Of a DNA stretch of 64,000 bases, positions 1 to 64,000 are shown one piece after another. The DNA is taken from contig CAVVYR010000014.1 in the NCBI GenBank assembly GCA_963752475.1, positions 1 through 64,000 of the forward strand. The letters are read 5' to 3'. Source of the stretch: an uncultured Chloroflexia bacterium. Its GTDB lineage: Bacteria; Chloroflexota; Limnocylindria; Limnocylindrales; CSP1-4. A program made the translations under genes and the position numbers. The stretch's first letter is position 1. Each line of letters starts with the position of its first letter. The notes beneath the pieces were generated by a model. The model was not told the origin of the DNA and did no database searches. It saw only the letters and a list, made by a program, of their open reading frames with translations.

Positions 1-483
1 CGTTGGGGAACTGCTCCCACACGCCCAGCGAGAACAGGATGGCCGTGAGCCCCTCGTTGGGCCCTGTGCCGGTGAGGACGAAGTGCCAGCTCGCGTCGTC
101 CACCCCGTCGGTGTCTCATCGTCGATCTCGTGGTACCAGCCGGTCCACGTCGTGCCCTCGGGACCCTCGATGTCCACGGCCCCCCAGGCGACGCAGATGC
201 CGTCTGCGGAGCAGTCCTCGTTGTGGATCAGGTGCTGGGTCCCGTCCAGGCGGGGATCGCTGTAGGTGCTGTCCCAGGCGCCCGGGAGGTCGCGGATCGA
301 CTGCGTGAAACCCAACCCTGGCTGGGCGATGACGGCCATCCCCTCGAGCCGCAGATCTCCCCGGGTGAGGAGCTTCACCCATACGGGCGCATCCTCGAGG
401 TCCTGCCCTGCTGCCACGCCCCCGAGCCCGCCGAACAGCGCCAACATGACCGTCCCGACCAGCGACAGTCGCAGCGTACGCAT
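1..483 (-). CDS. Secreted protein, array paralog 1 (runs off window edge; probable frameshift near 105)
   Basis: Hand translation from ATG 483: MRTLRLSLVGTVMLALFGGLGGVAAGQD...YSDPRLDG...IEGPEGTTWTGW...LTGTGPNEGL. Signal peptide, purine-rich RBS, motifs shared with paralogs 2-4. Missing from the ORF track because there is no stop in the window. Confidence 0.75.
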   Translation of the reverse strand, partial: MRTLRLSLVGTVMLALFGGLGGVAAGQDLEDAPVWVKLLTRGDLRLEGMAVIAQPGLGFTQSIRDLPGAWDSTYSDPRLDGTQHLIHNEDCSADGICVAWGAVDIEGPEGTTWTGWYHEIDDETPTGWTTRAGTSSSPAQGPTRGSRPSCSRWACGSSSPT

Positions 484-934
484 GACATACCCCTCCCATG
501 CGCGGGCCGGGTCCGCCAGTGGCTCGGCGCGGTCCAGGCGGCCAGGGTGTGGGCCGTGCCTCATCGCCTCCCGCTGGCAACCATTGTCCGCCTGACGACA
601 AGGCCACTGGGCCTTCGAGGGTGGTGGATGCGCGTGCGGTGGTGGCGTTGTTTCGCGGCACCGTCGTGATGTCCGGGGGTGCCGCTCACGGTCACGCAGG
701 AGACATGCACCGTCGTGTCGGTGTCTATCCCTGTGTGCGATCTGGCTCGCGGCGCTGTTGTCAGCGTGCAGGAACCGCGATGATGTACCGACCGCAGACG
801 ACCAGTGGTCGATGGTGTCGGGGCAACGACGGCGTGGATCAGTCTGGCTTGCGGCGCTGAGCGCGGGGACTGGTCGGTCGCCGCGAACATCCTCCGCCTT
901 CTTCCGCGCCGCAGGCAGCCGAGACGGCGCGGAT
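484..934. repeat. Conserved intergenic array unit 1
   Basis: Aligns by eye with 2827-3280, 3800-4154 (ends only) and 4762-5203. Confidence 0.9.
502..574 (-). ncRNA. c-di-GMP-II-like riboswitch aptamer, copy 1
   Basis: GCGGG-AGGC-GAUGA-GGCACGGCCC-ACACCCUGG-CCGCC-U-GGACCGCGCC-GA-GCC-ACU-GGCGG-ACCCGG-CCCGC gives P1, P2, kink-turn GA/GA, P3 and a CCGCC/GGCGG pseudoknot; ends 18 nt before the ATG. Confidence 0.7.
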
Positions 935-945
935 GCTTCTATGTC

Positions 946-951
946 TGTCAA
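946..951 (-). promoter_or_regulatory. TTGACA -35 box at IS110 end (circle-junction promoter)
   Basis: Perfect TTGACA 11 nt from the core; circularisation gives TTGACA-16nt-GAGACT upstream of the ncRNA and transposase. Confidence 0.6.
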
Positions 952-1993
952 GCCGCTTGGGCGCAGTCCTCGAGGAGCCGGAAGAGCCGCCGTGCGACGA
1001 ACCGCTTGAGACAGCGCTTGATCTCCCGGTCGCTCCGGCCCTCCGCTCGGCGACGCGCGGCATAGGCCCGGGTCTCCGGATCGTGGGGTGAGTCCCGAGA
1101 GCACGATCGTGTGCAGCGCTCGGTTGAGCTGACGGTCGCCGGCGCGGTTGAGTCGATGGCGGACCGCGGCCCGACGAGGCGGGGATGGGCGCCACGCCCG
1201 CGAGCATCGCGAAGGCCGCCTCGGAACGGATGCGACCGGCATGGGACCAGGCGTTTAGGATGGCCGCCGCGGTGATGACCCCGACGCCGGGCTCGGCCAG
1301 GAGCTCGGGTCGCTCCTGCTGCACGATGACCTCGAGCGCCGCCTCCAGGTCGGCCGCTTCGGCCTCGCAGGCGAGGGCCCGCCGCGCCGTGGAGCGCAGG
1401 GCAGAGATCGTCGCGCGGTGTTCGACCGACTGTGCGTGACCGATGCGCAGCCGCGCACAACGGAGGACCAGCGCGTGGGTGCCCAGGTGGCGAAACCGGC
1501 CGCGGAGGGCCTCGGGTGCGTTGACCACGAGCGCCTGGAGCGCGGAGACCGCCCGCGTCCGCTCGACCACCGCAGCCTGGCGCGTCGCGAGCAGCACGCG
1601 CAGGGCCTCCGGCCGCCACGTCGCCGTGGCTGGGCGAGGTACTCGCGTAGAGCGCCTCGCGGGCAGCGCGGATCGCGTCGAGCTCGTCGCTCTTGGCGCC
1701 GTTGCGACGGGCGGGTCGCCTCGGGCGGTCGATCTCGACGACCCACTCGCCCTGCTCGAGCAGGTAGGTCGTGAGCCCGGCACCGAAACTGCCCGTGCCC
1801 TCGACCGCCCAGACCCGACGGTCAGGGGCACGTCGACGAGCGAAGGCCAGGACGCGCTTGGCGCCGAAGGCGTCCGAGGGACCGCCAGATGGGCCATGGC
1901 ACCACCGGTCGGGGTCACGACCGCGGCGGTGTGCGAGGCCTTGTGGGTGTCGACCCCGATGACGGCGTCGATCCGGTCTGCGAGCATGGTCAT
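948..1993 (-). CDS. IS110 DEDD transposase/recombinase (several frameshifts)
   Basis: MTMLADRIDAVIGVDTHK, WAVEGTGSFG, KSDELDA, PGVGVITAA, FAMLAGVAPIPASSG and CLKRFVARRLFRLL are spread over three frames; RBS GGAGG before ATG 1993. Confidence 0.88.
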
Positions 1994-2039
1994 GGTTGCC
2001 CTCCTGTGAGACGGTGTGGTGACCGTGGTCGGCGTCGGG

Positions 2040-2260
2040 CTGGGCCATGTCATCCGGGCTGGCAGGACTGTGATGGGTCACACCCCTGACGGGGTGGACA
2101 GGCTTCTGATCAGGCCAACGCCTCGGCGTCCCAGGCCGGCGTCGACAGCGAACGGGCAGACGGATCCGCGCAAGGGCATCCCGAAGCCATGCTGCGAGAG
2201 CCAATGGGGTTACGAGTCATGCCTGTCCACTGTCGCCGCCAGTCTGGGCCCCCGCGATGG
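2040..2260 (-). ncRNA. Putative IS110 bridge RNA (ends approximate)
   Basis: Non-coding IS end containing matches to the left target (2204-2213), right target (2164-2171), left donor (2102-2107) and right donor (2067-2073), in the expected order and orientation. Confidence 0.8.
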
Positions 2261-2285
2261 GGAGGACACCAGTCTCACAATGGGG

Positions 2286-2826
2286 TTACTCGGCGGGTGG
2301 CTCCCCGTCCGTCGTGCCTGGGATATCGCCTACGTAGATGACCCCATGGGTCTCGAGCTCGTTCGTGTCGTACAGGTCCTGCTTGACGTGGATGAGGTAC
2401 GCGAGTCCGTCGTATCCGCCCTCGCCCTCAAGGAACCCGAGGACCTTCCAGCCCATCGTGCGTTCGTAGCCACCACGCCACTCCCCGGACCAGCGGCCAT
2501 CGTCGTTCACCAGTTCCACCGGACCGGAGGTGATGGTGACGGAGCCGGGGAACTGTATTGGACTGACCCAGCATCGAGAGCGTGCCGTCCACGCGAGGGT
2601 CGGAGGCGTTGGCCAGGAACTTCCATCGCAGACCCTCGGTCCGCTGGACCCCGCGTTCGAGCGAGACGGTCGGTGCCTCGCCATGGTCGATCCACACGAT
2701 GCTGCCGGTGACGGCGTCGGCTCGGGCCAGAGTTCGAGTCTCGTCCTGCGCCACGACCGCGCTCACGAACCCACTGAGCAACGCCAAGGTGAAGACCGCG
2801 GTCAAAGACAGTCGCAAGGTACGCAT
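2286..2826 (-). CDS. Secreted protein, array paralog 2 (one frameshift near 2550)
   Basis: MRTLRLSLTAVFTLALLSG...ASDPRVDG joined to ...LVNDDGRWSGEW...LEGEGGYDGL...GVIYVGDIPG...PPAE*. Confidence 0.8.
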
Positions 2827-3280
2827 CTGCTCCCCCTCAAGCGCGGGCCGGGTTCGCCAGTGGCTCAGCGCGGTCCAGGCGGCCATAATCACGGGCCGCG
2901 CTTCATCGCCTCACGCTAGGGACCATTGTCCGCCTCGCGACAAGGCCACGGGGCGTTCGAGGGCGGTCGGAGGCGCTGTTTCGCGGCACCGTCTTTCCGT
3001 CGGTGTGGGTGCCGCTCACGCCGGCGCAAGGCACCGTCGCGTCTATCGCTGTGTGGATCTGGCTCGCGGCGCTGTCTCAGCGTGCAGGAACTGCCGGATC
3101 ACGCGAGGACACGACCGCAGACGACCAGTGGCTCGATGGTGTCGGAGTGGATGGCTGTATGGGTCGATCAGGCTCGCGGCACCGTAGGGCGGGGGGGTGG
3201 ACGCATCCTGGGCTGGTCGGCTGCCGCGAGCGTCCTCCGCCTTCTTCAGCGCCGCAGGCAGCCGAGGCGGCGCAGTGGGG
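2827..3280. repeat. Conserved intergenic array unit 2
   Basis: 2812-3185 is near-identical to 4747-5120. Confidence 0.92.
2843..2916 (-). ncRNA. c-di-GMP-II-like riboswitch aptamer, copy 2
   Basis: Same architecture; P3 AGCGCGG/CCGCGCU covaries relative to copy 1. Confidence 0.7.
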
Positions 3281-3799
3281 CTACTCGGCGGACGGTTCCA
3301 CCGGGTCAGGCAGGGGGGTCGCTCGCCTTCGAAGATCTTGGCCCTCGCATCCTTCAGACGTACATTGGAGGACGGCGACGAGTCCTTCGTAGGCTCCCTC
3401 ACCGAAGTAGGTGTCCCAGCCGACACCACGCCCGTCCACATACTGCATCGTCGTGGCACCTCCGGTCCACGCACCGTCGGGTCCCTCGAGCCGAATCGTG
3501 GTCTGCCCCATGATGCCCCGGTCGCCCCCTTCGCCCGCATAGGAGTTGAAGTTCATGATGCTGTGCTTCACCGCTGGGAGCCGGGGGTCACTCCACTCGT
3601 AGGTCTCGGTGATGAGCATGCCCCGTCCGTAGTTGACGTCACCCTCGCTCGTGAACTCCATCTGCGAGTCGTCCCAGACCGATCGATGACCGTGCCTGGG
3701 GTGACAGGGTTCTACGGCCTCGGACTGGGCCGCAGCACCAAGACTGCCGACCAACATCAGGCTGACCGCTCCAACCATGGCTAGTCGCAACGCACGCAT
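3281..3799 (-). CDS. Secreted protein, array paralog 3
   Basis: MRALRLAMVGAVSLMLVGSLGAAAQ...WSDPRLP...LEGPDGAWTG...FGEGAYEGL...LPDPVEPSAE*. Confidence 0.82.
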   Translation of the reverse strand: MRALRLAMVGAVSLMLVGSLGAAAQSEAVEPCHPRHGHRSVWDDSQMEFTSEGDVNYGRGMLITETYEWSDPRLPAVKHSIMNFNSYAGEGGDRGIMGQTTIRLEGPDGAWTGGATTMQYVDGRGVGWDTYFGEGAYEGLVAVLQCTSEGCEGQDLRRRATPLPDPVEPSAE

Positions 3800-4154
3800 G
3801 TATGACCCCCCTTCACTCACGCGGACCGGGTTCGCCAGTGGCTCGGCGCGGCCCAGGCGGCCAGTGCTGGGGCCGAGCGTCGTCGCCTCCCGCTATCGAC
3901 CATTCTCCTCCCCGCGTCTATCGGCCACCTTGACGTGCTCGACGACGCCGTTCGAGGTCTGCGTGAGCGCCGCGACTACGGGTTGAGAGACAGGGGCAGA
4001 ACCCGTCGTACAGGGGTCTGTCGGTGTATGGGGCTGGCTCGCGGCGCTGAGCGTGGGGCCTGCTCGGAGCGCGGATGCACCGCTGGCTGGTCGGTCGCCG
4101 CGAACGTCCTCCGCCTTCTTCAGCGCCGCAGGCAGCCGAGGCGGCGCGATGGGG
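3800..4154. repeat. Array unit 3 (conserved ends, different middle)
   Basis: Leader 3821-3905 and 3' element ~4030-4157 match the other units; ~3910-4025 does not. Confidence 0.85.
3821..3893 (-). ncRNA. c-di-GMP-II-like riboswitch aptamer, copy 3
   Basis: GCGGG-AGGC-GACGA...UGG-CCGCC-U...GA-GCC-ACU-GGCGA-ACCCGG-UCCGC. Confidence 0.65.
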
Positions 4155-4761
4155 CTACTCCTCGACGGGAGCCTCCGCCGCGACCTCCTCCGACGGCATC
4201 GCCCACGGCAGCTCGCCGAGCGGCGGGGGCGGGACGCCCTCGTAGACGAGCCCGTTGAAGTCGAGCTCGCCCCCGAGCGGTCCCACACCATGCAGCAGGA
4301 ACGTGAAGCCCTCGTAAGCTCCGTGGCCGGTGAAGGTCTTGAGCAGGGTCATGAGCGACTGACCTCCCGGCTGCTCCGGGTGATGGGTGCCCCAGACCCA
4401 GCCGGTCCAGGAGCCATCGGGACCCGTCGATCTCCTCGGTGTTCCAGAAGACGCAGGTGTCGTCCGTCTCTCCGAAGCAGTCGTCCCCGAACGTACCGCG
4501 CAGGCTACCGCTGACGCGAGGGTCGCTGGCCTCGAATCACAGCCGTATCCATGCCCCTGAACCAGGAATGGCCATCTCCCTCATCGCCCCAGTGGTCTGG
4601 CTGTCGTCCTGCCAGCAGTTCGTCTCGATCACGGACGCCACCCAGGCGAAGTCAGGACCGGTCCCGATCTCCTGCTCCGGCTGGGCTACGACGCTCGCAG
4701 CCGATGTGACAACCAAGGCTGCAATGGCCGTTGCCACCAGGGACATTCGCAAGGTACGCAT
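4155..4761 (-). CDS. Secreted protein, array paralog 4 (frameshifted)
   Basis: MRTLRMSLVATAIAALVV... / FEASDPRVSG...PDGSWTGW / FTGHGAYEGF...GLVYEGVPPP...PVEE* across frames. Confidence 0.75.
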
Positions 4762-5203
4762 CTGCTCCCCCTCATGCGCGGGCCGGGTTCGCCAGTGGCT
4801 CAGCGCGGTCCAGGCGGCCATGATCACGGGCCGCGCTTCATCGCCTCCCGCTAGGGACCATTGTCCGCCTCGCGACAAGGCCACGGGGCGTTCGAGGGCG
4901 GTCGGAGGCGCTGTTTCGCGGCACCGTCTTTCCGTCGGTGTGGGTGCCGCTCACGCCGGAGCAAGGCACCGTCGCGTCTATCGCTGTGTGGATCTGGCTC
5001 GCGGCGCTGTCTCAGCGTGCAGGAACTGCCGGGATCACGCCAGGACACGACCGCAGACGACCAGTGGTTCGATGGTGTCGGAGTGGTTGGCGGTATGGGT
5101 GATCATGCTCGCGGCACCGTCAGGCCGAGCGAGGGGCCTGGTCGTATCGTGGGCTGGTCGGTCGCCGCGACCATCCGCAGGCAGCAGAGGCGGCGGAACG
5201 GGG
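4762..5203. repeat. Conserved intergenic array unit 4
   Basis: Near-identical to unit 2; has a short deletion in the 3' element. Confidence 0.92.
4778..4851 (-). ncRNA. c-di-GMP-II-like riboswitch aptamer, copy 4
   Basis: Two substitutions relative to copy 2; intact P1 GCGGG/CCCGC. Confidence 0.7.
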
Positions 5204-5248
5204 TTACTCGGGCACCTCGACCGGGTCTGGGTACTCGGGCAGCACGCC
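5204..5248 (-). pseudogene. C-terminal remnant of a fifth array paralog
   Basis: Reads GVLPEYPDPVEVPE* followed by CCCC, matching the paralog 3 end LPDPVEPSAE*. Confidence 0.7.
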
Positions 5249-5250
5249 GG

Positions 5251-5580
5251 TCCGAGCAGCCGAGTTACTTCGAGGCCGACCTCGTGAAGATCAAGGGCCT
5301 GCTCCATGACTGGAAGATGTTGTGTAATAAGGCCACCCCAGAGGAGCGTCAGGACATCGTCGGGGCGTTCTTTGGCGAGGTCCGTGTGCGCGACAAGACC
5401 ATCGTGTCGGCCACGCTCGCTGACCCCGCATACGCGCCGCTCATCGCCAGTTCTGAGGCGCGGCGCCTGCGGCTGGTCACGCCAGCAGGCGACGAGGACG
5501 AACAGGTTGGGCTGGCGCCCCCGGACGGGCGCGGGGCGCTAACTGCCAAACCCGAGGAGAAGCTGGCGGCGTACCTGTAG
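5251..5580 (+). pseudogene. C-terminal fragment of a probable large serine recombinase
   Basis: LLHDWKMLCNKATPEERQDIVGAFFGEVRVRDKTI resembles recombinase C-termini; reads through a copy of the tRNA-Arg 3' end; no catalytic domain present. Confidence 0.55.
5509..5528. repeat. att-like 20-bp duplicate of the tRNA-Arg 3' end
   Basis: gggctggcgcccccggacgg is identical to 7937-7956. Confidence 0.85.
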
Positions 5581-5635
5581 GTCAACGGTATCTGGGCTGG
5601 GACTGCTGTTGATGGTTGGAGCCGTCGTGCTCGTG

Positions 5636-5758
5636 TCACCCCACCCGGCGACTCGATGAGTCTCTCGACTTGTCCCCCAGGTCACCCACGGCCGCCACGA
5701 GCTCGGTGAACGGTGCGCTGTCCCCTTCCTGGGCCATGACGACGAGCTGCCGATCCAC
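5636..5758 (-). pseudogene. Truncated ECF sigma factor N-terminus
   Basis: VDRQLVVMAQEGDSAPFTELVAA resembles the N-termini of both ECF sigmas in this window. Confidence 0.5.
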
Positions 5759-5900
5759 GGTTCGAGCCGGTCTCTCTGCGCGCCAGACACCTTGCGAGTC
5801 GCCCGAAACCCGAACTGGCCCAACGCCGACAACGAAGATGGAACCCGACTGCCTTGGAGCGGGCTCTATGGTTCGAGAGCGGCCAAGTGGGCCGCCGCTA

Positions 5901-6461
5901 GTGGAGACCCGATGCAGCGGACTCGTCGAACGGGCGATGGCGGGTGATCGGGACGCGTTCACGGAGCTGGGACGCGGCCAGATCGACCGGCTCTACGCCA
6001 TCGCACGGCTCATCCTCCGGGACGACGACCGGGCTCATGACGCCACCCAGGAGGCCCTCATCGGCGCCTGGCGTGACCTCGCGGGCCTGCGCGATCCCGA
6101 CAAGTTCGAGGCGTGGATCCGACGCCTGCTCGTCAACGCGTGCTATCGCGAAGCACGCAAGGAGAAGCGGCGCACGCGCGCGGAAAGCCAGGTTCGGCCC
6201 ATCGATACCGAGTCTGCCGACCCCGCACACGCGATCGCCGATCGTGACGAGCTCGCGCGCGTGTTCGTCACGCTCGAGCCCGACCAACGGGCGCTGATCG
6301 TTCTCCACTACTACCTGGGGCTGCCGATGCACGAGACCGCCCAGGCCCTGAGCCTGCCGGTCGGCACCGTCAAGTCCCGACTCAATCGCACCAAGATGCA
6401 GATGCGCGCCTCGCTCGAGGCGGACGCGCGGCTGCCATTGCAGGAAGGGGGTCCGGCATGA
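5901..6461 (+). CDS. ECF RNA polymerase sigma factor (start uncertain)
   Basis: AGDRDAFTEL, AHDATQEALIGAWRDL, FEAWIRRLLVN, LPVGTVKSRLNR. Confidence 0.92.
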   Translation: METRCSGLVERAMAGDRDAFTELGRGQIDRLYAIARLILRDDDRAHDATQEALIGAWRDLAGLRDPDKFEAWIRRLLVNACYREARKEKRRTRAESQVRPIDTESADPAHAIADRDELARVFVTLEPDQRALIVLHYYLGLPMHETAQALSLPVGTVKSRLNRTKMQMRASLEADARLPLQEGGPA

Positions 6462-7758
6462 GCGTCAACGACGCACCCGATGTCAACCTGGACCGTCTCC
6501 TGACCGACTGGCTCGAAGCGGACGCCGCCCCCCGGGCGCCCGAGAGCCTCGAGACTGCATTCGTCGAGGGTGTCGCGAGCACGCGACAGCGACCCGCATG
6601 GGCCACCACGGAAAGGTGGATCTCCATGGAAACCCGCGCCCAGCTCGGGGTCATGCCCCGCGTGCTCATCATCCTGCTCACTATCGCGCTCCTGGCCTCG
6701 GCGCCCTCGGCGGCTACGCCTCGGCAGCAACCTCGTCAAGGCCGAAGACGGTGGTGCGGACACTGTGCTCACCTACGCCTCGCCAGCCGGGCGTCATCTA
6801 CAGCATCCGACCGACGGGACCGGCGAGCCAGTCCGCCTGACGGGCGACGACGAGGTCGCCTTCACCTTCGCCTGGTCGCCCGACGGGACGCGCTTCGCCT
6901 ACGAGTCATGGCCCGACCCTAGGACGGCCCGGCCACGATCATGGTCCGGGACGCCGACGGCTCCGACCCCGTCGCGATCAGCGAGCCGTTCGAGGCGCCG
7001 ACCGGCGCGTCGCGCGGCCCTACCTGGCCTGGAGCCCCGATGGCTCGAGGGTCCTCTGCTGGGCCCCTGGGCTCGACGTCGTCGACGACGGACGGGGTGC
7101 GGCAACCCGGGCACGTTCTGCGGCCAGCGGATCTGGAGCGCGCCCAGCGACGGCAGCGAGCCGGCCCAGGTCATCGGTGATCCGGCACTCGATGCGCGCT
7201 CGCCACTGTGGACGCCGGATGGCGAGACCATCATCTTCGCCGGCTCGGAAGGCAACGGAGGTCGTCTACGGCATCTACCGCATGGACGCCGATGGCGCGA
7301 ACGTCGAGCGGATCGGCGACCTGGGCGGCAGCGAGTACGCCTTCGACCGACATGCCATCTCTCCCGATGGAACAACGTTGGCCGTGGTCCAGCGGCAACG
7401 GGCTGCACGACCTCTACCTCGTGGACCTCGCGACGGGTGAGGAGACGCTCATCGCCGGCTCGGATGGGGACGAGGTGGACCCGTACTGGTCCCCCGATGG
7501 CTCGATGATCGCCTTCACGGGCTTGGCGGCTTCAACGACCCAGCACAGGCGATGCTCTACGACGTGGCCTCGGGAGAGGTCATCTCGCTCGGCACCGAGC
7601 TCTACGTCAAGGGTTGGTCGCCGGACAGCCGCTCCATCGTCAGCGGTGAGAACGGAGTCGTGACCGTGGTGGATGTGACCGACCCGACGGCGCCGGTGGT
7701 GACCGAGGTCGAGGGCCTCACCGAAGCCTACGAGCCCGGCTACCAACCACTCCCCTGA
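6458..7758 (+). CDS. Putative anti-sigma factor with TM segment and TolB-like PD40 propeller (frameshifted)
   Basis: ATGA overlap with the sigma stop; hydrophobic segment; repeated WSPDG/WTPDG/ISPDG motifs across frames. Confidence 0.7.
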
Positions 7759-7940
7759 TACGTCCGTCCCATGGCCCTCCGAGCCCCGAGCTCGGAGGGC
7801 CACTTCATCATTGCCCGGTGGCTGGGGAGCGTTTCTGCGTTCGCTGCCCGATCGAGGCATACGGGCACAGCTGGCATGGTCGGGCGCCCATGCGGCGTCC
7901 CCTCATGCGCCCAGCAAACGATGGGCACGAACAGTCGGGC

Positions 7941-8016
7941 TGGCGCCCCCGGACGGATTCGAACCGCCGACGCGCACCTTAGGAGAGTGCCGCTCTATCC
8001 ACTGAGCTACGGGGGC
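7941..8016 (-). tRNA. tRNA-Arg(CCT)
   Basis: 76-nt cloverleaf GCCCCCGTAGCTCAGTGGATAGAGC...CTCCTAA...GGTTCGAATCC...GCCA. Confidence 0.97.
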
Positions 8017-8055
8017 GCAGCCCGAATCGTAACGCAACGTAGAATCAGCAGAACG

Positions 8056-8341
8056 ATGAGCGACACCGACCGCCTGACGCTGACCATCTATCGCCGCCCC
8101 GGCTGCCATCTGTGTGACGACGCCGAGCTGTTGCTGCGAGACGAGCTTGCCCAGCGCGCACGCGCCGGCCTCCCGTCGCTGGAGATCGAGCACATGGACA
8201 TCTCGACCGATCCGGAGCTCGAGGCTCGCTATCGCCGGCGCATCCCGGTGTTCGCGATCGGCGATGTCGAGAGTGGAGCTGGTGACCAACGGGCGCCAGG
8301 TCCGCGAGTTCCTCGAAGCTGCGACCGCGGACGCCACTTGA
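8056..8341 (+). CDS. Glutaredoxin-like protein (DUF836-like; frameshift near 3' end)
   Basis: LTIYRRPGCHLCDDA...DISTDPELEARY..RIPV. Confidence 0.8.
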
Positions 8342-8357
8342 CCCATTCGGCCCCGCC

Positions 8358-9179
8358 ATGGACGTGACGCTCGGAGCCGCGCTGCTGGCAGGCCTGCTTA
8401 GCTTCCTGTCGCCGTGTGTCCTGCCCGTCGTTCCGGCGTACCTCGGCCAGCTGGGCATCGTGGCCGCCGCCAAGCCGGCGGGTCTGGGCAACACCAGCCT
8501 CGCCTCGGTCGGTGAGATCGCCGTCGATGGCGGCTTCTCCCCTGCCCCGCCGCCGGAGCCTGCTCAGGCGGGCGGCTGGCGGGCGATCCCCAATGCCTTC
8601 GCTTTCGTCCTGGGCTTCACGCTCGTCTTCACCATCGTCGGCATCCTCATCTACCAGGCCGCGAGCCCGCTGCGAGACCACATGCCGCTCTTGCGCCAGA
8701 TCGGTGGTGTCATCCTCGTCATCCTCGGCCTCAACCTCATGGGCGTGCTCAAGTTCCGCACCCTCGCCCGTTCGTGGAAGCCGCTCGAGCGCTTCGACGG
8801 CAGGCCGCGTTCCCAGCGAGGTGGGCTGCTCGGCGGCTTCATCCTCGGCAGCGTCTTCGCGGTCGGCTGGACCCCTTGCATCGGCCCCGTCCTCGGCAGC
8901 ATCCTGATGATGGCCGCGGTCGGCGCCAGCCCTCAGGTCGTCGGCCTGCTCATCGCCTACTCGCTGGGCCTCGGCATCCCCTTCATCGTCGTGGCCCTGG
9001 CGGTCGATCGAGCGCCGCTCATCACTCGTCCGCTGCTGCGCTACAGCCGCTTCATCGAGGTCGCCGGCGGTGTGCTCATCATCGTCCTGGGCCTGGCCCT
9101 CATCTTCGACTGGCTCGGCCTCATCGCCCGACAGTTCGCCTGGCTGGACTTCAGCACCTGGATCGAGATCCCGATTTGA
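8358..9179 (+). CDS. ccdA: Cytochrome c biogenesis protein CcdA
   Basis: LSFLSPCVLPVVPAY and GWTPCIGP motifs; multiple TM helices. Confidence 0.93.
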   Translation: MDVTLGAALLAGLLSFLSPCVLPVVPAYLGQLGIVAAAKPAGLGNTSLASVGEIAVDGGFSPAPPPEPAQAGGWRAIPNAFAFVLGFTLVFTIVGILIYQAASPLRDHMPLLRQIGGVILVILGLNLMGVLKFRTLARSWKPLERFDGRPRSQRGGLLGGFILGSVFAVGWTPCIGPVLGSILMMAAVGASPQVVGLLIAYSLGLGIPFIVVALAVDRAPLITRPLLRYSRFIEVAGGVLIIVLGLALIFDWLGLIARQFAWLDFSTWIEIPI

Positions 9180-9841
9180 GCGACGAGGACCGCTCGACCC
9201 CGTCGCGTTGGTCGCGTCAGGTCATCGGCCCCTTCACGCTGCGACACATCGTTGCATTGGCCGTCGTCCTGGTCCTGGCGGCCGGCGCCCTGACCCTGCT
9301 GACCACTCCCATCAACGCTCCGGATCCTGCACCCGAGTCACCCGGCTCCGGCTTCTACCAGACAGGCGAGCGGACGACCGGCCTGTCCGTGGGTCAGCTG
9401 GCGCCCGAGCTCGAGGGTGACGTCGACGGCGAGACCGAGCCGCTCCGTGACCTCGATGGCGACGTCATCAGCCTGGAAGCGCTGCGTGGCTCACCGGTGT
9501 GGATCAACTTCTTTGCCACGTGGTGCCCGCCGTGCCAGGAGGAGACGCCGGTGTTGCGCGACACCTACGCCGAGTACCGCGAAGACGGGCTGGAGCTGGT
9601 CGCGGTCAGCGTGCAGGAGTCCACCGCCTCCGACGTGGCCGAGTATGCCGAGACTTACTCGCTCGACTACCCCATCGGGTTCGATGCCACGGGCGCGGTC
9701 TTCGACACGTACCAGGGCTACGGGCTGCCGACGCACGTCTTCATCGATGCCGCTGGCGCGATCGCGCATCTGCGCTTCGGCCCGATCGATCGCGAGGCTG
9801 CGGCCGAGATCATCGAGCCCCTGCTGGAGTCCGCGAACTAG
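9176..9841 (+). CDS. Membrane-anchored TlpA/ResA-like thiol-disulfide oxidoreductase
   Basis: INFFATWCPPC, GLPTHVFID; TTG start overlaps the ccdA stop. Confidence 0.88.
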   Translation: MSDEDRSTPSRWSRQVIGPFTLRHIVALAVVLVLAAGALTLLTTPINAPDPAPESPGSGFYQTGERTTGLSVGQLAPELEGDVDGETEPLRDLDGDVISLEALRGSPVWINFFATWCPPCQEETPVLRDTYAEYREDGLELVAVSVQESTASDVAEYAETYSLDYPIGFDATGAVFDTYQGYGLPTHVFIDAAGAIAHLRFGPIDREAAAEIIEPLLESAN

Positions 9842-10698
9842 AGCGTCGGCTCGAATCGGTACTTGTCCTTGTAGGCGACCAGCTTGCCCACGGGCCGGCG
9901 CGGCTCGTGGGAGAGCACGATGGTCCAGCCCTCCTCGGCCGCTTCGGCGAAGAGCGCGGACTTCACCTCCACGCTGGTGAGCGGGAAGTCGTCGAACGAG
10001 GTGATCCACTTGGGGTTGGCCGACCATGGACGCATGCACAGGTCGCCGATGAATGCGACCGTCTCGTCGCGGCCGCGCACGATGATGGCCTGGTGTCCGC
10101 CCGAGTGACCGCTCGTGCGCCGCACCTCGACCCCGGGGATGAGCTCCTCGTCACCGTCGGCGGCACCGGGTCGCGCCCAGGCCTCGGCCAGACGCAGCTC
10201 CGCCTGTTCATAGGACGCGGTCAGCCGCGGATTGTCGCCCAGCGCGAAGTCCCACTCGTCGATCTGGGCCACGATGCGGGCGTTGGGGAAGGCGTACTCA
10301 CCGGCCGTGGTCAGCAGTCCGCCGGCATGGTCGAAGTGCAGGTGCGAGAGCGCCACATAGTCGATCGAACCGGGGTCGCAGCCGGCCGCTCGGAGCGAAG
10401 GCAGGATGGGCTCCCCTCGTACGCCGCGCTGCTCCTTGTGATGATCGTCCATGCGCTCACCCACACCGGTCTCGACGAGCACGCGGCCCGACGGCGTCTC
10501 CACCAGCAGGCAGTTCAACGCCTGCGTGAGGGTGTGGTCGGGGTTGATCTCGTCAGCGACGAGCCGCTCCCACATCAGCCGCGGCACGGGGCCCAGCACG
10601 GTGCCGGCATCACTGGTGAAGACGCCGGCCTGGATGAGGGCGATGGTGGTGCCACCGCCGAGGTCGCTGCGCCAATCGGCGCTGGCATCGATGGGCAC
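9838..10698 (-). CDS. Metallo-beta-lactamase-fold hydrolase
   Basis: SHLHFDHAGG, GHSGGH, GDL motifs. Confidence 0.9.
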   Translation of the reverse strand: MPIDASADWRSDLGGGTTIALIQAGVFTSDAGTVLGPVPRLMWERLVADEINPDHTLTQALNCLLVETPSGRVLVETGVGERMDDHHKEQRGVRGEPILPSLRAAGCDPGSIDYVALSHLHFDHAGGLLTTAGEYAFPNARIVAQIDEWDFALGDNPRLTASYEQAELRLAEAWARPGAADGDEELIPGVEVRRTSGHSGGHQAIIVRGRDETVAFIGDLCMRPWSANPKWITSFDDFPLTSVEVKSALFAEAAEEGWTIVLSHEPRRPVGKLVAYKDKYRFEPTL

Positions 10699-12335
10699 TA
10701 GCTCGGCCCGCCCTTCGTCTTGATGCGGTTCTCCTCGAAGTCACGGAACGCGCCCGAGGCGGTCGGTACGGACTGACCCTGGTAGCGCGAGCCGAGGCCC
10801 TTGCTGCCGTAGGGCCGCTCGACCGGGCTGGACATCTCGAAGAACGAGATCTGCCCGATGCGCATGCCGTAGTACAGCGCGATGGGCAGGTTCGCGACGT
10901 TCGACAGCTCCAGCGTCAACGTGCCCTTCCAGCCGGGATCGACGTAGCCAGCCGTCGAGTGGATCAGCAGTCCCAAGCGGCCCAAGGAGCTGTTATGCGT
11001 CGGGATGAACGACCTCGACGCGAGGAATACGCCATCGGGCGAGGCCACCTGGATGCAGCGCACCGGGACGGGATCGATCTTGCGTACGACATCGATCGCA
11101 CGGAAGCGATGGAAGCGTGAGTCACTCGGCCGCTGCCGAGCGAGCTTGCGGTCGAGGCCAAAGACCGGTCGGTCCGGCGTGAACTTGACCCGGTACTTGG
11201 GGCCCATGTCGACACCGTTGAGCTTCGCCCGCCCCTCGGTCTTCACGGGCCGGAAGCCAAGGCTGGCGGCGAGTTCGACGACGCTGTCGGCGAGGCTCTC
11301 GTTGGTGCTGGTGAACTCGCAGCGGCCCGCGTTGTCGTCGACGAAACCATCGGTGTCCATGAGGCCTTCGAGCAAGGCCTGACGCTGGGCGACGCTGGCT
11401 TCGAGGTACGGCCGTGGCACGAACTTGCCATTGGCTAGCCCCAGCCTCTTGATCGTGCTGTTGAGGGAATCGTTGCTGCGGTACTGACCGGTCTGGGGAT
11501 CGCGAGTGCGTCCGGTCCCGCCGATACGGAAGAGGTTGGTGCCGTATGCGGTGCGCTGGACAGCGTAGCCATCGCCGCTGATGCGTTCGAGCACCTGCTC
11601 GTCGTAGCAGGTGATCTCAGCCTTCGTCGTCGTGCCGTCGCCCAACCAGGCACCAAGCGTGTAGGGCTCGATGGGTAGGTCCAGTCGGTGCGGATACTCG
11701 ACCGCTGCCGTGAGCGGAACATGATGATTCATCTCGCCCCGGACCCGAACCGATCGCGAGATCTCCTCGGTCGTACGCACCGCTCGCGTTTGCTCGCCGC
11801 GGCGCCGACCGTTCTTGTCGATCGTGACCCACTGGTGTGCTGCGTCGGCCACGATCCGCTGGCCATCCGAGAAGATGACCTCGTAGCAGGGCCGGTCGAC
11901 CATCGCGTCGGTGGCATCGATGACCCGGGTGGGTCGCCCACTCTCGTGGAAGACGTAGTCACCGACCTCGAGGTCCCCCATCGTCCGCCAGCCACTGGGA
12001 GTCGGGATCGGTGTGTCCAGCGCCAGCGCCTTGCCTTCCAGTCGAGCGACCAGGTCATCAGGCAGTTCGACCCACTCGAGAGTCGAGCCCAGGACGAACT
12101 CGCCGGGGTGCAGGATGAACGGCTCGTCACCCTCGATGGACGTCAGCTCCGTGAGGTCACGCTGCTCTTCGCGCGGGTCGATACGGGCATAGCGATGGTT
12201 GTGGAAGACACGGAAGTCGCGATCGAGGTGCAGGTCGACCGACGACGGCTGCAGGCAGCGCTCGTCGAAGGGGTCGATGCGGATCCGCTTCTCCTGCATC
12301 GCGGTCCGGATGTCGCGGTCGGCCAGGACGCTCAT
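10698..12335 (-). CDS. dcd: dCTP deaminase precursor containing an intein
   Basis: [22 protein letters not shown]|[27 protein letters not shown]; 199 aa after intein removal. Confidence 0.93.
10992..12029 (-). mobile_element. Class 3 intein with LAGLIDADG homing endonuclease (346 aa)
   Basis: Begins [14 protein letters not shown], ends IPTHN before Ser; DAAHQW, VRCIQV; LGAWLGDG and LEGLMDTDG. Confidence 0.92.
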
Positions 12336-12342
12336 CGTGCTC

Positions 12343-12906
12343 CTACTTGCGCTTGGTCGGTCGGCGGCGTGGCGTGCCTCGCGGCCCGATGGGTGTGATG
12401 GCTCCATCTTCGGCGACCAGGCGCAGCGTCGTCTGGCCCGGTACGCGGTCGCTGTGTTCCTCGTAGAGCGCATCGACCTCCTGCTTGAGCTGCTCGATGT
12501 CGTCGAACGACTGGTACACGCTCATGAAGCGGATGAAGGCGATGTGGTCGACCGCGCGCAACTTCTCCATGGCCAACTGGCCGATCTCCTTCGACGCCAC
12601 CTCGTTGAGCCCACGGGCTCGCAGGGCCGCCTCGATCTCGTCGGCTGCCTCATCGGCGACGCCGGCACCCACCGGTCGCCGTACGAGTGCCTTCTTCAAC
12701 CCGTCGGCGAGCTTGTCGCGGTCGAACTCCTCGCGTACACCGTTGGTCTTGACCACGATGAGACGCGCTGACTCCACGCGCTCGTACGTCGTGTAGCGCG
12801 AGCGGCAGGAGGAGCATTCGCGGCGCCGCCGGACAGTCGTCGAGTCGTCCTGGTCCCGAGAGTCGATGACTCGGCCGTCCAGCATCCCGCAGTTCGGACA
12901 GCGCAT
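12343..12906 (-). CDS. nrdR: Transcriptional repressor NrdR
   Basis: MRCPNC...VIDSR...[15 protein letters not shown] plus ATP cone. Confidence 0.96.
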
Positions 12907-12923
12907 GGTCGGAGGTTACACGC

Positions 12924-13406
12924 TCAGGTGTGGGCCGTCCTTCCAGCGAGCGTGTCGAGCGCGTGCCCGAGGACCATGTCGATGGCGTCGAGCGACTCGA
13001 GGGCGCCTCGAGGGCTGCCGGGTACGCAGATGATGAGCGCCTGCCCGCGCACCGCTCCGAACGAGCGCGATAGAGAGGCCAGTGGCGTGTGCGTTCGGCC
13101 CTCGGCCCGCATGGCCTCACCGAAGCCCGGGATGACGTAATCGACGACCGCGGTGACACCTTCGGGCGTGCGATCGCGGGGGCCCAGGCCGGTACCGCCG
13201 GAGGTCACGATCAGTCGCGCGCCGCCGTCAGCGGCCTCGGCAACGAGGCGCCCGATCTGGTCGGGTTCGTCGGCCACGACCGCGCGCCGGACCTCGAACC
13301 CCAGGCCCGACAGGCGCTCTTCCACGGCCTCACCACTGCGGTCCTCGCGGCTGCCGGCGGCGACGCCATCGGACACGGTCAACACCAGCGCTGCGAGGCC
13401 GTCCAC
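12924..13406 (-). CDS. MogA/MoaB molybdopterin adenylyltransferase
   Basis: TVSD, REDRSG, TSGGTGLGPRDRTPE, PGSP. Confidence 0.9.
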   Translation of the reverse strand: MDGLAALVLTVSDGVAAGSREDRSGEAVEERLSGLGFEVRRAVVADEPDQIGRLVAEAADGGARLIVTSGGTGLGPRDRTPEGVTAVVDYVIPGFGEAMRAEGRTHTPLASLSRSFGAVRGQALIICVPGSPRGALESLDAIDMVLGHALDTLAGRTAHT

Positions 13407-13421
13407 GTGCTCGACTGCTGC

Positions 13422-14060
13422 TCAAGGCTTGGTCCCTCCCTTGCGCGTGATCCGCGCACGCTTGGTGCCCTTGCTCTTGCCGGACTTGGCCTCAGCGTCG
13501 GCCTTGACCTCGTTGGGTGCGGGCCGCTTCCAGGTGCCGCTCTTGCCGCCGCTCTTCTCCAGCAGTCGGACGTTCGTCACGGTCACGAAGCGGTCGGCCG
13601 ACTTGACCATGTCGTACACCGTCAGGGCGGCCACCGAAGCCGCGGTCATGGCCTCCATCTCCACGCCGGTCTGGGCCGTGGTCGCGGCCGAGGCCGTGAT
13701 GACCAGCGTGCCCGTCTTTCGTTCAGGCGTGATCTCGACCTTGACCTCGGTCAGCGGCAGCGGATGGCAGAGCGGGATGAGCTCCGACGTGCGCTTCGCG
13801 GCCATGATGCCGGCCAGCTCGGCCACGCTCATGACATCGCCCTTCGCGCCCTCGCCGTCGATGACGAGGGTGAGCGTGTCCTGGTCCATCTTGACCGTGG
13901 CCTCCGCTACGGCGCGACGCGCGGTCAGCGGCTTCTCGCTGACATCGACCATGCGGGGCCGACCCAGGCGGTCGACGTGGCTCAGCTTGCGCCGGTCCTT
14001 GCGGCTCTGGGGCGCGGCCTTGGGCTGGCCGGGCCAGGACTCACGCGACTTCGACGTCAA
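13422..14060 (-). CDS. moaC: Cyclic pyranopterin monophosphate synthase (start uncertain)
   Basis: LSHVD..GRPRMVDVS, LIPLCHPL, TGVEMEAM, KSGGKSG. Confidence 0.93.
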   Translation of the reverse strand: MTSKSRESWPGQPKAAPQSRKDRRKLSHVDRLGRPRMVDVSEKPLTARRAVAEATVKMDQDTLTLVIDGEGAKGDVMSVAELAGIMAAKRTSELIPLCHPLPLTEVKVEITPERKTGTLVITASAATTAQTGVEMEAMTAASVAALTVYDMVKSADRFVTVTNVRLLEKSGGKSGTWKRPAPNEVKADAEAKSGKSKGTKRARITRKGGTKP

Positions 14061-15309
14061 GTCTGATGACCTCCACTTCGGTGCCGGCGGGAACCTCCGC
14101 CGGACCTTCTCTGATGATGGCGAGCCCGTCTGCGAGCGCGAGAGCCGAGAGCACGTGCGAACCCTGTCCGCCGGCGAGCCGGGCCACGAACCCGTCGCCA
14201 TCTTCCTCGAGCCGCACCCGCACGAACGCCCGTCGGGCGGCCGACTTGCGGACCGGGTCGACGAGGGTGGCCCGGACGATCGGACGGCCCTGATCGCCGG
14301 CATCTCCCCGCAGGCGGCGGATGACCGGTCGCGTGAAGAGCTCGAAGGTGACGAAGCTGCTGACCGGGTTGCCGGGCAGTCCGAAGAGCAGGCAGTAGCC
14401 ACCGTCGGGGCGCGGGGCACTGCCGTAGGCCAATGGCTTGCCCGGCTGGATGGCTATCCGCCAGAGGTCGAGCGTCCCGATCTCGGCGAAGACCTCCTTG
14501 ACCAGGTCATGGGCACCGACCGAGACGCCGCCGGTCACCACCAGCACGTCGCAGTCACGGATGCCTTCCAGCAGGCGCTCGCGGACGACATCGCGGTCGT
14601 CGACGGCGATGCCCAGGCGCACCGGCTCACCGCCGGCCGCGCTGATCTGGGCGGCGATCGATTCGCTGTTGCTGTCGGGGATCGAAGCCGGGCCCAGCGG
14701 CTCGCCGATGGGCGTCAGCTCATCGCCCGTGGCGATGACCCCGACGCGGGGGACGCGATGGACGTTGATGTGGGCATGACCCGCCGCCGCCAGCACCGCC
14801 ACGGCTGCCGGACCGATGCGCGTGCCGGCGCCGAGCAGATGATCGCCCTGGCGCATGTCGCTGCCGACCGTCCGGATGTTCTTGCCGGCCGGCACGGCGG
14901 CGTGGATGGCCACCGCCTGGGGCAGATCGGCCACGCCCTCCGGCGCGTCGGTGTCCTCGACCTTGACCACGGCGTCGGCGCCCGGCGGCATCATCCCACC
15001 GGTGAGCACGCGCACGGCCTGGCGCTCCCCCACCCCGACCTCGGGCTCGTGGCCGGCAGCGACCTCACCGATGACCGCCAGCGTGACCGGCGTCTGGGGT
15101 GAGGCGTCGACCACGTCCTCGCTGCGGACGGCGAAGCCATCCATGGCGCTGTTGTCCCACGGCGGTAGCGTCAGCAGGGCGCTGGCATCTTCGGCCAGCA
15201 CACGGCCCAGCGCCTCGCCCAGCGGCGTCGCACCTCCGCGCAGTGGCAGCACGTCTTCGAGGATGCGGGCGCGCGCTTCTTCGAGCGGGAGCAGATCGGA
15301 TGCAGACAT
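14041..15309 (-). CDS. moeA: Molybdopterin molybdotransferase
   Basis: PPWDNSAMDGFA, TGDEL, TGGVSVG, GLPGNPVS. Confidence 0.95.
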   Translation of the reverse strand: MSASDLLPLEEARARILEDVLPLRGGATPLGEALGRVLAEDASALLTLPPWDNSAMDGFAVRSEDVVDASPQTPVTLAVIGEVAAGHEPEVGVGERQAVRVLTGGMMPPGADAVVKVEDTDAPEGVADLPQAVAIHAAVPAGKNIRTVGSDMRQGDHLLGAGTRIGPAAVAVLAAAGHAHINVHRVPRVGVIATGDELTPIGEPLGPASIPDSNSESIAAQISAAGGEPVRLGIAVDDRDVVRERLLEGIRDCDVLVVTGGVSVGAHDLVKEVFAEIGTLDLWRIAIQPGKPLAYGSAPRPDGGYCLLFGLPGNPVSSFVTFELFTRPVIRRLRGDAGDQGRPIVRATLVDPVRKSAARRAFVRVRLEEDGDGFVARLAGGQGSHVLSALALADGLAIIREGPAEVPAGTEVEVIRLDVEVA

Positions 15310-15318
15310 GCCCCGAGC

Positions 15319-15990
15319 CTAGCCCGCTTGCTCGGTTGCCGTCGAGTCGGCGGTGATCCGCGATGCGGCCCACCGACCGAGCAGCCAGGCGGCCAGGCCG
15401 ATGATGAGGACGAGCGTGCCCAGCGCGGCTGAGGCGATCTGCCAGAAGCGGAACGGATAGAGCTGCACGAGGTGCTGCGTGGAAGGGTCGAACGCCCAGT
15501 TGCCGCCCGGGAAGAAGACCTGGTGGAACAGCGTGAACAGGGAATCGAAGGCGATGAGCGAGAGCAGCCCGATCGCGACGACCGCCAGCGCGGTCGCGAG
15601 CCCGGCCCGACGTACCACGGTCCAGATGGCCAGACGACGATCGCGCCGCATGCGCAGCGCAGCCGCGATGGCGATGAAGCCGACCCCGCCCGCGATGAGG
15701 AAGACGCTGAGCAGCACACGAGCATCGCCGAGATGACCACGTTCGTCGATGTCGTAGAACGGCTCACCATCCGGTCCGGCGAAGTCGAAGTCGCCCCCGA
15801 GCACCAACTGCTCTACCGAGCGGTCGCTCATCTCGTACGTCTGCGCCCGGGTCATCTCGAGCAGCTCGGCCGAGCCGGCAGCGTCGAGCGCGAGATGGAT
15901 GAAGAAGGGCGTGAGCAGGGGTAGCGTCGCCAGCGCGATGATGGTGAAGACGGTCGCGAAGAAGAGCCCGATGCGGGCAGGAAGGCCCAG
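15319..15990 (-). CDS. DUF1461/TIGR01906-like membrane protein (possible CTG start)
   Basis: ERGHLGDAR, FDSLFTLFHQVFF, LVQLYP..FW; the open frame extends upstream of ATG 15855 through a TM helix. Confidence 0.7.
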   Translation of the reverse strand: MGLPARIGLFFATVFTIIALATLPLLTPFFIHLALDAAGSAELLEMTRAQTYEMSDRSVEQLVLGGDFDFAGPDGEPFYDIDERGHLGDARVLLSVFLIAGGVGFIAIAAALRMRRDRRLAIWTVVRRAGLATALAVVAIGLLSLIAFDSLFTLFHQVFFPGGNWAFDPSTQHLVQLYPFRFWQIASAALGTLVLIIGLAAWLLGRWAASRITADSTATEQAG

Positions 15991-16006
15991 TGGGGAAGTC
16001 GCGGTC

Positions 16007-16396
16007 CTAGCCCTCAGCGAGCACCTGGGCCTGGTCGTACCAGCCCTGGATGGTCAGGTCGGTGGGGGCCTCGACATCGAGCGTGTGGGCCGCTTCGACG
16101 ACCTTGTCGTGGAACTCCTCCGCCTCGAGGTCGATAAGGTCCTGCAGTCCGACCAAGCCGGCCTGCGTCAGGATCCGCTGCTGCTCCGGCCCGAAGTTGG
16201 CCAGGTTGAGCAACAAGGCCTCATCGCGCCAGGCCTCGATGTCGGTGGTGTCGACACCGATCTGGTCGGCCAGGGTGACGCGCCGGGTCTTCGTCTCGGA
16301 GACCTCCAGGAACAGGCCGGTCGTGAACAGGCCCTGGTGCAACAGGCGGTCGAGGGCCACCTGCGGGACGCGCTGGAGGTTCTCGGTGGGCGGCAT
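16007..16396 (-). CDS. DUF4332-like helix-hairpin-helix protein
   Basis: LQRVPQV, RVTLADQIG, LTQAGL..L.DL, IQGWYDQA pattern. Confidence 0.6.
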   Translation of the reverse strand: MPPTENLQRVPQVALDRLLHQGLFTTGLFLEVSETKTRRVTLADQIGVDTTDIEAWRDEALLLNLANFGPEQQRILTQAGLVGLQDLIDLEAEEFHDKVVEAAHTLDVEAPTDLTIQGWYDQAQVLAEG

Positions 16397-16460
16397 CGAC
16401 TCGGCGGCCTCCTCGTGTATCGGCGGGATCGCGCCATGCTAGCAAAGCGCGGGACAGGAA

Positions 16461-16495
16461 GAAGCGGCCCCGCCGACGACGAGCGAGGCCGCTTC
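16461..16495 (-). terminator. Hairpin downstream of htrA-like gene
   Basis: gaagcggcc...ggccgcttc stem with a pyrimidine-rich tail on the minus strand. Confidence 0.5.
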
Positions 16496-16508
16496 CTGGG
16501 GTGGGGTG

Positions 16509-17726
16509 CTAGCCGAGGTCCGCGGGACGCTCGCCGAGCGTGGCCTCAAGCTCGAGGGTCTCACCGTCACGGAGGACCTCGAGGGTCACGGTATCGCCGG
16601 GTGCGAAGCGCAGGACCTGAAGGTCGAGCGGGTTGTGACGATCGACCGCAAGGGCCTCGACGGCGGTGACGATGTCACCGGCCTGGAGGCCGGCCTCATC
16701 TGCCGGGCTGCCGGCCACGACCGGCTCCTGGTCGCCCATGCTGCTGCCGATCCAGGCGCCGCTGGTGACGGGCAGCGACTCCGCCTCCGCCAATTGGGCG
16801 TCGATCTCGGTGTAGACGACGCCGACATACGGTCGGGAGATGGTCTCGCCCGCCATGGCCTGTTCGATGATGGGCTTGGCCAGGTCGACGGGAAGCGCGA
16901 AGCCGATGCCGTCGTTGAGGCCGGCCTCCGCGGTGGTGATGCCGATGAGCTCGCCGTCGCCGTCGAGGAGGGCCCCGCCGGAGTTGCCCGAGTTGATGGC
17001 TGCGTCGGTCTGGATGAGGTGGTTCAGCCGCTCACCGCCCTGGCCGTTGCCGAAGACACCGATGCTGCGGTCGAGGCCGCTGACGATGCCCACGGCGGCG
17101 CTGCCCGGGAAGCGGCCGAGCGGATTGCCCACGGAGATGGCCAGCTGGCCGACCTTCAACTCCGACGAGTCGCCCAGCGGGACCGCCGGAAGGTCCGTCG
17201 CATCGACCTCGACGAAGGCGAAGTCCGTGAGGGTGTCCACGCCGGTGACGGTACCGTCGAGCACCATGCCGTCATCGAGGATGACGGACACGTCTCGGGC
17301 GTCGCCGACGACGTGGCCGTTCGTGATGATGAGGCCATCGGGATCGATGATGACGCCCGATCCCGAACCGCCCTGGCCGAACTGCCGCGGCAGATCGAAG
17401 CCCTCAGGCAGCAGTTCCTGCAGGTCGCCCAGCCCTTCCGGGACCTCGAATCCCTCGGGCAGCTCCATGCCCTCGGGCAGCTCGATATCGCCGGGTGCGA
17501 GGCCGTCGAGACCATCGAAGCTGCCGGGTGGCGCCTGGATCGTGACTACCGCGGGGGTGGCTCGCTCGATGACGCCGATGACGATGTCGTCGTCACCCTG
17601 CGCGCCCAGCACAGCGCCGGGGGCAGCCAGGCCGAGGCTGCTCAGGGAGATCGCACCAGCGAGCGCGAGGAAGGTGCGCGGCCGGCGCGTCGGGAGGAAA
17701 CGGACCGTTGTCTTCATGCCAACCAT
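16509..17726 (-). CDS. HtrA/DegP-like serine protease with PDZ domain
   Basis: GSGSGVII, ITNGHVV, IQTDAAINSGNSGG, GSPADEAGLQAGD. Confidence 0.94.
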   Translation of the reverse strand: MVGMKTTVRFLPTRRPRTFLALAGAISLSSLGLAAPGAVLGAQGDDDIVIGVIERATPAVVTIQAPPGSFDGLDGLAPGDIELPEGMELPEGFEVPEGLGDLQELLPEGFDLPRQFGQGGSGSGVIIDPDGLIITNGHVVGDARDVSVILDDGMVLDGTVTGVDTLTDFAFVEVDATDLPAVPLGDSSELKVGQLAISVGNPLGRFPGSAAVGIVSGLDRSIGVFGNGQGGERLNHLIQTDAAINSGNSGGALLDGDGELIGITTAEAGLNDGIGFALPVDLAKPIIEQAMAGETISRPYVGVVYTEIDAQLAEAESLPVTSGAWIGSSMGDQEPVVAGSPADEAGLQAGDIVTAVEALAVDRHNPLDLQVLRFAPGDTVTLEVLRDGETLELEATLGERPADLG

Positions 17727-17867
17727 GTCGTGCAGCGGCGACCGGGCCGTGACTCGGCGCGGTGGGGCCGTGGGTCGGCGTGATCGAAGCCACGCCGACG
17801 CTTGACACTGTTCTACCGGACCAAAGGTGAATCCGGGGTTGGCGGAGTGTGAAGACTCCCTAGCCAG

Positions 17868-18311
17868 TTAGCTCTCGAGCGTGGCGTCGACCGTGATCTC
17901 GACCGAATCGCTGATGGCCCGGCTGATGGGACAGCCACCCTTGGCCGCGTTGGCCTTCTCGAGGAAGAGCGCCTCATCGGCCCCGGGGACCTTGGCGCGC
18001 ACGGTGATCGCGCTCGAGACGACGGTCCATCCGGCGTCGGTCTTGTCGGCTGTCACGACCACGGAGACATCGACGCGCTCGGCCGGGAAGCCGGCCTGCG
18101 CAAGCTCGTGGCTGAGGGCCATCGAGTAGCAGGCGGCATGGGCTGCCGCGAGCAGTTCCTCGGGGCTGGTCTTGCCTTCGGAGGCTTCGGTGCGGGCACG
18201 CCAGGTGATGGCCTGGTCGCTGAAGATCCCGCTGGCGCTGGCGCTGACCGATCCCCCGCCGCCGAGCAGGTCACCACTCCAGTTCGCGTCTGCCTTGCTG
18301 ATCATCGCCAT
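17868..18311 (-). CDS. osmC: OsmC-family peroxiredoxin
   Basis: TSPEELLAAAHAACYSMAL, CPISRA. Confidence 0.92.
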   Translation of the reverse strand: MAMISKADANWSGDLLGGGGSVSASASGIFSDQAITWRARTEASEGKTSPEELLAAAHAACYSMALSHELAQAGFPAERVDVSVVVTADKTDAGWTVVSSAITVRAKVPGADEALFLEKANAAKGGCPISRAISDSVEITVDATLES

Positions 18312-18359
18312 CTGTCGATCTCCTCGTTTTGCGTAGTCGGTAGATGCATGTTCGCACGG

Positions 18360-19409
18360 TCAGCCGGCTTCGGTCAGGACCAGCTCCCAGTAGCGATCGT
18401 TGACCGACAGGCCAGGCCGTTCGACGCCAAGGCCGCCGATGCTGAAGAGCAGCCCGGTGAGCGAGTCGCGCAGGCTGTCGACGGCCACGACGTCATCGCT
18501 GTCGCGCATCCGGTCGACGGCGACCGGATCGAGGTAGCCGACCGCGGCGGTCATGCCCTCGACCTCGAGTCCGAGCGTGCGACAGGGACCGAAGCGGAGT
18601 TGATCCTCGAAGGGCCCACCGCACGTCCAGGTGCGCCGGTCCTCGGGATGCGAGCCGATGGCCTCGAAGGCCGTCCATTTGGCGCTGCCGGCGCTGACGA
18701 GCCCGGTCATCTCGTCCCAGCCCAGGGGCCGGGCGAAGGTGACCACGAAGCCGCTCTGGTCCGGGCCGGGGTCGGCGTCGCGGCAACGGGCTCGGGTCGT
18801 GCCCGCGGGCAGCTCCGGGCCGACATCCACGCGCGGGTATTCCACGGTCTCGTAGGTCAGGGTGTAGCGCTCGGACTGCCACTCGCCGAAGGCGTCACGC
18901 GAGAGCTGGGAGAGCACCTCGGTCTCGCCCTTGCGCCGGTCCCACGCCCACTGGCATGTGCCCTGCTGCCGCTTGCCATGCCAGCGCGAGTACGGCACCA
19001 GCGTGGTGTACGTTCGGCCGGCCTCTGGCGGGTAGGGCCCCACGATGATCTCGGCCTCCTCCCAGCGGCGATCGCCGTCGTCATCGTCACGGTCGTAGGT
19101 CGGGTCGGGGTGGTTCGTGGCCCAGTAGCCGGTGGCACTGAGCCGGCCCGCTCGGTCGTTCAGCTCGTGGGTGTAGCGCAGGCCGGTGTCGATGTACCTC
19201 GTGAGGCCATCGACCTGCTCACGGTCCCAGACGGCATCGGTGCGGATGGTGATCGAGTCACCCGGGGTCAGGAAGCCGCTCTCGGTCGTGGTCGTGCTCG
19301 ACTGGCTCGGCGTCCAGGTCGCGCCACCCACGCCGGTAGCGGTGACCGTCGGTGCGACCAGTAGCACTGAGGCGGCGCCGACCAACAGGGCTCGGACGAG
19401 CAGGTTCAT
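18360..19409 (-). CDS. Hypothetical secreted protein
   Basis: Signal peptide; start overlaps the upstream stop; no family recognised. Confidence 0.7.
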   Translation of the reverse strand: MNLLVRALLVGAASVLLVAPTVTATGVGGATWTPSQSSTTTTESGFLTPGDSITIRTDAVWDREQVDGLTRYIDTGLRYTHELNDRAGRLSATGYWATNHPDPTYDRDDDDGDRRWEEAEIIVGPYPPEAGRTYTTLVPYSRWHGKRQQGTCQWAWDRRKGETEVLSQLSRDAFGEWQSERYTLTYETVEYPRVDVGPELPAGTTRARCRDADPGPDQSGFVVTFARPLGWDEMTGLVSAGSAKWTAFEAIGSHPEDRRTWTCGGPFEDQLRFGPCRTLGLEVEGMTAAVGYLDPVAVDRMRDSDDVVAVDSLRDSLTGLLFSIGGLGVERPGLSVNDRYWELVLTEAG

Positions 19410-20911
19410 GCGGCCTCGGCGTCGAGCTCCTGAGCAGCCCGCCGCAACAACGACCAGGCGTGCTCGATGTGGCGACGTTCCATGCGCAGGTTTCCCACGA
19501 CCAGGCGGAGCACGAACGTGCCCTCGATCTTGGTATGGGAGAGGAAGATCTCGCCGGAGTCGTTGACCCGGTTCATGACGGCTTCGTTGAGCGCGTCGAT
19601 GGCCGGTGCGACCTCGGCCTCCCCTTCCCGGCCGGCGAAGCGCCGTGGGCGCAAGCGGAAGCAGACGGTCCCGAAGGGCACCCCGTAGAGGACCTCGGCA
19701 TCGGGATCGTCATCGATCCAACCGGCCAGCTCCTGGGCCAGCTCGATGTGTTCCTGCAGGCGTGCGCGCAACCCGGAGAGACCGAAGTAGCGCAGCTGCA
19801 TCCACATCTTGATCCCGCGCGCCTTGCGGCCGAGCTGGGGCACGTACTCGCTGTAGTCACGTCCGGCATCCTTGCCGTCGTACGTGCGCAGGTACTCGGG
19901 CACCAGGCTCAGCGCGTCGCGCAGGGTAGCCATCCTGCGCGTGAGCAGGAGCGAGCAGTCGAAGGGCGTGAACATCCACTTGTGGGGGTTGACGACGATC
20001 GAGTCGGCGCGTTCCCAGCCGGCGAAGTAGCCACGCATCGCGGGGATGAGGGCGGCCGGCCCTGCATAGGCGGCATCGACGTGGAGCCACAGACCCTCGG
20101 CCTCGGCCACGTCGGCGATGGCGGCCACGGGGTCGACCGCGGTGGTGCTGGTGGTGCCGATCGTGGCCACGATGCCCGCGGGTAGCCAGCCCGCGGCGCG
20201 ATCCTCGGCGATGGCGGCAGACAGCGCTTCGGGACGCATGGCCAGCGCCTCATCGAGCTCGACGGTGCGCACGCCCTCGCGTCCGAGGCCCAGGATCATG
20301 GCCGCCCGTTCCACCGACGAGTGGGCCTGGCTGGAGGTGTAGAAGCGAAGCCGCGGGCCATCGCCGAGGCCGGTCTGCGAGGCCGCTCCCGTCGCCTGCT
20401 GTCGAGCTGCAGCCAGGCCGGAGAGCGTGCTGATCGAGGCCGTGTCGTTGAACACGCCGTCGAAGTCATCCGGCAGCCCAAGACCCTGGCGCAGCCAGTC
20501 GACGGTGATGCCCTCGAGCTCGGAGCCGATCGGTGAGACACGCCAGATGAAGGCATTGGAGTTGAGGGCGCTGCTCACGAGCTCGCCCAGGATGCCGATG
20601 CCGGAGGCGTTGGAGCCAAAGTAGGCCAGGTTGTTGGGGCTCTGCCAGTGGGTCACGTTGGGCACGACCTCGGCTGCCACGTCGCGCATGATGGCCCCGA
20701 GCGGCTCGGGGTCCTCGGGCGGTGGTCCGTCGAGACGCGCCGTGAGCTCGCCAGGCTCGACGTGGGGCAGGACGGCGTAGTCCTCGACGTTCTCGAGATA
20801 GTCCGCCATCAGGTCGGCCGTCTCGTGGAGCGCGGCTCGGAGCTCACTCGTGGGCATGTCGCCCGTAGCGGCACGCTGGGCCTCGTCGAGCCCGTCTTCG
20901 CGATCGGTCAT
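19406..20911 (-). CDS. Group II PLP-dependent (aromatic amino acid) decarboxylase
   Basis: VTHWQSP, AHSSVE, WLHVDAAYAG, NPHKW. Confidence 0.92.
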   Translation of the reverse strand: MTDREDGLDEAQRAATGDMPTSELRAALHETADLMADYLENVEDYAVLPHVEPGELTARLDGPPPEDPEPLGAIMRDVAAEVVPNVTHWQSPNNLAYFGSNASGIGILGELVSSALNSNAFIWRVSPIGSELEGITVDWLRQGLGLPDDFDGVFNDTASISTLSGLAAARQQATGAASQTGLGDGPRLRFYTSSQAHSSVERAAMILGLGREGVRTVELDEALAMRPEALSAAIAEDRAAGWLPAGIVATIGTTSTTAVDPVAAIADVAEAEGLWLHVDAAYAGPAALIPAMRGYFAGWERADSIVVNPHKWMFTPFDCSLLLTRRMATLRDALSLVPEYLRTYDGKDAGRDYSEYVPQLGRKARGIKMWMQLRYFGLSGLRARLQEHIELAQELAGWIDDDPDAEVLYGVPFGTVCFRLRPRRFAGREGEAEVAPAIDALNEAVMNRVNDSGEIFLSHTKIEGTFVLRLVVGNLRMERRHIEHAWSLLRRAAQELDAEAA

Positions 20912-21010
20912 CTGTGACAGTCACCCCCGGATGGCACCTCGGGCGATGGTACTGCGGCCCTGCCGAATCGGCCGCTGCTGGCTTACCCTCTAGGGAGCAG
21001 GAGGTGCTCG

Positions 21011-21439
21011 ATGCTGTGCAGCAGGTGTGGTCTCGACGGGCTCGTACCCGATATGCCCTTCTGCCCTCGGTGTGGCACGCCACTCGGGGGGTCGGCTGGT
21101 GCGGGGTCCATGGTGCACCGACGCGAGGCCGCGGTGGCGGCGTTCGAGAGCGGTCGTGAGGCCGCCGGCGTGCAGTGCCCAAACTGCGGCCAGTACCGCA
21201 TGCAGGCGGTACGCATCGATGCCGACGCCAACATGATCTTCGGCTTCATCGCCTTCGTCGTCGGGGCCATCGCCCTGCTGCTGGTAGTGTTCGGCGGTGA
21301 CGTGGGGTTGTACTTCACCAACGCGTCCGTGCTGGCGATGGGGCTGCTCATCGTGGGCGTAGTGCTGCTGCTCCTGGCGCGCTACCGGCGTCGGCCCAAG
21401 GCCTTCGAGTGCTTCGCCTGCGGGTACCGCGTGCCGTAG
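21011..21439 (+). CDS. Zinc-ribbon membrane protein
   Basis: CSRCG, CPRCG, CPNCG and CFACG around two TM helices; RBS GGAGG. Confidence 0.7.
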   Translation: MLCSRCGLDGLVPDMPFCPRCGTPLGGSAGAGSMVHRREAAVAAFESGREAAGVQCPNCGQYRMQAVRIDADANMIFGFIAFVVGAIALLLVVFGGDVGLYFTNASVLAMGLLIVGVVLLLLARYRRRPKAFECFACGYRVP

Positions 21440-21641
21440 CTCGTAGCCACCGATGGCCAGCAGCGCGCACCGCCTTGGCGCGCAGGCCGAGCACGATCTT
21501 GCACATTGTCTGCAACCGGTAGGTGTGCGGTCTGCCGCTACGCATCCATGACCGGTGGGCGCTTTCCCCACGACCATAAGAGACATCAACGACGCCCCCG
21601 GGCGTGATATCGCCTCGATCCATCGACCGCAGGAGCGCCTC

Positions 21642-21842
21642 ATGACCAAGCACACATCCGGCAAGTACGGACGAACCATCGGGCAGAAGGAGCGCAAGGC
21701 CGGCTGGCCGTCGCCCGCGACCGCCTGGTGCTTCCTCTGCAACGGCACCCACCGCTGGGCGGAGGGCTGCGCCAACATCGGCGGCCACCCGGCGTTCAGC
21801 GAGCGCAGCGTGGCTATAGGTTCCGCTCGACGAGTCGCTTAG
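21642..21842 (+). CDS. Small basic protein with CxxCxxxH motif (66 aa)
   Basis: AGGAG 6 nt before ATG; WCFLCNGTHRWAEGC. Confidence 0.55.
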   Translation: MTKHTSGKYGRTIGQKERKAGWPSPATAWCFLCNGTHRWAEGCANIGGHPAFSERSVAIGSARRVA

Positions 21843-21900
21843 GGCGCCTGCCATGCACACCCGATCGACGTGGCCCCCTCTCCCAGGAGGGCCTTCATCG

Positions 21901-22971
21901 TTAGAGGGTGGCGCCGCCGTATCGGATCTCCAGCTCGATAAGGCGATCGTCGCCGTTGCCGATACTCGGAACGGTGAGTGTATCGCTCGGCTTGCTCGGG
22001 GAGAGAGCGTCGTACTGGGCGACGTCGCTGAATGCGGCGACATAGTCCACGATCGCGCTGCCATGGGTCGTCCCAGCGATATCGCGGAACTCGTTGTAGC
22101 CGTCGTGGTAGCTCCCCGGGATGTCCTTGAACCACTGGTGGTACCCGCCCGTCTTCGTGTCCACGACGAGGCCGCCCGTCTCCAATGTGACTGCCTCGAT
22201 GACGTGGCTTCCCTCACCCCACGACCCGAACTGGACCGGCGAAGTGGGGTTGGCGGCGATGGGATACCGACCCATCACGATGGTGTCGCCCTTGCTGGGC
22301 ATGGTGTCGCCATCGCTGTCGATGATCTTGGCGATCATCACGTCACCGGCGTTGAACGTGTGGCTTTCGTCGAGGTCCGAGTAGGCGATGACCAGGGTCT
22401 TGGGCTCAGGTGTCGGCGCGGGTGCCGGAGGTGCCGGTGGCGCCGGTGGCGCGAACACCGCCCTCGGTAGCTCGCAGCGCACCATCGGTCCGTGTCCCGT
22501 GCCCTGCGCACAGAGGTCCACGCCGATCCCGCCGTCGATCCTGTCGCTGCCGCCACCACCGCCGAGGATGTCCGGTCCGGCCTGGCCGGCGAGGAAGTCA
22601 TTCTGCGGGCCTCCGAAGAGTCGGTCGATGCCGGAGCCGCCGAAGAGGCGGTCTCGACCAGCCTGGCCGATGAGCTTGTCGTTGCCGGCGTTGCCCACGA
22701 GCTTGTCGTTGCCGGCCCCACCGCAGATGGTGTCGCCACCACCCAGGCCGATGATGATGTCGTTGCCTCCGAGTCCGGCGATGATGTCGCGCTTGGCGGT
22801 GCCGCGAATGACGTCGTTGCCCTTGGTGCCGACCCTCGTAGCCACCTTGCCATCGCACGTGACCTTCTTCTTGGCGGCCGGTTCGACGTCAGTGGCGAGA
22901 GCCGTCGTGGTGAGGGCCACAGTAAGAGCCGCCGATACGAGGATGGTGAAGATCCGTCGGGTCCCGGTCAT
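21901..22971 (-). CDS. Secreted protein with RTX/hemolysin-type Ca-binding repeats
   Basis: Signal peptide; GLGGND, GGAGND, GNAGND, GGSGID nonapeptides; Pro-rich linker. Confidence 0.88.
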   Translation of the reverse strand: MTGTRRIFTILVSAALTVALTTTALATDVEPAAKKKVTCDGKVATRVGTKGNDVIRGTAKRDIIAGLGGNDIIIGLGGGDTICGGAGNDKLVGNAGNDKLIGQAGRDRLFGGSGIDRLFGGPQNDFLAGQAGPDILGGGGGSDRIDGGIGVDLCAQGTGHGPMVRCELPRAVFAPPAPPAPPAPAPTPEPKTLVIAYSDLDESHTFNAGDVMIAKIIDSDGDTMPSKGDTIVMGRYPIAANPTSPVQFGSWGEGSHVIEAVTLETGGLVVDTKTGGYHQWFKDIPGSYHDGYNEFRDIAGTTHGSAIVDYVAAFSDVAQYDALSPSKPSDTLTVPSIGNGDDRLIELEIRYGGATL

Positions 22972-23062
22972 GACTCATCCCCCTGCTTCTTGCCGGGCAG
23001 CTGCGAACCCTGCCCGTGCCACTTGATTCTCCTGCGGGTGGCAAGCGGGAGGCACCTAAAGG

Positions 23063-23094
23063 CGAGGCCCATCCTCAGGCGGGGACGGGCCTCG
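23063..23094 (-). terminator. Terminator-like hairpin between riboswitch copy 5 and the RTX gene
   Basis: cgaggccc...gggcctcg stem followed by CCUUU on the minus strand. Confidence 0.45.
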
Positions 23095-23176
23095 ATGTCG
23101 GCGGCGCCGGTACCTCATGAGCACCGAGCAGCGCCAACGTGACCGTCCCTGCAAGGGCTATCTGCGGGTTGCGCAT
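23075..23176 (-). pseudogene. 33-aa ORF, signal-peptide remnant of the array protein family
   Basis: MRNPQIALAGTVTLALLG matches paralog 1 MRTLRLSLVGTVMLALFG at protein and DNA level. Confidence 0.65.
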
Positions 23177-23196
23177 CACACATCCCCTTCGTTCAT

Positions 23197-23270
23197 GCGG
23201 GCCGGGTGCGCCAGTTGGCTCGGCACGGGCCTGGCGGCCATGATTAGGGCCGTGGGTCTTCGCCTCCCGC
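23197..23270 (-). ncRNA. c-di-GMP-II-like riboswitch aptamer, copy 5
   Basis: GCGGG-AGGC-GAAGA-CCCACGGCCC...UGG-CCGCC-A-GGCCCGUGCC-GA-GCC-AACU-GGCGC-ACCCGG-CCCGC; CACGG/CCGUG covariation. Confidence 0.62.
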
Positions 23271-23320
23271 TAACGTCACCATTGTCCCGCCGGTGTCTAC
23301 GAACGCACCTACCCCCTTCG

Positions 23321-26300
23321 CTACTCGGCTCCCGCTACGGCCTCGGGGGTGATGACGTAGGTCTGGGTCTGGAGCGGACTGTCCATGCCAACGGCCGCCC
23401 GCCCGTAGTCATAGGCCCCAAGCCAGACGCTGCCATCGGGAGCGGTGGCGAAGTCGTGGACCAGGAACCCCACCAGATACGAGGTCCAGGTCGTGCCGTC
23501 GTAGTGCGACACGCCGCAGCAGTCCTCTAGCTCGGCGGTGTTGGTGCTGCCGATGAGCCAGAGGCTGCCGTCGGCGGCGACTTCAAGCAATTCCGTGTAG
23601 ATGTAGTTCGGTTCGCCCCATGGCTGGACGCCATCGGCGGCCGTGAACGTCGTCCAGCCCGGGTCATCGAAACGTGCGACGGACGTGCGGCTGACCTTCA
23701 CCCACAGCACGCCGTCCGGACCGACCTCGAGGCGGCCCCGGCCCATGTGGGGGGGTGCCCATCCCCATCCCTCGGGACCCGGGATGGCTGCCCATCCCTC
23801 GCCATCGAAGCGCAAGAGCGGTTCGCCCCCGTGGGTGGCTTGTGCGTGCCGACGAGCCATACGTCACCGTCGGGCGTCACCGCCAGTTCGAGCCTGTGCG
23901 CGTCGCCACCGTAGACGTCGGACCAGTCGAAGGTCGTGAGGGAACCATCGTCTTCGAGCCGGAGGAGGGCGGTGCCGGAATTCACCCAGACCGTGCCGTC
24001 GGGTCCGACGGCCAACGCGTGGGGGTCGCCGGTCGTGGTCGCTCGGAGCGTCCATCCCTCGCCATCGAACGAGAAGATGCCGCTGCTCTCATCGACGTCG
24101 CTGCGGTCGTCCGGGACACCGCCGATGCCGATGGCCCAGAGGGAGCCATCGGGTGCGACCACACGGTGGCGAAGATGGGTCCAGGGGTCCTCGAACACCG
24201 GTTCCTCGCCGAGGCGGAACAAGCCGTGGTCGCCCTCATCGACCGACACCCAGACGCTGCCGTCCGGGGTGACGTCCACCAGGAAGCCGGTGACGCCCCA
24301 GCCACCCAGCGGATACGTGAGATCCCGTACACCGTCGTCGACGACCCGGTAGACGCCCGGCTCGACCTCCTCGGTGACCATGCCCGAGAGCAACTCCTCG
24401 GTCGTGGTGGCGGTCTCGATGGTGTCGGTTGTCACCTCGACCGGAGGAGGTTCGGTGACCTCGGCCTCCCTGGCCGCCACGGCCTCGGGGGTGATGACGT
24501 AGAGGCGGAGCGGACCGGCTCCCGTCAGTCGGCCCCCAGCCAGACGCTGCCATCGGGGGCGATGGCGAAGTCGTCGATGCAGGACCCACCAGATACGAGG
24601 TCCATGTCGTGCCGTCGAAGTGCGCCACGCCGCCGCAGCCCTCGTCGGTCGGGCCGCCGTTGAGCCAGAGGCTGCCGTCGGCGGCGACGTTCGAGCAGGT
24701 CCGATGGCGGCTGACAGCCACTGCGTCGCCCCACGGCTCGACGCCATCGGCCTCCGTGAACATGGTCCAGCCCGGGTCATCGAAGCGGGCGAGGCCGCCC
24801 GCAGCGTGGGCCTTCACCCACAGCGTGCCGTCCGGACCGACGTCGAGGTGACCGGCCCACATCGCGGGGTCCCATCCCTCGGGACCCGGGATGGCTTCCC
24901 ATCCCTCGCCATCGAAGCGCAACAGCAGCTCGGCCCCTCGGGATCCCAGCGCGGCGTGCCGACGAGCCACACGTCGCCGTCGGGTGACACCGCCAGTTGG
25001 TACCAAGCCGCGTCGCCATCGTAGACATCGGCCCAGTCCTCGATGGTCGTGAGGGAGCCGTCGTCTTCGAGCCGCATGAGGACGGTGCCGGGGCAGTCGC
25101 CACCCTCGATGTCGGGGCAGTACTTGTCCTCGTCCTCCACCACCACCCAGACCGTGCCGTCGGGTCCGACGGCCAACGCGGTCGAAGCCGTCGGTCGTGG
25201 TCGCCCGCTCCGTCCATCCCTCGCCATCGAACGAGAAGATGCCGTACGGTCGTCCGGGACATCGCCGATGGCCCAGAGCGAGCCGTCGGGAGCGACCTCT
25301 CGGAGGGAGGCAGTCCTCGAGGTCCTCGAACACCGGTTCCTCGCCGAGGCGGTACAGGCCCTGCCTGCCGGATCGGGCCGACAGCCAGACGCTGCCGTCC
25401 GGGGTGACGTCCACCGATGAAGCCGGGAAGCCCCAGCCACCTAGCGGTACGAGAGGTCCCGCACGCCGTCGTTGACGACCCGGAACACGCCCGGCTCGAC
25501 CTCCTCGGTGACCATGCCCGAGAGCAACTCCTCGGTCGTGGTCGTCGGCCTCCTCGGTGTCGGTCACCTCCTCGACCGAAGGTGGCTCGGTGACCTCGGC
25601 CTCTCTGGCTCTCGCGGCCTCGGGGGTGATGACGTAGAGGCCGTGGCCATCCTCATTCGACACTAGCCACGCCGTGCCATCGGGCGCGACATCGAGTGAA
25701 TCGCTTCCGATAGGCCGCTCGTAGCGTGTCCACACGTCCCCGTCGAACGACGCGACGCCATCGGGGGTGATGGCCCAGACGCTGTCAGGGCCGACAGAGA
25801 ACTGCTCCGCCGCCTTCGTTCGTTCTGTCCACTCGGTGCCATCGAACGACAGCAGAGCCCCCATGCCATCCAGCACCCAGACGGAGCCGTCGGGATCGAC
25901 CTCCCAGTTCGGCGTGTTGTCCGAACCGGAGACCCTGGGCACGCCGTCGCCACGCGAGTACACCATCCACGTGTCGCCGTCGAAGCGGGCGAGGTAGTGC
26001 TGCTGCGCCTTGGCGCGGTCCGTGGCGAGCCCTCTCACGAGCCACGGCTCCACCCTGTCGTGCGACCACGTCACGTCCGACAGGAGTGCCCAGAGCGTTC
26101 CGTCCGGAGCGACCCTGAGGCCGATGACCTTCGTGTCGGCGCCGGAGCCAAGTGGCTGGATATCCCGCCATGCGCTGCCGTCGAAGCCGACGAGCCTTCC
26201 TGACCCGACTGCGAAGACCCTGCCGTCAGGTGAGGTCGAGAACTGGTAGACCTCGATAGGGACACCATCGCCGGTGTCGAACCACTGCCAGCCGTCGGGG

Positions 26301-27124
26301 CCGAGTCTCCCGATGCGGTCCGGCCATGCCGCCCAGACCGTCCCGTCGGGCAGGACCGAGACGGTGTTCGCCCAGATGTCCTCGCCGTGGGGAGTCCAAG
26401 CCTCGCCGTCGAACGAGGCGAGACCCCATCCACCAGCGGCCCACAGCGTGCCATCCGGCGCCGTGGCGAATGTGAGGTCGCTGGGCATCCGGTTCGGGTA
26501 CTCGTGGCCGGGGAATCCATCGCGTTGGTTGTGCCTTCCCTCGACTCCTACCTCCCACGCGACCGCATCGTCATCGTCTTTGCCCCAGTCATCGCCGTAG
26601 ACCGTCGTCATCACCCAGACAGACCCATCCGGCTCGATATGGAGTCGGTCGAGGCTCCTCGGCATGACGTGTTCGCCCTCGATCGCGCCTGGGACGTGTC
26701 CGGCTCCATCGTCGACGACCCGTAGCACCCCCGGTTCGACCACCTCGGTGATCATGCGCGAGAGCAGCTCCTCGGTATTCACCGGCGAGGGTGACTCGGT
26801 CGCCACCGCCGGGGTCATCTCGTCATTTGGCTGGGTGGAGAGGATGCCGATGAGCAGGAAGCCGCCGAACAGCGCCACGATGACGCCTGCTGCCACGAAC
26901 TTGAGCGCGGAGAACATCGTGAACCCCCTTGCGGGCTTAGGCCCGTCGGTAGCCGGGATGGGGGCACGATGACTGAGCGTCGGCAGCGGCCACCAACGTC
27001 CCTGCTGGCGTGTGCGTGGCACGTCCGCCATCACGCTGGTGACGCCCGTCTGCACACTCGGTCGTGGGACCTCGCGCTCCCGAAGCCAGACCTCAAGGAG
27101 GGGCTGCATCTGCTCGTCGTTCAT
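23321..27124 (-). CDS. Large putative anti-sigma/sensor with TM and three beta-propeller-like modules (frameshifted)
   Basis: ATGA overlap with the sigma; TM segment; repeated PDGxxW and FDGxxW motifs; three modules from EELLS.M.TE.VEPGV to YVITPEA. Confidence 0.72.
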
Positions 27125-27684
27125 CGCAGGACCTCCTGCCGGTCGGTCGTCGGAGCGTCCGAGCGTGCATCCGCCTCCAGCACCGCACGCATGGCCTTGG
27201 TGGCCGACCGCAGACGCGAGTAGACGGTCCAGCGCGAGATGCCCAGCGTCGCTGCCACATCCTCCGGGGTCATGCCCAAGAGGAAGCGCAGGATGATGAC
27301 CACGCGATGGTCCATCGATAGCCGCTGGAAGCCTCGCTCCAACTGGTCACGGTCAGCGACGACCCCGTAGGCATCGACCGCTCTAGGCTCTCGCGCAGCC
27401 GGGAGGTCGTCACTGGACCTCCACTTCGGCTGCTGCTTGGCCTCGGCGTAGCAGGCCCGTACGAGCAGCCGATACGACCACGCCTCGTACTTGGCTGGGT
27501 GGCGCAGACGGCGCACCTTGCGCCAGATGTCGAGCAATGCTTGCTGGGTAGCATCCTCCGCCGAAGCGGGGTCACCCAACACGCTGTAGGCCACGCGGTG
27601 CAGACGGGGATAGTCGGCGGTCGCCAGCGCTTCGAAGGCGCGTTGGTCGCCCTGTTGAACCCGAACCACGAGGTCTTGGTCCAT
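27121..27684 (-). CDS. ECF RNA polymerase sigma factor
   Basis: GDQRAFEAL, AEDATQQALLDIWR, YEAWSYRLL, LGISRWTVYSRL. Confidence 0.92.
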   Translation of the reverse strand: MDQDLVVRVQQGDQRAFEALATADYPRLHRVAYSVLGDPASAEDATQQALLDIWRKVRRLRHPAKYEAWSYRLLVRACYAEAKQQPKWRSSDDLPAAREPRAVDAYGVVADRDQLERGFQRLSMDHRVVIILRFLLGMTPEDVAATLGISRWTVYSRLRSATKAMRAVLEADARSDAPTTDRQEVLR

Positions 27685-28024
27685 GCCCCCACATCCCTTG
27701 GCCGACGGTCGAGACGACCGCCGGAGGGGACCGAGTCACATTCGGTCCTCTATAGGGTATGAGGGTCACCAAGGGTCAGATTGTTGGACTTCGCCAGAAC
27801 GCCCATACGCCCCGCCGTGGCCGTGGGTGGTCAATCACCCGCCACCGGATGGTGCAGAGGGCGCGCCTCCGAGCCTGTGGCGAGTCGGAGAGTGCACACG
27901 TAGGTGCACCATCTGCCCGGTTGTGGCCCGCATACGAGCGTGAACACGCTCGTCTAGCGCTTCGACAAACGACGTCTCAGACCGTGGCAGGCGCACCCCT
28001 AAGCGCACCCCACCAGACAAGAAG

Positions 28025-28056
28025 AACGGCCCCTTGAGTCTGCTCAGAGGGCCGTT
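28025..28056 (-). terminator. Hairpin downstream of tRNA-Pro
   Basis: aacggccc...gggccgtt stem followed by CUUCUU on the minus strand. Confidence 0.55.
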
Positions 28057-28071
28057 TCACGCTTGGAGTAA

Positions 28072-28148
28072 TGGTCGGGGCGACTGGATTTGAACCAGCG
28101 ACCTCTTGACCCCCAGTCAAGTGCGCTACCATGCTGCGCCACGCCCCG
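28072..28148 (-). tRNA. tRNA-Pro(GGG)
   Basis: CGGGGCGTGGCGCAGCATGGTAGCGC...CTTGA-CTGGGGG-TCAAG...GGTTCAAATCC...ACCA. Confidence 0.97.
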
Positions 28149-28196
28149 ACGGCTTGGAAATCTTAGCGTACCTCACCAGACAGGGCCGAGCTCGGC

Positions 28197-29144
28197 CTAG
28201 CGACGGCTGGAAGGCGCCTGCATGCGGACGTTGGCAGCGCCGACCTGGCGCATCACGACCTGGGTTCGTGGCATCACCGGCGGGCTCGCCAGGCGCACGA
28301 CCGGTGCGCGTGTGGGCCAGGCGGCCGGGCGCGGCTGGCGTGCCGGTGGACTGGGCATGCGGATCTCGGCCGGACGGCTCGCAAACGGTCTCGCCGGTAC
28401 CGGGCGAGCGGATCGGACCTGCGGCGGGCGTCGTGTCGCCAGGGCCGGCATCTGCCGAACGGTCGGGGGAGCCGCCATCGCTCGTGCGGGAGCCGGGCGC
28501 GCCTGGTTGGCAGCCGTGGGCCGGGGCCTCGGGCGGGCGACGACGGCGGGGCGCGGCCTCGGGACAGATGTTGCTGTCGGTCGGGGCGTGACCCTTCGTG
28601 GTCTCGGCGGCGGGACGGTACGGTGAGGCTTCGTCGCCGCGGCAGTCACGGTCGCGATGGCCTTCGCTTGCCTGCTCCGATCCGTGCGCTCGGCCTGGAG
28701 CTGTCGGCGCCTGCGTCGGCCCATCTCGGCCGGGAGTGCCGGCACGACATGCATGCCGCGAGGGACGAGATGCGTAGTGATGGAGCCAGACGGCTCGGCC
28801 GATCCGATGAGCCCCTGGCGCTTGGCAGTGGCCAGCACATAGGCAAGGGCGCCGATGCCGAGCGCCGCGATCATGATCGTTGCGCCAGTGACGAATCCAC
28901 CGAACGAGGCATCGCTGACGACGTTGCGCGACAGCAGGCCGAGCAGCAGCACCGCGGCCACGACGAGGCCGGCTGCGGTGAGCGCCGTGATCCAGAGGGC
29001 GGAGTCGGACGTCTGGCCCGCTCCCGTCGGCGCACCAGGAGACGGCGAGGCGCCGAGTGGGCCGTTGAGGTCAGGAGACAGGCTGGCCTGGGTCAACGTG
29101 CTCGTCCTTCGTGTGGGCTTTGACCACACGTTCCCAAAGGCCAC
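28197..29144 (-). CDS. Hypothetical two-TM protein with Pro/Arg-rich tail
   Basis: Two hydrophobic helices followed by a low-complexity region; start uncertain. Confidence 0.55.
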
Positions 29145-29236
29145 CCCGACATCACATGGGCGGGATGTACTCGCCTGAACCGCACCAGACCCTGATGCAC
29201 CGCACCGTCCGTGCGCAAAGACACCCCGGTGTGGGG

Positions 29237-30256
29237 CTAGACCTCTCCGGTGAGCTCGTCCTTGGAGGCGCGTGCCAGCAGGTCGACGACCGAGGTCCGC
29301 ACGTCCTTACCCTCGTAGAGCACCGCGTGGACCTGTTCGGCGATGGGCATCTCGACCCCGTGCTGCCCGGCCAAGGCCACGGCCGCCTGGACCGTGTAGG
29401 CACCCTCGGCCACACCGGGAAGCGTGCCCTCGATCTCCGACCACGAACGGCCGGAAGCGAGCTCGACGCCGAGTCGATGGTTGCGCGAGAGTGCAGACGT
29501 CGATGTCGCCAGGATGTCGCCGATGCCGGCCAGGCCGGCGAAGGTCATCGGATTCGCGCCCAGGGCTACGCCGAGCCGCGTCATCTCGGCCAGACCGCGA
29601 GTGGTGATGGCGGCCTTGGCGTTGTCCCCTGCCCCCAGTTCCTCGACCGCACCGGCCACGATCGCCACGACGTTCTTGAGCGCCCCGGCAAGCTCGACGC
29701 CGATGACGTCGCGGTTGCGGTAGAGGCGGAACGTGCCGCCCCCGAGGATGTCGACCGCCCGTCGGCTGACCTCGTCGTCAGCGGCACCGATGACGGCCGC
29801 AGCCGGTAGGCTCCGTGAGATCTCGAGCGCGAGGTTCGGTCCCGACAGCGCCGCCACGCGGTCGACCGCCGCCGGCACCTCCGAGGCGATGACCTGCGTC
29901 ATGCGCAGGAGCGAGTCGGCCTCGATGCCCTTGGCCACCGAGAGCAGCACCGTCGTGCCGGGCAAGAAGGCCGCGACCGAAGCCACGGTCGAGCGCATCG
30001 CTCGCGAAGGCACCGCGAAGACCACCAGCTCTGTGGCAGCCGTCAGCGTGGACGCGTCGGCGGTGACCGAGACCCGCTCGTCGAGCGGCACGCCCGGGAG
30101 GTAGTGCCTGTTCTGGCCGTCGGCCCGAAGCGTGGCGGCGTGGGCCTCGTCCCGCGCCAGGAGCGTCACGGGCGCAGTCTTGGAAAGCAGCGTCGCGAGC
30201 GTCGTGCCCCAGGCGCCGGCACCGACGACGGCGTAGGCCGGACCGTCGCTCGGCAT
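29237..30256 (-). CDS. gpsA: NAD(P)H-dependent glycerol-3-phosphate dehydrogenase
   Basis: VVGAGAWGT, LSGPNLA, GALKNV, SRN. Confidence 0.96.
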   Translation of the reverse strand: MPSDGPAYAVVGAGAWGTTLATLLSKTAPVTLLARDEAHAATLRADGQNRHYLPGVPLDERVSVTADASTLTAATELVVFAVPSRAMRSTVASVAAFLPGTTVLLSVAKGIEADSLLRMTQVIASEVPAAVDRVAALSGPNLALEISRSLPAAAVIGAADDEVSRRAVDILGGGTFRLYRNRDVIGVELAGALKNVVAIVAGAVEELGAGDNAKAAITTRGLAEMTRLGVALGANPMTFAGLAGIGDILATSTSALSRNHRLGVELASGRSWSEIEGTLPGVAEGAYTVQAAVALAGQHGVEMPIAEQVHAVLYEGKDVRTSVVDLLARASKDELTGEV

Positions 30257-31830
30257 CAGGTGCCCTTGCGCCTCGACTTCTTCGTCGGTTTCCTGGGCCT
30301 GGGCTTGGCCTTGGGCTTGCGCTTCCTGGGCTCCAGCTCCACCTTCGAGCGCTCGCGGAAGACCAGGCGCAACGGTGTGCCCTCGAACTCGAACGCGTCA
30401 CGGATCCGGTTCTCGAGGAAGCGCTCGTAGCTGAAGTGCACCGACTTGGCGTCGGCTGCGAAGAGCACGAAGGTGGGCGGCTCGATGGCGGCCTGTGTGG
30501 CGTAGTAGAACTTGGGCCGGCGGCCCTTGACCGGGGGCGGCTGGTGTCGGGAGACCGCCTCGGAGAGCACCTTGTTCAGGCGCGATGTTGGGATGCGACG
30601 TCGACGCTCGGCGGCGATGGTGAGGGCGTCGTCGAGCACGCGACCCGCACGCTGTCCGGTGAGCGCGCTGATGGCCACCACCGGCGCGAAGTGCAGGAAG
30701 GGGGCCTGCCGGCGGATGCGGGCGGCGTACTCCTCGAACGTCTTGTCGTCCTTCTCGACGAGGTCCCACTTGTTGATGGCCAGGACCAGTCCGACGCCCT
30801 CGTCGACGACGTAGCCGGCCACGTGCGCATCCTGTGAGGTCAGTCCATCCCGCGCGTCCAGCACCAGCACGCACACGTCGGCGCGCCCGATGGCCTTGAG
30901 TGCGCGCAGCGCGGAGTAGCGCTCGGCTGCCGGTCCGGAGGCCACCTTGCCCCGACGTCGGAGCCCGGCGGTGTCTACCAGCCGCAGCTCCTGGTCTTCC
31001 CACTCGAGCGTGGTGTCGATGGCGTCGCGGGTGGTGCCGGCGATGTCACTGACGATCGAGCGCTCTTCACCCAGCAGTTGGTTGAGCAGCGATGACTTGC
31101 CCACGTTGGGGCGGCCCACGATGGCGATGCGCGGGATCGATGCCTCACCCTCGAACCAGGCTTCGGCGGCCTCCTCCTCCCCGGGCTCCTCGGGCATGAT
31201 GCCCTCGTCGATCGACTCGGCCAGCTCGTCGGCCTCGCGCTCTCGGCGCTTGCGCTCTAACTCCTCGAACGACTCCGCGGGCAATGCTTCGACGATGGCG
31301 TCGAGCAGGTCACCGGTGCCGCGACCGTGGAGTGCGGAGACGGTGTACCAGTCCTCCCAGCCCAGGTGCAGGAACTCGGCGCCCTGCAGCTCGAGCTTCT
31401 CGTTGTCGGCCTTGTTGATGGCCATGATCACCGGCGTCTGAGCGCGACGCAGCGCCTCCGCGACCTCCTGGTCGGCCGGGGTCTCGCCGGTGGCGGCATC
31501 CACGACGAAGACGATGACGTCGGCCTCCTCGATGGCCAGGCGAGCCTGGTCCTGCACGCGCTCCTCGATGGCGTCACCGGGGTCGATCTCCATGCCGCCC
31601 GTGTCGATGACGACGTAGCGACGGCCGTTCCACTCGGCTACGCCGTAGAGGCGGTCGCGAGTGGTGCGGGCGCGGTCCTCGACGATGGCCTGGCGCTCAC
31701 CGACGACGCGGTTGAAGAGCGTGGACTTGCCCACGTTGGGTCGGCCGACGACGGCCACGACGGGCAGGCCGGCGAGAGGCGTGTCCTGGTCGACCGTGCT
31801 GGGGCGACGTCGCGATCGGCGGGCGGACAC
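30256..31830 (-). CDS. der: Ribosome biogenesis GTPase Der
   Basis: Two GRPNVGKS G-domains and a KH-like tail. Confidence 0.97.
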
Positions 31831-31833
31831 GGG

Positions 31834-32782
31834 TCAGGCGGCGCTCAGGGAGGACGTGCGATACGGGGCCTCGGCGACCTCGGTCACGGCCGCGCGTGCG
31901 CGTTCGCCGGCCTGCGCCTGAGCCTCAGCGGTGCCGGCGAGCTCGTAGATGCGTGCGGCCACGGCCTCGAGGTCCTCGATAGGGCGTGGAGGTGCCACCG
32001 GTGACACCGATGAACGCGTGGCCGTCGAAGACCGCGGGATCCTCGAGGTCTCGGGCGTGCTCGATCTGCACCGCCGGCTTGCCCACGATACCCACGAGGC
32101 GCGTGAGCTCCTTGGTGTTGGCACTGTTGCGGCCGCCGACCACGACCACGAGGTCCACCGCCTCTGCGAGGTCGGTGGTGTCCTGCTGGCGGCGGATGGT
32201 GACCGGACAGACGGTGTTGACGATCTTGAGCTCGTGGGCGCGAGTGGTGAGGTAGCCGGCAAGCTTCTCGAACTTCCACGGCGGCTGGGTCGACTGCGTG
32301 AGCAGGGCCATGCGCTTCTTGCGTGGGATCTTCACCCAGTCCTCCTCTTCGTCGACGAGGATCGCATCCGGCGCATAGCCCAGGAGGCCCACGACCTCGG
32401 GATGATTGGGTGTGCCCAGCAGGACCACGGTGTAACCCTCTTCGACGAGCGCGGCGAGCTCCTTCTGCTCCTGGGTCACCCAACTGCAGGTGCCATCGAT
32501 GACGTCGAGGGAGCGGTCGTTGGCGCTGGCCATCACCTCCGGTGTCACACCGTGGGCGCGGATGACGACCGAGCTGCCCTCGCCGACTTCGTCGAGTTCG
32601 TTCACAGGCACGACGCCCTCGTCACGCAGCTTGGTGTTCACGCCCTCGTTGTGTACGACCTGACCGAGCGTATGCGTCTTCTTGCCCTCGGCGGCGCTGA
32701 TGCGCGCAGCGTCGATGGCTTCGCGCACGCCATAGCAGAAACCGGTGCGACGAGCGATGCGGACTTCGGAGACGGTACCCAT
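31834..32782 (-). CDS. ispH: HMBPP reductase (frameshift near 31985)
   Basis: GFCYGV, VVHN, IRAHG, DGTC, NTVC, SANT, GTSTP. Confidence 0.93.
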
Positions 32783-32886
32783 GGGACGGTAAGTATCGCA
32801 TCGGCACTATGACTTGGTCGTGACGGGCATCTCTCCTCTGTCAGAGGCCCCTCGCACGGCTACCCTGCCGGCCCTGGCAGCAGCGG

Positions 32887-33564
32887 CTATGCGTCCGGCC
32901 AAGGCTCCCATTTGCCACGGTGTCGGGGCTCGACGAGGGCCGCGATCCGCCGCATCAGCTCGGCGTCCGCAGCCTCGAGGGCTGCGCGCCGGTCGACGTC
33001 TGTGGGGATCGTCAGCGTGAACGGCCGGCCCACCCGCAGGATGATGCGGGTGCCGATGTTGGGCATCACCTGTTGGCGCCGAATGAGCTCGTCGGTGCCG
33101 CTGATGCCCACCGGCAGGACGGCCGTGCCGGTGCGGGTCGCGAGCATCGAGACACCCGGCTTGGGGTCGGTCATGACACCGTCGAACGAGCGCGTGCCCT
33201 CAGGCAGGATGGCTACCACGCCACCCTTGTCGAGGATGCCCTTGGCGGTCCGATAGGCGCCGATATCGCTGCCACCGGCCTTCACCGGTTCCGCGCCGAG
33301 GCTACGGATGAGCACACCGAGCGGGCCCGTGAACAACGCTTCCTTGGCCAGGAAGGTGGGCCGGCGCTCGAGGGCGGGGCTCAGCCAGCCGCCGATGAAC
33401 GGCGGATCGGCGTTGCTGAGGTGGTTGGCCGCGACGATGAGCGGACCCTCCGTCGGCAGGTCCTCGAGACCCTCGACACGGACACGTCCGATCGCCTGCA
33501 ACCCCAGGCGGCAGAGCCCGGCGATGATCGATGGGTACAACGTCATCGCCTGGTAGTCGCTCAT
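32887..33564 (-). CDS. 1-acyl-sn-glycerol-3-phosphate acyltransferase (PlsC family)
   Basis: ANHLSNAD, FLAKEALF, PEGTRS. Confidence 0.9.
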   Translation of the reverse strand: MSDYQAMTLYPSIIAGLCRLGLQAIGRVRVEGLEDLPTEGPLIVAANHLSNADPPFIGGWLSPALERRPTFLAKEALFTGPLGVLIRSLGAEPVKAGGSDIGAYRTAKGILDKGGVVAILPEGTRSFDGVMTDPKPGVSMLATRTGTAVLPVGISGTDELIRRQQVMPNIGTRIILRVGRPFTLTIPTDVDRRAALEAADAELMRRIAALVEPRHRGKWEPWPDA

Positions 33565-34247
33565 GCTCCGCTCGCTCCATCCGCGGTCTGCCTGATGATG
33601 CCGACGACTTCCGCCACGGTCTCGGCGAAGTCCTTGCCATCGGAATTGACGATGACAGCATCATCGGCGGCCTGCAGCGGCGCGATCTTGCGGGTGCTGT
33701 CGAGGTGGTCACGACGGACCAGATCGGCCAGGATCTCCTGCCCCTCGACCGAGTCGGGGGCCACCTCGCGCTGGGTCGCCCGCCGACGAGCCCGCTCCTC
33801 GGCTGAGACCTCCAGCCACAACTTCAGCTCAGCGTCCGGTAGCACGACCGTACCGATGTCGCGCCCCGCGAGGATGACATCGCCCGGGGCCGCGACCTCG
33901 CGCTGCCGTTCCAGCAGAGCTGCCCGCACCGTGGGGTGGGCGGACACGACGCTGACGTTGCGATCGACCTCGCCCACGTGCAGCTGGTCGGTCACGTCCT
34001 CGCCGGCGAGGCGGACGTAGCGCAGGTTGCCATGGTCGTCGGCCACCAGCTCGAGCTCCGGCACCACCGCCACCAGGGCCTCGGCATCGGTTGGGTCGAT
34101 CCGGCGCACGACCGCGGCGAGCGTGATGGCGCGGTAGACGATGCCGGTGTCGAGGAAGCGGTAGCCGAGCTCGGCCGCAGCAGCGGCGCCGACGGATGAC
34201 TTGCCGCTGGAGCCCGGCCCATCGACGGCCACGCGGACACCGCTCAT
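33561..34247 (-). CDS. cmk: Cytidylate kinase
   Basis: DGPGSSGKS, LDTG..YRA, GRDIGTVVLPDA. Confidence 0.96.
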   Translation of the reverse strand: MSGVRVAVDGPGSSGKSSVGAAAAAELGYRFLDTGIVYRAITLAAVVRRIDPTDAEALVAVVPELELVADDHGNLRYVRLAGEDVTDQLHVGEVDRNVSVVSAHPTVRAALLERQREVAAPGDVILAGRDIGTVVLPDAELKLWLEVSAEERARRRATQREVAPDSVEGQEILADLVRRDHLDSTRKIAPLQAADDAVIVNSDGKDFAETVAEVVGIIRQTADGASGA

Positions 34248-35014
34248 CGGCCGGCCCTGGTGGCGGCCAGGCGTTCACGCTCGGCGCTGGTCAAGGACCG
34301 TACGGCGCCAGGTGCGAGATCGTCGAGGCGAAGGGTGCCGATGCGCACGCGCACCAGCCGCTCGACGGGGGCATCGACAGCCGCGAACATCCGCCGCAGC
34401 TGCCGCTTCCAGCCCTGTGTCAGCACGGCTCGATACCAGGTCAGCCCGGGTCCACGTGGGTCGTCGAGGCGAGCGGCCTCGGTGTTCGTGGCGGGACGCA
34501 GGTCCGCGAGCGTGGCCAGGCCCTCGTCGAGCTCGATGCCCTCGACCAGCGCCTGGCCCTGCTCCTCGTCGATCCAGTGCCGAAGCCCGACCGCGTACTC
34601 GCGTTCCACGCCGTAGCGCGGGTGCAGCAGGTGCTGGGTCCAGTCACCGTCGTCGGTGAGCAGGATGAGGCCCTCGGAGTCCTTGTCCAGCCGGCCGACG
34701 GGGTAGAGGCGCGCGCCAGAGCGCTTGACCTCGTCAGGCAGGAAGTCCAACACCGTGGCCGTGGCGTGGCGGTCGCTGACGGTGCTGGTGATGCCTGCGG
34801 GCTTGTTCAGGACGAGGTAGGTCCGCCGGCCGGCGGGCACGACCGGGCGACCATCGACCGCGAGCGCATCCACGGTGGGGTCCACCTTCTGGCCGGTCAC
34901 GGCAGTCTCGCCGTTGACCGTGACCCGCCCTTCGGCCACCAACGTGTCGGCGGCACGCCGGGAGGCCACGCCGGCGTCGGCCAGCGCCTTCTGTACGCGG
35001 ACGGGATCAGGCAT
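34244..35014 (-). CDS. rRNA pseudouridine synthase (RluB/RsuA family)
   Basis: S4 domain; VGRLDKDSEGL. Confidence 0.92.
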   Translation of the reverse strand: MPDPVRVQKALADAGVASRRAADTLVAEGRVTVNGETAVTGQKVDPTVDALAVDGRPVVPAGRRTYLVLNKPAGITSTVSDRHATATVLDFLPDEVKRSGARLYPVGRLDKDSEGLILLTDDGDWTQHLLHPRYGVEREYAVGLRHWIDEEQGQALVEGIELDEGLATLADLRPATNTEAARLDDPRGPGLTWYRAVLTQGWKRQLRRMFAAVDAPVERLVRVRIGTLRLDDLAPGAVRSLTSAERERLAATRAGR

Positions 35015-35771
35015 CCGGGTCGGGCGCCCCGCCGGGCTCAGGCTCCTCGCGATCCTCGGCGGCCCCCTCGGGGCTCTCGGCGGCCCGCTCGGCCTCCGCG
35101 CCGTCTCCGTCCTCGGACTTGGCGTCTTCCTCGGCCTGGGCCAGCTGGGCCGCGATCTCCGCCTCCAGCGGCGGCAGGTCGTCGAGCGAGGTCAGCCCGA
35201 AACGCTCCATGAACTCCATGCTCGTGCCGTAGAGGATGGGCCGGCCGGGGGTCTCTGCCCTGCCCTGCTCGTGGATGAGCCGGCGATGCAGCAAGCCGCG
35301 CACGACATGACCGGAGTCGACGCCACGGATGCGCTCGATGACGCCGCGCGTGACCGGCTGGCGGTACGCGACGATGGCAAGCGTCTCGAGCGCTGCCGGC
35401 GAGAGGCGCACGGCGTCGGCCCCGAGGTAGCGGGCGATGAGCGCACCGCTCTCGGGCGACGTGCCCAGCATGACGCGGTCGCCCTGGCTCACGAGGCGGA
35501 TGCCGCGCTCACGCAGCTCGACCTCCAGGTCGCCGAGCCGCTCGTCGACCTCGTCGGCGCTCAGGCGCGCGACCGTGCGCAACTCCTGCCGCGACAGCGG
35601 TCGCTCGGCCACGAACAGCAGCGCCTCCAGGTCGGCGACCGAGGCCCCACCGCGTTCGTCGTCCTCCGCTTCCACTTCGACCGACTCGGGCGTGATCTCC
35701 ACGTCGAGCTTGGCGACCTGCTCATCCTCGTCTGGGCCCGGGCCGACCGGGATGACCTCCGGCTCGGTCAT
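35007..35771 (-). CDS. scpB: SMC-Scp complex subunit ScpB
   Basis: LSPAALETLAIVAYRQPVTR, IRGVDS, FGLTSLDDLP. Confidence 0.96.
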   Translation of the reverse strand: MTEPEVIPVGPGPDEDEQVAKLDVEITPESVEVEAEDDERGGASVADLEALLFVAERPLSRQELRTVARLSADEVDERLGDLEVELRERGIRLVSQGDRVMLGTSPESGALIARYLGADAVRLSPAALETLAIVAYRQPVTRGVIERIRGVDSGHVVRGLLHRRLIHEQGRAETPGRPILYGTSMEFMERFGLTSLDDLPPLEAEIAAQLAQAEEDAKSEDGDGAEAERAAESPEGAAEDREEPEPGGAPDPDA

Positions 35772-36667
35772 GCCTGCGCCGCCGTCGAACGGCAGACGAT
35801 GGGGCCGAACGGCTCGTCCTGCTCGACGAAGAGCTCGCGGCCCTTGACCAGCTCGAGCATGGCCAGGAAGGTGACCGCTACGACGACCCTGTCGCTGAGG
35901 TCCTCGAGCAGGTCCTGCAGCACGACCACGGGCGTGTCGGTCAGCGCCGAACGGATGATGGCGGCGCGCTCATCGAGCGTGACGAGGCGCAGCACGACTT
36001 CTGGCGGAGGAGGTGGCGGCGGCACCTTGTGGAGTGCCTTGCGCAACGCTTCCGCGAGCACCGACGGATCCAGCGGCGGACCCTCGTCCGGCCGCGAACC
36101 GGCCTTGGCCGAGGCCACCGCCGCGATGGGCTCGCGTCGGAAGACCTCCCAGCCGCTCTCGAGGCGGCCCTTGAGGTCACGGCCGGCGTCGCGGTACATG
36201 CGGTAGAGGATCAATCGCTCGCGCAGGGCGGCCTCGGGGTCGGGTCCCTCATCGACCGGGATGGCCACCAGCTTGGGACGCGGCAGGATGGCCCGGCTCT
36301 TGATGAGGATGAGCTGACTGGCGACCGTGACGAAGGAGCTGATGTGCGACATCTGCGCTTCGTCCAGCGCGGCCAGGGCTTCGAGGTAGGCACCGGCGAG
36401 ATCACCCAGCGGCACCTCGAGGATGTCCAGTTCGCGCTGCTCGATAAGGCCCAACAGCAGGCCCAACGGGCCGTCGTAGCCCTCGACCGCGATATGGGCA
36501 GCGCGGTCCGGGTGGTCGGCGTCGGTGAAGCGCACGCGGGTATCGCCTCGAACCGGCTGGCGCAGCGGGGGGAAGACATGGCCACCGGACTCCGATGTCT
36601 CCGGAGCTGCGCGGCCGGCGCGCCGGGCGGGGCCGGCCATCGTGGGCCGGGCGATGGTATCAGTCAT
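35768..36667 (-). CDS. scpA: SMC-Scp complex subunit ScpA
   Basis: YDGPLGLLLGLI, IKSRAILP, TFLAMLELVK, QDEPFG. Confidence 0.94.
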   Translation of the reverse strand: MTDTIARPTMAGPARRAGRAAPETSESGGHVFPPLRQPVRGDTRVRFTDADHPDRAAHIAVEGYDGPLGLLLGLIEQRELDILEVPLGDLAGAYLEALAALDEAQMSHISSFVTVASQLILIKSRAILPRPKLVAIPVDEGPDPEAALRERLILYRMYRDAGRDLKGRLESGWEVFRREPIAAVASAKAGSRPDEGPPLDPSVLAEALRKALHKVPPPPPPPEVVLRLVTLDERAAIIRSALTDTPVVVLQDLLEDLSDRVVVAVTFLAMLELVKGRELFVEQDEPFGPIVCRSTAAQA

Positions 36668-36687
36668 GGAAGTCCCTCTCCACCGCT

Positions 36688-37179
36688 TCAGGATGCCTCA
36701 TCGGCCAGCTGCAGCGCCACGCCCGCATCGGGATCGAGGGGATCGGCCTGGTGCCGGATGAGCTCGGCCGTGCGCTCGCTGCACCCGGCGTCGAGCGCGA
36801 GGCGAGCGGAGTCGTCGGCGTGGTTGCGCAGCCGCTCGAATGCTGCGCCGAACCCGGGGAGGTGGGAGAAAGCGTGCGTCACGCCCTCACCGTAGCGCTC
36901 TCCGAGCGACCACGCGACGCGATGCCACAGCCGTGTATCCGGCCTCTTGGAGCTGTCGTGCAGCAGCGCTGCCAGCAGCAGCTCCCGGTCGTCGCCACGC
37001 TCGGCCCGCAGCGCGGTCGCGACATCGAGCCCGTGCCGCTGATCGGCCCGGTGCATCGAATCGAAGAGCCGCAGCTGCGGCTCAGTGAGCCAGCCCTTGA
37101 GCTCCGCGTGCTCCTCGTCGCTGACACGCCCGAAGACGTGCCGCACGGTCTGGCGGACCTTGGTCGACCACCAGCTCAC
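36688..37179 (-). CDS. HD-domain protein
   Basis: DQRH, AALLHD, LIRH, LQLAD. Confidence 0.78.
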   Translation of the reverse strand: MSWWSTKVRQTVRHVFGRVSDEEHAELKGWLTEPQLRLFDSMHRADQRHGLDVATALRAERGDDRELLLAALLHDSSKRPDTRLWHRVAWSLGERYGEGVTHAFSHLPGFGAAFERLRNHADDSARLALDAGCSERTAELIRHQADPLDPDAGVALQLADEAS

Positions 37180-37180
37180 G

Positions 37181-37879
37181 TCAGACGCCCAGCAGGAAGC
37201 GGACGATGCCGTAGATGATGTCACCGAGGATGCCGCCACCGCCGATCCAGATGACCAGCAGCACACCGAAGAAGAGCATGGGGATGACGTTGGCGTACTG
37301 GATCTCGAGGTCCTCGAGCTGACGCGCGAGGCTTGTGGGCACGATGCCCTTGAGCACGGCCCAGCCATCGAGCGGTGGGATCGGGATGAGGTTGAAGATG
37401 AAGAGCAGCACGTTGAGCGTCAGCAAGAGCCAGCCGACCTCCCAGAAGAGGCCGCCCAGTGGGTTGTCCAGGATGAAGTCGACGGCGTCGGCGTTGCCGC
37501 GGGCCCAGCGCATGGGTAGGGCCACGATGAGCGCGATGACGAGGTTGCTGGCTGGGCCGGCGAAGGCCACCAGCGCGTGTCCCTGGCGCCCGTAGCGCAT
37601 GTTCATGGGGTTGACAGGCGTGGGCTTGGCGTAGCCGAAGAGCAGGCCGAAGATGCCCAGCGCGTTGAGCACGGCCGTGCCGGCGAGGATGAGGCCGCCG
37701 GTCTGGTCGAAGTGAGCGCGCGGATCGAGCGTCACACGGCCCATGAAGCGGGCCGTGTTGTCGCCCAGCTTCATCGCCGTCCACGCGTGCAGTGCCTCGT
37801 GCACGGGAAACCCTACGAGCAGCATCGTGGCCACCACGATGAAGGCCGAGAAGAGTGCCTGGACGAGGTCCTGGTCCAT
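37181..37879 (-). CDS. Site-2 protease (M50 family)
   Basis: HEALH, AGPASN, NLIPIPPLDG. Confidence 0.93.
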   Translation of the reverse strand: MDQDLVQALFSAFIVVATMLLVGFPVHEALHAWTAMKLGDNTARFMGRVTLDPRAHFDQTGGLILAGTAVLNALGIFGLLFGYAKPTPVNPMNMRYGRQGHALVAFAGPASNLVIALIVALPMRWARGNADAVDFILDNPLGGLFWEVGWLLLTLNVLLFIFNLIPIPPLDGWAVLKGIVPTSLARQLEDLEIQYANVIPMLFFGVLLVIWIGGGGILGDIIYGIVRFLLGV

Positions 37880-37898
37880 CAGGCGTCAGCTCGGTCGA

Positions 37899-38699
37899 TC
37901 ACAGGCGACCCAGAAGCTCCGCCTTCTTGGCCTCGTACTCCTCGGCCGTGATGGTGCCCACGTCGCGGAGCCTGGCCAGCTCGCCCAGGACGGCGGTGAC
38001 CTCGTCAGGCGTATCGGCACGGGTGGGGTCTTCGCCACCGGAGACGTCGATGCGGCTGGTGTCCGGCTGAGGGGCCTGAGCTGGAGCGGCGGCAGGGGCC
38101 GCGGCCGGCGTTGGGGCCGGCGCGGGTCGGGACGCCCTGTAGCCGTCGCCGTCGCCGCCCTCGGATGACTGAAGCTCGTGCTTGGCCGTCATCATGGCCT
38201 TCTTGAAATCCTTGGCGTGGTTCAGCCGATGGAGCATGTCGGCGCCCTGGATGGGTGCGGCGGTGAGCACCTCCATGTGCCCATAGTCGAGGATGCGCCC
38301 GAGCCAGCTGATCTCCAGCTGAGCGTCGTTGATCTTCTCCAGCGAGCTGTCCGAAGCCGACTTGTTGATCACGCCCCAGGCCAGCACCAGTCGGTAGGTG
38401 GTGACCAGGAACTCCTGTGTGCGCCACCACCACCAGCGGATGGCCACGACGGCGATGCCGCCGAGCAGCGTGATGAGCGTGGCCGCCATGCCCAGCGACC
38501 CGAACCAGGTGTCATCACCGAAGACGTTCCGGTCCATGAACTCGTCGGGCACGATGATACGGGCGATGATGAGCACGATGGTGATGCCCCACAGGATGAT
38601 GGCCATCCAGCTGTCCAGGACCAGGGCGATCGGGTGCTGGCGTTCGCGCCGCAGGATGCGCTCGTCCGGTGTGAGCAGCGATTCGGCGTAGGTCCCCAT
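37899..38699 (-). CDS. Membrane protein with bacterial PH and SHOCT domains
   Basis: LEKIND, LGRILDYG; C-terminal LARLRDVGTITAEEYEAKKAELL. Confidence 0.82.
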   Translation of the reverse strand: MGTYAESLLTPDERILRRERQHPIALVLDSWMAIILWGITIVLIIARIIVPDEFMDRNVFGDDTWFGSLGMAATLITLLGGIAVVAIRWWWWRTQEFLVTTYRLVLAWGVINKSASDSSLEKINDAQLEISWLGRILDYGHMEVLTAAPIQGADMLHRLNHAKDFKKAMMTAKHELQSSEGGDGDGYRASRPAPAPTPAAAPAAAPAQAPQPDTSRIDVSGGEDPTRADTPDEVTAVLGELARLRDVGTITAEEYEAKKAELLGRL

Positions 38700-38722
38700 C
38701 TCGCGTCAACTCTCCTTCCCCG

Positions 38723-39658
38723 TCAGGCGCGCGGGTGGGCCCGCGCGTAGACCTGTCGGATGCGTTCTCCGGTGATGTGTGTATACAGCTGTGTGGTGGT
38801 GATGCTGGCGTGCCCCAGGAGCTCCTGGACCACGCGCAGATCGGCCCCGCCCTCGAGCAGGTGTGTAGCGAAACTATGCCGCAACGTGTGCGGAGTGACA
38901 CGCGCGGACAGTCCGGCCTTGGCGGCGGCGGCTCGAAGGATGCGCCAGGCGGACATCCGATCGAGTCGCCGGCCCCGGGCTGAGGTGAATAGCGGTTCGC
39001 GGCCGAGCTGTGCCGGATCGACCCCTTCGCGGCCCTCGTCACGTGCCTCGAGGTAACGCTCGATGGCCTCCTGCGCCAGGTCGCCGACCGGCACCAGCCG
39101 CTCCTTGTCACCCTTGCCGATGACGCGCACGAACCCGCCCGCGTAGCGGTCTTCCCGATCGAGGCCCGTGGCTTCGCTCACGCGCAGCCCAGCCGCATAG
39201 AGCAGCTCGAGGAAGGCCCGGTCCCGCAGCGCCAGCACGCCCTCGCCCTTGGGGGCTTCGAGCAGCGACTCGACCTCCTGCTGGTCAAGCGTGTCGGGCA
39301 GGCGTTGCGACTGGCGGGGCAGGTCGATGAGGGCGGCGATGTCAGCCTCGATGAGCTCCTCCGCATAGCAGAAGCGATAGAAGGCCCGGATCGAGGCGGC
39401 TTTGCGCCTCAGGCTCGTCGGACGCAGCACGCGCGGCGGTCGGGTCATAGCCCCGAGGTAGCCGCGGGCCGGCTCCGCTGATGTGGCCCAGGCTTCGATA
39501 CCCGGCGCGTCACGCCCGAACATGCGCAGGTCGGAGCCGTAGGCGCGGATGGTCGCCACTGCGAGGCCACGCTCGACACGCAGGTAGTCGGCATATGCCT
39601 CCACGGCAAACACGAGGTCGCGCGGCGTTTCGACCATGCTCCCGCCGCCGTCGCTCAT
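38723..39658 (-). CDS. xerD: Chromosomal tyrosine recombinase XerD
   Basis: LYAAGLRVSE, GKGDKERLVP, HTLRHSFATH, LGHASITTTQLY; housekeeping context. Confidence 0.88.
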   Translation of the reverse strand: MSDGGGSMVETPRDLVFAVEAYADYLRVERGLAVATIRAYGSDLRMFGRDAPGIEAWATSAEPARGYLGAMTRPPRVLRPTSLRRKAASIRAFYRFCYAEELIEADIAALIDLPRQSQRLPDTLDQQEVESLLEAPKGEGVLALRDRAFLELLYAAGLRVSEATGLDREDRYAGGFVRVIGKGDKERLVPVGDLAQEAIERYLEARDEGREGVDPAQLGREPLFTSARGRRLDRMSAWRILRAAAAKAGLSARVTPHTLRHSFATHLLEGGADLRVVQELLGHASITTTQLYTHITGERIRQVYARAHPRA

Positions 39659-39659
39659 C

Positions 39660-40499
39660 TCAGTCCGGCAGGAGCGTGGCCTTCTGGCGCAGCAGGTCCC
39701 AGAAGGGCAACGTCCCCCGTGGCTGGAGGAAGGTGATGGGTCTCTCGGCGGCGGCGATCTCGACCTGGCTGCCGACCTCGAGCGGGACGTCGATGCGACC
39801 GTCGATGCTGAGCAGACAGTCGTAGGCCGCCTCCACGGTGACGGTCACCGCGTGCTGCGGACCGACGACGCTCGAGCGCAGTGGTGTGAGGTAGGCCGCG
39901 ATGGGGGTGACCACCAGGTTGCGGCTGGTGGGCTCGATGATGGGTCCACCCGCGCTGAAGCTGTAGCCGGTGGAGCCGGTGGGCGAGGCCACGACCACGC
40001 CGTCCGAGGTGTAGGTCGCGATGCGCGAGTCGCCGACATCGACCTGCAGGCGCATGACCTGGGCTCGGCCGCCGCGGACCACCGCCGCCTCGTTGAGCGC
40101 GAACTGGGGCTCGCCTACCGCCGCTCCGGTAGCATCACGGACCCGGACCTCGAGCATCAGGCGTGGCTCCAGCTCGTAGTCACCGGACAGCAGCTGAGCC
40201 AGCAGGTCCTCGAGCGAGTGGCTCTCGACCTTGGACAGGAAGCCGACCTTGCCCAGGTTGACGCCGACCAGCGGCACGCCGACATCGGCGACCATCTGCG
40301 CCGCGCGCAGGAACGTCCCGTCACCACCGAGCACGACGAGGGCGTCGGTCGTCTCCAGCGCGCCGGGCTCCTCGGGTGCCTGGTCCGAGGGCAACGCCCA
40401 TGTCTCGAGCCCATGGTCCGCGCACCAGGCCAGTCCGTGGTCCCGCAGCTCGAGGGCCTCGTTCGAGGTGGGGTTGAAGGCGAAGCCGACCCGCTTCAC
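39660..40499 (-). CDS. nadK: NAD kinase
   Basis: LGGDGT, LNE, SPTGSTGYSFSAGG. Confidence 0.94.
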   Translation of the reverse strand: MKRVGFAFNPTSNEALELRDHGLAWCADHGLETWALPSDQAPEEPGALETTDALVVLGGDGTFLRAAQMVADVGVPLVGVNLGKVGFLSKVESHSLEDLLAQLLSGDYELEPRLMLEVRVRDATGAAVGEPQFALNEAAVVRGGRAQVMRLQVDVGDSRIATYTSDGVVVASPTGSTGYSFSAGGPIIEPTSRNLVVTPIAAYLTPLRSSVVGPQHAVTVTVEAAYDCLLSIDGRIDVPLEVGSQVEIAAAERPITFLQPRGTLPFWDLLRQKATLLPD

Positions 40500-41281
40500 G
40501 CGCCCTCCTCCGACGGGACTCGCAGGTGCAGGAAGAACTCGTGGTTCCCGCTGGGGCCGACGAGCACCGATTCCGTCTCGGCCACGACCTCCAGGCCAAG
40601 GCCGAGGGCATGGTCACGTACACGTGCCACGGCCTGAGCGCGGGCGTCCGGATCGCGCACGACGCCCTTGGGCACTTGCGCGGGGCTGAGCTCGAACTGC
40701 GGTTTCACCATGGGCAGGATGTCACCACCGGGGTCGACATGTGCGGCCATGCCGCGCAGCAGTCGAGTGAGCGAGATGAACGAGACGTCGGCGACGACGA
40801 GGCTGGCACGCTCAGGCAACTCCAGCGGATCATCGGAAGCCGGGTCCAGGCGGATGGCATGCGTGCGCTCCATGCTGACGACGCGCGCGTCCTGGCGCAA
40901 CGACTCCGCCAGCTGACCACGGCCCACATCGAGAGCATAGACACGCCTCGCGCCACGCTGCAACAGGCAGTCGCTGAAACCACCGGTGGATGAGCCCACG
41001 TCGAGGCAGACTCGTCCGGACGGGTCCACGCCGAAGGCATCGAGGGCACCGGCCAGCTTCTCCCCGCCTCGCGAGACGTACGGAGGGAGGCTCTCGAGCT
41101 CGATCTCGATGTCCGGCGCGACCTGCTCTCCAGGACGGCGGTCGCGTCGAGCGGCGTCACCGGGCCCGACGCGTACCTGCCCGGCCATGAGCAGCGCCTG
41201 GGCCCGGCTACGCGTGGACACGAGGCCACGCTCCACGATGAGCTGGTCGAGACGGACCTTGCGGGGCTTGGCGGTGTTCAG
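40496..41281 (-). CDS. tlyA: TlyA family RNA methyltransferase (start uncertain)
   Basis: YVSRGGEKL, DVGSSTGGF, DVSFISL, KPQFE. Confidence 0.93.
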   Translation of the reverse strand: MNTAKPRKVRLDQLIVERGLVSTRSRAQALLMAGQVRVGPGDAARRDRRPGEQVAPDIEIELESLPPYVSRGGEKLAGALDAFGVDPSGRVCLDVGSSTGGFSDCLLQRGARRVYALDVGRGQLAESLRQDARVVSMERTHAIRLDPASDDPLELPERASLVVADVSFISLTRLLRGMAAHVDPGGDILPMVKPQFELSPAQVPKGVVRDPDARAQAVARVRDHALGLGLEVVAETESVLVGPSGNHEFFLHLRVPSEEGA

Positions 41282-41285
41282 GCGT

Positions 41286-43265
41286 TCAGGCCTCGACAGC
41301 GATACCCGCGGGCGCCAGGCCATGGATCTCGATGGCCTCGTCGATCTGCTCCTTGATGCCGGACGTGTCGATGCGAACCTGGCGGCGCAGGTCGCTGACC
41401 GAGCCGTGATCGACGAACTTGCCGTCCGGCAGCCCGATACGCTTGACTGGCGCCCGGGCCGCGGCATCATCCGCGTCGGCCAGGACCTCCAGCACGGCCG
41501 CACCGAAGCCTCCGGGCAGCACGCTCTCCTCGAGCGTGACGAGGAGCCTGGCCTTGCGCGCCTGCTCGAGGACGAGCCCGCGGTCGATGGGGCGTGCGAA
41601 TCGCGCATCGACCACTCCGACCGACCAGCCGGCAGCTTCGAGCTCGTCGGCGGCGGAGAGGCCGCGGTCGATGATGGGCCCGAGCCCGATGATCACGATG
41701 TCCGAGCCTTCTCGGATGACCTCTCCCCGACCGACCTCGATGAGCTCCGGCTCCACGGGATCGAGCCCGAAGCCCGCGTCACGCGGATACTGCAGCGCGA
41801 ACGGGTGCTCCTGGGCGAAGGCCGTCCGCAGCAGGCTCCGCAGCTGTTGTTCGTCACGGGGTGCTGCGACCACCAGGTTCGGCAGCTGGCGCAGGGCGGA
41901 GAGCATGAACACGCCCTGGTGGCTGGTGCCGTCCTCGCCTACGAGCCCGCTGCGGTCGACGCCGATGACCACAGAGGCATCGTTCTGGCAGACGTCGTGA
42001 ACGACCTGGTCGAACGCGCGCTGCATGAACGTGGAGTACAGCGCCACGAACGGTCGCTGCCCCGCAAGCGCCTGGCCGGCGGCCATGGTCATGGCGTGCT
42101 GCTCGGCGATCCCGACGTCGTAGGTGCGATGCGGGAAGCGCTCTTCGAAGGCGGCCACACCGGTGCCCGTGGGCATGCCTGCGGTGATGGCCACGACCCG
42201 CTCGTCCTCCTCGGCGATCCGCACGAGCTCGTCCGACATGACGGCCGTGTAGTTGGGCACCTTGCGCTTCATGCGCTCCTCGGCCGGCGGCGCGGCATCG
42301 CCGTCGGGCGGGTTGGCTCCATTGACGGGCACGGCCACGGCCGATTGGTCTGGCATGGGCGGTAGCGCGGCGCCGTGGAAGCCGACCTTGTCCGCTTCCG
42401 CCGGGCGATAGCCGTAGCCCTTGCGCGTGCGCACGTGGACGATGATCGGCGACTCCTCCTCCTGGAGGGCCTTGCGGATGACCGAATCGAGGGTCACGAG
42501 GTCGTGGCCCGGGACGGGGCCGACGTAGGTCACGCCCAGATCCTCGAAGAGGCGACCGGGCTGGCTCAGGTCCACGACCGCATGGCGCAGACGCCGTGAC
42601 CATTCGAGCAGGAACGAGCCGATGCGCGGGATGCGCGCGATGTCGCTGTCGAAGCGGCGGCGCGAACGGCGCCAATGGCGGGAGAGCTTGATGCGCGAGA
42701 GATACTGGCTGACCGCACCGACCGACGGGCTGATGCTCATCTCGTTGTCGTTGAGCAGGATGAGCATGCGCGTCTTGCGGTGGCCGATGTCGTTGAGGGC
42801 TTCGAGCGAGAGGCCGCTCATGAGCGCAGCGTCCCCGACGACCACGGCGATGTGCTCGTCCCCGCCGCGGGCGTCACGGGCGAGGGCCAGACCCTCCGCG
42901 ATGCTGATGCCGGTGCCGGCGTGGCCGCCGTCCATGACGTCGTGCTCGGACTCGGAGCGCCGCGGGAAGCCGCCCATGCCACCGAGTTGTCGAAGCGTGC
43001 CGAAGTCGGCGAGCCGACCGGTCAGCAGCTTGTGGGCATAGGCCTGGTGGCCGGTATCCCAGACGATGCGGTCCGTGGGGCTCGAGAGGATGCGGTGGAG
43101 CGCGACGGTCAGCTCGACCACGCCGAGCGAGCTGCCGAGATGGCCGCCGGTGGCAGCCACGGTGTCGATGATCTCGCCACGGATCTCCGAGCACAGCGCC
43201 CGAGCCTCCGAGTGGCTGATGTCCTTGAGGTCCTCCGGTCCGCGGAGTTCGTGCAACGCGACCAT
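41286..43265 (-). CDS. dxs: 1-deoxy-D-xylulose-5-phosphate synthase
   Basis: GGHLGSSLG, DTGHQAY, LNDNEMSI, GIAEQH. Confidence 0.97.
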   Translation of the reverse strand: MVALHELRGPEDLKDISHSEARALCSEIRGEIIDTVAATGGHLGSSLGVVELTVALHRILSSPTDRIVWDTGHQAYAHKLLTGRLADFGTLRQLGGMGGFPRRSESEHDVMDGGHAGTGISIAEGLALARDARGGDEHIAVVVGDAALMSGLSLEALNDIGHRKTRMLILLNDNEMSISPSVGAVSQYLSRIKLSRHWRRSRRRFDSDIARIPRIGSFLLEWSRRLRHAVVDLSQPGRLFEDLGVTYVGPVPGHDLVTLDSVIRKALQEEESPIIVHVRTRKGYGYRPAEADKVGFHGAALPPMPDQSAVAVPVNGANPPDGDAAPPAEERMKRKVPNYTAVMSDELVRIAEEDERVVAITAGMPTGTGVAAFEERFPHRTYDVGIAEQHAMTMAAGQALAGQRPFVALYSTFMQRAFDQVVHDVCQNDASVVIGVDRSGLVGEDGTSHQGVFMLSALRQLPNLVVAAPRDEQQLRSLLRTAFAQEHPFALQYPRDAGFGLDPVEPELIEVGRGEVIREGSDIVIIGLGPIIDRGLSAADELEAAGWSVGVVDARFARPIDRGLVLEQARKARLLVTLEESVLPGGFGAAVLEVLADADDAAARAPVKRIGLPDGKFVDHGSVSDLRRQVRIDTSGIKEQIDEAIEIHGLAPAGIAVEA

Positions 43266-43267
43266 GG

Positions 43268-43567
43268 CTAGATCTCGTCACCGTCTTCGGGGCGCAGGTC
43301 CATCACCTGTGGGGCACCGCCGCCCGCGCCGTCGACGAGGCGCTGCACGCGCAGCTCGGCAGCGTCGAGGAGCGTGCCGCAGTGGTCGTGCAGGGCGGCA
43401 CCACGCTCGTAGAGAGCGATCGACTCCTCCAGCGGCAGCCCGCCCTCCTCGAGCCTGGCGACCACGTCGCGCAGTTCGTCGAGGGCCTTGTCGAAGGTCA
43501 GCGTAGGGATATCTTCTGTGCCGACCGGGTTCACGGCGTCCAGGTCCGGCGTAGGTGTCTTGATCAC
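43268..43567 (-). CDS. xseB: Exonuclease VII small subunit
   Basis: FDKALDEL, LPLEESIALYERG. Confidence 0.92.
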   Translation of the reverse strand: MIKTPTPDLDAVNPVGTEDIPTLTFDKALDELRDVVARLEEGGLPLEESIALYERGAALHDHCGTLLDAAELRVQRLVDGAGGGAPQVMDLRPEDGDEI

Positions 43568-44940
43568 GCCTCCGAGTCTCGCACGGCTTCCACCGAAACG
43601 TCCAACGCACCCGCTGCCAGGCGGACCTCGAGGGCGTCGCCCACGGCAGCCTCGGCGCTGTCGGTCACGATCCGGCCATCGCGCGTGCGCACCAGGGCGT
43701 AACCGCGCTCGAGCGTGGCGAACGGGTTCAACGCCTCGAGTCCGGTGCCGCTGCTGGTGAGCTCTGAGCGTGCGGAAGCGGTGCGCGCGTGCAGCAGGGA
43801 TGGCAGCCGGTCACCGCTACGATCGATGACGGCGCGTCCGGCACTCAACCGGCCGCCCAGGGCTCGGGTAGCCCGGTCCAGCAGCAACCCCAGCGTCTCG
43901 CGCTGCGCCGTCAGGTATGCGCCGGGCCGGAAGGTCTCGAGCGCGCGTCGTTCGGCGGTCAGGGCCGCGCGCGTCGTTCCTACCCGACGCCTGGCGCTGG
44001 TGGCGAGGGCGCCATCGAGTGCCCGCAGTCGCTGATGCTGTGCCGCGCGGTCGGGCACGGCCAGCTCGGCTGCCACCGAGGGCGTGGCCGCACGTCGGTC
44101 GGCCGCGAACTCCGCGAGCGTGACATCGGTCTCGTGACCCACGCCCACGATGATCGGACGCGGATGGGTGGCGATGGCGCGTACCACGGCCTCGTCGTTG
44201 AAGGCCCACAGATCCTCCAGCGATCCGCCACCGCGGGCGACGATGACGACGTCCACGGCGCGGCCGGTGTCCGGGTCGGTCCACCGACCGACTCGGCGGA
44301 GGGCACGCACGATGGTGCGCTCGGCACCCTGGCCCTGGACCTTGCATGCACTCACGACGAGGCGGGCCAGCGGCCAGCGCCGGGCGATGACGCGCCGGAT
44401 GTCGTGGAGGACGGCACCGCTGAGCGAGGTCACCACGCCCACCGTTCGCGGCCACTCGGGCAGCGGGCGCTTGCGCGATCGATCGAACAGGCCCTCAGCC
44501 TGTAGCTGTGCCTTGAGCGCCTCGTAGCGCTGGGCCAGGTCGCCGACACCGGCCGGCTGGAGCGACTCCACGTAGAGCTGGTAGGCGCCCTGCTGCTCGA
44601 AGACATCGATGCGGCCCTGGGCTACGACACGGATGCCCGTGCGTGGCTCGAGCGGGAGCGCCAGGCGTTCATCGCGAAAGACCACGCAGCGCAGCTGCGC
44701 TCGCTCGTCCTTGAGCGTGAAGTAGGCATGGCCGGCCGCGCTGACCGAGACGTTGCCGATCTCGCCCTCGACCCAGACGGGGTTCAGGCGTGGCTGGCGC
44801 CGCAGCGAGTCGCGCACGATGCGATTGACCGCACCCACGGTCAGGACCGTGGGGCCGGCCGGAGTCTCAGGCTCGCGCCGGACCTCCTCGGTCGGTGGTT
44901 CGGGTGGCGGAGGATCGTCCCAGAGGCCGCGCGGCTCCAT
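43564..44940 (-). CDS. xseA: Exonuclease VII large subunit
   Basis: GHAYFTLKD, RGGGSLEDLWAFN, GHETD. Confidence 0.96.
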   Translation of the reverse strand: MEPRGLWDDPPPPEPPTEEVRREPETPAGPTVLTVGAVNRIVRDSLRRQPRLNPVWVEGEIGNVSVSAAGHAYFTLKDERAQLRCVVFRDERLALPLEPRTGIRVVAQGRIDVFEQQGAYQLYVESLQPAGVGDLAQRYEALKAQLQAEGLFDRSRKRPLPEWPRTVGVVTSLSGAVLHDIRRVIARRWPLARLVVSACKVQGQGAERTIVRALRRVGRWTDPDTGRAVDVVIVARGGGSLEDLWAFNDEAVVRAIATHPRPIIVGVGHETDVTLAEFAADRRAATPSVAAELAVPDRAAQHQRLRALDGALATSARRRVGTTRAALTAERRALETFRPGAYLTAQRETLGLLLDRATRALGGRLSAGRAVIDRSGDRLPSLLHARTASARSELTSSGTGLEALNPFATLERGYALVRTRDGRIVTDSAEAAVGDALEVRLAAGALDVSVEAVRDSEA

Positions 44941-44948
44941 GGATACCG

Positions 44949-45506
44949 CTAGACGCGGGTCTGGTACTCGCCAGTGCGGGTGTCGACCTTGATGGTGTCA
45001 CCCTCGTCGATGAAGATCGGCACCTGCACCACGAGCCCGGACTCGAGCGTGGCCGGCTTCTTGGCGCCCGACTGCGTGTCGCCGGCGAATCCGGGTTCGG
45101 TCTCCACGACCTTGAGCTCGACCGAGATGGGCAGCTCCACCCCGATGGTCTCGCTCTCGTAGGTGGTGCGGTCGACGGTCATGCCCTCGATGAGGTACTG
45201 GACCTTGTCGCCCAGCTGGTCGGCCGTGAGGAAGAACTGCTCGTAGGTCTCGTTCTCCATGAAGTGGTAGTCGGAGCCGTCCTGGTACAGGAATTGGACC
45301 GGCCGCGTGTCGAGGACCGCGCGCGGCCACTTGGCTGTGGCCTGGAACGTCTTCTCCACGGTCGAGCCACGCTTGACGTTCTTCAGCTTGATCCGGACCT
45401 GCGCCGACCCGCGGGCGTTCTTGATGTGGTGATACTCGAGGATCTGCCACAGCTCGTTGTCGAGCTCGATGACGATCCCGCGACGCAGGTCACCGGCTGA
45501 GATCAT
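44949..45506 (-). CDS. efp: Elongation factor P
   Basis: KNARGSA, KPATLESG, KVDTRTGEY. Confidence 0.96.
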   Translation of the reverse strand: MISAGDLRRGIVIELDNELWQILEYHHIKNARGSAQVRIKLKNVKRGSTVEKTFQATAKWPRAVLDTRPVQFLYQDGSDYHFMENETYEQFFLTADQLGDKVQYLIEGMTVDRTTYESETIGVELPISVELKVVETEPGFAGDTQSGAKKPATLESGLVVQVPIFIDEGDTIKVDTRTGEYQTRV

Positions 45507-45556
45507 GTTGGCCTTGCTCTCCCTTGGGCTTGGATGGTGTCGTCAGCAGCCGCTGG

Positions 45557-46870
45557 TCAACAGCTCTCGATGTTCCTGTTGTGCTGGTTCGCGGTCTTGG
45601 CGAACTTGTGGGTGTCGGACCCTGGGCACGCATAGAAGAAGAGGTTGCCGCTCTTGGTCGCCGGGTTCAGCGCGGCTCTCATCGAGGCCACGGTGGGCGT
45701 GGCGATGGGCCAGTCGGGCAAGCCCTTGTTCTGGTACGTCTGGAACGACGTGTACTTGGGATCGACCTCGACGGTGCTGTAGTCGCTGAGGCCCAGCAGG
45801 TCCCAGAAGACGTATTCGTCCCACTGCTTGATCCCGAGGTCCTCGAGGGCCATCGAGTCGGTGGCGTAGACGACCGTGGGGTCGGCCTGCATCAGGCCGT
45901 TGGTCTGACCCTTGTAGACCTTCTTGTCCAGCCGGTTCCAGTAGGCGCCGGCGATCTTGGGCCGGTCCTTGCCGACCTTGGCCTCGCGCTCCACGAAGCT
46001 GGCGATGGTGAGCGCGTCGTAGAAGTCCACGCCCTTGTTCCTGGCCTGGTTCACGAACTGGCCCATGCGCTCCTCCCACGTCTGGAGCATCTGGTGCAGG
46101 AGCTCCTCGGCGGTGATGTCCACAGGCACCTCGTAGGTCGCCGGATAGAGGAAGCCCTCGAGGGTGTTGCCGTCCGGGATCTGCTGCAGGAAGGGGTACT
46201 GCTCGCGCAGCTTCTTCGTGGGGTTGCGCGCGAGCCGCTTGAACTCGTTGGGGTCGATCTCGAGATCGATGTCGTCGCGCTCGACCTCCTGCTGGAGGTA
46301 AGCCACGGTCTGCTCGATCCGTCGGCCGGGACGCATATCGAGGGCGATCATGGGCGTGGGCGGGTCAGGGTCGGCCTCGAGTCGCGCGGCGATACCCGCG
46401 GGTGTGATCTGCGGGGTCATGGTGTACGTGCCGGCCTGGATGAGCTCATCCACGCGGTCACGCACGACGGCGTAGTAGAACGCGGATTCGTCGGCCAGCA
46501 GACCGGCATCGACGAGGTTGGACTGGATCTCCGCCACGGTCTGACCCGGCTCCACGACGAACTCGATCTCCCGGTCGCCGGAGCCGGCGGGCGAGTCGAG
46601 TCGATCGGCGAACTCCGCTGCGAGCAGGTCCTGCGCGATGGGTACGTTGACGATGCCGGGGCTGTCCTCGAAGACGCCCACCACGGCCGGTCCGATCATC
46701 GGTCGAGCGGCGTACCAGCCGCCGACGACGATGAGAGCGAGGGCCACGATCACGAAGATGAGGCCCTTGAAGGCGCCTGCGTTGGCATCCTGTTTGTTGT
46801 CCTGGCGCAGCTCCCAGTTCTCGACGATGCCGACGCGGCCGTTGCCGCCCTGCGGTGCAGGTCCGCTCAT
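45557..46870 (-). CDS. mltG: Endolytic transglycosylase MltG
   Basis: LEGFLYPATY, ASFVERE, MQADPTV, GLP..PI. Confidence 0.9.
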   Translation of the reverse strand: MSGPAPQGGNGRVGIVENWELRQDNKQDANAGAFKGLIFVIVALALIVVGGWYAARPMIGPAVVGVFEDSPGIVNVPIAQDLLAAEFADRLDSPAGSGDREIEFVVEPGQTVAEIQSNLVDAGLLADESAFYYAVVRDRVDELIQAGTYTMTPQITPAGIAARLEADPDPPTPMIALDMRPGRRIEQTVAYLQQEVERDDIDLEIDPNEFKRLARNPTKKLREQYPFLQQIPDGNTLEGFLYPATYEVPVDITAEELLHQMLQTWEERMGQFVNQARNKGVDFYDALTIASFVEREAKVGKDRPKIAGAYWNRLDKKVYKGQTNGLMQADPTVVYATDSMALEDLGIKQWDEYVFWDLLGLSDYSTVEVDPKYTSFQTYQNKGLPDWPIATPTVASMRAALNPATKSGNLFFYACPGSDTHKFAKTANQHNRNIESC

Positions 46871-47382
46871 CTGATGACCTCCGATGTGCTTCGTGCGTCG
46901 AGTTCACGCTGAAGGATGTCGGCCGCAGCTTCGCGGTCGATGCGTGCGCGCCAGGCATTGCGGGCCTTGGCAGAGGGGGCGCCGCCGGAACGACCTCGCG
47001 GGGCGCGGCCCATGCGGGACTCGGCCGACAGACTGGTGCGGCGCTCGTCTTGCAGGGTCACCGGCAGACCCACGAGCGGCTCGATCTCGTCGACCCAGGC
47101 GCGGGTGCGCTCGGACTGCTCGCTCTCGCGGCCGTCCGCATGCAGCGGCAGACCGACGACGAGCGCTGCCGCACCGCGCTCACGGCTGATGCGCGCGATG
47201 GACTCGGCGTCCTGTGCAGCAGTACCGCGGCGCAAGGTCAGCAGCGGCTTCACCGTGCTGGTGGAGGTATCGGCGGTGGCGACCCCGATGCGGCGGTCAC
47301 CCAGATCGATGCCCAGGAGCACGGTCACGGGCGCCTCGGCGCGCGGGGGTGCGTGTCGATCGTCATGGGATGCGTTGCTCAC
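46867..47382 (-). CDS. ruvX: YqgF/RuvX nuclease
   Basis: LGIDLGDRRIGVA, VGLP, DERRTS, IDREAAADILQ. Confidence 0.92.
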   Translation of the reverse strand: MSNASHDDRHAPPRAEAPVTVLLGIDLGDRRIGVATADTSTSTVKPLLTLRRGTAAQDAESIARISRERGAAALVVGLPLHADGRESEQSERTRAWVDEIEPLVGLPVTLQDERRTSLSAESRMGRAPRGRSGGAPSAKARNAWRARIDREAAADILQRELDARSTSEVIR

Positions 47383-48890
47383 TCCGTGGTGGATGCCTCT
47401 TCGACGTCCAGCAAGATGCGTTGGCGATCGTCCGGTAGATCGCCGATGAACCCGGGCCACACGTTCACGGTCGTCGGCCCAAGCTCCTCCAGTATGGCCC
47501 GAGCATCAGAAATCGGCAGACCGGCGATCCGGTCGAGCAGGGCATCGACCTCAACGACCGGCACGATCGTGCCCGAGGCGAGCCCCTCGAAGCGGATGAG
47601 CGCACCGTCGACCGTCCCCTCCCCATGCGTGATCGAGACGCTCTCCGAGAGCAGGCGCGCGGCGGCAGGCACCTGCTCGGCGAGGCGCAGGCGGGTGATC
47701 TCGTCCACGAGCGACTCGTCCACCGTGAGCACCTCCGCCTCGATCGCGCCGGTCAACCGAAACGACTCGCTGGTGCTGCCGACCACCTCGTCGGCGGGTG
47801 GCTCGAGGGTCAGCTGACCAGGTTTCGCGGTCTCGGTGAAGACGCTCTGGCCCTCCGGCGCGTTCGCCGGGTCACGCAGGTGTGCCGCAAGGGCGCCGGT
47901 GAGGCGGTTGCGCAGATCGACCGCCGCGGCGTCATAGTCCGCGGCGGTGACCACCGATCGCTCCTCGAAGCGTCCGCCGCGCGTGGCCTCCGGGTTGCTG
48001 ACGCTGATGCCCTGGCTTTCGAGGGAGGGCACGATGCTGATGGCTTCGGCCGGCACGTTGCCCTCGCTGCCGGGCTGGAGCGCTTCGATCGGCGCGACGA
48101 TCGTGGCGGTCGTACCGTCGGCGCGCGGCAACGTCACCGTCTCGGTCGTTTGGAAGCCGACGCCGGCCGGGGTGGTCACGCGCGTAGCGGCGGCGATCTC
48201 CTGGTCGAACTCCTGCTCGGTCGAGGAGAAGACGACCTCACCGGTGGCGAGGGTCTCGACGGTGCTGGTGCCGCTCGCGGGGTACTCGTCCCCGGCGCTC
48301 AACGGGATGGACAGGCTCGAGGCCGGGATGAGGCCGGCCTCGGCATCGAGCTCGTCGGTCCCGGTCGAGGCCGTGACCTCGACCTGTATCGGACCCACTG
48401 CGGCGAGGCGCGGGGTCAGGGTGATCTCCGCGGTCGGCAGCACCTGGGTCACGACGTAACCGGCGACGACGGCCAGGACCAGCACGGCCACGGTCACGAA
48501 GCGCAGGCGCTGACTGCGCCAGCTCAGGGCTCCCGGCTCGGGCGCGGCCTCGACGCCGGCGCTGACGACCGCCGCCGCATCGTCCGCGGGCGCGGTCGGC
48601 TGCGGTACCTCATCGCCTCGCTCCAACGCGGCCTCGGCCTCGTCGGGGGTGCTGGCCGCGAGGACGCCGGCGGAGGTGGCCAGCGCTCGCACCTGCTCGT
48701 CGGGGCTGGCGACGGCCATGGCCAGGTCGCGCGATGCGGCTTCGCGGGCGAGGAGCTTGAAGTTGATGCGACCGGTGGCGATGCGCGAGCCCGGCGGCAC
48801 GACGAAGACGACGGGCCCTGAATCAGCCTTGCGCAGGCGCGCGACGGCGTCAGTGATCTCGTCCTCGTTGTCGAGGTACCAGGTGGTCAT
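47379..48890 (-). CDS. Single-TM protein with baseplate J/gp47-like extracellular domain
   Basis: YLDNEDEIT N-domain, TM, then ATGEVVF...IEALQPGSEGNVPA..I...NPEATRGG. Confidence 0.72.
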   Translation of the reverse strand: MTTWYLDNEDEITDAVARLRKADSGPVVFVVPPGSRIATGRINFKLLAREAASRDLAMAVASPDEQVRALATSAGVLAASTPDEAEAALERGDEVPQPTAPADDAAAVVSAGVEAAPEPGALSWRSQRLRFVTVAVLVLAVVAGYVVTQVLPTAEITLTPRLAAVGPIQVEVTASTGTDELDAEAGLIPASSLSIPLSAGDEYPASGTSTVETLATGEVVFSSTEQEFDQEIAAATRVTTPAGVGFQTTETVTLPRADGTTATIVAPIEALQPGSEGNVPAEAISIVPSLESQGISVSNPEATRGGRFEERSVVTAADYDAAAVDLRNRLTGALAAHLRDPANAPEGQSVFTETAKPGQLTLEPPADEVVGSTSESFRLTGAIEAEVLTVDESLVDEITRLRLAEQVPAAARLLSESVSITHGEGTVDGALIRFEGLASGTIVPVVEVDALLDRIAGLPISDARAILEELGPTTVNVWPGFIGDLPDDRQRILLDVEEASTTE

Positions 48891-48901
48891 CGGGACCCAG
48901 T

Positions 48902-50164
48902 CTAGATGCGCATGCCCTTCAGCACTCGCGCCAGCGCCGCATCCACTGGCTCCTGCGGCTGGGCTGCCTCGACCGCCTGGTAGGCCAGCGCCATCGGCGT
49001 CACATCCTGCTGGTCGATGAGCTGTCCGGTGTCATCGCGGATCTGGCTGACGGTCTCGGGGCCCATCATCGAGACCTGTGGCCGCCGCGCGAAGGGCAGC
49101 CCCGAGGCGAAGCCGTCGGCCTCTAGTGCGTCCCGGATCTGTGGCAGCGCCGAACCGCCGCCGCACAGCTCGATACGTCCCGGCAGCAGTCCCTCCTGGC
49201 CGAATTCCTCCAGCACCAGCTCGACACCGGCGGCCCAGACCGCGATGTCCTCACCGATGATCTCGCCGACCTCGTCGACCGCCTCGAGGTCCTCGCCCTT
49301 GGCGTGAGCGATCTTGACCGACTCGGCGTCATCGAAGCTGAGGTCGAGCCGGTCGGCCAGCGACTTGGTGAAGGCCCGGCCGCCGAGCGCGAACATGCGC
49401 GTGCCTTCGACCGAGCCCGAGCGCACCAACGCCACGTCGGTGGTGCCGCCGCCGACGTCGATGAAGAGCGCGCCCGACTGGCCGACCTGTTCACCGGCGA
49501 TCGAGCGGGCCACGGCGTACGGCTCGGCCACGATCCTGATGAGGTCGAGGCCCATCCGTTCCACGACCGATTCGAGGGCACCGAGATGGACCAGCGGGGC
49601 GTAGGCGTTGAAGACCGAGATGCGCAGGTGCCGGCCCTGGAAGCCGACCGGGTTCGAGACGCCGTAGCCATCGATGCCGGCCGCGGTCACGCTCGCGTGC
49701 ACGAGACGGACGTCGACGTTGGGCAGGCCGGTCTCCCAGGTGATGGTGCGCTGAGCCTCTGCCGCCGCGTCCGCCTCGATCCCCTCCAGCAGCTGCTCGA
49801 GCTCGGAATGCGTGACCGAGCTTTTCGGGCGCCGTCGTTCCACCGTGCGGGTAGTGGTGAAGCCCTTCACCAGCTCCCCGGCGATGCCGATGACGACCTT
49901 CCCAGCGCTGCGACCCGACATCGCTTGGGCTTCGTCAAGCGCGGACTGGCAATTGCGCACCACGGCCGGGATATCGGCCACGGTGCCCGACTGCATGTGC
50001 GCGAGACCCTGGCGCTGACGGCCCACGCCGGTGACGACCGCACCGTCAGCCTGGTATTCGAAGACGAGGGCCTTGGCGTACTCGGTACCGATGTCGAGGG
50101 CGACGTGCGCCGCCGTCGGCGCACCGCCACTCGAGCGATCGAACAGGCGACGCAACAGGGACAT
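48902..50164 (-). CDS. FtsA-like actin-fold ATPase
   Basis: ALDIGTE, AEPYAVA, IDVGGGTTDV, LCGGGS.L. Confidence 0.85.
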   Translation of the reverse strand: MSLLRRLFDRSSGGAPTAAHVALDIGTEYAKALVFEYQADGAVVTGVGRQRQGLAHMQSGTVADIPAVVRNCQSALDEAQAMSGRSAGKVVIGIAGELVKGFTTTRTVERRRPKSSVTHSELEQLLEGIEADAAAEAQRTITWETGLPNVDVRLVHASVTAAGIDGYGVSNPVGFQGRHLRISVFNAYAPLVHLGALESVVERMGLDLIRIVAEPYAVARSIAGEQVGQSGALFIDVGGGTTDVALVRSGSVEGTRMFALGGRAFTKSLADRLDLSFDDAESVKIAHAKGEDLEAVDEVGEIIGEDIAVWAAGVELVLEEFGQEGLLPGRIELCGGGSALPQIRDALEADGFASGLPFARRPQVSMMGPETVSQIRDDTGQLIDQQDVTPMALAYQAVEAAQPQEPVDAALARVLKGMRI

Positions 50165-50178
50165 GGCCCGCTCCGTTC

Positions 50179-52903
50179 CTAATCCTCGAGTCGTTCGCGT
50201 AGCCTCTCGAGCGCCGTCTGGAGGCCACGGGGTTCGGGCACCTTGCCCTGGGCCATGCCGGCCTTGCCCCCGCCCTTGCCTCCGGCCTCGGAGACCGCAT
50301 CCTTGACCAGCTCGCCGGCGTCCACGCCCTGCTCGATGAGGTCGTCGCTGACGGTCACGAACAGCTGGGGTTTCTCCGGATCATCGAGGCCAGCGGCGAT
50401 GACGCCGCTCTTGAGCGAGGAGCGGACCTCCTTGGCCCAGGCGCGCAGCTCTTCCATCGAGCGGAAGCCGCCCATCATCGAGACGAGGGCGCCCCGCTGC
50501 AGGACCTCGGCCGTCTTCGCCGCCGCCTGCGCCGTGGGCACCAGGCCCGTGGCCGGCCTGGCCTTCTTCTGCTCCTTGAGGGCCTCGATGCGCGTGACCA
50601 GCTGCTCCTGCGTCTGAGCGCCAGCCGCCGCCAGCGCCGCCTCCAACAGCGCGAAGCGCTCTTCGGTCAGCGCTTCGGCGGCCTCGCCGGTGACCGCTTC
50701 GATGCGGCGCATGCCGGAACCGATGGAGCGCTCGCCGGTGATGATGAAACCGCCGATCTGGCCGGTGGCACGACAGTGCGTGCCGCCGCAGAGCTCATGG
50801 CTGTAGTCCTCGATGCGGATGGTGCGCACCTGCTCGCCGTACTTCTCGTCGAAGAAGGCGTCGGCACCGGCGGCCTGGGCCTCGCCCATCGACATGAACT
50901 CGGGCGCTACCGGGCGGTCCTCGCGGACGATGCGCCGCACCTCGGCCTCGATGGCCGACCTCTCCTCCCGCGAGAGGCCGCGGTCGAAGGGATAGTCGAA
51001 GCGAAGGTAGTCGGGCGTGACCAGCGAGCCGGCCTGGCGGGCACCGTCTCCGAGCGTGTTGCGCAGCGCGCGGTGGAGCACGTGTGTGCCGGTGTGGTTG
51101 CGCATCGTGCGCGCTCGACGGTCGGCATCGACCTCCGCGGTCACCTCCTGCCGCCGGCTGACCTTGCCATGCAGCGTGCCGTCATGGACGATCAGACCCG
51201 ACACCGGGCGCTGCGTGTCCGTGACCGTGAAGACGATCTCACCCCGCTCGTCACGGAGGACGCCCTGGTCCCCGATCTGGCCACCGCCTTCGGCGTAGAA
51301 CGGCGTCTCGTCGAGCACGAGCTGGGCCGCCGCAGCGGCCTCGACGTGACCTTCGGCGTCCGGGCGGGCCTCGAGCTCGTCGTACTCGGTGCCGTCACGC
51401 ACGATGGCGCGGATGCGGCCCGGAGCGGCGGTGGTCTCGTAGCCCAGGAAGGTCGTATCGCCGACGCGCCGCTTGATGCCGTCGTAGAGCGCCGTCATCT
51501 CCGCCTGCTTGGCCAGGTCCTGCTTGGCTCCAGAGCGGCTGCGCTCGCGCTGCTCCTGCAGGGCCGCCTCGAAGCCGTCACGGTCGACGCGCACGCCGTA
51601 CTCGGCGGCGAGCTCGACGGTGAGGTCGATGGGGAAGCCGTAGGTGTCATGCAGCTTGAAGGCCGTGGCGCCAGGCAGGACCGGCGCACCCTCGGCTACG
51701 TCGTCGAGCTGACGGCCGACCACGCGCTCGGCGCTGGTCAGCGGGATGAGCGCCTCCTCGAGGTGGTTGGTGCCGGCGATGAGGGTGCGCGCGAACGCGC
51801 GCTCCTCGCGCACGATGCCGCCGATGATGGCGTCATGGCGCTCTCGCAGGATGGGGTAGGCCTGTTCCATGAGGTCGATGACGACCTGCGCGGTCTCGGC
51901 CAGGAACGGCTCGGTCCGGCCCATGAAGGCGGCCGTGGCGAACGGCGCGACGGACGATGCGTCGCAGGACGTAACCGCGCCCCTCGTTCGAGGGCATGAC
52001 GCCGTCGGCCAGCAGGAAGGTGATGGCGCGGCTGTGATCGGCGATGACCTGGTAGCTGAAGCGGTTGGCGTCGAAGGCCGCCTGGTCGTGACCGAGCAGC
52101 TCGCGCATCTTCTCCATGATCGGCAGGAAGAGGTCGGTGTCGTAGTTGGTGGGCACGCCCTGCAGGACGGACGCGAGGCGCTCCAGGCCCATGCCCGTGT
52201 CGACCGACTTGAAGGGCAGCTCGGTGCGCGGGCCTTCGAACGGCTGGTCGAACTCCATGAAGACGAGGTTCCAGATCTCCAGCCAGCGCGGGCAGGTCTC
52301 GGTGTGGTCGGGCACACAGCCGGGGCCTTCGGAGAACTCGAGGCCGCGGTCGAAGTGGATCTCGCTGTTGGGACCGCAGGGGCCGGTGTCGGCCATGCGC
52401 CAGAAGTTGTGGTCGTCACCGTTGTCGACATCGCCCCAGCGGGCCATGCGCTCGGGCGGCAGGCCGATCTCATCACGCCAGATGGCCCACGACTCCTCGT
52501 CATCGGTGTAGGTCGTGGCGGCCAGACGATCGGCCGGGATGCCCAGGTCCTGGGTCAGGAACTCCCAGGCCCAGTGGATGGCCTCTCGCTTGAAGTAGTC
52601 CCCGAAGGACCAGCTGCCAAGCATCTCGAACAGCGTGTGGTGCCGGGGCGTACGCCCGACCTCCTCGAAGTCGTTGTGCTTGCCGGCGACGCGCAGGCAG
52701 CGCTGGGAGTCGACCGCGCGCGAGTACGAGCGCTTCTCGACGCCGCGGAAGACGTCCTTGAACTGGACCATGCCGCTGTTGGTGAAGAGCAGCGTCTGGT
52801 CACCGGCAGGCACGAGGCTGGCGCTGGGCACGACCTCATGGCCACGCTCCTCGAAGAAGCGCAGGAAGCGGGCGCGGATCTCGTCTGCGGACAGGGGTTG
52901 CAT
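50179..52903 (-). CDS. alaS: Alanyl-tRNA synthetase (frameshift near 51930)
   Basis: [52 protein letters not shown] across two frames. Confidence 0.95.
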
Positions 52904-53082
52904 CGGGGCGCCGCTCACGTCCCGGTTCTCGGTCTCTGGCATCTCCGCGAGTGTAGCGAACCGCCAGTGAGCGTATCCGAGCCTCGTCGGTGCCGGGTCC
53001 GTCAACGTGTGTGAAGGCATCGGGTGAAGTTCTCTTCAGGGTCTGTCACAAGCATGCCCGCGGCCGATACCGTGCCCAGGTC

Positions 53083-54003
53083 GTGCTTGTCGTCAACCCT
53101 CGTGGGGTCCCTCGCCTGCTCTCCCTGGTCCTAGCCGGTCTCTTCGTCGGCTCCGCGTGTTCCGTCGTTGCCTCGGACCTGGCCGTGGTGCCGGAGGCGC
53201 CTCAGCCTCCCGCGCTGGTCCGCGACGCGGTCGCCACGCCCACCGCGGCCCCGGTCGTCACACCTGAGCCGGTGGTGATACCCGAGCCGCCCGCTCGGGT
53301 CAAGGACGAGACTGAGGGCAAGAAGAAGGCCAAGGCGGACGCGAAGGTCGTGAAGCTGAAGCCGCGACCAAAGGCCGGTCCTTTCGAGATGAACCTCTTC
53401 ACGAAGGGGGACTTCATGCACCAGGCGACTAAGGACATGTGTGTGGCCGGATCGACGCAGATCATGATGAACGTCATCGACCGCGGGAAGCCCAATCGCT
53501 CGGTGGCCTTCCAGGAGAACCTCTACTCGCGCGGCCGTGAGCTGTCACCGAACAAGTCCAAGCTCGGGCCTATCGGTGTCGATCTCACGGGCTGGGCGGA
53601 GCTGCTCAACACCAAGGGCTACGGGCCGTACGAGGTCGAGTCGGCGGAGACGCGTCGTGGCGCCATCCGCAAGGCGGCCAAGGCCATCCGCCTGACCGGT
53701 CGACCCGTGGGGCTGGTGGTCTGGCGAGGTGCGCACTCTTGGGTCATGACCGGTTTCACATCGACCGCCGATCCGGCCTACGACAACCAGTTCATGGTCA
53801 AGGCGGCCTATATCCAGGACACCTGGTATCCGTCGGTGAGCACCATCTGGGGCGCCTCGAACCCGCCCGACACGCTCGTGCCCGTGGCCAAGCTGAAGGA
53901 GGACTACCTCCCCTACCAGCGTCCGCGCGCCCGCTATCCCAAGCGGGACGGCAAGTTCATGCTCATCCTGCCGGTGCTGCCCAGGAACACGGTCGCTCGC
54001 TAG
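53083..54003 (+). CDS. Exported protein with probable C39-like cysteine peptidase domain (start uncertain)
   Basis: Signal/lipobox-like GSAC; HQ...MCV, GRPVGL..W.GAHSWV..G, YIQD ordering. Confidence 0.6.
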   Translation: MLVVNPRGVPRLLSLVLAGLFVGSACSVVASDLAVVPEAPQPPALVRDAVATPTAAPVVTPEPVVIPEPPARVKDETEGKKKAKADAKVVKLKPRPKAGPFEMNLFTKGDFMHQATKDMCVAGSTQIMMNVIDRGKPNRSVAFQENLYSRGRELSPNKSKLGPIGVDLTGWAELLNTKGYGPYEVESAETRRGAIRKAAKAIRLTGRPVGLVVWRGAHSWVMTGFTSTADPAYDNQFMVKAAYIQDTWYPSVSTIWGASNPPDTLVPVAKLKEDYLPYQRPRARYPKRDGKFMLILPVLPRNTVAR

Positions 54004-54075
54004 GCCCAGCCTCCGGGCGTCGATGCGGGTTCGGTGGTCCCGGCTCCGCCGCCGGCGTCTCCCGAGCCTGCCACA

Positions 54076-56417
54076 TCACTCCCCGGTGGGCTTTGCTCGC
54101 AGGACGCTGGGGAGTTCTTCCTCTGGCGCGGCCTCTTCGGCTTCAGGCGTATCGCCCGAGGCGTAGAGCTCCTTGGCCCGGTCCATCCACTCGTGGATCT
54201 TGCGGTTGACCTCAGGTGCGCCGACGAGGTCGACGGTCTTGTCTTGCGTGGCGAAGGCCGCCGGGTACATCACGAAGGCCTTGGTCTGCATGCCGCCGAG
54301 TCCGCCGTGGGAACCGACCTGATGCTCGAAGGGTGCGACCTCCTCGGTGGAGGGGTCGTACATGCTGATGATGAAGATGTCACCGATGTGCTCGTAGGAG
54401 TCGAGCTCGCGCAGGTTGGCCGGCGTGTGCTCGCTGTACCAGCGCAGCGGGTCCTCCCCTTCGACCTCGTCGGTATCGAGGTTGCGCACGCCGTCGCGGC
54501 TGATGACCAGCGCGCCGTGCTCCTCGGAGCGGACCATGATGAAGCCGATGCCCTGGTGGCGCACGAGGCCCGGCATGCAGCTCGGGGTGCAGCTGGGCGA
54601 TGCCCTCGAGGCTGACGCGCTCGACGGATCTCGGTGAAGTAGATGTTGGCGAGGTTGCCGACTGGCGGCCACGACGAGGTCGGGGATCTCGTCCTCGTCC
54701 TTCGCCGGCGCCCTTGCACCTCGGGCTGCGTCGTTGACGTGCACCACGCCATCCTCGGACTCGCTGCGCAGGGCGCGGCTGACGATCCGTCCCGATGCGT
54801 GCCCGGCGTGCGGCTGGCCTCGGTCAGGAACGTGTTCACCGGAGCCCCAGCCCTCGACGTCGTTGGTGGCGTCGAGCGACGAGACGTCACCCTCCATGAG
54901 GCGAGCGCACGAGCTCTTCGAGGCCGATGCCGTAGCGGTCCTCGAACGGTGCGCCCTGGGTCTGGCCGTGATCGGAGACGAGGATGAAGTGGTACGGACG
55001 CGGCGCATCCTCGGCGGCTCGGCTGAGCGAGCGCATCATGCGGTCGACGCGGTCGAGCTGCTGCATCGATTTCGGGCCGCTCGGGCCCGGCGTGGTGAGC
55101 GACCTCGTCGTAGCCGAGGTAGTCGGCGTAGATGACGGGCGTGCCGCGGCCCATCTCGCCGATGATGAGGTCGACCACCATGTCGCGCATGATCGTGGTG
55201 GTGCTGGCCTTGAGGAACGGGAAGGGCATGCCGCGACTGATGCGCGGCTTCACGTCACGGACGCGCTGCCGACGCGCCTGGAAGTACTCGGTGATGACCG
55301 CCGTCACGAACTGGGCGATGCCACGGGTGAGGTTGTAGGGGTTGTAGAGGAACATGCTGAACGACTTCATCTGCAGCCCCTGGCCCTGCTTGCGCCAGCT
55401 GGGAGTTCGTGGCGATGGCACGCGTGGCCCCACCGGACACGAGGTTGCTGATGCTGGCACCACCATCGCGCAGCAGATCGCGTTCGTTGCTGGCATCGTC
55501 GCTCGATCTCGAAGGCGTCCTCGGGATGGTTCGAGACCATGAGGTAGTTGCGTTCCTTCTCCCACCAGCGGAAGGCCGGGATGCCCGGCTGCACGCCGTG
55601 GAGGATGCCCACCTGGCCGGCGGATGGTCATCGAGGGCGCGAGGGCCTCGTACTTGCCCAGGCGGTGCGTGCCCTCGCTCAGCCAGTCGTTGAGGAAGGG
55701 CATGTAGCCGGTGCGCAGAGCGTCGCGCAGGATGGGCTCCGCGAGGCCGTCGATCTGGAGGATGACGAAACCCGGGCCCGGGCCGATCATCGGTGTCGCC
55801 GCCGACACGCGGGCCATGCGCTTCATCGAGTGGCGGAAGAACGACTCGTCCTCGTCGAGGCCGATGATGGCCACGAGCACGGTGTTGATGGCGGCGATGA
55901 GGATCGACGCGACGAAGGCGAAGAAGAAGCCGTCGATGGCGATGCCGTCGACGACCCAGCTGGCGCCGAGCAGCGTCAGGCCCATGAAGACGACCGTCAG
56001 CACGCCGGTGACGATGACGTTGTTGATGCCGAGCGCCACGAACACGACCGGCCGCAGGACGAACGTGATGACACCGGCCACGAGCGTCACCAGCGCCGCC
56101 GTCGCGACGTTCTCCCAGAGCCCGCCACTGAAGGTGATGCTGTTCATCAGCTGGGCCACGATCAGCAGCGCGATGGTGTTGACGATGAGCACGGCAAGGC
56201 CGCGCATCATCAGGTGGCGCTTGCCGCGCGGCCAGTTCATGGCCGTGTCGTACTCGTCCTTCCAGACCGAAGCGATGCGATGGAAGAGCCCGGGCTTCTG
56301 CGGCTTGGTTCCCAGACGCTCTTCGAACTCGGAGCGTTCGAGCTCAGGGCTCTCGTCGGGTTCAGGTTCCTGCGGCGAGGTGGTCGTGGGGTCGGTCAAG
56401 TTCGGCGAGTCGCTCAT
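54076..56417 (-). CDS. 4-TM holin-like domain fused to an alkaline-phosphatase-superfamily domain (frameshifted)
   Basis: Multi-TM N-terminus; ILQIDGL, GYDEVAHHAG, GSHGGLGG. Confidence 0.75.
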
Positions 56418-56580
56418 GACCAGACAGTATGCGTGCAGCGGTCGGGCGCCGGCAATGCGGTTCCGGGATCCGTCGGCGCGGGGGTTGAGGATGGGCCCCC
56501 GCCGGCAGCATCGTCGGGTGCGTCCTGGAGCCGCTTGGGGATGAGGGCTCCTCGTCCGAGCAGGTAGTCTAGCCGGACCC

Positions 56581-57384
56581 ATGGAACTGCTGACCGAGAT
56601 CCTCGCGTGGGCGACGAGCCTGATCGATTCGCTCGCCGACCTGGTCACCGACTCGCCCATCACCTACCTGATCATCCTGGCCATGGCAGCGGTCGACGTG
56701 ATCGCCCCGATCATCCCGGCCGAGGCCACGGTCACGGCTGCTTCCGTGCTCGCGGGCCAGGGCAAGCTCAACATCGTGTGGGTCATGGTCGCCGCGGGAC
56801 TGGGCGCGTTCGTCGGCGACAACGTCGCCTACTGGATCGGGCGGGCCGCCGGGCGCCCGCTGGTGGAGAAGGTCCTGCGTGGCAACACCGAGCAGCTCGA
56901 CAAGGTGCAGGAGCAGTTCGACAAACGCGGCGGGACCTTCGTCATCATCGGGCGCTTCGTGCCTGGGGGTCGCACGGCCGTCGCGATCGGTGCGGGCATC
57001 CTGCACTTCAGCTGGGCGCGGTTCCTGGTCTACGACGCTATCGCCGCGGTCATCTGGGCCTTTCAGGCCGCGATCCCCGGCTACATCGGTGGCTCACTCA
57101 TCCAGGATCGCCCGTGGCTGGCGATGGTCTTCGGCTTCGCGCTCTCCGCGCTGTTGGCAGGAGGCATCGCGCTCTTCCAGCGTTGGTGGGACCGCCGCAA
57201 GCGTGTTCCCGTCGAGGTCCCGATCCAGCCGGCCGTCGTCGGCATCGGTGGCGTGGATGCCAAGATCGCTGCCAAGGTCGGGCCGGGTCCAGCGTCTCGT
57301 GAAGACACTGACGCCGAGCCTGCGGAGGCGCAGCAGGAACGGGAAGCGTCTGAGGCAGACGGGGACGAGGCCCCGACGAGTTGA
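56581..57384 (+). CDS. DedA family membrane protein
   Basis: IPAE, GDNVAYWIGR, GRFVPGGR. Confidence 0.9.
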   Translation: MELLTEILAWATSLIDSLADLVTDSPITYLIILAMAAVDVIAPIIPAEATVTAASVLAGQGKLNIVWVMVAAGLGAFVGDNVAYWIGRAAGRPLVEKVLRGNTEQLDKVQEQFDKRGGTFVIIGRFVPGGRTAVAIGAGILHFSWARFLVYDAIAAVIWAFQAAIPGYIGGSLIQDRPWLAMVFGFALSALLAGGIALFQRWWDRRKRVPVEVPIQPAVVGIGGVDAKIAAKVGPGPASREDTDAEPAEAQQEREASEADGDEAPTS

Positions 57385-57717
57385 TCAGCGGCGAGGCCGG
57401 ATCTCACCGGGCTCGTCGGTCGTGCCCTCGGGTCGCCGGGTCGCCAGCGTGCTCACCACGATGGCCATGCCGATGCCGACCCAGGCCATGAGCGAGGCCC
57501 ACAGCACGCTGTAGTCGCCGATGTACAACAGGTCGCCGGTGCGTGCGCCGATGGCCTGCCCGACGAGCGCGCCGAGCACGCCGCCGACGAAGAGGCCGGG
57601 GATGTGCCAGCCGAGGTTTCCCCGCACGAAGATGTAGACGAACGTGTGGAAGGCACCCACGAACAGCGAGAGCACGAAGGCCGGCTCGAGCACGAAGGTG
57701 GCAAGACCGCCCTCCAT
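57385..57717 (-). CDS. Small membrane protein
   Basis: Three hydrophobic helices; follows mnmA with an RBS. Confidence 0.7.
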   Translation of the reverse strand: MEGGLATFVLEPAFVLSLFVGAFHTFVYIFVRGNLGWHIPGLFVGGVLGALVGQAIGARTGDLLYIGDYSVLWASLMAWVGIGMAIVVSTLATRRPEGTTDEPGEIRPRR

Positions 57718-57726
57718 GGCTCCGCC

Positions 57727-58836
57727 CTACGCAGCCGCGGGCTGATCGATGCGCCCGCCGCCGATGACCGCGTCGTCCTCGTCGTAGAAGACCGCGGCCT
57801 GACCCGGCGCCGGGGCCCAGGCGGCCTCATCGAGGTCGACGATCCAGGCATCGGGCGCGGTGGGCCGGATCTCACCAGCCACGAGCTCGGCGCGATGGCG
57901 GATGCGCACTCGTGCACGGAAGGCACCCTGGGGCGGAGCGTCGATGAACGAGACCTCGGTCACGCCGAAGCTGCGGCGGTAGAGGTCCTCGCGACGGCCG
58001 AGCGTGACAAGGTTGCTGGCAGGATCGATGTCCGCGACGTATTGCCGCTCACCAAGGGCCACACCGAGTCCGGAGCGCTGGCCCACGGTGTATGCCGGCG
58101 CCCCCATGTGCTCTCCGACGGTCGCGCCATCGGCGTCGACCAGCGGGCCCGGGGTCGGCTGCCAGCCGGTGCGCTGCTGGAGCTCGTTGCGATAGTCACC
58201 ATCGCGAACGAAGCAGATCTCCTGGCTCTCGGGCTTGTCGGCGGTGATGAGCCCGTACCGTCGAGCGACCTCTCGAGCCTCCGGCTTGGTCAGCTCGCCC
58301 AATGGGAAGCGCGTATGCGCCAGCTGCTCCTGGCTGAGGCCGTAGAGGAAGTAGGTCTGGTCCTTCTGCTCGTCCACGCCGGTCATGAGCCGGTAGCGCA
58401 CGCCGTCGGGCGCGGTCGGGTCGGCGGTCTCGAGGATCCGAGCGTAGTGGCCGGTGGCCACAGCTTCGCAATCGTAGAGATGGCGAGCCCGGCCGAGGAG
58501 GGCTCCGAACTTGACCAGTGAGTTGCACTCCACGCAGGGGCTGGGCGTGCGTCCATCGAGATAGGCCGCGAAGAACGGCTCCATCACGCCGGCCGCGAAC
58601 TCGCGCTCGAGGTTGAGCACGTAGAACGGGATACCCAACTGGGCGGCGACGCGTCGGGCGTCTTCCGCGGCATCGAGCGAGCAGCAGGAGCGGTTGCTGG
58701 CGCTGTAGGTGTCGGCAGCGTCGTGCAGGCGCATCCATACGCCCACGACCTCGTGACCCTGCTCCACCAGCAGCGCCGCTGCAGCCGAGGAGTCGACGCC
58801 TCCGGACATGGCCGCGAGGATGCGCCGACGGGTCAT
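57727..58836 (-). CDS. mnmA: tRNA 2-thiouridylase
   Basis: [37 protein letters not shown]. Confidence 0.97.
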
Positions 58837-60011
58837 GCCGCGGGCTCCCCTGCCCCGTCCTCGAGACGGGCGGTACCCTCGCGCAGCCGCTCGACGATCG
58901 GCGGCAGGGCGTCACAGATGGCGTCGATGTCGTCGTCAGAGGTGGTGCGACCGAGCGAGAGGCGCAGCGAGCCGCGGGCCTCTGCCGGCGGGAAGCCCAT
59001 GGCGCTGAGAACGTGCGAGGGCTCGGTGGAGCCGCTGGTGCAAGCGCTACCCGTCGAACAGGCGATGCCTTCGAGATCGAGCCCGATGACGACGTCGTCA
59101 CCAGAGGCGTCGCGCACGATGACCGAGAGCGAGTTGGGCAGGCGGTCGGTGGGATGGCCGGTCGACTCGACACCATCGATGTCGAGCGCTGTCCGGGCGA
59201 GCACATCACGCTTGGCCCCGACCGCCGCTGGGACGGTGGGCCGCTCGGCGGCAGCCAGCTCGAAGGCGACGCCCATGCCCACCGCGCCGGCCACGTTCTC
59301 GGTGCCGGCGCGGCGGTAGCGTTCCTGGGCGCCACCGTGGACCTGGGGCAGGATGGCCGTACCTCGGCGGATCCAAAGGGCGCCGGTGCCCTTGGGCCCT
59401 TCGACCTTGTGGGCCGCGAACGAGACGAGATCAGCCCCGAGCGCTTCCACATCGACCGGCAGCCAGGCCGCAGCCTGCACGGCATCGACGTGGACCAGGG
59501 CCGCGGAGCCTGCTCGTGTGCGCTCGATCAGCTCGCCCAGCGGCTGGATGGTCCCGACCTCGTTGTTGGCCCATCCGAGGCTGACGAGGATGGTCTTCTC
59601 GGTCAGGGCCGCGGTGAGGTCGTCGGGATCGACGCGTCCGTAGCGGTCGACCGGCAGGCGCTTGACCTCGAAGCCGTACTTCTCCAGGAGCAGGCACGAC
59701 TCGAGCACGGCCTTGTGCTCGACCGCGGTGGTGATGATGCGGTGACCTTCCGCCTTGCCGGCCCAGGCGGCGCCCTTGACCGCGAGGTTGATGGCCTCGG
59801 TGCCGCCACCGGTGAAGACGAGGGCCCGTGGTTCGGCGCCGATCGAGGCGGCCAGCCGCTCGTGGGCTTCATCCATCGCGGCCCGGGCGCGACGGCCGGG
59901 CGCGTGGGGCGAGGACGGGTTCGCCTGGACGCCGCTCAGGTGCGGCAGCATCTGCTCCAGCACCTCGGGGCGCAGCGGGGCGGAAGCTGCGTAGTCAAGG
60001 TAGACGGTCAC
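58833..60011 (-). CDS. iscS: Cysteine desulfurase (IscS/NifS family)
   Basis: [24 protein letters not shown]. Confidence 0.9.
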
Positions 60012-60033
60012 GAGACGATGATACGGCGGGGTG

Positions 60034-61965
60034 TCAGGACGCCTCCGCAGCCTCCCGTTGCTTCGCGCGTCGGAGATCCTCCTCACGGCCGCGCTCCCGG
60101 CGGCGGTCGTGCACCGAGAGCAGCCGCTTGCGCAACCGGATCGATGCGGGCGTGATCTCGACCAGCTCGTCGGCCGCGATGAACTCGATGGCCGACTCCA
60201 GCGTCATCGGCGGGGGCGGTGTCAGGCGCAGCGCCTCGTCATGGCTGTGCGTGCGGATGTTGGTGAGCTTCTTCTCCTTCGTCGGGTTGACGTCCATGTC
60301 GCCCGGTCGGGAGTTCTCGCCCACGATCATGCCCTCGTACACGGTCACGCCCGAGCCGATGAAGAACTTGGCTCGATCCTGCAGGTTGAACAGCGCGTAG
60401 GCGTTGGAGGTGCCCGCACGATCGGCCACGAGCACGCCGCTGGTGCGATGCTCGACCTCGCCGGCCCACGGTCCGTAGCCGTCGCCGATCTGGTGCAGCA
60501 GCCCGGTGCCACGGGTCTCGGTCAGGAACTGGCCGCGGTAGCCGACGAGGCCGCGGGTGGGCATGATGGCCTCGATGCGCGTGCGGCCGTCGGCGTCGGT
60601 GGTCATCTGTTCCATGCGGGCGCGGCGGGCTGCCAGGGACGCCGTGACGGTGCCGATGTGGTCGGGCGGGATATCGATGCTCACGCGCTCGTAGGGCTCG
60701 TGGATCTCCTCGCCGACCATGTGCAGCAGCACCTCCGGACGGGAGACCTGGAGCTCGAAGCCCTCGCGGCGCATCTGCTCGATGAGCACGGCCAGCTGTA
60801 GTTCGCCACGGCCACGGACCTCGAAGGTCTCGGCCGACTCGGTGGGGCGGAACTCGATGCTCACGTTGCCCAGCACCTCGCGGTCCAGGCGGGCGCGGAT
60901 CTGGCGTGAGGTCAGGTACTTGCCCTCGCGCCCGGACAAGGGTGAGGTGTTGACGCCGAAGGTCATGCGCAACGTGGGCTCGTCCACGGTCAGGCGCGGC
61001 AACGGCCTCGCGTTACGTGGGTCGGTGATGGTGTCGCCGATGGTGATCTCGGGCAGGCCTGCCACGGCCACGATGTCGCCCGGACCAGCTTCGCTGATGT
61101 CGGCCAGCTCGATGCCCTCCGCGTGGGTGAGCGAGGTCACGGTGCCCTCCAGTCTGACCACACGCCCAGGCTCGACCGAGCCGTCCGGTGTCTCCTCCTC
61201 CTCGCGCAGGACCGTGATGCGTTGGCCCATGCGGACGTGACCGTTGCGCACTCGGCCGATGGCCATGCGGCCGACATAGTCGTTGGCCGCGAGGTTGGTG
61301 ACCAGCAGCTGCAGCGGATGGTCCGGCGTGTAGGTGGGCGGTGGCGTGTGCTCGACGAGCAGGTCGAGCAGCGGCCGCAGGTCCGTGCCGGGTTCCGCGA
61401 GGTCCATCGTGGCCGTGCCCAAGCGGGCGTTGGTGTAGACGATGGGGAAATCGATCTGGTGCTCGTCCGCGCCGAGGTCCATGAACAGCTCATAGACCTC
61501 ATCGACCACAGCGGCCGCGCGAGCGTCGCCGCGGTCGATCTTGTTGATGGCCACGATGACCGGCAGCCGGCGCTCCATGGCCTTCTGCAGCACGTAGCGC
61601 GTCTGCGGCAGCGGACCCTCTGCCGCGTCGACGAGCAGCAGCACGGAGTCGACCATGAGTAGGCTTCGTTCCACCTCGCCACCGAAGTCGGCGTGACCGG
61701 GTGTGTCCACGATGTTGAGTCGGATGCCGCCATAGTTGATGCCGGTCTGCTTGGCCAGGATGGTGATGCCGCGCTCGCGCTCCAGGTCCATCGAGTCCAT
61801 CACGCGGTCGGCCACGACCTGGTCTTCGCGGAAGGCGCCGGACTGGCGCAGCATCGCGTCGACCAGGGTGGTCTTGCCATGGTCGACATGGGCCACGATG
61901 GCGATATCACGCATGTCGTCGCGGACAGCGTCGGTGGGCATGGTTGGTGAGGGGGTCGTGGTCAT
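60034..61965 (-). CDS. typA: Translational GTPase TypA/BipA
   Basis: [37 protein letters not shown]. Confidence 0.97.
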
Positions 61966-62038
61966 GGGAGCATCGATTGTCGCATGCGCTCCAGATTCGG
62001 CCTGACGCGTAACCGTCGCGGCCACGTATCCTGACGAC

Positions 62039-62965
62039 GTGAGAGTTCGCGAACCCGTCGCCCGCCCCCTCGACATCGTGGCCGTGGAGCTGTTGCTCTC
62101 GGCGTCGCAGGCGTTCCTCGCCGGCGTGCTCCTGTACATGGCTGTCGGGTTCTGGGAGGACGCCGGCGTCGGCCTCGCGACACAGGCGGCCGTGTTGGGC
62201 CTCCTCGGCCTGGGGGTCGGCGGTGCCTGGCTCTTCTGGCTGCTCGGCGGCGTGGGCTGGCCCATGGCCGCGGTGAACGCGCCGGCCGGGCTGTTCCTCG
62301 CCTTCGTGCTGGTCATGGACTGGTCGGTCGAGGCCTTCGACATCGGCGGTGCTCCACTGGTCCTGGCCACCGCGGCCGCGACCTTCGGCGTCGTGGCCGG
62401 TGTCTTCCTCGACTCACCGCGACGCTGGCGCTGGGATCAGAGGGAACGGCTACGGTCCGGCGCGCAGGTCCCGACCATCTCGCCGACGACCAGGACGCTC
62501 ATGGCCCAGGTCCCGCGCTCGCTCCCGCGACGTGAGCCGGAGCCCGAGCCGGTCAGCGAGCTGGCCGCACGCATCGAGAGCTCCGCCCTGCCCGGTCAAG
62601 GGCCGGACGCCGAAGACACCCCCTACCCGTCCGCTGCCCAGGTCGAAGATGGACTGGGCACATCTGCGCCTGAGCCGCCGGATGAGCCCGAACCCGAGTC
62701 CGAGCTGGCCGATGCGCCTGATGTCCCCGGCACACCGCTCGATGTCCCGGAGTCGCCTGAGCCCGTCATGCCCACGGTCAGGCTGGGCCGGAGTGCGGCC
62801 GGGACCACCGACGATGAGGATGACGATGATGACGAACCCATCGAGCTGCCCACGATGATCGAGCCGAAGGCACAGCGTTCACCGTGGGCCTGGGCCGCAC
62901 CGCCCGAGTGGAATCGAGATGAGGACGACGGCAGCTCCAGCGACCGCTCGGCGAAGGACGCATGA
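62039..62965 (+). CDS. Hypothetical 4-TM protein with acidic/Pro-rich tail
   Basis: Hydrophobic N-terminus, low-complexity C-terminus. Confidence 0.65.
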   Translation: MRVREPVARPLDIVAVELLLSASQAFLAGVLLYMAVGFWEDAGVGLATQAAVLGLLGLGVGGAWLFWLLGGVGWPMAAVNAPAGLFLAFVLVMDWSVEAFDIGGAPLVLATAAATFGVVAGVFLDSPRRWRWDQRERLRSGAQVPTISPTTRTLMAQVPRSLPRREPEPEPVSELAARIESSALPGQGPDAEDTPYPSAAQVEDGLGTSAPEPPDEPEPESELADAPDVPGTPLDVPESPEPVMPTVRLGRSAAGTTDDEDDDDDEPIELPTMIEPKAQRSPWAWAAPPEWNRDEDDGSSSDRSAKDA

Positions 62966-63606
62966 CGGTCGGCGCGGTCATCGTCCCTGATGGCGTGAAC
63001 GAAGCGCTCGCCGACGCCACCGGACGTGCGGCCGTACGTCGCATCGTGGACTCGGCCTGGGCCGGCGGTGCCATCCCCATCATCGTCGTGGCCGCCGACC
63101 CCGACGGGCGTATCGCCGAGGCACTCGACGGCTCGCCGGCCCGGATCGTCGATCCGGAGCGGGCGTCGGGCACACAGACCTACATGGTCGGAGCCCGTGC
63201 GGCGCATGCGGCGGTCCAGGAGACCACCGCGGTCCTGCTCTGGCCGGGCCGCATGACCTGGGCCGACCCCGAGACCGTGACCTCACTCATCGAAGCCCAC
63301 GGCCGCTCGCCGGTCGAGGTGACGCGTCCTCGCCGCGCCGGCGAGTCCGGCTGGCCGGTGTTGGTTCCGGTCGGGCACATCGCCCACGTGCTGGCCAATC
63401 CGGCCGGTGACATCGCCGACGCTGTCGCTGACAGCGAGGTCGCCGCGGTGGAGCTGGGCGACCCTGGTTCAGTGCTGGGAGCCGAGGTGGCGCTCGACGA
63501 TCTCCCGGACTACGCCGGCCCACCGGAGCCGGTGGGTGGGCCACCACCCGAGTGGGGTGCGGCCGCGGCAGAGACCCCCGAGCCGGAACTCGAGGAGCCG
63601 ATCTAG
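62962..63606 (+). CDS. MocA/MobA-like NTP-transferase-fold protein (degenerate)
   Basis: Overall pattern including GWPVL; lacks the LAAG motif. Confidence 0.55.
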   Translation: MTVGAVIVPDGVNEALADATGRAAVRRIVDSAWAGGAIPIIVVAADPDGRIAEALDGSPARIVDPERASGTQTYMVGARAAHAAVQETTAVLLWPGRMTWADPETVTSLIEAHGRSPVEVTRPRRAGESGWPVLVPVGHIAHVLANPAGDIADAVADSEVAAVELGDPGSVLGAEVALDDLPDYAGPPEPVGGPPPEWGAAAAETPEPELEEPI

Positions 63607-64000
63607 TCGTCTGTCCGCGCTTGCGACTTGAGCGCCAGGCCAAGCTCGTCGAGCTGGTCGGTATGCACCGGCGATGGAGCGTCGAGCATGAGGTCGGAGC
63701 CCGATGATGTCTTGGGGAAGGCCATGACCTCACGGATGTTCGACTGGTCGGTGAGCAGGGCGATCCAGCGGTCGATGCCGAGGGCGATGCCACCGTGGGG
63801 CGGAGCGCCGTACTCGAAGGCCTCGAGGATGCCGCTGAACTGCTCCTCCTGTGCCGCTGCATCGTGGCCCATGAGCGAGAACGACCTCGAGAGCATCTTG
63901 CGGGTGTGGAAGCGGACGGAGCCACCGCCCAGCTCCCAGCCGTTGAGCGCGATGTCGTACTGCTGCGCGCGGGCGCGGCCGGCAGGATCCTCCCGGCTCG
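63603..64000 (-). CDS. aspS: Aspartyl-tRNA synthetase, C-terminal part
   Basis: YDIALNGWELGGGSVR, YGAPPHGGIALGIDR, IREVMAFPKT. Confidence 0.95.
   Translation of the reverse strand, partial: SREDPAGRARAQQYDIALNGWELGGGSVRFHTRKMLSRSFSLMGHDAAAQEEQFSGILEAFEYGAPPHGGIALGIDRWIALLTDQSNIREVMAFPKTSSGSDLMLDAPSPVHTDQLDELGLALKSQARTDD

Follow-up and report, generated by a model that had tools for sequence, protein, structure and literature searches.

The first 5,250 nucleotides of the window, by which we mean the whole 64,000-nucleotide stretch of DNA analyzed here, carry four small paralogous genes, each headed by a riboswitch aptamer of one class, and this array is one cluster in a regulon that spans the genome with 35 such aptamers. 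We consider it likely that the array is a riboswitch-led, co-regulated tandem family of exported barrel proteins that grew by duplication. Expansion would have proceeded through tandem duplication, with leaders now and then homogenized or transplanted via ordinary homologous recombination or gene conversion. Orphan riboswitch classes are usually solved via the genes they control, and with dozens of natural variants in a genome, this genus supplies many aptamer sequences for binding assays.

The genes (g1 to g4) lie head to tail on the minus strand and are accompanied by a 50-nt 3' remnant of a fifth; the first-pass annotation had described this layout, and the coordinates, motifs, and gene ends bear it out. 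Gene g1 (1-483) has its ATG at 483 and retains the 5' 161 codons before the contig start, the left edge of the window being the end of the contig. Relative to an intact 187-aa copy on contig C31, its frame breaks near 116. Gene g2 (2286-2826) has a single frame break near 2550-2563, g3 (3281-3799) is a 172-aa open frame with two local, compensated frame disruptions relative to orthologues of 81 to 95% identity, and g4 (4155-4761) is broken at two or more sites, near 4540 and 4435. The fifth-gene remnant (approximately 5196-5247, minus strand) reads ...PDPVEVPE-stop and then CCCC, its ending being ...LPEYPDPVEVPE-stop. All four N termini read MR(T/A)LR(L/M), the motifs SDPR(L/V), GxWxG, and GxGxYxG are found, and GAG-TAR-CCCC marks every visible 3' end of the array genes.

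The riboswitch proposed in front of each gene is Rfam RF03170, the c-di-GMP-II-GCG variant aptamer, in all four leaders. The aptamers, all on the minus strand, lie at 496-580 (57.0 bits), 2835-2922 (65.1 bits), 3815-3899 (61.7 bits), and 4772-4857 (69.8 bits), and they cover model positions 1 to 85 with E values of 1e-8 to 1e-11; the variant assignment rests on covariance-model scores, for which the gathering cutoff is 47.9 bits. The parent class, RF01786, scored lower than RF03170 for all 32 shared matches in the genome, and only one of the 32 reached the RF01786 cutoff. When the Rfam structure was laid on 37 aptamers, 81.4% of cells were paired, compared to 33 to 41% with partners slid. Compensatory (both-side) changes occurred in six of eight P3 pairs, and the pseudoknot was 99% paired. 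The array aptamers thus share with the RF03170 model (clan CL00127, which also holds c-di-GMP-II RF01786) a whole-model match above the cutoff and the core structure, with P2, P3, inner P1, and the pseudoknot retained. They differ from it in the outer P1, which is 66% paired overall and whose six outer pairs are mostly unpaired here, and in occurring at 35 copies per genome. To our knowledge the ligand of the c-di-GMP-II-GCG variant has not been established, and our literature searches also gave no ligand report. Co-regulation by one ligand, as suggested earlier, is plausible given the same class before each gene.

Each unit has the same compact anatomy. Directly 5' of aptamer 1 is a promoter-like block, TTGTCGTCAGGCGGACAAT (583-601, minus strand), which in its 20-nt consensus form reads T[G/T]G[A/T]CG-N7/8-GA[G/C]AAT and lies at a fixed distance in 26 of the 35 units in the genome. 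A sigma-70 scan returned no sites, and the 7- to 8-nt spacing of the block is noncanonical. A GGGGGA Shine-Dalgarno sequence lies 1 to 10 nt past the 3' strand of P1, and the start codon lies 8 to 18 nt past that strand. The start codon is 9 to 13 nt past the aptamer end in g1, g2, and g4 and 16 nt past it in g3; across the genome, 33 of the 35 units place it between −5 and +18 nt relative to that end. The leaders leave no space for a terminator hairpin. Transcription would probably begin at the base of P1, from the promoter-like block, and each array gene would form a separate expression unit. Because a unit consists of the promoter-like block, aptamer, Shine-Dalgarno sequence 1 to 10 nt past P1, and ATG, we favor translational control, in which the ligand-bound aptamer would most likely alter ribosome access and hence initiation. 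Minimum-free-energy folds of the aptamer plus start region were no better than shuffles (z of 0.0 to 0.7), and a candidate start-codon helix, CGCAUG/CAUGCG, was not significantly more stable than shuffled pairings (mean of −7.1 kcal/mol for cognate pairs versus −5.0 kcal/mol; permutation P = 0.21).

Of the 35 RF03170 matches in the genome, 33 exceed the cutoff. A family gene lies downstream of 20, and most of the others precede different signal-peptide proteins; the 14 or 15 aptamers heading other genes include two before cytoplasmic-looking SRPBCC-like proteins and one before a methyltransferase. Conversely, about 21 to 24 of the 41 family loci lack an aptamer. The aptamer occurs in 34 of 36 genomes of the genus, at 1 to 47 copies each, and in none of 24 genomes (1.0 to 1.4 Mb) of a sister family. 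From this distribution, with 20 aptamers heading family genes and most others heading signal-peptide proteins, we conclude that the repertoire of exported proteins is probably set by a ligand resembling a cyclic dinucleotide. The genome encodes seven GGDEF, three EAL, and one DAC domain matches. Nearly all aptamers in the genus precede exported proteins, which restricts the candidate ligands to signals of lifestyle or envelope. The closest parallel in the available part of the literature is Clostridioides difficile, with 12 class I and 4 class II c-di-GMP riboswitches controlling adhesins, pili, and a protease (PMC11477304). Both systems place many copies of one second-messenger riboswitch class before genes for surface or secreted proteins. 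As far as that account extends, the present system differs in its variant aptamer, in what appear to be compact translational platforms rather than terminators, in about twice the copies, in having one paralogous family in tandem arrays as most of its targets, and in its phylum. The view that this is not a described system was not supported: the aptamer is catalogued in Rfam and multi-riboswitch surface-protein regulons are in print (PMC11477304). For the protein family and for expansion on this scale, our literature searches found no description.

The encoded proteins, which had been called exported paralogues, are small and carry a Sec signal; they are 26 to 31% identical and conserve the signal peptide and the SDPR, GxWxG, and GEGAYEG motifs. 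A Pfam search gave no credible match for any of 109 family members; the PF11528 profile matched none of 3 and none of 109 members, and there was likewise no sequence-level match in the PDB. An AF2 model built from the orthologue P0039, rather than from the frame-disrupted g3 of the window, reached a pLDDT of 88.7. Its top structural matches were 2q03_B (Z of 13.9, root mean square deviation of 2.2, 118 aa), 2ooj_B (Z of 12.8), and 5k21_A (Z of 10.7). The predicted fold is an eight- to nine-stranded beta-barrel nearest to DUF3224 (PF11528), with which it would share the eight-stranded antiparallel barrel; related eight-stranded barrels are those of PodA pyocyanin demethylase, dirigent proteins, allene oxide cyclase, and AbyU-type Diels-Alderases. 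Such barrels typically enclose small hydrophobic molecules. To DUF3224-type barrels the family adds the signal peptide, a proline-rich tail ending in PPAE, and its own SDPR/GxWxG/GEGAYEG motifs. It comprises 2,805 clusters (50% identity) matching at E ≤ 1e-3, so that a large unannotated family with a confidently predicted barrel is brought forward. An Atlas neighbor cluster carries PF11528 on 17% of its members (score, 0.85), which we note as a lead only, and the family is abundant in Chloroflexota of sediment and salt marsh.

The genes are separated by spacers of 434, 355, 454, and approximately 446 nt, the last counted after taking an insertion sequence into account, and each closes with an RF03170 aptamer. 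These lengths agree with the constant 350- to 450-bp element noted initially, but conservation is uneven between pairs. Upstream of the aptamers, on the minus strand, spacer 1 (581-932) is noncoding and 79 to 80% like spacers 2 and 4, spacer 2 (2923-3280) belongs partly to a near-identity tract shared with spacer 4, spacer 3 (3900-4154) is shorter and lacks about 100 nt found in the others, and spacer 4 (4858-5195) contains a promoter-like block at 4860-4878. The g4 and g2 spacers are 93% identical, and the remaining pairs are 57 to 80% identical, against about 0.4 to 0.65 for shuffled sequence scored alike. The tract itself (2807-3164 versus 4742-5100) is 97 to 98% identical over 360 nt and stops sharply 19 nt into two unrelated coding sequences, where identity drops to about 40% inside one 30-nt window. 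An end inside two unrelated coding regions means leader conversion or duplication; at least one recombination or duplication event put a leader before an unrelated coding body. Alignments of the spacers and tract also uphold the inverted conservation seen at first, with noncoding leaders far closer than the mature coding parts. Shuffling through a constant element fared less well: one leader was transplanted, but the 350- to 450-nt element is not the general unit. Outside the array, only the 85-nt aptamer and the 20-nt block upstream of it recur genome-wide.

Could the roughly 250 nt of spacer 5' of the promoter-like block be a functional RNA or regulatory element in its own right, such as a second leader, a small RNA, or a terminator or insulator? 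It is 79 to 93% conserved across three units, spacer matches of 77 to 80% exist in five genomes of the genus, and a 7-bp GC hairpin can be drawn in the stop-proximal block. That hairpin, however, appears in two of four minimum-free-energy folds that are no better than shuffles, the matches in relatives do not adjoin aptamers, and the long spacer recurs in neither the genome's 30 other units nor the other arrays. Nor did the long structured spacer first proposed find support beyond the aptamer: Rfam gave no matches at E ≤ 5, 2 of 77 predicted pairs showed compensatory change with an unfavorable covariation term, and spacer folds equaled those of shuffled sequence. We regard a separate spacer element as quite improbable. 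A recombination-driven repertoire, in which barrel-coding bodies are exchanged between riboswitch-led slots by way of two homology arms, the 5' leader (through codon 6) and the 3' end (the last ~10 codons with GAGTAR-CCCC and a ~60-nt block), as in surface-protein variation loci, deserves somewhat more weight but is still unlikely. It would account for the sharp tract ahead of unrelated bodies, for the conserved 3' block also found downstream of family genes on contigs C8, C19, C31, and C32, and for a mosaic in which positions 1-600 of this contig are near-identical to C31 and positions 600-2673 differ by 6 to 12%. Array order and content, whose fixity had been named as a refuting observation, are not fixed between species: family genes occupy different loci in the closest species, and by eye the gene beside the ECF/PD40 pair in G005, a sister species, resembles a family gene on contig C8 of the present genome rather than g2 to g4. 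Against the repertoire reading, only a single clear tract was found, and across 15 units Mantel tests gave no correlation of leader similarity with array membership (r = 0.12, P = 0.20) or with protein similarity (r = 0.11, P = 0.18). Joints in short contigs, with sides of 19 to 39 nt within repeats, are uninformative. Mycoplasma vsp/vlp-type surface lipoproteins likewise pair a near-identical upstream region and signal peptide with divergent mature parts in tandem genes; here no lipobox is present, nothing points to phase or antigenic switching, and the bacterium lives free in the environment. A bolder extension, which we rate as a long shot, is that the GCG variant senses a signal other than c-di-GMP and gates fast-evolving, recombination-shuffled, secreted small-molecule-binding barrels, the leader and PPAE-stop-CCCC tail serving as homology arms. 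If true, this would be a ligand-gated combinatorial exoproteome, undescribed for any bacterium.

Two further readings are less probable still than those above. The array resembles integron gene-cassette arrays in its co-oriented short genes, recurring junction, and recombinase-related sequence at one end, and an IS110-family insertion sequence (approximately 933-2279, minus strand; transposase in at least three frames) sits precisely at a unit junction, just past GAGTAACCCCAT of g2, parting g2 from the g1 spacer. The element was assigned by Transposase_20 (33.6 bits; cutoff, 21.3); DEDD_Tnp_IS110, divided among frames, scored 18 to 19 bits, under its cutoff of 29. The recombinase fragment and tRNA att-like copy noted at the array end are both present. 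The former (5254-5529, plus strand) matches residues 465 to 556 of a 571-aa large serine recombinase of the sister species (G005) at 87% identity (80 of 92 residues), and the latter (5506-5528) repeats the 3' end of tRNA-Arg plus 7 nt at 22 of 23 positions; tRNA-Arg(CCT) itself is at 7941-8016 on the minus strand. Only the last ~92 residues remain, however, without the resolvase catalytic domain, recombinase domain, and zinc ribbon that the G005 homologue has, and the complete G005 gene lies against tRNA-Arg in the manner of an ordinary island integrase, of which the fragment is the tail. A domain search of the genome found no integron-like or dedicated machinery for the modular cassette-like system first envisaged; it returned three tyrosine-recombinase domains (PF00589), the nearest 33 kb from the array, and one 'Recombinase' domain, with no recombinases beside the arrays on C8, C32, C7, and C29. 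Other arrays lack the long spacer that would be the recombination site, and promoterless cassettes would not carry the leader that every unit has here. An integron cassette array was rejected on the lack of an adjacent integron-type tyrosine recombinase and on the promoter-like block and riboswitch of each unit, and we find site-specific cassette assembly by the neighboring recombinase hardly credible. Such arrays should be annotated as riboswitch regulons, not mobile cassettes. It is also very improbable that the array or its repeats arose through misassembly or are a cluster of pseudogenes in decay, even though the first 8 kb of the contig have a long coding-like ORF coverage of 0.07 (0.7 to 0.95 elsewhere), frame breaks affect three of the four genes as assembled (g1, g2, and g4) along with the IS transposase and a PD40 gene, the array starts at a contig end, and the first 2.7 kb recur on C31 at 94% identity. 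Collapse or expansion of copies cannot explain units with distinct coding bodies, comparable arrays are present in many genomes of the genus and in other genomes (11 aptamers within 12 kb in G021), rpoB is intact, and intact g3 orthologues exist. Where a long-read contig ends, a broken frame calls for read support before the gene is labeled a pseudogene. Short-read contigs from four runs of one study cover all 30 bins in three runs and 29 in the fourth, with near-identical pieces over g1, g2, and g4 carrying one or two gaps. Their consistent single-base indels relative to the window argue for consensus errors rather than decay, and the frameshifts in the three array genes are probably assembly indels.

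Four paralogous genes, g1 to g4, lie head-to-tail on the minus strand of positions 1 to 5250 of the window. The first, g1, has its ATG at 483 and runs off the contig start; it is joined by g2 (2826 to 2286), g3 (3799 to 3281), and g4 (4761 to 4155), and by the 50-nt 3' remnant of a fifth gene (∼5247 to 5196, minus strand) that reads ...PDPVEVPE-stop. Intergenic distances are 434, 355, and 454 nt, and the g1 spacer, measured from where an inserted IS110-family element ends (∼933 to 2279, minus strand; Transposase_20, 33.6 bits), is ∼446 nt. The motifs by which the first-pass annotation had characterized these genes were all found, namely, MR(T/A)LR(L/M) starts, SDPR(L/V), GxWxG, and GxGxYxG, and the 3' end it described, GAG-TAR followed by CCCC, holds at every visible gene end. 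The IS110-family element (933 to 2279) is inserted precisely at the GAGTAACCCCAT / CCGCGCC junction found downstream of each gene of this family. Just two copies of the element are present in the metagenome-assembled genome, and its depth is 33 to 46 versus ∼5 for the unique flanks in salt-marsh contigs.

Each spacer in the array terminates in an aptamer that matches the full length of Rfam RF03170, the c-di-GMP-II-GCG variant (69.8, 65.1, 61.7, and 57.0 bits; cutoff, 47.9 bits). The whole genome contains 35 such matches, 33 of them above the cutoff. The parent model, RF01786, also hits 32, scoring lower in every case (32/32) and reaching its own cutoff only once. When 37 aptamers were aligned (28 belonging to this genome, 9 to relatives), 81.4% of cells were paired under the Rfam structure plus pseudoknot, versus 33 to 41% when partners were slid by 1 to 3 columns. 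P2 (96% paired) and the pseudoknot (99% paired) are almost invariant, compensatory changes occur in 6 of the 8 P3 pairs, and pairing is mostly absent from the six outermost positions of P1. Together, the paired fractions, the compensation in P3, and the unpaired outer P1 argue that the aptamers are genuine and have a P1 of only 5 bp. An Rfam search of positions 1 to 5700 at an E value of ≤5 returned only the four aptamers and one chance snoRNA row. The variant is not treated in the main text of the NAR 2017 paper, and literature searches on the variant aptamer, on Limnocylindria riboswitches, and on c-di-GMP-II in Chloroflexi yielded software or survey papers only.

A fifth RF03170 aptamer in the window (23191 to 23274, minus strand, 50.7 bits) is followed by a first ATG whose frame is only 22 codons long; ∼220 nt farther downstream is the start of a 356-amino-acid signal-peptide protein with GGxGxD-type calcium-binding repeats (21901 to 22971, minus strand). 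Across the genome, 33 of the 35 aptamers are minus-strand with respect to their contigs (C1, C4, C5, C7, C8, C11, C14, C29, C31, and C32), and 9 of these 10 contigs carry none on the plus strand, although the orientation of a contig should be arbitrary.

The intergenic element had been described as a constant structured spacer, and this description is accurate only in part. Spacers are indeed more alike than the mature coding parts, which score like shuffled sequence: identity is 93% between the g4 and g2 spacers and 57 to 80% for the other pairs within the array. Beyond the aptamer, however, the spacer is not a genome-wide constant element, as a BLASTN search with the g4 spacer against the genome matched only the window units and contig C31. 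The block conserved between species consists of gene plus aptamer; the g3 ortholog of a related genome (G014) matches 3251 to 3911 at 88% identity, and the match ends there. Outside the aptamer, the spacer had no Rfam match, it showed no covariation (2 of 77 predicted pairs compensatory, with an unfavorable covariation term), and its stop-proximal block folded no better than shuffled sequences, so “structured” is true of the aptamer only. The spacer showed no codon GC periodicity indicative of coding sequence. An origin as a relic of a family gene or of an aptamer was rejected, the best E values being only 0.09 and 0.25, respectively.

In 26 of 35 units, the pattern T[G/T]G[A/T]CG-N7/8-GA[G/C]AAT immediately precedes the aptamer at a constant distance; its form in the window is TTGTCGCGAGGCGGACAAT. 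The GAGAAT end lies ∼7 nt 5' of a conserved AGCGGG with which the paired portion of P1 begins. From this position, we infer that GAGAAT may be a −10-like element and that transcription would start at the aptamer. The 7- to 8-nt spacing to the upstream half is noncanonical, and a sigma-70 scan returned 0 sites. The loose pattern matched 196 times genome-wide versus ∼135 expected by chance (a hand estimate), which rules it out as a general promoter signal. A GGGGGA-type Shine-Dalgarno sequence is found 1 to 10 nt 3' of P1, and 33 of 35 units have their start codon within −5 to +18 nt of the aptamer end. This distance leaves no room for a terminator, so the aptamer likely controls translation initiation; a terminator scan returned 0 sites. 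In many units, a CGCAUG just 3' of P1 is able to pair with the start-codon CAUGCG, enclosing the Shine-Dalgarno sequence. Cognate combinations showed no significant advantage over re-paired ones (P = 0.21; a wrong upstream AUG was taken in several units), and minimum free energy folds of the aptamer plus start region were no better than those of shuffled sequences. A further conserved block, ...ACCCGCTATTCATGGCGATTCTGGA..., is common to the upstream regions of several units on contig C8 (for example, 60 nt before the aptamers at 587973, 576301, 580148, and 579384) and is absent from the window units.

The proteins encoded by g1 to g4 and their relatives carry a typical Sec signal peptide (MRTLRLSLVGT...AAAQ), in which neither a lipobox nor a twin-arginine motif was seen by eye, and the paralogs are just 26 to 31% identical. 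A profile built from nine members yielded at least 493 matches, and the named ones among the matches listed were all “hypothetical protein” from Candidatus Limnocylindrales or Chloroflexota. HMMER against 1.84 billion representatives returned 2,805 clusters at an E value of ≤1e−3 and 1,549 at ≤1e−10, including two- and three-domain forms. None of 109 members matched Pfam, and a sequence search of the PDB gave no credible match. An AlphaFold2 model of the g3 ortholog P0039, built on an alignment of 109 sequences, has nine strands (pLDDT of 88.7; signal peptide at low confidence). Its best VIA-align matches were two DUF3224 structures, 2q03_B (Z = 13.9, root mean square deviation of 2.2 Å, 118 residues) and 2ooj_B (Z = 12.8), followed by pyocyanin demethylase (Z = 10.7) and then by dirigent proteins, allene oxide cyclase, and AbyU-type cyclases (Z = 9 to 10). 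Foldseek of the model against the PDB found nothing at an E value of ≤0.001. Such barrels generally hold small hydrophobic molecules, so our best guess from the model is that the family would bind or convert small molecules outside the cell; a shared fold does not in itself give a function. Nearly all members end in a proline-rich tail, ...PPxPDPxEPPAE-stop (e.g., window 3281 to 3320; alignments A2 and A4), followed by no hydrophobic segment, and at the DNA level the tail runs on into a conserved CCCC + GCGCCGCCTCGGCTGCCTGCGG block. The tail could be a sorting or processing signal.

A repertoire shuffled through the constant element had been proposed, with the array ending at a recombinase fragment and an att-like tRNA copy. 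Unit order is indeed not conserved across species: in the nearest species, G005, which is 92% identical over the neighboring ECF-sigma/PD40 pair, the family gene beside that pair resembles, by eye, a gene on C8 and not g2 to g4. Within the array, 4742 to 5100 and 2807 to 3164 are 97 to 98% identical; 19 nt inside the coding regions, identity drops to ∼40% within a single 30-nt window, and it decays upstream to 70 to 80%. This tract shows that a leader was recently transferred from one unit to another 1.9 kb away or was duplicated before a different body. Mantel tests of leaders against protein similarity or array membership gave no significant sign of concerted evolution of leaders within arrays (15 intact units of 20 to 21, leaving out frame-broken ones and one of two near-identical C7 duplicates). 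Both features of the right-hand end are present, but they belong to a tRNA-Arg island rather than to a cassette system. The recombinase fragment (5254 to 5529, plus strand) matched neither Pfam nor PHROGs and was identified through its G005 homolog only, a 571-amino-acid large serine recombinase with Resolvase, Recombinase, and zinc-ribbon domains whose 3' end overlaps tRNA-Arg. Only its C-terminal tail (residues 465 to 556) survives, fused to the family-gene remnant. The att-like copy of the tRNA 3' end (5506 to 5528, 22/23) lies inside this tail, and the real tRNA-Arg is 2.4 kb beyond. This end is the scar of a tRNA-Arg island and does not represent a cassette recombinase. We found no dedicated cassette machinery; none of the recombinase-domain matches in the genome (three tyrosine and one serine recombinase) lies beside the other arrays. 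Joints in Logan contigs, which are ≤666 nt and cannot bridge units, had short sides in repeats and gave no evidence of circles. The ECF sigma and PD40 beta-propeller module between the att-like copy and tRNA-Arg (5616 to 7663, plus strand) is multicopy and 75 to 92% identical across the genus (G000:C31:20801-22721; four copies on G064:C7 and three on G009:C2). A tyrosine recombinase (PF00589, 153 bits, 373-amino-acid frame) lies at 38771 to 39292 (minus strand), 33 kb from the array.

The window covers the initial 64 kb of contig C14. The assembly (4.25 Mb, 38 contigs, 88.8% complete, 5.8% contaminated) has broken frames in g1, g2, g4, the IS transposase, and the PD40 gene, and g3 has two compensated disruptions relative to orthologs that are 81 to 95% identical. 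Coverage by long coding-like open reading frames is 0.07 in the first 8 kb versus 0.7 to 0.95 elsewhere, and rpoB is intact. Positions 1 to 2673 recur at 94% identity on C31 (1 to 2689), where g1 is intact and a further unit is present; near-identity over the first 600 nt gives way to a divergence of 6 to 12% over the rest. C31 may represent a second strain, a duplication, or an overlap left unmerged. Logan contigs came from four salt-marsh runs of one study holding 26 to 30% of the stretch's sampled words (two RNA runs held less than one-tenth). Single-base indels were alike across these contigs at 738, 1085, 1166/1167, 1609, 1648, 2086-2091, 5918/5921, and 7264, and near-identical pieces over g1, g2, and g4 carried 1 or 2 gaps. 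Errors in the consensus at this repeat-rich end of the contig are the probable cause of the frameshifts.

A family gene is downstream of 20 of the 35 aptamers, and 17 to 20 of the ∼41 family loci have an aptamer. By sequence reading rather than Pfam, other aptamers precede two alpha/beta-hydrolase-like proteins sharing the family signal peptide, several more signal-peptide proteins, a small membrane protein, two SRPBCC-like proteins, and a methyltransferase. Spacers in other arrays are short, e.g., on C32, where four units are 729 to 777 nt apart. The genome has 7 GGDEF, 3 EAL, and 1 DAC domain matches, so cyclic-dinucleotide signaling is available. The aptamer is present in 34 of 36 other genomes of the genus (1 to 47 copies each), with high counts mostly, not solely, in assemblies of few contigs, so fragmented assemblies may undercount. 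It was found in 0 of 24 genomes of a sister family with 1.0- to 1.4-Mb genomes and class-wide in 41 of 121 (this genome, G000, and one unpublished genome, G156, counted), with 1 to 18 copies outside the genus. Clostridioides difficile has 12+4 c-di-GMP riboswitches in a multi-riboswitch second-messenger regulon for surface proteins (PMC11477304). Such a regulon is the nearest described system; G000 differs from it in its variant aptamer, compact translational platforms, and copy number and in the prevalence of a single unannotated family of secreted barrels arranged in tandem. Seven family genes occur in 20 kb of a relative (L054, G064:C7:257001-277000), where no aptamer was detectable, so that family genes can also occur without the riboswitch. 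The densest array seen (L052, G021:C5:374001-394000) has eleven same-strand aptamers in 12 kb, before family and nonfamily genes.

Follow-up and report, generated by a model that had tools for sequence, protein, structure and literature searches.

Five RNA elements encoded in the window, a 64,000-nucleotide stretch of DNA from an uncultured Chloroflexota lineage, are genuine members of a catalogued, ligand-orphan riboswitch family, c-di-GMP-II-GCG (RF03170). The best overall explanation, and very probably the correct one, is that these family members sit at the 5' ends of mRNAs and control translation initiation. A cmscan of the window returns exactly five RF03170 matches that exceed the curated gathering score (47.9 bits), each of them on the minus strand: copy 1 at 496..580 (57.0 bits, E 1e-7; P1 core 502-574), copy 2 at 2835..2922 (65.1 bits), copy 3 at 3815..3899 (61.7 bits), copy 4 at 4772..4857 (the top score, 69.8 bits, E 8.6e-11), and copy 5 at 23191..23274 (the weakest, 50.7 bits, E 3.3e-6). 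Thus, the five repeats of the original prediction are real. The positions given for them (502, 2843, 3821, 4778, and 23197) are indeed the low-coordinate ends of the P1 cores, but the minus strand went unstated; since these are minus-strand copies, the reverse complement had been read. In the whole genome, a covariance-model search finds 35 RF03170 matches, of which 33 exceed the cut-off.

RF03170 is the top-scoring member of clan CL00127 at all five window sites. Canonical c-di-GMP-II (RF01786) scores 53.0, 47.4, 38.3, 37.0, and 34.1 bits there, always below its cut-off of 53.5 bits; the highest value belongs to copy 4, which falls 0.5 bit short. Among the 33 genome sites over the RF03170 threshold, one reaches the RF01786 cut-off and 32 lie below it. 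The c-di-GMP-II-GAG family (RF03169), which has the same fold as the window copies, exceeds its own 40-bit cut-off at each site (62.8, 55.1, 53.4, 50.7, and 44.9 bits) but is 5.8-10 bits below RF03170 every time. Only at three other sites in the genome (C4:69720, C32:15619, and C1:140450) does the GAG model score better than RF03170, and these have A, not C, at column 75, from which we infer that the letters "GCG" name columns 74, 75, and 78. Because RF03170 is the best model in the clan and the canonical scores are lower, the earlier reading of a variant class with c-di-GMP-II topology was right; the variant is already catalogued in Rfam, and this is no new class of RNA. The literature searched mentions the RF03170 family only in lists. 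The family was reportedly defined by Weinberg et al. (PNAS 2017).

The window copies have the helices, kink-turn, pseudoknot, and 5'-UTR position of RF03170, and their alignments contain the parts originally described: P1 GCGGG/CCCGC (with GCGUG in the copy at 2835), P2 GGC/GCC, a pseudoknot loop CGCC facing GGCG, and, in the copy at 23191, an A-U for G-C exchange in P3 (CACGG/CCGUG). The kink-turn, a sequence pattern only, consists of GGC, a 3-nt bulge, and GA on the 5' side and GA-GCC on the 3' side; its G19 and A20, by the numbering of the first sequence, do not vary in any of the 34 sequences. In a MAFFT alignment of the 34 distinct sequences of this genome, pairing reaches 97.6% in P1, 96.0% in P2, 85.3% in P3, and 98.5% in the pseudoknot, and six of the eight P3 pairs change on both sides; within this genome the paired-cell percentage is not above shuffles (152/500 reach the observed value). 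The long outer P1 of the Rfam consensus is not kept, being paired in only 32% of cells. RNAalifold, which cannot predict pseudoknots, recovers P1 and five P3 pairs from the MAFFT alignment; P2 is not recovered, and GGCG is paired with the P3 3' strand, not with the loop.

In the 104 distinct sequences from other genomes, 94.8% of cells are paired versus 88.8% in shuffles, and 133 cells are changed on both sides versus 38, with 0/500 shuffles reaching either value and slid controls only 29-43% paired. Two-sided changes occur in 11 of 20 pairs, namely 8/8 in P3 and 3/5 in P1; P2 and the pseudoknot are uninformative for covariation because they are nearly invariant. Alignment A5 was fitted to the proposed fold model, and its 100 source loci include 71 selected with a pattern in which P1, P2, and the pseudoknot strand are partly fixed and P3 is free. 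Together, these compensatory changes bear out the predicted P1/P2/kink-turn/P3/pseudoknot fold.

The elements are found in sense orientation in the 5' UTR directly before a gene, in a fixed order of -10-like box, aptamer, G-rich Shine-Dalgarno, and start codon. Each window aptamer has its -10-like box, a putative promoter element, 8-10 nt upstream, as in GACAAT of copy 1 (583..588, minus strand, 8 nt from P1; not a match to the sigma-70 consensus), GAGAAT of copy 3 (3902-3907), and GACAAT of copies 4 (4860-4865) and 5 (23281-23286). Genome-wide, 31 of the 35 copies, counted by eye, have GA(G/C/T)AAT at a distance of 8-11 nt upstream of P1. The start codon follows P1 by 16-23 nt in 33/35 genome copies, and by 16-21 nt, behind the predicted G-rich ribosome-binding site, in the window. 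Since the Shine-Dalgarno and start codon stand close behind P1 and no terminator-like site was found in window positions 1-6000, the anatomy points to control at the level of translation, as had been proposed. Judging from the presumed transcription start, each mRNA would begin with its aptamer or close to it, and the aptamer would control how translation of the following gene is initiated.

The genes behind the 35 copies form an almost wholly uncharacterized set. By a simple heuristic, 31/35 of the downstream ORFs begin with a signal-peptide-like sequence; 22/35 of the proteins fall into one BLASTP cluster, a paralog family, and a Pfam scan gives no match for 24 of 27. Across related genomes of the genus, the copy number ranges over 0-47. 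Two subtypes can be distinguished: multi-copy type A, which precedes secreted proteins, and single-copy type B, which precedes a DUF5658-like membrane protein (24/25 type-B versus 0/82 type-A associations). All five window copies are type A, and the genome has a single type-B copy. Given the likely cyclic-dinucleotide ligand, the regulon is read as a signal-dependent secretome or surface program.

In Clostridioides difficile, c-di-GMP-II riboswitches control surface proteins and pili and are ON switches. The present elements resemble them as riboswitches of the same fold before secreted or surface proteins; that organism, however, belongs to the Firmicutes and has few copies per genome on transcriptional platforms, whereas here a Chloroflexota-type host has 35 copies in a translational layout. 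Geobacter genomes contain large sets of c-di-GMP-I (GEMM-I) riboswitches whose ligands are known. They too have multiplied one signaling-nucleotide aptamer to tens of copies per genome, but with another fold, in another lineage, and with known ligands, whereas the family here is a ligand orphan. The locus offers material for solving an orphan riboswitch: tens of natural variants of one aptamer in one genome, a clean two-subtype split with non-overlapping gene associations, and a defined secreted-protein regulon in an uncultured lineage. It supplies actual RNAs that can be tested against cyclic dinucleotides, together with the prediction that the signal controls the secreted or surface proteome; a ligand other than c-di-GMP would give riboswitch biology one more signaling molecule.

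In the canonical pocket (PDB 3Q3Z), the first P2 pair is A14-U60 and A70 intercalates between the ligand bases, and in an engineered relative replacing this A-U pair with G-C changed the cyclic-dinucleotide preference (PMC13715770). Pocket positions were mapped here by counting from the description of 3Q3Z in that paper, an inferred mapping rather than a structural alignment. So mapped, the window copies share with the canonical class the three-helix junction, pseudoknot, kink-turn pattern, A.G floor pair under the pocket, adenine after P2, and the two residues that read the ligand bases, A74 and G78 (A in 33/34 and G in 34/34 genome sequences). They differ in their sub-cut-off scores, in a first P2 pair that is G-C (5/5), and in a C at the position mapped to the intercalating adenine (5/5 in the window, 31/34 in the genome). 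The string ACU-GGCGN-ACCCGG, noted originally, is present in all five. Compared with GGCG-A-G-CCCG in the Rfam consensus, the window copies read GGCG-(A/G/C)-A-CCCGG, with A for G at one junction position where only the single type-B copy of the genome agrees with Rfam. At columns 74, 75, and 78, the presumed name positions, the window copies have A-C-G and only the type-B copy has G-C-G.

A guanine-containing cyclic dinucleotide is the most likely ligand: c-di-GMP has somewhat less than an even chance, a related signal nucleotide is nearly as probable, and something else is unlikely. The genome encodes 7 GGDEF, 3 EAL, and 1 DAC domain. None of the GGDEF and EAL matches lies on contig C14, so the window does lack such genes, as originally stated; c-di-GMP stays a candidate because they occur elsewhere in the genome, and GGDEF is present in 41/41 genomes of the genus. 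It could well be that these are ordinary c-di-GMP riboswitches, drifted with their lineage inside the c-di-GMP-II class and controlling surface or secreted-protein genes as in Clostridia. The retained guanine-reading A74 and G78, the one site that reaches the canonical cut-off, and the near miss of copy 4 agree with this, whereas the 32 sites below that cut-off, the G-C first P2 pair with its effect in the engineered relative, the C in place of the intercalating adenine, and the decision of the Rfam curators to hold the variant as a separate family do not.

These same departures from the canonical pocket, mapped by counting though they are, lend themselves to a second, nearly as probable reading, in which the pocket has been retuned to another signal, for example another cyclic or linear dinucleotide, and the subtypes may differ in ligand. 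The subtypes do have different residues at the position mapped as reading G-alpha (in other genomes, A in 65/82 type-A rows and G in 25/25 type-B rows), their gene associations are fully separate, and the type-B site has no match to the canonical model even at E up to 10. However, no SMODS-type cyclase was found in the genome, which is 88.8% complete, and the gene associations indicate no particular metabolite. A stronger version, which we regard as unlikely in full, makes type A (pocket A-C-G by mapping, G-C first P2 pair) a specificity class of its own, separate both from canonical c-di-GMP-II and from type B with its single G-C-G copy; each type would respond to a different signal nucleotide, and in Limnocylindria-type Chloroflexota type A would be the master translational switch of a secretome of >30 genes, most of them for beta-barrel-like proteins that lack a Pfam match. 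It is highly improbable that the element senses nothing and is a structured 5' leader, for stability or as a protein or sRNA target, copied by gene duplication within a promoter-leader-signal-peptide cassette. Conservation does reach from the promoter-like box as far as the codons for the signal peptide, and copies 2 and 4 each lie inside a 291-nt repeat (D1) that is 98% identical; yet the compensatory changes extend over many genomes, the positions that vary least are the unpaired residues of the junction, which build the pocket in the solved relative, and ligand complexes have been solved for the class to which the element is homologous.

The direction of switching is modestly in favor of ON. 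Without ligand, the C-rich 3' strand of the aptamer (pocket strand plus P1 3' strand) would pair with the G-run Shine-Dalgarno; ligand binding would lock this strand into the aptamer and free the ribosome-binding site. In predicted structures of type-B relatives, 10/24 place the strand GCCCGGUC(CCG) in an 8-to-11-pair duplex with GGAUCGGG(GG), which contains the Shine-Dalgarno. An OFF switch, in which the compact ligand-bound aptamer keeps the 30S subunit from loading or lengthens P1 so that it takes in the Shine-Dalgarno, and secreted proteins are repressed, is the less probable arrangement. It would suit the longer P1 of the Rfam consensus, whose G-rich 3' tail would hide the Shine-Dalgarno, and a P1 end inside the usual ribosome footprint (16-23 nt before the start codon). 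The energy tests also lean its way: anti-Shine-Dalgarno pairing is not significant beyond base composition, the mean z being +0.40 over the 35 copies of this genome and, among relatives, +0.50 in 78 of type A and -0.39 in 24 of type B. Against OFF, the outer P1 is mostly unpaired in this genome, the presumed transcription start leaves almost no 5' leader for Shine-Dalgarno pairing, and enforcing P1 in type A slightly raises the unpaired probability of the Shine-Dalgarno, from 0.47 to 0.56 (mean of 35).

The genes behind the five window copies, all on the minus strand, differ in their state. Copy 1 precedes a signal-peptide protein of the paralog family with a YSDPRL motif (1..483), which runs off the window; a full-length twin of 182 aa is found on contig C31. 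The gene behind copy 2 (2286..2826) is a paralog-family ORF in two frames (2428-2826 and 2286-2684), split by either a frameshift or an assembly error. Copy 3 is followed by an intact 172-aa secreted protein with a WSDPRL motif and no Pfam match (3281..3799), modeled as all-beta after the signal peptide. Behind copy 4, the gene (4155..4761) is disrupted into a 74-aa ORF (4537-4761) and a family-like C-terminal ORF (4155-4352). In this region, one DNA contig of run X1 is shorter by one base, at 4428. Copy 5 is followed by a short ORF of 33-34 aa (23075..23179) that resembles a signal peptide with an early stop; the next gene 3' of it (21901..22971), which encodes a secreted protein with RTX calcium-binding repeats (PF00353, E 2e-22), may be on the same transcript.

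The five repeats in the window are genuine copies of a riboswitch aptamer and add further members to the known ligand-orphan family RF03170 (c-di-GMP-II-GCG). A scan at gathering threshold with Rfam 15 yields seven matches in the window, five of them to RF03170 and two to tRNAs. All five aptamers lie on the minus strand and exceed the RF03170 cut-off of 47.9 bits: copy 4 (4772-4857; 69.8 bits, E 8.6e-11), copy 2 (2835-2922; 65.1 bits), copy 3 (3815-3899; 61.7 bits), copy 1 (496-580; 57.0 bits), and copy 5 (23191-23274; 50.7 bits, E 3.3e-6). RF03170 is the top-scoring clan member at every site. The sister variant RF03169 (c-di-GMP-II-GAG) also passes its cut-off of 40 at all five (62.8, 55.1, 53.4, 50.7, and 44.9 bits), each time below the GCG model, and the canonical model RF01786 reaches its cut-off of 53.5 at none (53.0, 47.4, 38.3, 37.0, and 34.1 bits). 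Since both variant models score above their cut-offs and the canonical model below, the original prediction of a variant class was right, the variant being one already present in Rfam. The positions first assigned to the copies equal the low-coordinate ends of the P1 cores and stand as such; the strand needs correction, because the copies are read on the reverse complement.

The GCG and GAG variants were reportedly defined in a 2017 PNAS paper by Weinberg et al. We know of no ligand for RF03170. In the portions of the full-text literature available, the family names appear solely in lists of Rfam models, with no ligand reported, and the excerpts of reviews contain nothing on these variants.

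The structural details proposed from the sequence are visible in the alignments: P1 (GCGGG/CCCGC), P2 (GGC/GCC), a kink-turn pattern consisting of a 3-nt bulge and then GA facing GA, and pairing of a CGCC loop with a GGCG strand. The junction string ACU-GGCGN-ACCCGG occurs in all five copies, and the G-C to A-U exchange in P3 is found in the copy at 23191. The genome as a whole (4.25 Mb, 38 contigs, 88.8% complete, 5.8% contamination) contains 35 RF03170 matches, 33 of which are above cut-off. In a MAFFT alignment of the 34 distinct copies, pairing amounts to 97.6% for P1, 96.0% for P2, 85.3% for P3, and 98.5% for the pseudoknot, with two-sided changes at 6 of the 8 P3 pairs; the six outermost P1 pairs of the Rfam model form in only 32.1% of cells. 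When these outer pairs are included, the paired percentage is not above that of shuffled alignments (152/500), and the covariation score does exceed them (3/500). From the MAFFT alignment, RNAalifold retrieves P1 together with five pairs of P3 and misses P2; it pairs GGCG locally rather than with the loop, and pseudoknots are beyond its scope.

Sequences from other genomes were examined as well. A second model, built from the own-genome MAFFT alignment, was run on 100 loci elsewhere: 29 from genus relatives and 71 of at least 130 loci from a pattern scan, whose pattern constrained part of P1, of P2, and of the pseudoknot strand and left P3 free. These loci gave 107 matches, 104 of them distinct. 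In the 104-sequence alignment, which is fitted to our own model, 94.8% of cells are paired versus 88.8% in shuffles (0/500), and alignments slid as controls pair at 29-43%. Two-sided changes are seen at 11 of the 20 pairs (8/8 in P3 and 3/5 in P1), and 133 cells are changed on both sides versus 38 in shuffles (0/500). P2 and the pseudoknot are nearly invariant in these relatives and thus uninformative on covariation either way. Covariation, on which the original prediction had been made to depend, is present across the 104 distinct relatives at a level that none of 500 shuffles matches.

The aptamers fall into two subtypes. Type A reads GGGAGGC ... GAGCCACUGGCG(A/G)ACCCGGCCCGC, is present in multiple copies, and includes all five window copies. 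Type B reads GGGAAGC ... GGAGCAGUGGCGAGCCCGGUCCCG and occurs once in the genome (contig C8, 571463-571549, minus strand), where it precedes a 99-residue DUF5658-like membrane protein; the canonical model does not match this site even with E relaxed to 10. In other genomes (107 matches), a homologue of the DUF5658-like protein lies within about 110 nt downstream in 24/25 type B cases and 0/82 type A cases. What the present analysis usefully adds is the division into subtypes and the size of the regulon.

In the canonical pocket (PDB 3Q3Z), the first P2 pair, A14-U60, is stacked under the ligand backbone, the adenine after P2 forms the ceiling, and a non-canonical P1 pair forms the floor; one guanine of the ligand is read by A69 and the other by G73, and A70 intercalates (PMC13715770). 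In an engineered relative, replacing the A-U pair with G-C shifted affinity between 3'3'- and 2'3'-cGAMP (PMC13715770), so the first P2 pair is a position that can tune specificity. Mapping the pocket onto the alignment columns by counting from P2 places the floor pair at A12.G79, A14-U60 at G13-C64, the ceiling adenine at A66, A69 at A74, A70 at C75, and G73 at G78. Of the 34 distinct genome copies, 33 have A at column 74 and one, the type B copy, has G; at column 75, 31 have C and 3 have A; and all 34 have G at column 78. The three whose column 75 is A are those that score best on the GAG model, and on the canonical model they take ranks one, four, and nine, suggesting that the middle letter of "GCG/GAG" is column 75. 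On that reading, which combines counting with model scores, the window copies would be A-C-G and type B alone would be G-C-G.

As to what might be bound, the genome encodes 7 GGDEF and 3 EAL domains plus one DAC domain; a search of its 88.8% complete sequence for SMODS-type cyclases found none. The window's contig has no GGDEF or EAL match, in agreement with the early remark that the window lacks such genes. GGDEF is present in 41/41 genomes of the genus. Thus c-di-GMP is available to the cell and may be the ligand, and so may a related nucleotide, in line with the altered ligand suggested at first; the data do not separate the two. By inspection, the number of GGDEF domains per genome (5-20) shows no obvious relation to the riboswitch count (0-47). 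Elsewhere in the genome, on contig C1 (140450-150487), a GGDEF gene (C1:143523) lies at a distance of about 3 kb from a riboswitch-led gene, and an EAL gene (C1:149795) at about 9 kb from it.

The genes behind the aptamers appear to encode mainly secreted proteins. A simple charge-plus-hydrophobicity heuristic finds a signal-peptide-like start in 31 of the 35 downstream ORFs, most of which open with MRTLRLSL... and have an AAQ(D/E) site. One BLASTP cluster takes in 22 of the 35, and an alignment of 12 of its members shares WSDPRL, G-x-W-GT, G-G-YEGL, and a proline-rich C-terminus. A Pfam scan of 27 of the 35 proteins left 24 without a match, two with SRPBCC/Polyketide_cyc2, and one with sub-threshold DUF5658; it omitted C7:514838 (near-identical to C7:512036), the mis-framed C32:14113, the partial gene behind copy 1 (its twin on contig C31 was used in its place), and five further ORFs, one of them a methyltransferase. 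A homology search returned 40 unnamed metagenomic proteins, none informatively named; 17 carry a precomputed PF08666 tag, which is absent from the Pfam scan of the 27 own-genome proteins. Within the window, the gene behind copy 3 (3281-3799, minus strand) is intact, and its AlphaFold model (mean pLDDT 75.1) has a helix followed by nine strands. Foldseek finds no match in the PDB at E up to 0.001; the top hit is allene oxide cyclase 4h6a (E 0.26), followed by DUF3224 and AbyU-type barrels. The Atlas search gave only unnamed Chloroflexota clusters, and the nearest one with a name is again DUF3224, carried by 17% of its members, at a score of 0.85. Taken together, these results give a weak lead towards a small β-barrel, short of an assignment.

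The gene behind copy 1 extends past the window edge, and the reading frames behind copies 2 and 4 are broken. In one DNA contig of sequencing run X1, a base is missing at 4428; the frame disruption behind copy 4 may therefore be peculiar to a strain or stem from an assembly error. Copy 5 is followed by a 33-34-residue ORF and then a secreted RTX-repeat protein. Contigs from two RNA libraries (X19 and X20) overlap aptamers 2 to 4, as well as the ORFs that follow copies 3 and 4, with 90-99% likeness, one of them, 222 nt long, covering 4597-4817. They are not counted as evidence of transcription, because contigs do not reveal transcript ends and DNA carry-over is possible.

A GA(G/C/T)AAT box is located 8-11 nt before P1 in 31/35 copies, by manual count, and in 21/35 a TGGAC is found another 7-8 nt upstream; in the window, the box reads GACAAT or GAGAAT, and all five copies lack TGGAC. 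The box may be a -10 element, which would place the transcript start just before P1. A σ70 consensus promoter scan of 1-6000 returned no sites, so this assignment is our own reading rather than a scan result. TGGAC was also considered as an ECF-type -35 box and rejected, as the transcript would then start inside P1.

Action on translation, as originally proposed, agrees with the layout downstream of the aptamer. The scan found no terminator-like sites in 1-6000, and a GGGGG or GGAGG Shine-Dalgarno sequence sits between P1 and the start codon, a gap of 16-23 nt in 33/35 copies and 16-21 nt for the window copies. With no terminator and a ribosome-binding site nearby, translational control is the natural mechanism, and the element most probably acts as a translational switch on a large group of secreted proteins whose function is uncharacterised.

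The direction of that switch is more likely ON than OFF. The 3' part of the aptamer, rich in C (ACCCGGCCCGC), complements the G-run of the Shine-Dalgarno, and under ON logic the ligand-bound aptamer would hold this anti-Shine-Dalgarno strand. The pairing is longest in type B, where GCCCGGUC(CCG) pairs with GGAUCGGG(GG) in 10/24 relatives to give a duplex of 8 to 11 pairs that includes the Shine-Dalgarno; type A has a shorter pairing, in which two CCC runs meet GGG. When P1 is enforced, the Shine-Dalgarno becomes more accessible, its mean unpaired probability over the 35 copies going from 0.47 to 0.56. The duplex energies are no better than those of shuffles, either in the genome's own 35 copies (mean z +0.40) or in relatives (+0.50 for 78 type A, -0.39 for 24 type B), because any G-rich tail pairs with the aptamer 3' strand. 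OFF logic is hinted at by the Rfam consensus, in which P1 is long. On balance, we lean towards ON with modest confidence.

The family is widespread among close relatives: 34/36 other genomes of the genus have it, at 0-47 copies each, and it was found in 0/24 genomes of a sister family with genomes of 1.0-1.4 Mb. An even sample of the class gives at least 50/151 positive genomes, this one included, with 27 candidates scored per genome and with two genomes flagged unpublished, G152 and G178, contributing one match each and entering into no other result. Under the same scoring, the counts by family are at least 25/44 (f1), 23/50 (f4), 1/49 (f3), 0/6 (f2), and 0/1 (f5). The pattern scan of species-representative genomes gave at least 130 loci, and 121 of the 130 listed are in records labelled Chloroflexota, Chloroflexi, Chloroflexia, Limnocylindria, Limnocylindrales or Anaerolineaceae, a result biased towards the same lineage by a pattern derived from this genome's copies. 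One of 14 control genomes, Deinococcus radiodurans, has a match. No sequencing run contains half of the sampled words (best shares 0.23-0.27), and thus no habitat is claimed.

Several other elements surround the aptamers. Each riboswitch-led gene is followed, from its stop codon onward, by a conserved element of about 80-110 nt (834-960, 3192-3303, 4024-4177, and 5133-5230; minus strand ...GCGCCGCCUCGGCUGCCUGCGGCGCUGAAGAAGGCGGAGGACGUUCGCGGCGACCGACCAGCC). BLASTN places it at 15 sites in the genome, all on contigs with several riboswitch copies (C14, the window's own contig, and C31, C8, C32, and C7). Its fold z-score is just -1.0; the element may represent a 3' UTR or terminator region common to these genes. 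An IS110-family transposase (839-2204, minus strand; PF02371, E 5e-8), split over two overlapping frames and located between the first and second riboswitch genes, is probably a decayed insertion. Next to the four-copy cluster is an ECF sigma factor gene (5916-6461, plus strand; Sigma70_r2, r4_2, and ECF models), overlapped by a Pfam-less ORF (6458-6922, plus strand) that possibly encodes an anti-sigma factor. Contig C31 (610-3694) resembles window 1-700, with an aptamer identical to copy 1, the same flanking sequence on both sides, and the full-length gene, reflecting either segmental duplication or assembly redundancy (contamination is estimated at 5.8%). On contig C8, one 22-kb stretch (571000-593200) contains 13 of the 35 aptamers, most before a separate ORF, and eight of the 13 also have a block in common (...CCAGACATAACCCGCTATTCATGGCGATT...), at a distance of 40-70 nt upstream of the aptamer. 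The two tRNA genes are at 7944-8016 (61.9 bits) and 28075-28148 (64.4 bits), both on the minus strand. Finally, large repetitive ORFs at 23321-27124 (minus strand), in many overlapping frames and with a recurring PDGS(V/L)W, have sub-threshold Pfam matches only (Reg_prop, Tectonin) and may encode β-propeller surface proteins with frameshifts.

What the first reader, a model, noticed from the sequence alone, without database searches (positions are those of the whole stretch)
927..2289. IS110 whose bridge-RNA guides can be read directly and target the array's conserved gene end
Seen (minus strand): the empty target is GTAACCCC-AT-CCGCGC and the donor junction is TAGAAGC-AT-TGTGA. The IS non-coding end contains GTAACCCCAT (2213-2204, 10/10 match to left target plus core), then GCGCGGAT (2171-2164, exact reverse complement of core plus right target), then AGAAGC (2107-2102, left donor), a CACCCC/GGGGTG hairpin, and TCACAGT (2073-2067, complement of the right donor with one G-T wobble). 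Established: this is the guide order of IS621-type bridge RNAs, and IS110 elements often target repeats (REP, attC). Inference: a natural bridge recombinase with an AT core programmed to the array's stop-codon motif. It inserts without disrupting the gene and could recombine array units.
Basis: partly seen in the sequence, partly recalled or inferred. Interest (0 to 1): 0.78.

Follow-up and report, generated by a model that had tools for sequence, protein, structure and literature searches.

The report
IS110 element with readable bridge RNA
This is an ordinary member of the IS110 family of jumping genes, whose own small guide RNA spells out the gene-end motif where it sits; its enzyme gene looks broken in this assembly.

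Summary
All four guide strings, both junctions and the hairpin are at the stated coordinates. The 11-mer GTAACCCCATT occurs only twice in 64 kb: at the left junction and in the first RNA loop.

The element (window 935-2278, minus strand) belongs to the IS110 group, and its long left end encodes an IS621-type bridge RNA.
- In 48 relatives the stems covary: 22 of 42 pairs have compensatory changes.
- The loop guides track each element's own flanks: 0 of 20000 permutations reach the observed match, on either side.

Three corrections apply.
- The recombinase gene carries five frame-breaking indels that Illumina-type contigs of near-identical copies lack.
- Nothing supports recombination between array units.

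This is a new member of a known kind. One side observation is worth a look: left and right core dinucleotides differ in 36 of 36 relatives.

The parts
2281..2289 (-). Left target GTAACCCCA. It includes the TAA stop codon (2288-2286) of the upstream array gene.
   Evidence: It matches the loop string 2213-2205 exactly. The same motif ends paralogous genes.
2279..2280 (-). Left-junction dinucleotide TT in the family register.
   Evidence: In relatives the two bases before GTGAG are CT in 42 of 44 loci; the other 2 of 44, TT, are this element's two versions. LTG ends UU directly before the GGC stem.
935..2278 (-). Body of the IS110-group element, 1344 bp, GTGAGACT...CATAGAAGC.
   Evidence: The ends are homologous to those of 44 relatives. 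A second version lies at G000:C31 391-1757.
2250..2262 (-). 5' stem-loop CCCC AUCGC GGGG upstream of the target-binding loop.
   Evidence: Centroid fold. Relatives have a stem-loop at the same place (alignment). Covariation was not counted.
2141..2236 (-). Target-binding loop module. Outer stem 2236-2216 with 2161-2141; inner stem 2202-2200 with 2177-2175.
   Evidence: Consensus structure of 48 sequences. Helix 2 has 14 of 20 pairs with changes on both sides. Coordinates.
2203..2213 (-). Left target guide GUAACCCCAUU, on the 5' strand of the internal loop 2215-2203.
   Evidence: 11 of 11 identical to the left junction. Unpaired in the consensus structure.
2162..2171 (-). Right target guide GCGCGGAU (2171-2164) plus two bases CC (2163-2162) at the handshake position, on the 3' strand of the internal loop 2174-2162.
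   Evidence: Reverse complement of AT+CCGCGC at the right junction, 8 of 8. The position is homologous to ..NNNNGAC in relatives, which covaries with GTC NNNN flanks.
2060..2117 (-). Donor-binding loop module. Outer stem 2117-2109 with 2068-2060; inner stem 2099-2091 with 2086-2077.
   Evidence: Helix 5 has 6 of 9 pairs with changes on both sides.
2100..2107 (-). Left donor guide AGAAGC (2107-2102) plus CU (2101-2100).
   Evidence: Same sense as the right end ..AGAAGC. The second core base U matches T; the first does not.
2066..2073 (-). Right donor guide UCACAG (2073-2068) plus handshake bases UC (2067-2066).
   Evidence: It pairs with TT+GTGA of the left junction through one G-T wobble. It is identical in nearly all relatives, where it pairs with GA-CT-GTGA.
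948..1993 (-). Recombinase gene: ATG 1993-1991, TGA 950-948. Broken by indels near 1877, 1648, 1609, 1166-1167 and 1085.
   Evidence: Contigs of public runs lack these indels. Pieces of the C31 version hit PF01548 at 52 bits and PF02371 at 67 bits.
946..951 (-). TTGACA, 11 bases from the right end. Candidate -35 box of a promoter formed only on the circle junction.
   Evidence: CTTGAC lies 11-12 bases from the end in the 29 right ends listed that show it, whatever the reading frame. This is inference from Durrant 2024. No promoter was found in the linear element.
933..934 (-). Right-junction dinucleotide AT.
   Evidence: It is complementary to the last two bases of the right target guide.
927..932 (-). 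Right target CCGCGC. It forms the 5' arm of an inverted repeat (933-924 with 912-903).
   Evidence: The hairpin is not stronger than shuffles (z -0.72).
3267..3286 (-). Unoccupied paralogous gene-end motif GAGTAGCCCCACTGCGCCGC.
4141..4160 (-). Unoccupied paralogous gene-end motif GAGTAGCCCCATCGCGCCGC.
5190..5209 (-). Unoccupied paralogous gene-end motif GAGTAACCCCGTTCCGCCGC.

Best explanation
Window 935-2278 (minus strand) is an IS110-group insertion sequence. It has a 285-base left end, a DEDD/serine recombinase gene and a 13-base right end.

The left end encodes an IS621-type bridge RNA with two internal loops.
- The first loop carries a left target guide (GUAACCCCAUU) that reads like the DNA left of the element. 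It also carries a right target guide (GCGCGGAU) that is complementary to the DNA right of it.
- The second loop carries guides for the element's own two ends (AGAAGC and UCACAG).

By the mechanism established for IS621, the excised circle and a target would be held together by this RNA and recombined at a two-base core whose second base is T. This step is inferred here, not shown.

The programmed target is the stop-codon end (GAG TAA CCCC A..) of a family of small genes present in several arrays. The element therefore sits 3' of the coding sequence.

In this assembly the recombinase frame is broken five times. This copy is either a fossil or a badly assembled repeat at a contig end; near-identical copies without those indels exist in public metagenome contigs.

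By family homology the junctions read CCCCA-TT-GTGAG and GAAGC-AT-CCGCGC.
For: Family membership:
- The window pieces hit PF02371 at 33.6 bits (cut-off 21.3), and PF01548 at only 19.2 and 18.4 bits, below its cut-off of 29.
- The C31 version hits PF01548 at 52.1 bits and PF02371 at 67.4 bits.
- Its two pieces hit NF033542 'IS110 family RNA-guided transposase' at 64.3 and 82.2 bits. The intact relative L010 scores 149.6 against a cut-off of 140.
- The C-terminal piece aligns with IS621 chain 8wt6 residues 133-313, with SSG over ESG.

Own guides:
- LTG matches 11 of 11 and RTG 8 of 8.
- The 11-mer occurs only at the junction and in the loop.

Structure, from 48 sequences:
- 42 pairs, 95.8% of cells paired, against 88.3 +/- 0.4 in shuffles (0 of 500) and 30-48% when slid.
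- 22 pairs have changes on both sides, against 12.5 in shuffles.
- All four guides fall in the unpaired strands of the two internal loops.

Guide-flank covariation in relatives:
- LTG matches the left flank in 7 to 11 of 11 positions in 44 loci, and in 10 or 11 positions in 25 of them.
- Over the 7 variable positions of 29 distinct guides the mean is 5.31, against 2.34 when flanks are permuted; 0 of 20000 permutations reach it.
- Over 5 variable RTG positions of 23 distinct guides the mean is 3.09 against 1.76, again 0 of 20000.

Target family: 9 unoccupied motifs lie in the genome, one of them the exact string GAGTAACCCCATCCGCGC.

A contig of run X1 covers 2010-2294 with no difference, so this loop and this junction are not an artefact of the assembly.

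The rules used for guide sense, core and loop order are those stated in Durrant 2024 and Hiraizumi 2024 (passages read).
Against: - The recombinase ORF in the window is broken. The only other version in this genome has one frameshift.
- Only one locus is occupied in the 4.2 Mb genome, so nothing shows recent movement here.
- There is no Rfam match.
- The single-sequence fold is only marginally better than shuffles (z -1.98; 7 of 200 fold as well) and pairs part of the left guide.
- The left donor guide match is only 6 bases plus the second core base.
- The first core base of the left donor guide mismatches the right junction.
- The C31 version's target guides mismatch its own flanks at 2 of 11 and 1 of 8 positions.
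- No call shows the RNA, the circle or recombination. A contig from an RNA library (X15, 2090-2271, no difference) cannot exclude DNA carry-over.
Confidence: 0.9

Rival explanations
1. The core is AT on both sides, the element starts at TGTGAG (one T longer than in its relatives), the donor junction is ..TAGAAGC-AT-TGTGA.., and the pre-insertion site was GTAACCCC-AT-CCGCGC.
For: - The string GAGTAACCCCATCCGCGC exists unoccupied at G000:C31:19730-19747.
- On that string the two target guides overlap by exactly AT, which is how the core is defined in Durrant 2024.
- AT then stands at both junctions with no mismatch.
Against: - In 44 of 44 relatives and versions the left end aligns as xT+GT(G/A)A.. 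In the closest relatives, L037 and L038, the end is GTGAGACT preceded by CT.
- The donor-binding loop is almost identical across the family, so the donor should have two bases between ..AAGC and GTGA.
- The same register applied to L037 and L038 gives AC or TC at the left against AT at the right, with no T at the second core position. This conflicts with Hiraizumi 2024.
- The left guide of the C31 version ends CU before the stem, which makes sense only in the family register.
- Other unoccupied sites in run X1 have two bases between CCCCA and CCGCGCC (table 5c).
Confidence: 0.3
2. The copy in the window is a dead relic. The recombinase gene is truly broken, the guides are fossils of the insertion event, and the RNA, if made, can act only with a recombinase supplied by another copy.
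For: - Five indels relative to the C31 version and to public contigs, none in a long homopolymer.
- Only one occupied locus in the genome.
- A perfect-looking target remains empty.
Against: - The element lies within 2.3 kb of a contig end, in a repeat.
- C14 and C31 overlap there with 99-100% identical outer flanks but 82-95% identity inside the element. This suggests a mixed consensus.
- The window also differs by an indel outside the element (738), and both versions have frameshifts in the flanking genes.
- The RNA scaffold differs at only 2 of 259 positions between versions, against 10.2% in the coding part. Free decay would not predict this.
Confidence: 0.4
3. The guide-like strings are chance matches in a GC-rich sequence, and the left end has no RNA role.
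For: The 8-mer ATCCGCGC and the 6-mer AGAAGC are common or short. The single-sequence fold is not clearly better than shuffles.
Against: - The 11-mer is unique to the junction and the loop.
- Guide-flank covariation reaches 0 of 20000 permutations on both sides.
- There are 22 covarying pairs.
Confidence: 0.01

Closest known systems
IS621 of Escherichia coli and its bridge RNA (Durrant et al. 2024, PMC11208160; Hiraizumi et al. 2024, PMC11208158; passages read)
   Same: - The recombinase has PF01548 plus PF02371.
- The left end is long and the right end short.
- The RNA lies in the left end with a 5' stem-loop, a target-binding loop and a donor-binding loop, in that order.
- The 5' strand of each loop has the sense of the top strand; the 3' strand is complementary.
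- T is the second core base.
- Two bases 3' of the right donor guide (UC) pair with the two bases before the core in the target (GA in 36 of 44 loci), as described for handshake guides.
   Different: - Protein similarity is low: E 1.6e-6 over the C-terminal part, and no hit for the N-terminal part.
- The left target guide is longer, 10-11 bases.
- The two junction dinucleotides differ from each other (TT/AT here, CT/GT in most relatives), whereas IS621 has CT at both ends.
- The host is a high-GC actinobacterial lineage.
This element's own clade: about 50 elements in Actinomycetota genomes and metagenomes (loci L004-L093, 52-70% protein identity)
   Same: - Same scaffold and the same donor guides (CAGGAGC or CAGAAGC, and UCACAG).
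- Same ends (GTGAG.. and ..CATAG(G/A)AGC).
- CTTGAC near the right end.
- Nine of 36 distinct loci, this one included, sit just after the stop codon of a co-oriented ORF with coding signature.
   Different: - The target guides differ.
- Only this element has TT as the left dinucleotide.
- The AGAAGC/AT right end is shared only with L037, L038 and L026.
REP- or repeat-targeting IS110 elements such as ISPpu9 and ISPpu10 of Pseudomonas putida (search listing and abstracts only)
   Same: They insert sequence-specifically into a short conserved motif that is repeated in the genome, next to an inverted repeat.
   Different: Here the motif is the conserved 3' end of a protein-coding gene family rather than an extragenic palindrome. 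The hairpin is not stronger than chance.
IS1111 group (described in Durrant 2024)
   Same: Same recombinase family and RNA-guided logic.
   Different: IS1111 elements carry the RNA in a long right end. This element has a 13-base right end and the RNA in the left end, so it belongs to the IS110 group.

Membership tests
IS110 family insertion sequence (IS110 group) | [quoted passage not shown] | tested here: met
   - The window's broken frames hit PF02371 at 33.6 bits (cut-off 21.3), and PF01548 at only 19.2 and 18.4 bits (cut-off 29).
- The C31 version hits at 52.1 and 67.4 bits.
- NF033542 covers profile positions 1-127 and 132-339.
IS110 family insertion sequence (IS110 group) | Conserved catalytic serine in the C-terminal domain. 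| tested here: met
   In the C31 version, SSG aligns with ESG of IS621 chain 8wt6. My reading that this is the S241 named assumes a two-residue tag offset. In the window copy a 2-base deletion follows directly after this motif.
IS110 family insertion sequence (IS110 group) | The four DEDD catalytic residues are present. | not tested
   Only the domain hit was obtained. No residue-level alignment to a solved structure was possible, because the N-terminal piece had no PDB hit.
IS110 family insertion sequence (IS110 group) | The left non-coding end is much longer than the right one, and there are no terminal inverted repeats. | tested here: met
   The left end is 285 bases (2278-1994) and the right end 13 bases (947-935). 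The ends GTGAGACT and CATAGAAGC are not inverted copies of each other.
IS110 family insertion sequence (IS110 group) | An intact, expressible recombinase gene. | tested here: not met
   There are five frame-breaking indels in the window copy and one in the C31 version. Public contigs lack the five, so this may be a fault of the assembly.
Bridge RNA of the IS621 type | Two internal loops, each closed by stems on both sides, in the order target loop then donor loop. | tested here: met
   Consensus of 48 sequences: 42 pairs, 22 with compensatory changes, with controls far lower.
Bridge RNA of the IS621 type | The 5' strand of the first loop equals the left target plus core; the 3' strand is the reverse complement of core plus right target. 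| tested here: met
   The own element matches 11 of 11 and 8 of 8. In relatives covariation reaches 0 of 20000 permutations on each side.
Bridge RNA of the IS621 type | The second loop matches the element's own right and left ends. | tested here: met
   AGAAGC equals the right end, and UCACAG pairs with TT-GTGA of the left junction through one wobble. The same pairing holds in relatives (AGGAGC and CT-GTGA). These strings hardly vary, so there is little covariation to count.
Bridge RNA of the IS621 type | The same core dinucleotide, with T second, stands at both junctions. | tested here: inconclusive
T is second at both junctions in the family register. The first base differs between left and right in 36 of 36 loci.
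Bridge RNA of the IS621 type | The RNA is transcribed, binds the recombinase and directs recombination. | not testable with these tools
   Only contigs of one RNA library cover 916-2271. They cannot show transcription.
Rfam RNA family | A match to a curated covariance model. | tested here: not met
   Only two chance-level hits (E 1.7 and 1.9) to unrelated sRNAs.

The most novel reading that the evidence does not exclude
In this actinobacterial clade the left and right core dinucleotides always differ.
- The left one (CT, or TT here) follows the left target guide, so it comes from the target.
- The right one (GT or AT) is complementary to the last bases of the right target guide. It changes together with that guide (A with U in 4 loci, G with C in 32).

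This would mean that the right core travels with the element, and that only the top strand is transferred. The first core base would then act as an extra handshake position that pairs only after strand exchange. If so, the clade is a natural sequence footprint of the top-strand copy-out-paste-in model proposed in two recent preprints on IS110 elements.
Probability: 0.4. Interest if true: 0.55.

Novelty: new member of a known kind. Interest (0 to 1): 0.33.

Why it matters
IS110 elements with bridge RNAs have been known since 2024. Bridge RNAs were predicted in 85.7% of catalogued IS110-group elements (Durrant 2024). A further member is therefore expected.

Its value is modest and practical.
- It anchors a set of about 45 related high-GC elements whose guides and flanks can be read side by side.
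- It shows a natural target that is the stop-codon end of a gene family, which leaves the coding sequence intact.
- Its clade has unequal left and right cores. This could help decide between double-strand and top-strand transfer models.
- The scaffold may be of use as an orthogonal bridge system for actinobacteria.

Tried and rejected
- Rfam search of 600-2700 at E up to 10 gave nothing relevant.
- The single-sequence fold of 2040-2289 gave z -1.98, with 7 of 200 shuffles folding as well. It pairs part of the left guide with the right guide region, so it neither confirms nor refutes the loops. The alignment-based structure was used instead.
- The promoter and terminator scan of 850-2400 found 0 sites. 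A junction promoter cannot be scanned in the linear element.
- The hairpin after the stop codon is a 9-10 bp inverted repeat in the occupied unit. It is no better than shuffles in any of 5 units, so I do not claim a structural target.
- I looked for an orthologous empty site for relative L019 in 30 genomes of its genus. The flanking genes are found, but the intergenic stretch is too diverged to give the exact pre-insertion sequence. One genome reads CTCTGACTCAGC there, which is only suggestive.
- The first genome pattern was too strict and found nothing. A looser one found 9 sites.
- The N-terminal recombinase piece against PDB sequences gave no hit at E 0.01.
- Array proteins (window 3284-3820 and L002 2206-2751) have no Pfam family.
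- Depth in run X1 is about 40-60 over the element and 3-8 over the flanks. Contigs also diverge into at least three sequences beyond 2297 and 2303. This hints at several insertions in that community, but the tool warns that summed contig depth is no copy number, so I do not count it as evidence.
- The RNA-library contigs of X15 cover 916-2271 but cannot show transcription.
- A crude check of long high-GC3 ORFs shows normal genes from 8 kb onward and none in 1-8000. This does not decide whether the indels are errors.
- Supplementary files of the papers were not seen. Durrant's supplementary tables of orthologues may already list this clade.

Rows dropped:
- Of the 92 loci held (90 fetched plus the two versions of this genome), only the 53 with the anchor CTGATCAG(G/A)AGC were examined.
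- Five of those, with under 150 bases upstream, were left out.
- Of the 51 references listed, 48 went. L042, L082 and L084 were dropped for a divergent, duplicated first loop.
- In one search the guide columns of those three loci were shifted by one column by hand.
- In one search the left end was picked by likeness to GTGAGGAT or GTGAGACT, not by the guide.
- The window and L002 were excluded from the permutations.
Full report
**What is there**

All positions are read on the minus strand.
- Left of the element the window reads ...GCC GAG TAA CCCC ATT GTGAGACT...
- Right of it the window reads ...TTGACAGACATAGAAGC AT CCGCGCCGTCTCGG...
The CACCCC/GGGGTG hairpin lies between the last two.

Between the ends lie three parts:
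- a 285-base non-coding left end;
- a recombinase gene, ATG 1993-1991 to TGA 950-948;
- a 13-base right end.

**Is it more than chance?**

- GTAACCCCATT occurs exactly twice in the 64 kb on both strands: at the left junction and in the loop. With one mismatch a paralogous gene end is added. 0.15 matches are expected, and 0 of 100 shuffles reach 3.
- The right guide's 8-mer is common, with 11 matches against 10.2 expected. The left donor guide is only a 6-mer. These two count only through their position and the comparison with relatives.

**Family**

- The window's broken frames give PF02371 at 33.6 bits. They give PF01548 at 19.2 and 18.4 bits, below its cut-off of 29.
- A second version of the element lies at the start of contig C31 (L002 391-1757, 92% identical). 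It has one frameshift.
- The two pieces of that version score 52.1 bits on PF01548 and 67.4 bits on PF02371.
- They also score 64.3 and 82.2 bits on NF033542, 'IS110 family RNA-guided transposase'. An intact relative passes that cut-off, 149.6 against 140.
- The C-terminal piece aligns with IS621 chain 8wt6, with SSG over its ESG.
- A long left end and a short right end place the element in the IS110 group, where the bridge RNA lies in the left end (Durrant 2024, passages read).

**Relatives**

- Scans with the C-terminal piece gave 33 loci in genomes and 57 in metagenomes. All are Actinomycetota or unnamed, at 52-70% identity for most.
- Fifty-three loci, the two own versions included, carry the conserved donor-loop anchor.
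- Forty-eight of them had enough upstream sequence to align.

**Structure**

A consensus fold of 48 sequences gives 42 pairs in five helices.
- 95.8% of cells are paired, against 88.3 +/- 0.4 in shuffles (0 of 500) and 30-48% with the partner slid by 1-3 columns.
- 22 pairs have changes on both sides, against 12.5 in shuffles.

Mapped to the window:
- First module: the outer stem is 2236-2216 with 2161-2141. It encloses an internal loop whose 5' strand is UCGUAACCCCAUU (2215-2203) and whose 3' strand is CUUGCGCGGAUCC (2174-2162).
- Second module: the outer stem is 2117-2109 with 2068-2060. It encloses CAGAAGCCU (2108-2100) and CCAUCACA (2076-2069) around the inner hairpin.

All four guides therefore sit in unpaired loop strands.

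**Guide-target covariation**

- In 44 loci with a readable left junction, the 11 loop bases match the 11 bases left of GTGAG in 7 (3 loci), 8 (6), 9 (10), 10 (23) or 11 (2) positions.
- In 37 loci with a right junction, the reverse complement of the right guide matches the first 8 flank bases in 4 (2 loci), 5 (6), 6 (15), 7 (8) or 8 (6) positions.
- I then took only the variable positions and one locus per distinct guide, and left out this genome.
  - The left side gives a mean of 5.31 of 7, against 2.34 when flanks are permuted.
  - The right side gives 3.09 of 5, against 1.76.
  - In both cases 0 of 20000 permutations reach the observed value.
- The sense of each guide is the one stated for IS621: the 5' strands read like the top strand and the 3' strands are complementary.

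**The target**

- The motif GAGTA(A/G)CCCC.. follows the last codon of paralogous small genes at window 3286, 4160 and 5209.
- The genome holds 9 unoccupied sites on four contigs, against 1 hit for the reversed-pattern control.
- The proteins have no Pfam family.
- One site, C31:19730-19747, is GAGTAACCCCATCCGCGC.
- Contigs of other public runs also join across the element. They give variants such as CCCCA-CT-GCGCC, CCCCACCGCGC and CCCCAT-C-CCGCGC (tables 5 and 5c).

**Register of the core**

In all relatives the element begins GT(G/A)A.. and is preceded by xT. That is CT in 42 of 44 loci; the other two, TT, are this element's versions. The right end ..AG(G/A)AGC is followed by xT: GT in 32 loci, AT in 4 and TT in 1 of 37.

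The donor-binding loop is nearly invariant, so the donor should have two bases between ..AAGC and GTGA. By that register this element reads CCCCA-TT-GTGAG and GAAGC-AT-CCGCGC. The left guide then ends UU directly at the GGC stem, as CU does in relatives.

L037 and L038 both read CT-GTGAGACT.

A circle junction sequence would settle it.

**State of the recombinase gene**

Against the C31 version the window has indels near 1877, 1648, 1609, 1166-1167 and 1085. Contigs of runs X1, X4 and X15, as far as they cover these places, lack each of them (table 4). So either intact near-identical copies exist or the window is in error there.

Several observations favour an assembly problem:
- The element lies at the very end of contig C14.
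- C31 overlaps it with 99-100% identical outer flanks but 82-95% identity inside the element.
- An indel difference also lies outside the element, at 738.
- Both versions have frameshifts in the flanking genes.

On the other side, the indels are not in long homopolymers, and genes further along the window look intact. I cannot decide between the two.

**Divergence between the two versions**

- In the left end the two versions differ at 8 of 285 columns.
- Six of those lie in the 26 bases of the target-binding loop (hypergeometric p 8e-6).
- Two lie in the remaining 259 columns (0.8%).
- The coding part differs at 10.2% of columns.

A conserved scaffold with changed guides is what a working, re-targeting RNA would show. 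It could also come from mixing reads of different copies in the assembly.

The C31 version's guides (GUAAUCCCACU and GCGGGGAU) mismatch its own flanks at 2 and 1 positions.

**Mechanism**

Shown here: the anatomy, the covarying structure, and guide-flank matching in this element and its relatives.

Inferred from IS621:
- The element excises as a circle.
- The circle junction brings the conserved TTGACA (951-946) to a -10-like GAGACT in the left end. CTTGAC lies 11-12 bases from the right end in the relatives' right ends that show it (29 listed). This would drive the RNA.
- The RNA bridges the donor and a target ending in the stop-codon motif.
- The recombinase exchanges strands at xT.

**Side observation**

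- Left and right core dinucleotides differ in 36 of 36 loci that have both.
- The left one equals the left guide's last two bases in 40 of 44 loci. The right one is complementary to the right guide's last two bases in 36 of 37.
- The right donor guide's core part (AG) fits the left junction's CT.

This is what top-strand-only transfer predicts, with the left core coming from the target and the right core carried by the element. Two preprints propose that model:
- 10.1101/2025.10.25.684509 (two passages read);
- 10.64898/2026.08.31.748434 (abstract read).

I did not find this asymmetry described. I ran only one literature search and read passages of five papers, so I do not claim that it is not in print.

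**Verdict**

The element is a new member of a known kind, of modest interest.

Noticed in passing
Loci L004-L093 and window 933-934 / 2279-2280: The dinucleotide left of GTGAG and the one right of ..AGC differ in 36 of 36 loci: CT/GT 31, TT/AT 2, CT/AT 2, CT/TT 1. The right one covaries with the 3' end of the right target guide.
   Followed up: partly
Window 2162-2215 versus L002 462-515: Six of the 8 differences between the two versions of the left end fall in the 26-base target-binding loop. The scaffold differs at 0.8% and the coding part at 10.2%.
   Followed up: partly
Window 1-2700 and G000:C31 1-2700: The starts of contigs C14 and C31 overlap in opposite orientation. The outer flanks are 99-100% identical and the element inside is much more diverged, so this may be one locus assembled twice or a mixed consensus. 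There are indel differences in the flanking genes as well.
   Followed up: partly
Window 1-5300; G000:C8:585400-586700; C32:12500-13800; C31:2206-2766 and 19730: A family of small genes, many starting MRTLRLSL.. and ending ..AE*, with no Pfam family. They stand in short arrays on at least four contigs. Each is followed by the conserved CCCCATCGCGCCGCCTCGGCTGCC stretch.
   Followed up: partly
Left flanks of L005, L019, L024, L029, L031, L050, L064, L067 and the window: Nine of 36 distinct loci sit two to seven bases after the stop codon of a co-oriented ORF with strong coding signature, mostly ..TGA-CT. The GA before the core is what the conserved UC after the right donor guide would pair with.
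   Followed up: partly
Window 946-951 and the right ends of all relatives: CTTGAC is conserved 11-12 bases from the right end whatever the reading frame or the place of the stop codon. It is a likely -35 box of a circle-junction promoter.
   Followed up: no
L042:1670-1930, L082:120-380, L084:1-240: A subgroup has two similar copies of the left-guide segment (..GGCCC..TCGTCACCGGCC..) upstream of the donor loop, as if the first loop were duplicated. Its left flank matches them.
   Followed up: no
Window 23400-26800: There are many direct repeats of 43-127 bases at about 1.1 kb spacing. This looks like tandem paralogous genes or a repeat-rich gene, unrelated to the element.
   Followed up: no
Window 1-8000: No ORF of 100 codons or more with GC3 of at least 0.82 lies here. 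The rest of the window has them at 33-85% coverage. The array region is compositionally or qualitatively different.
   Followed up: no
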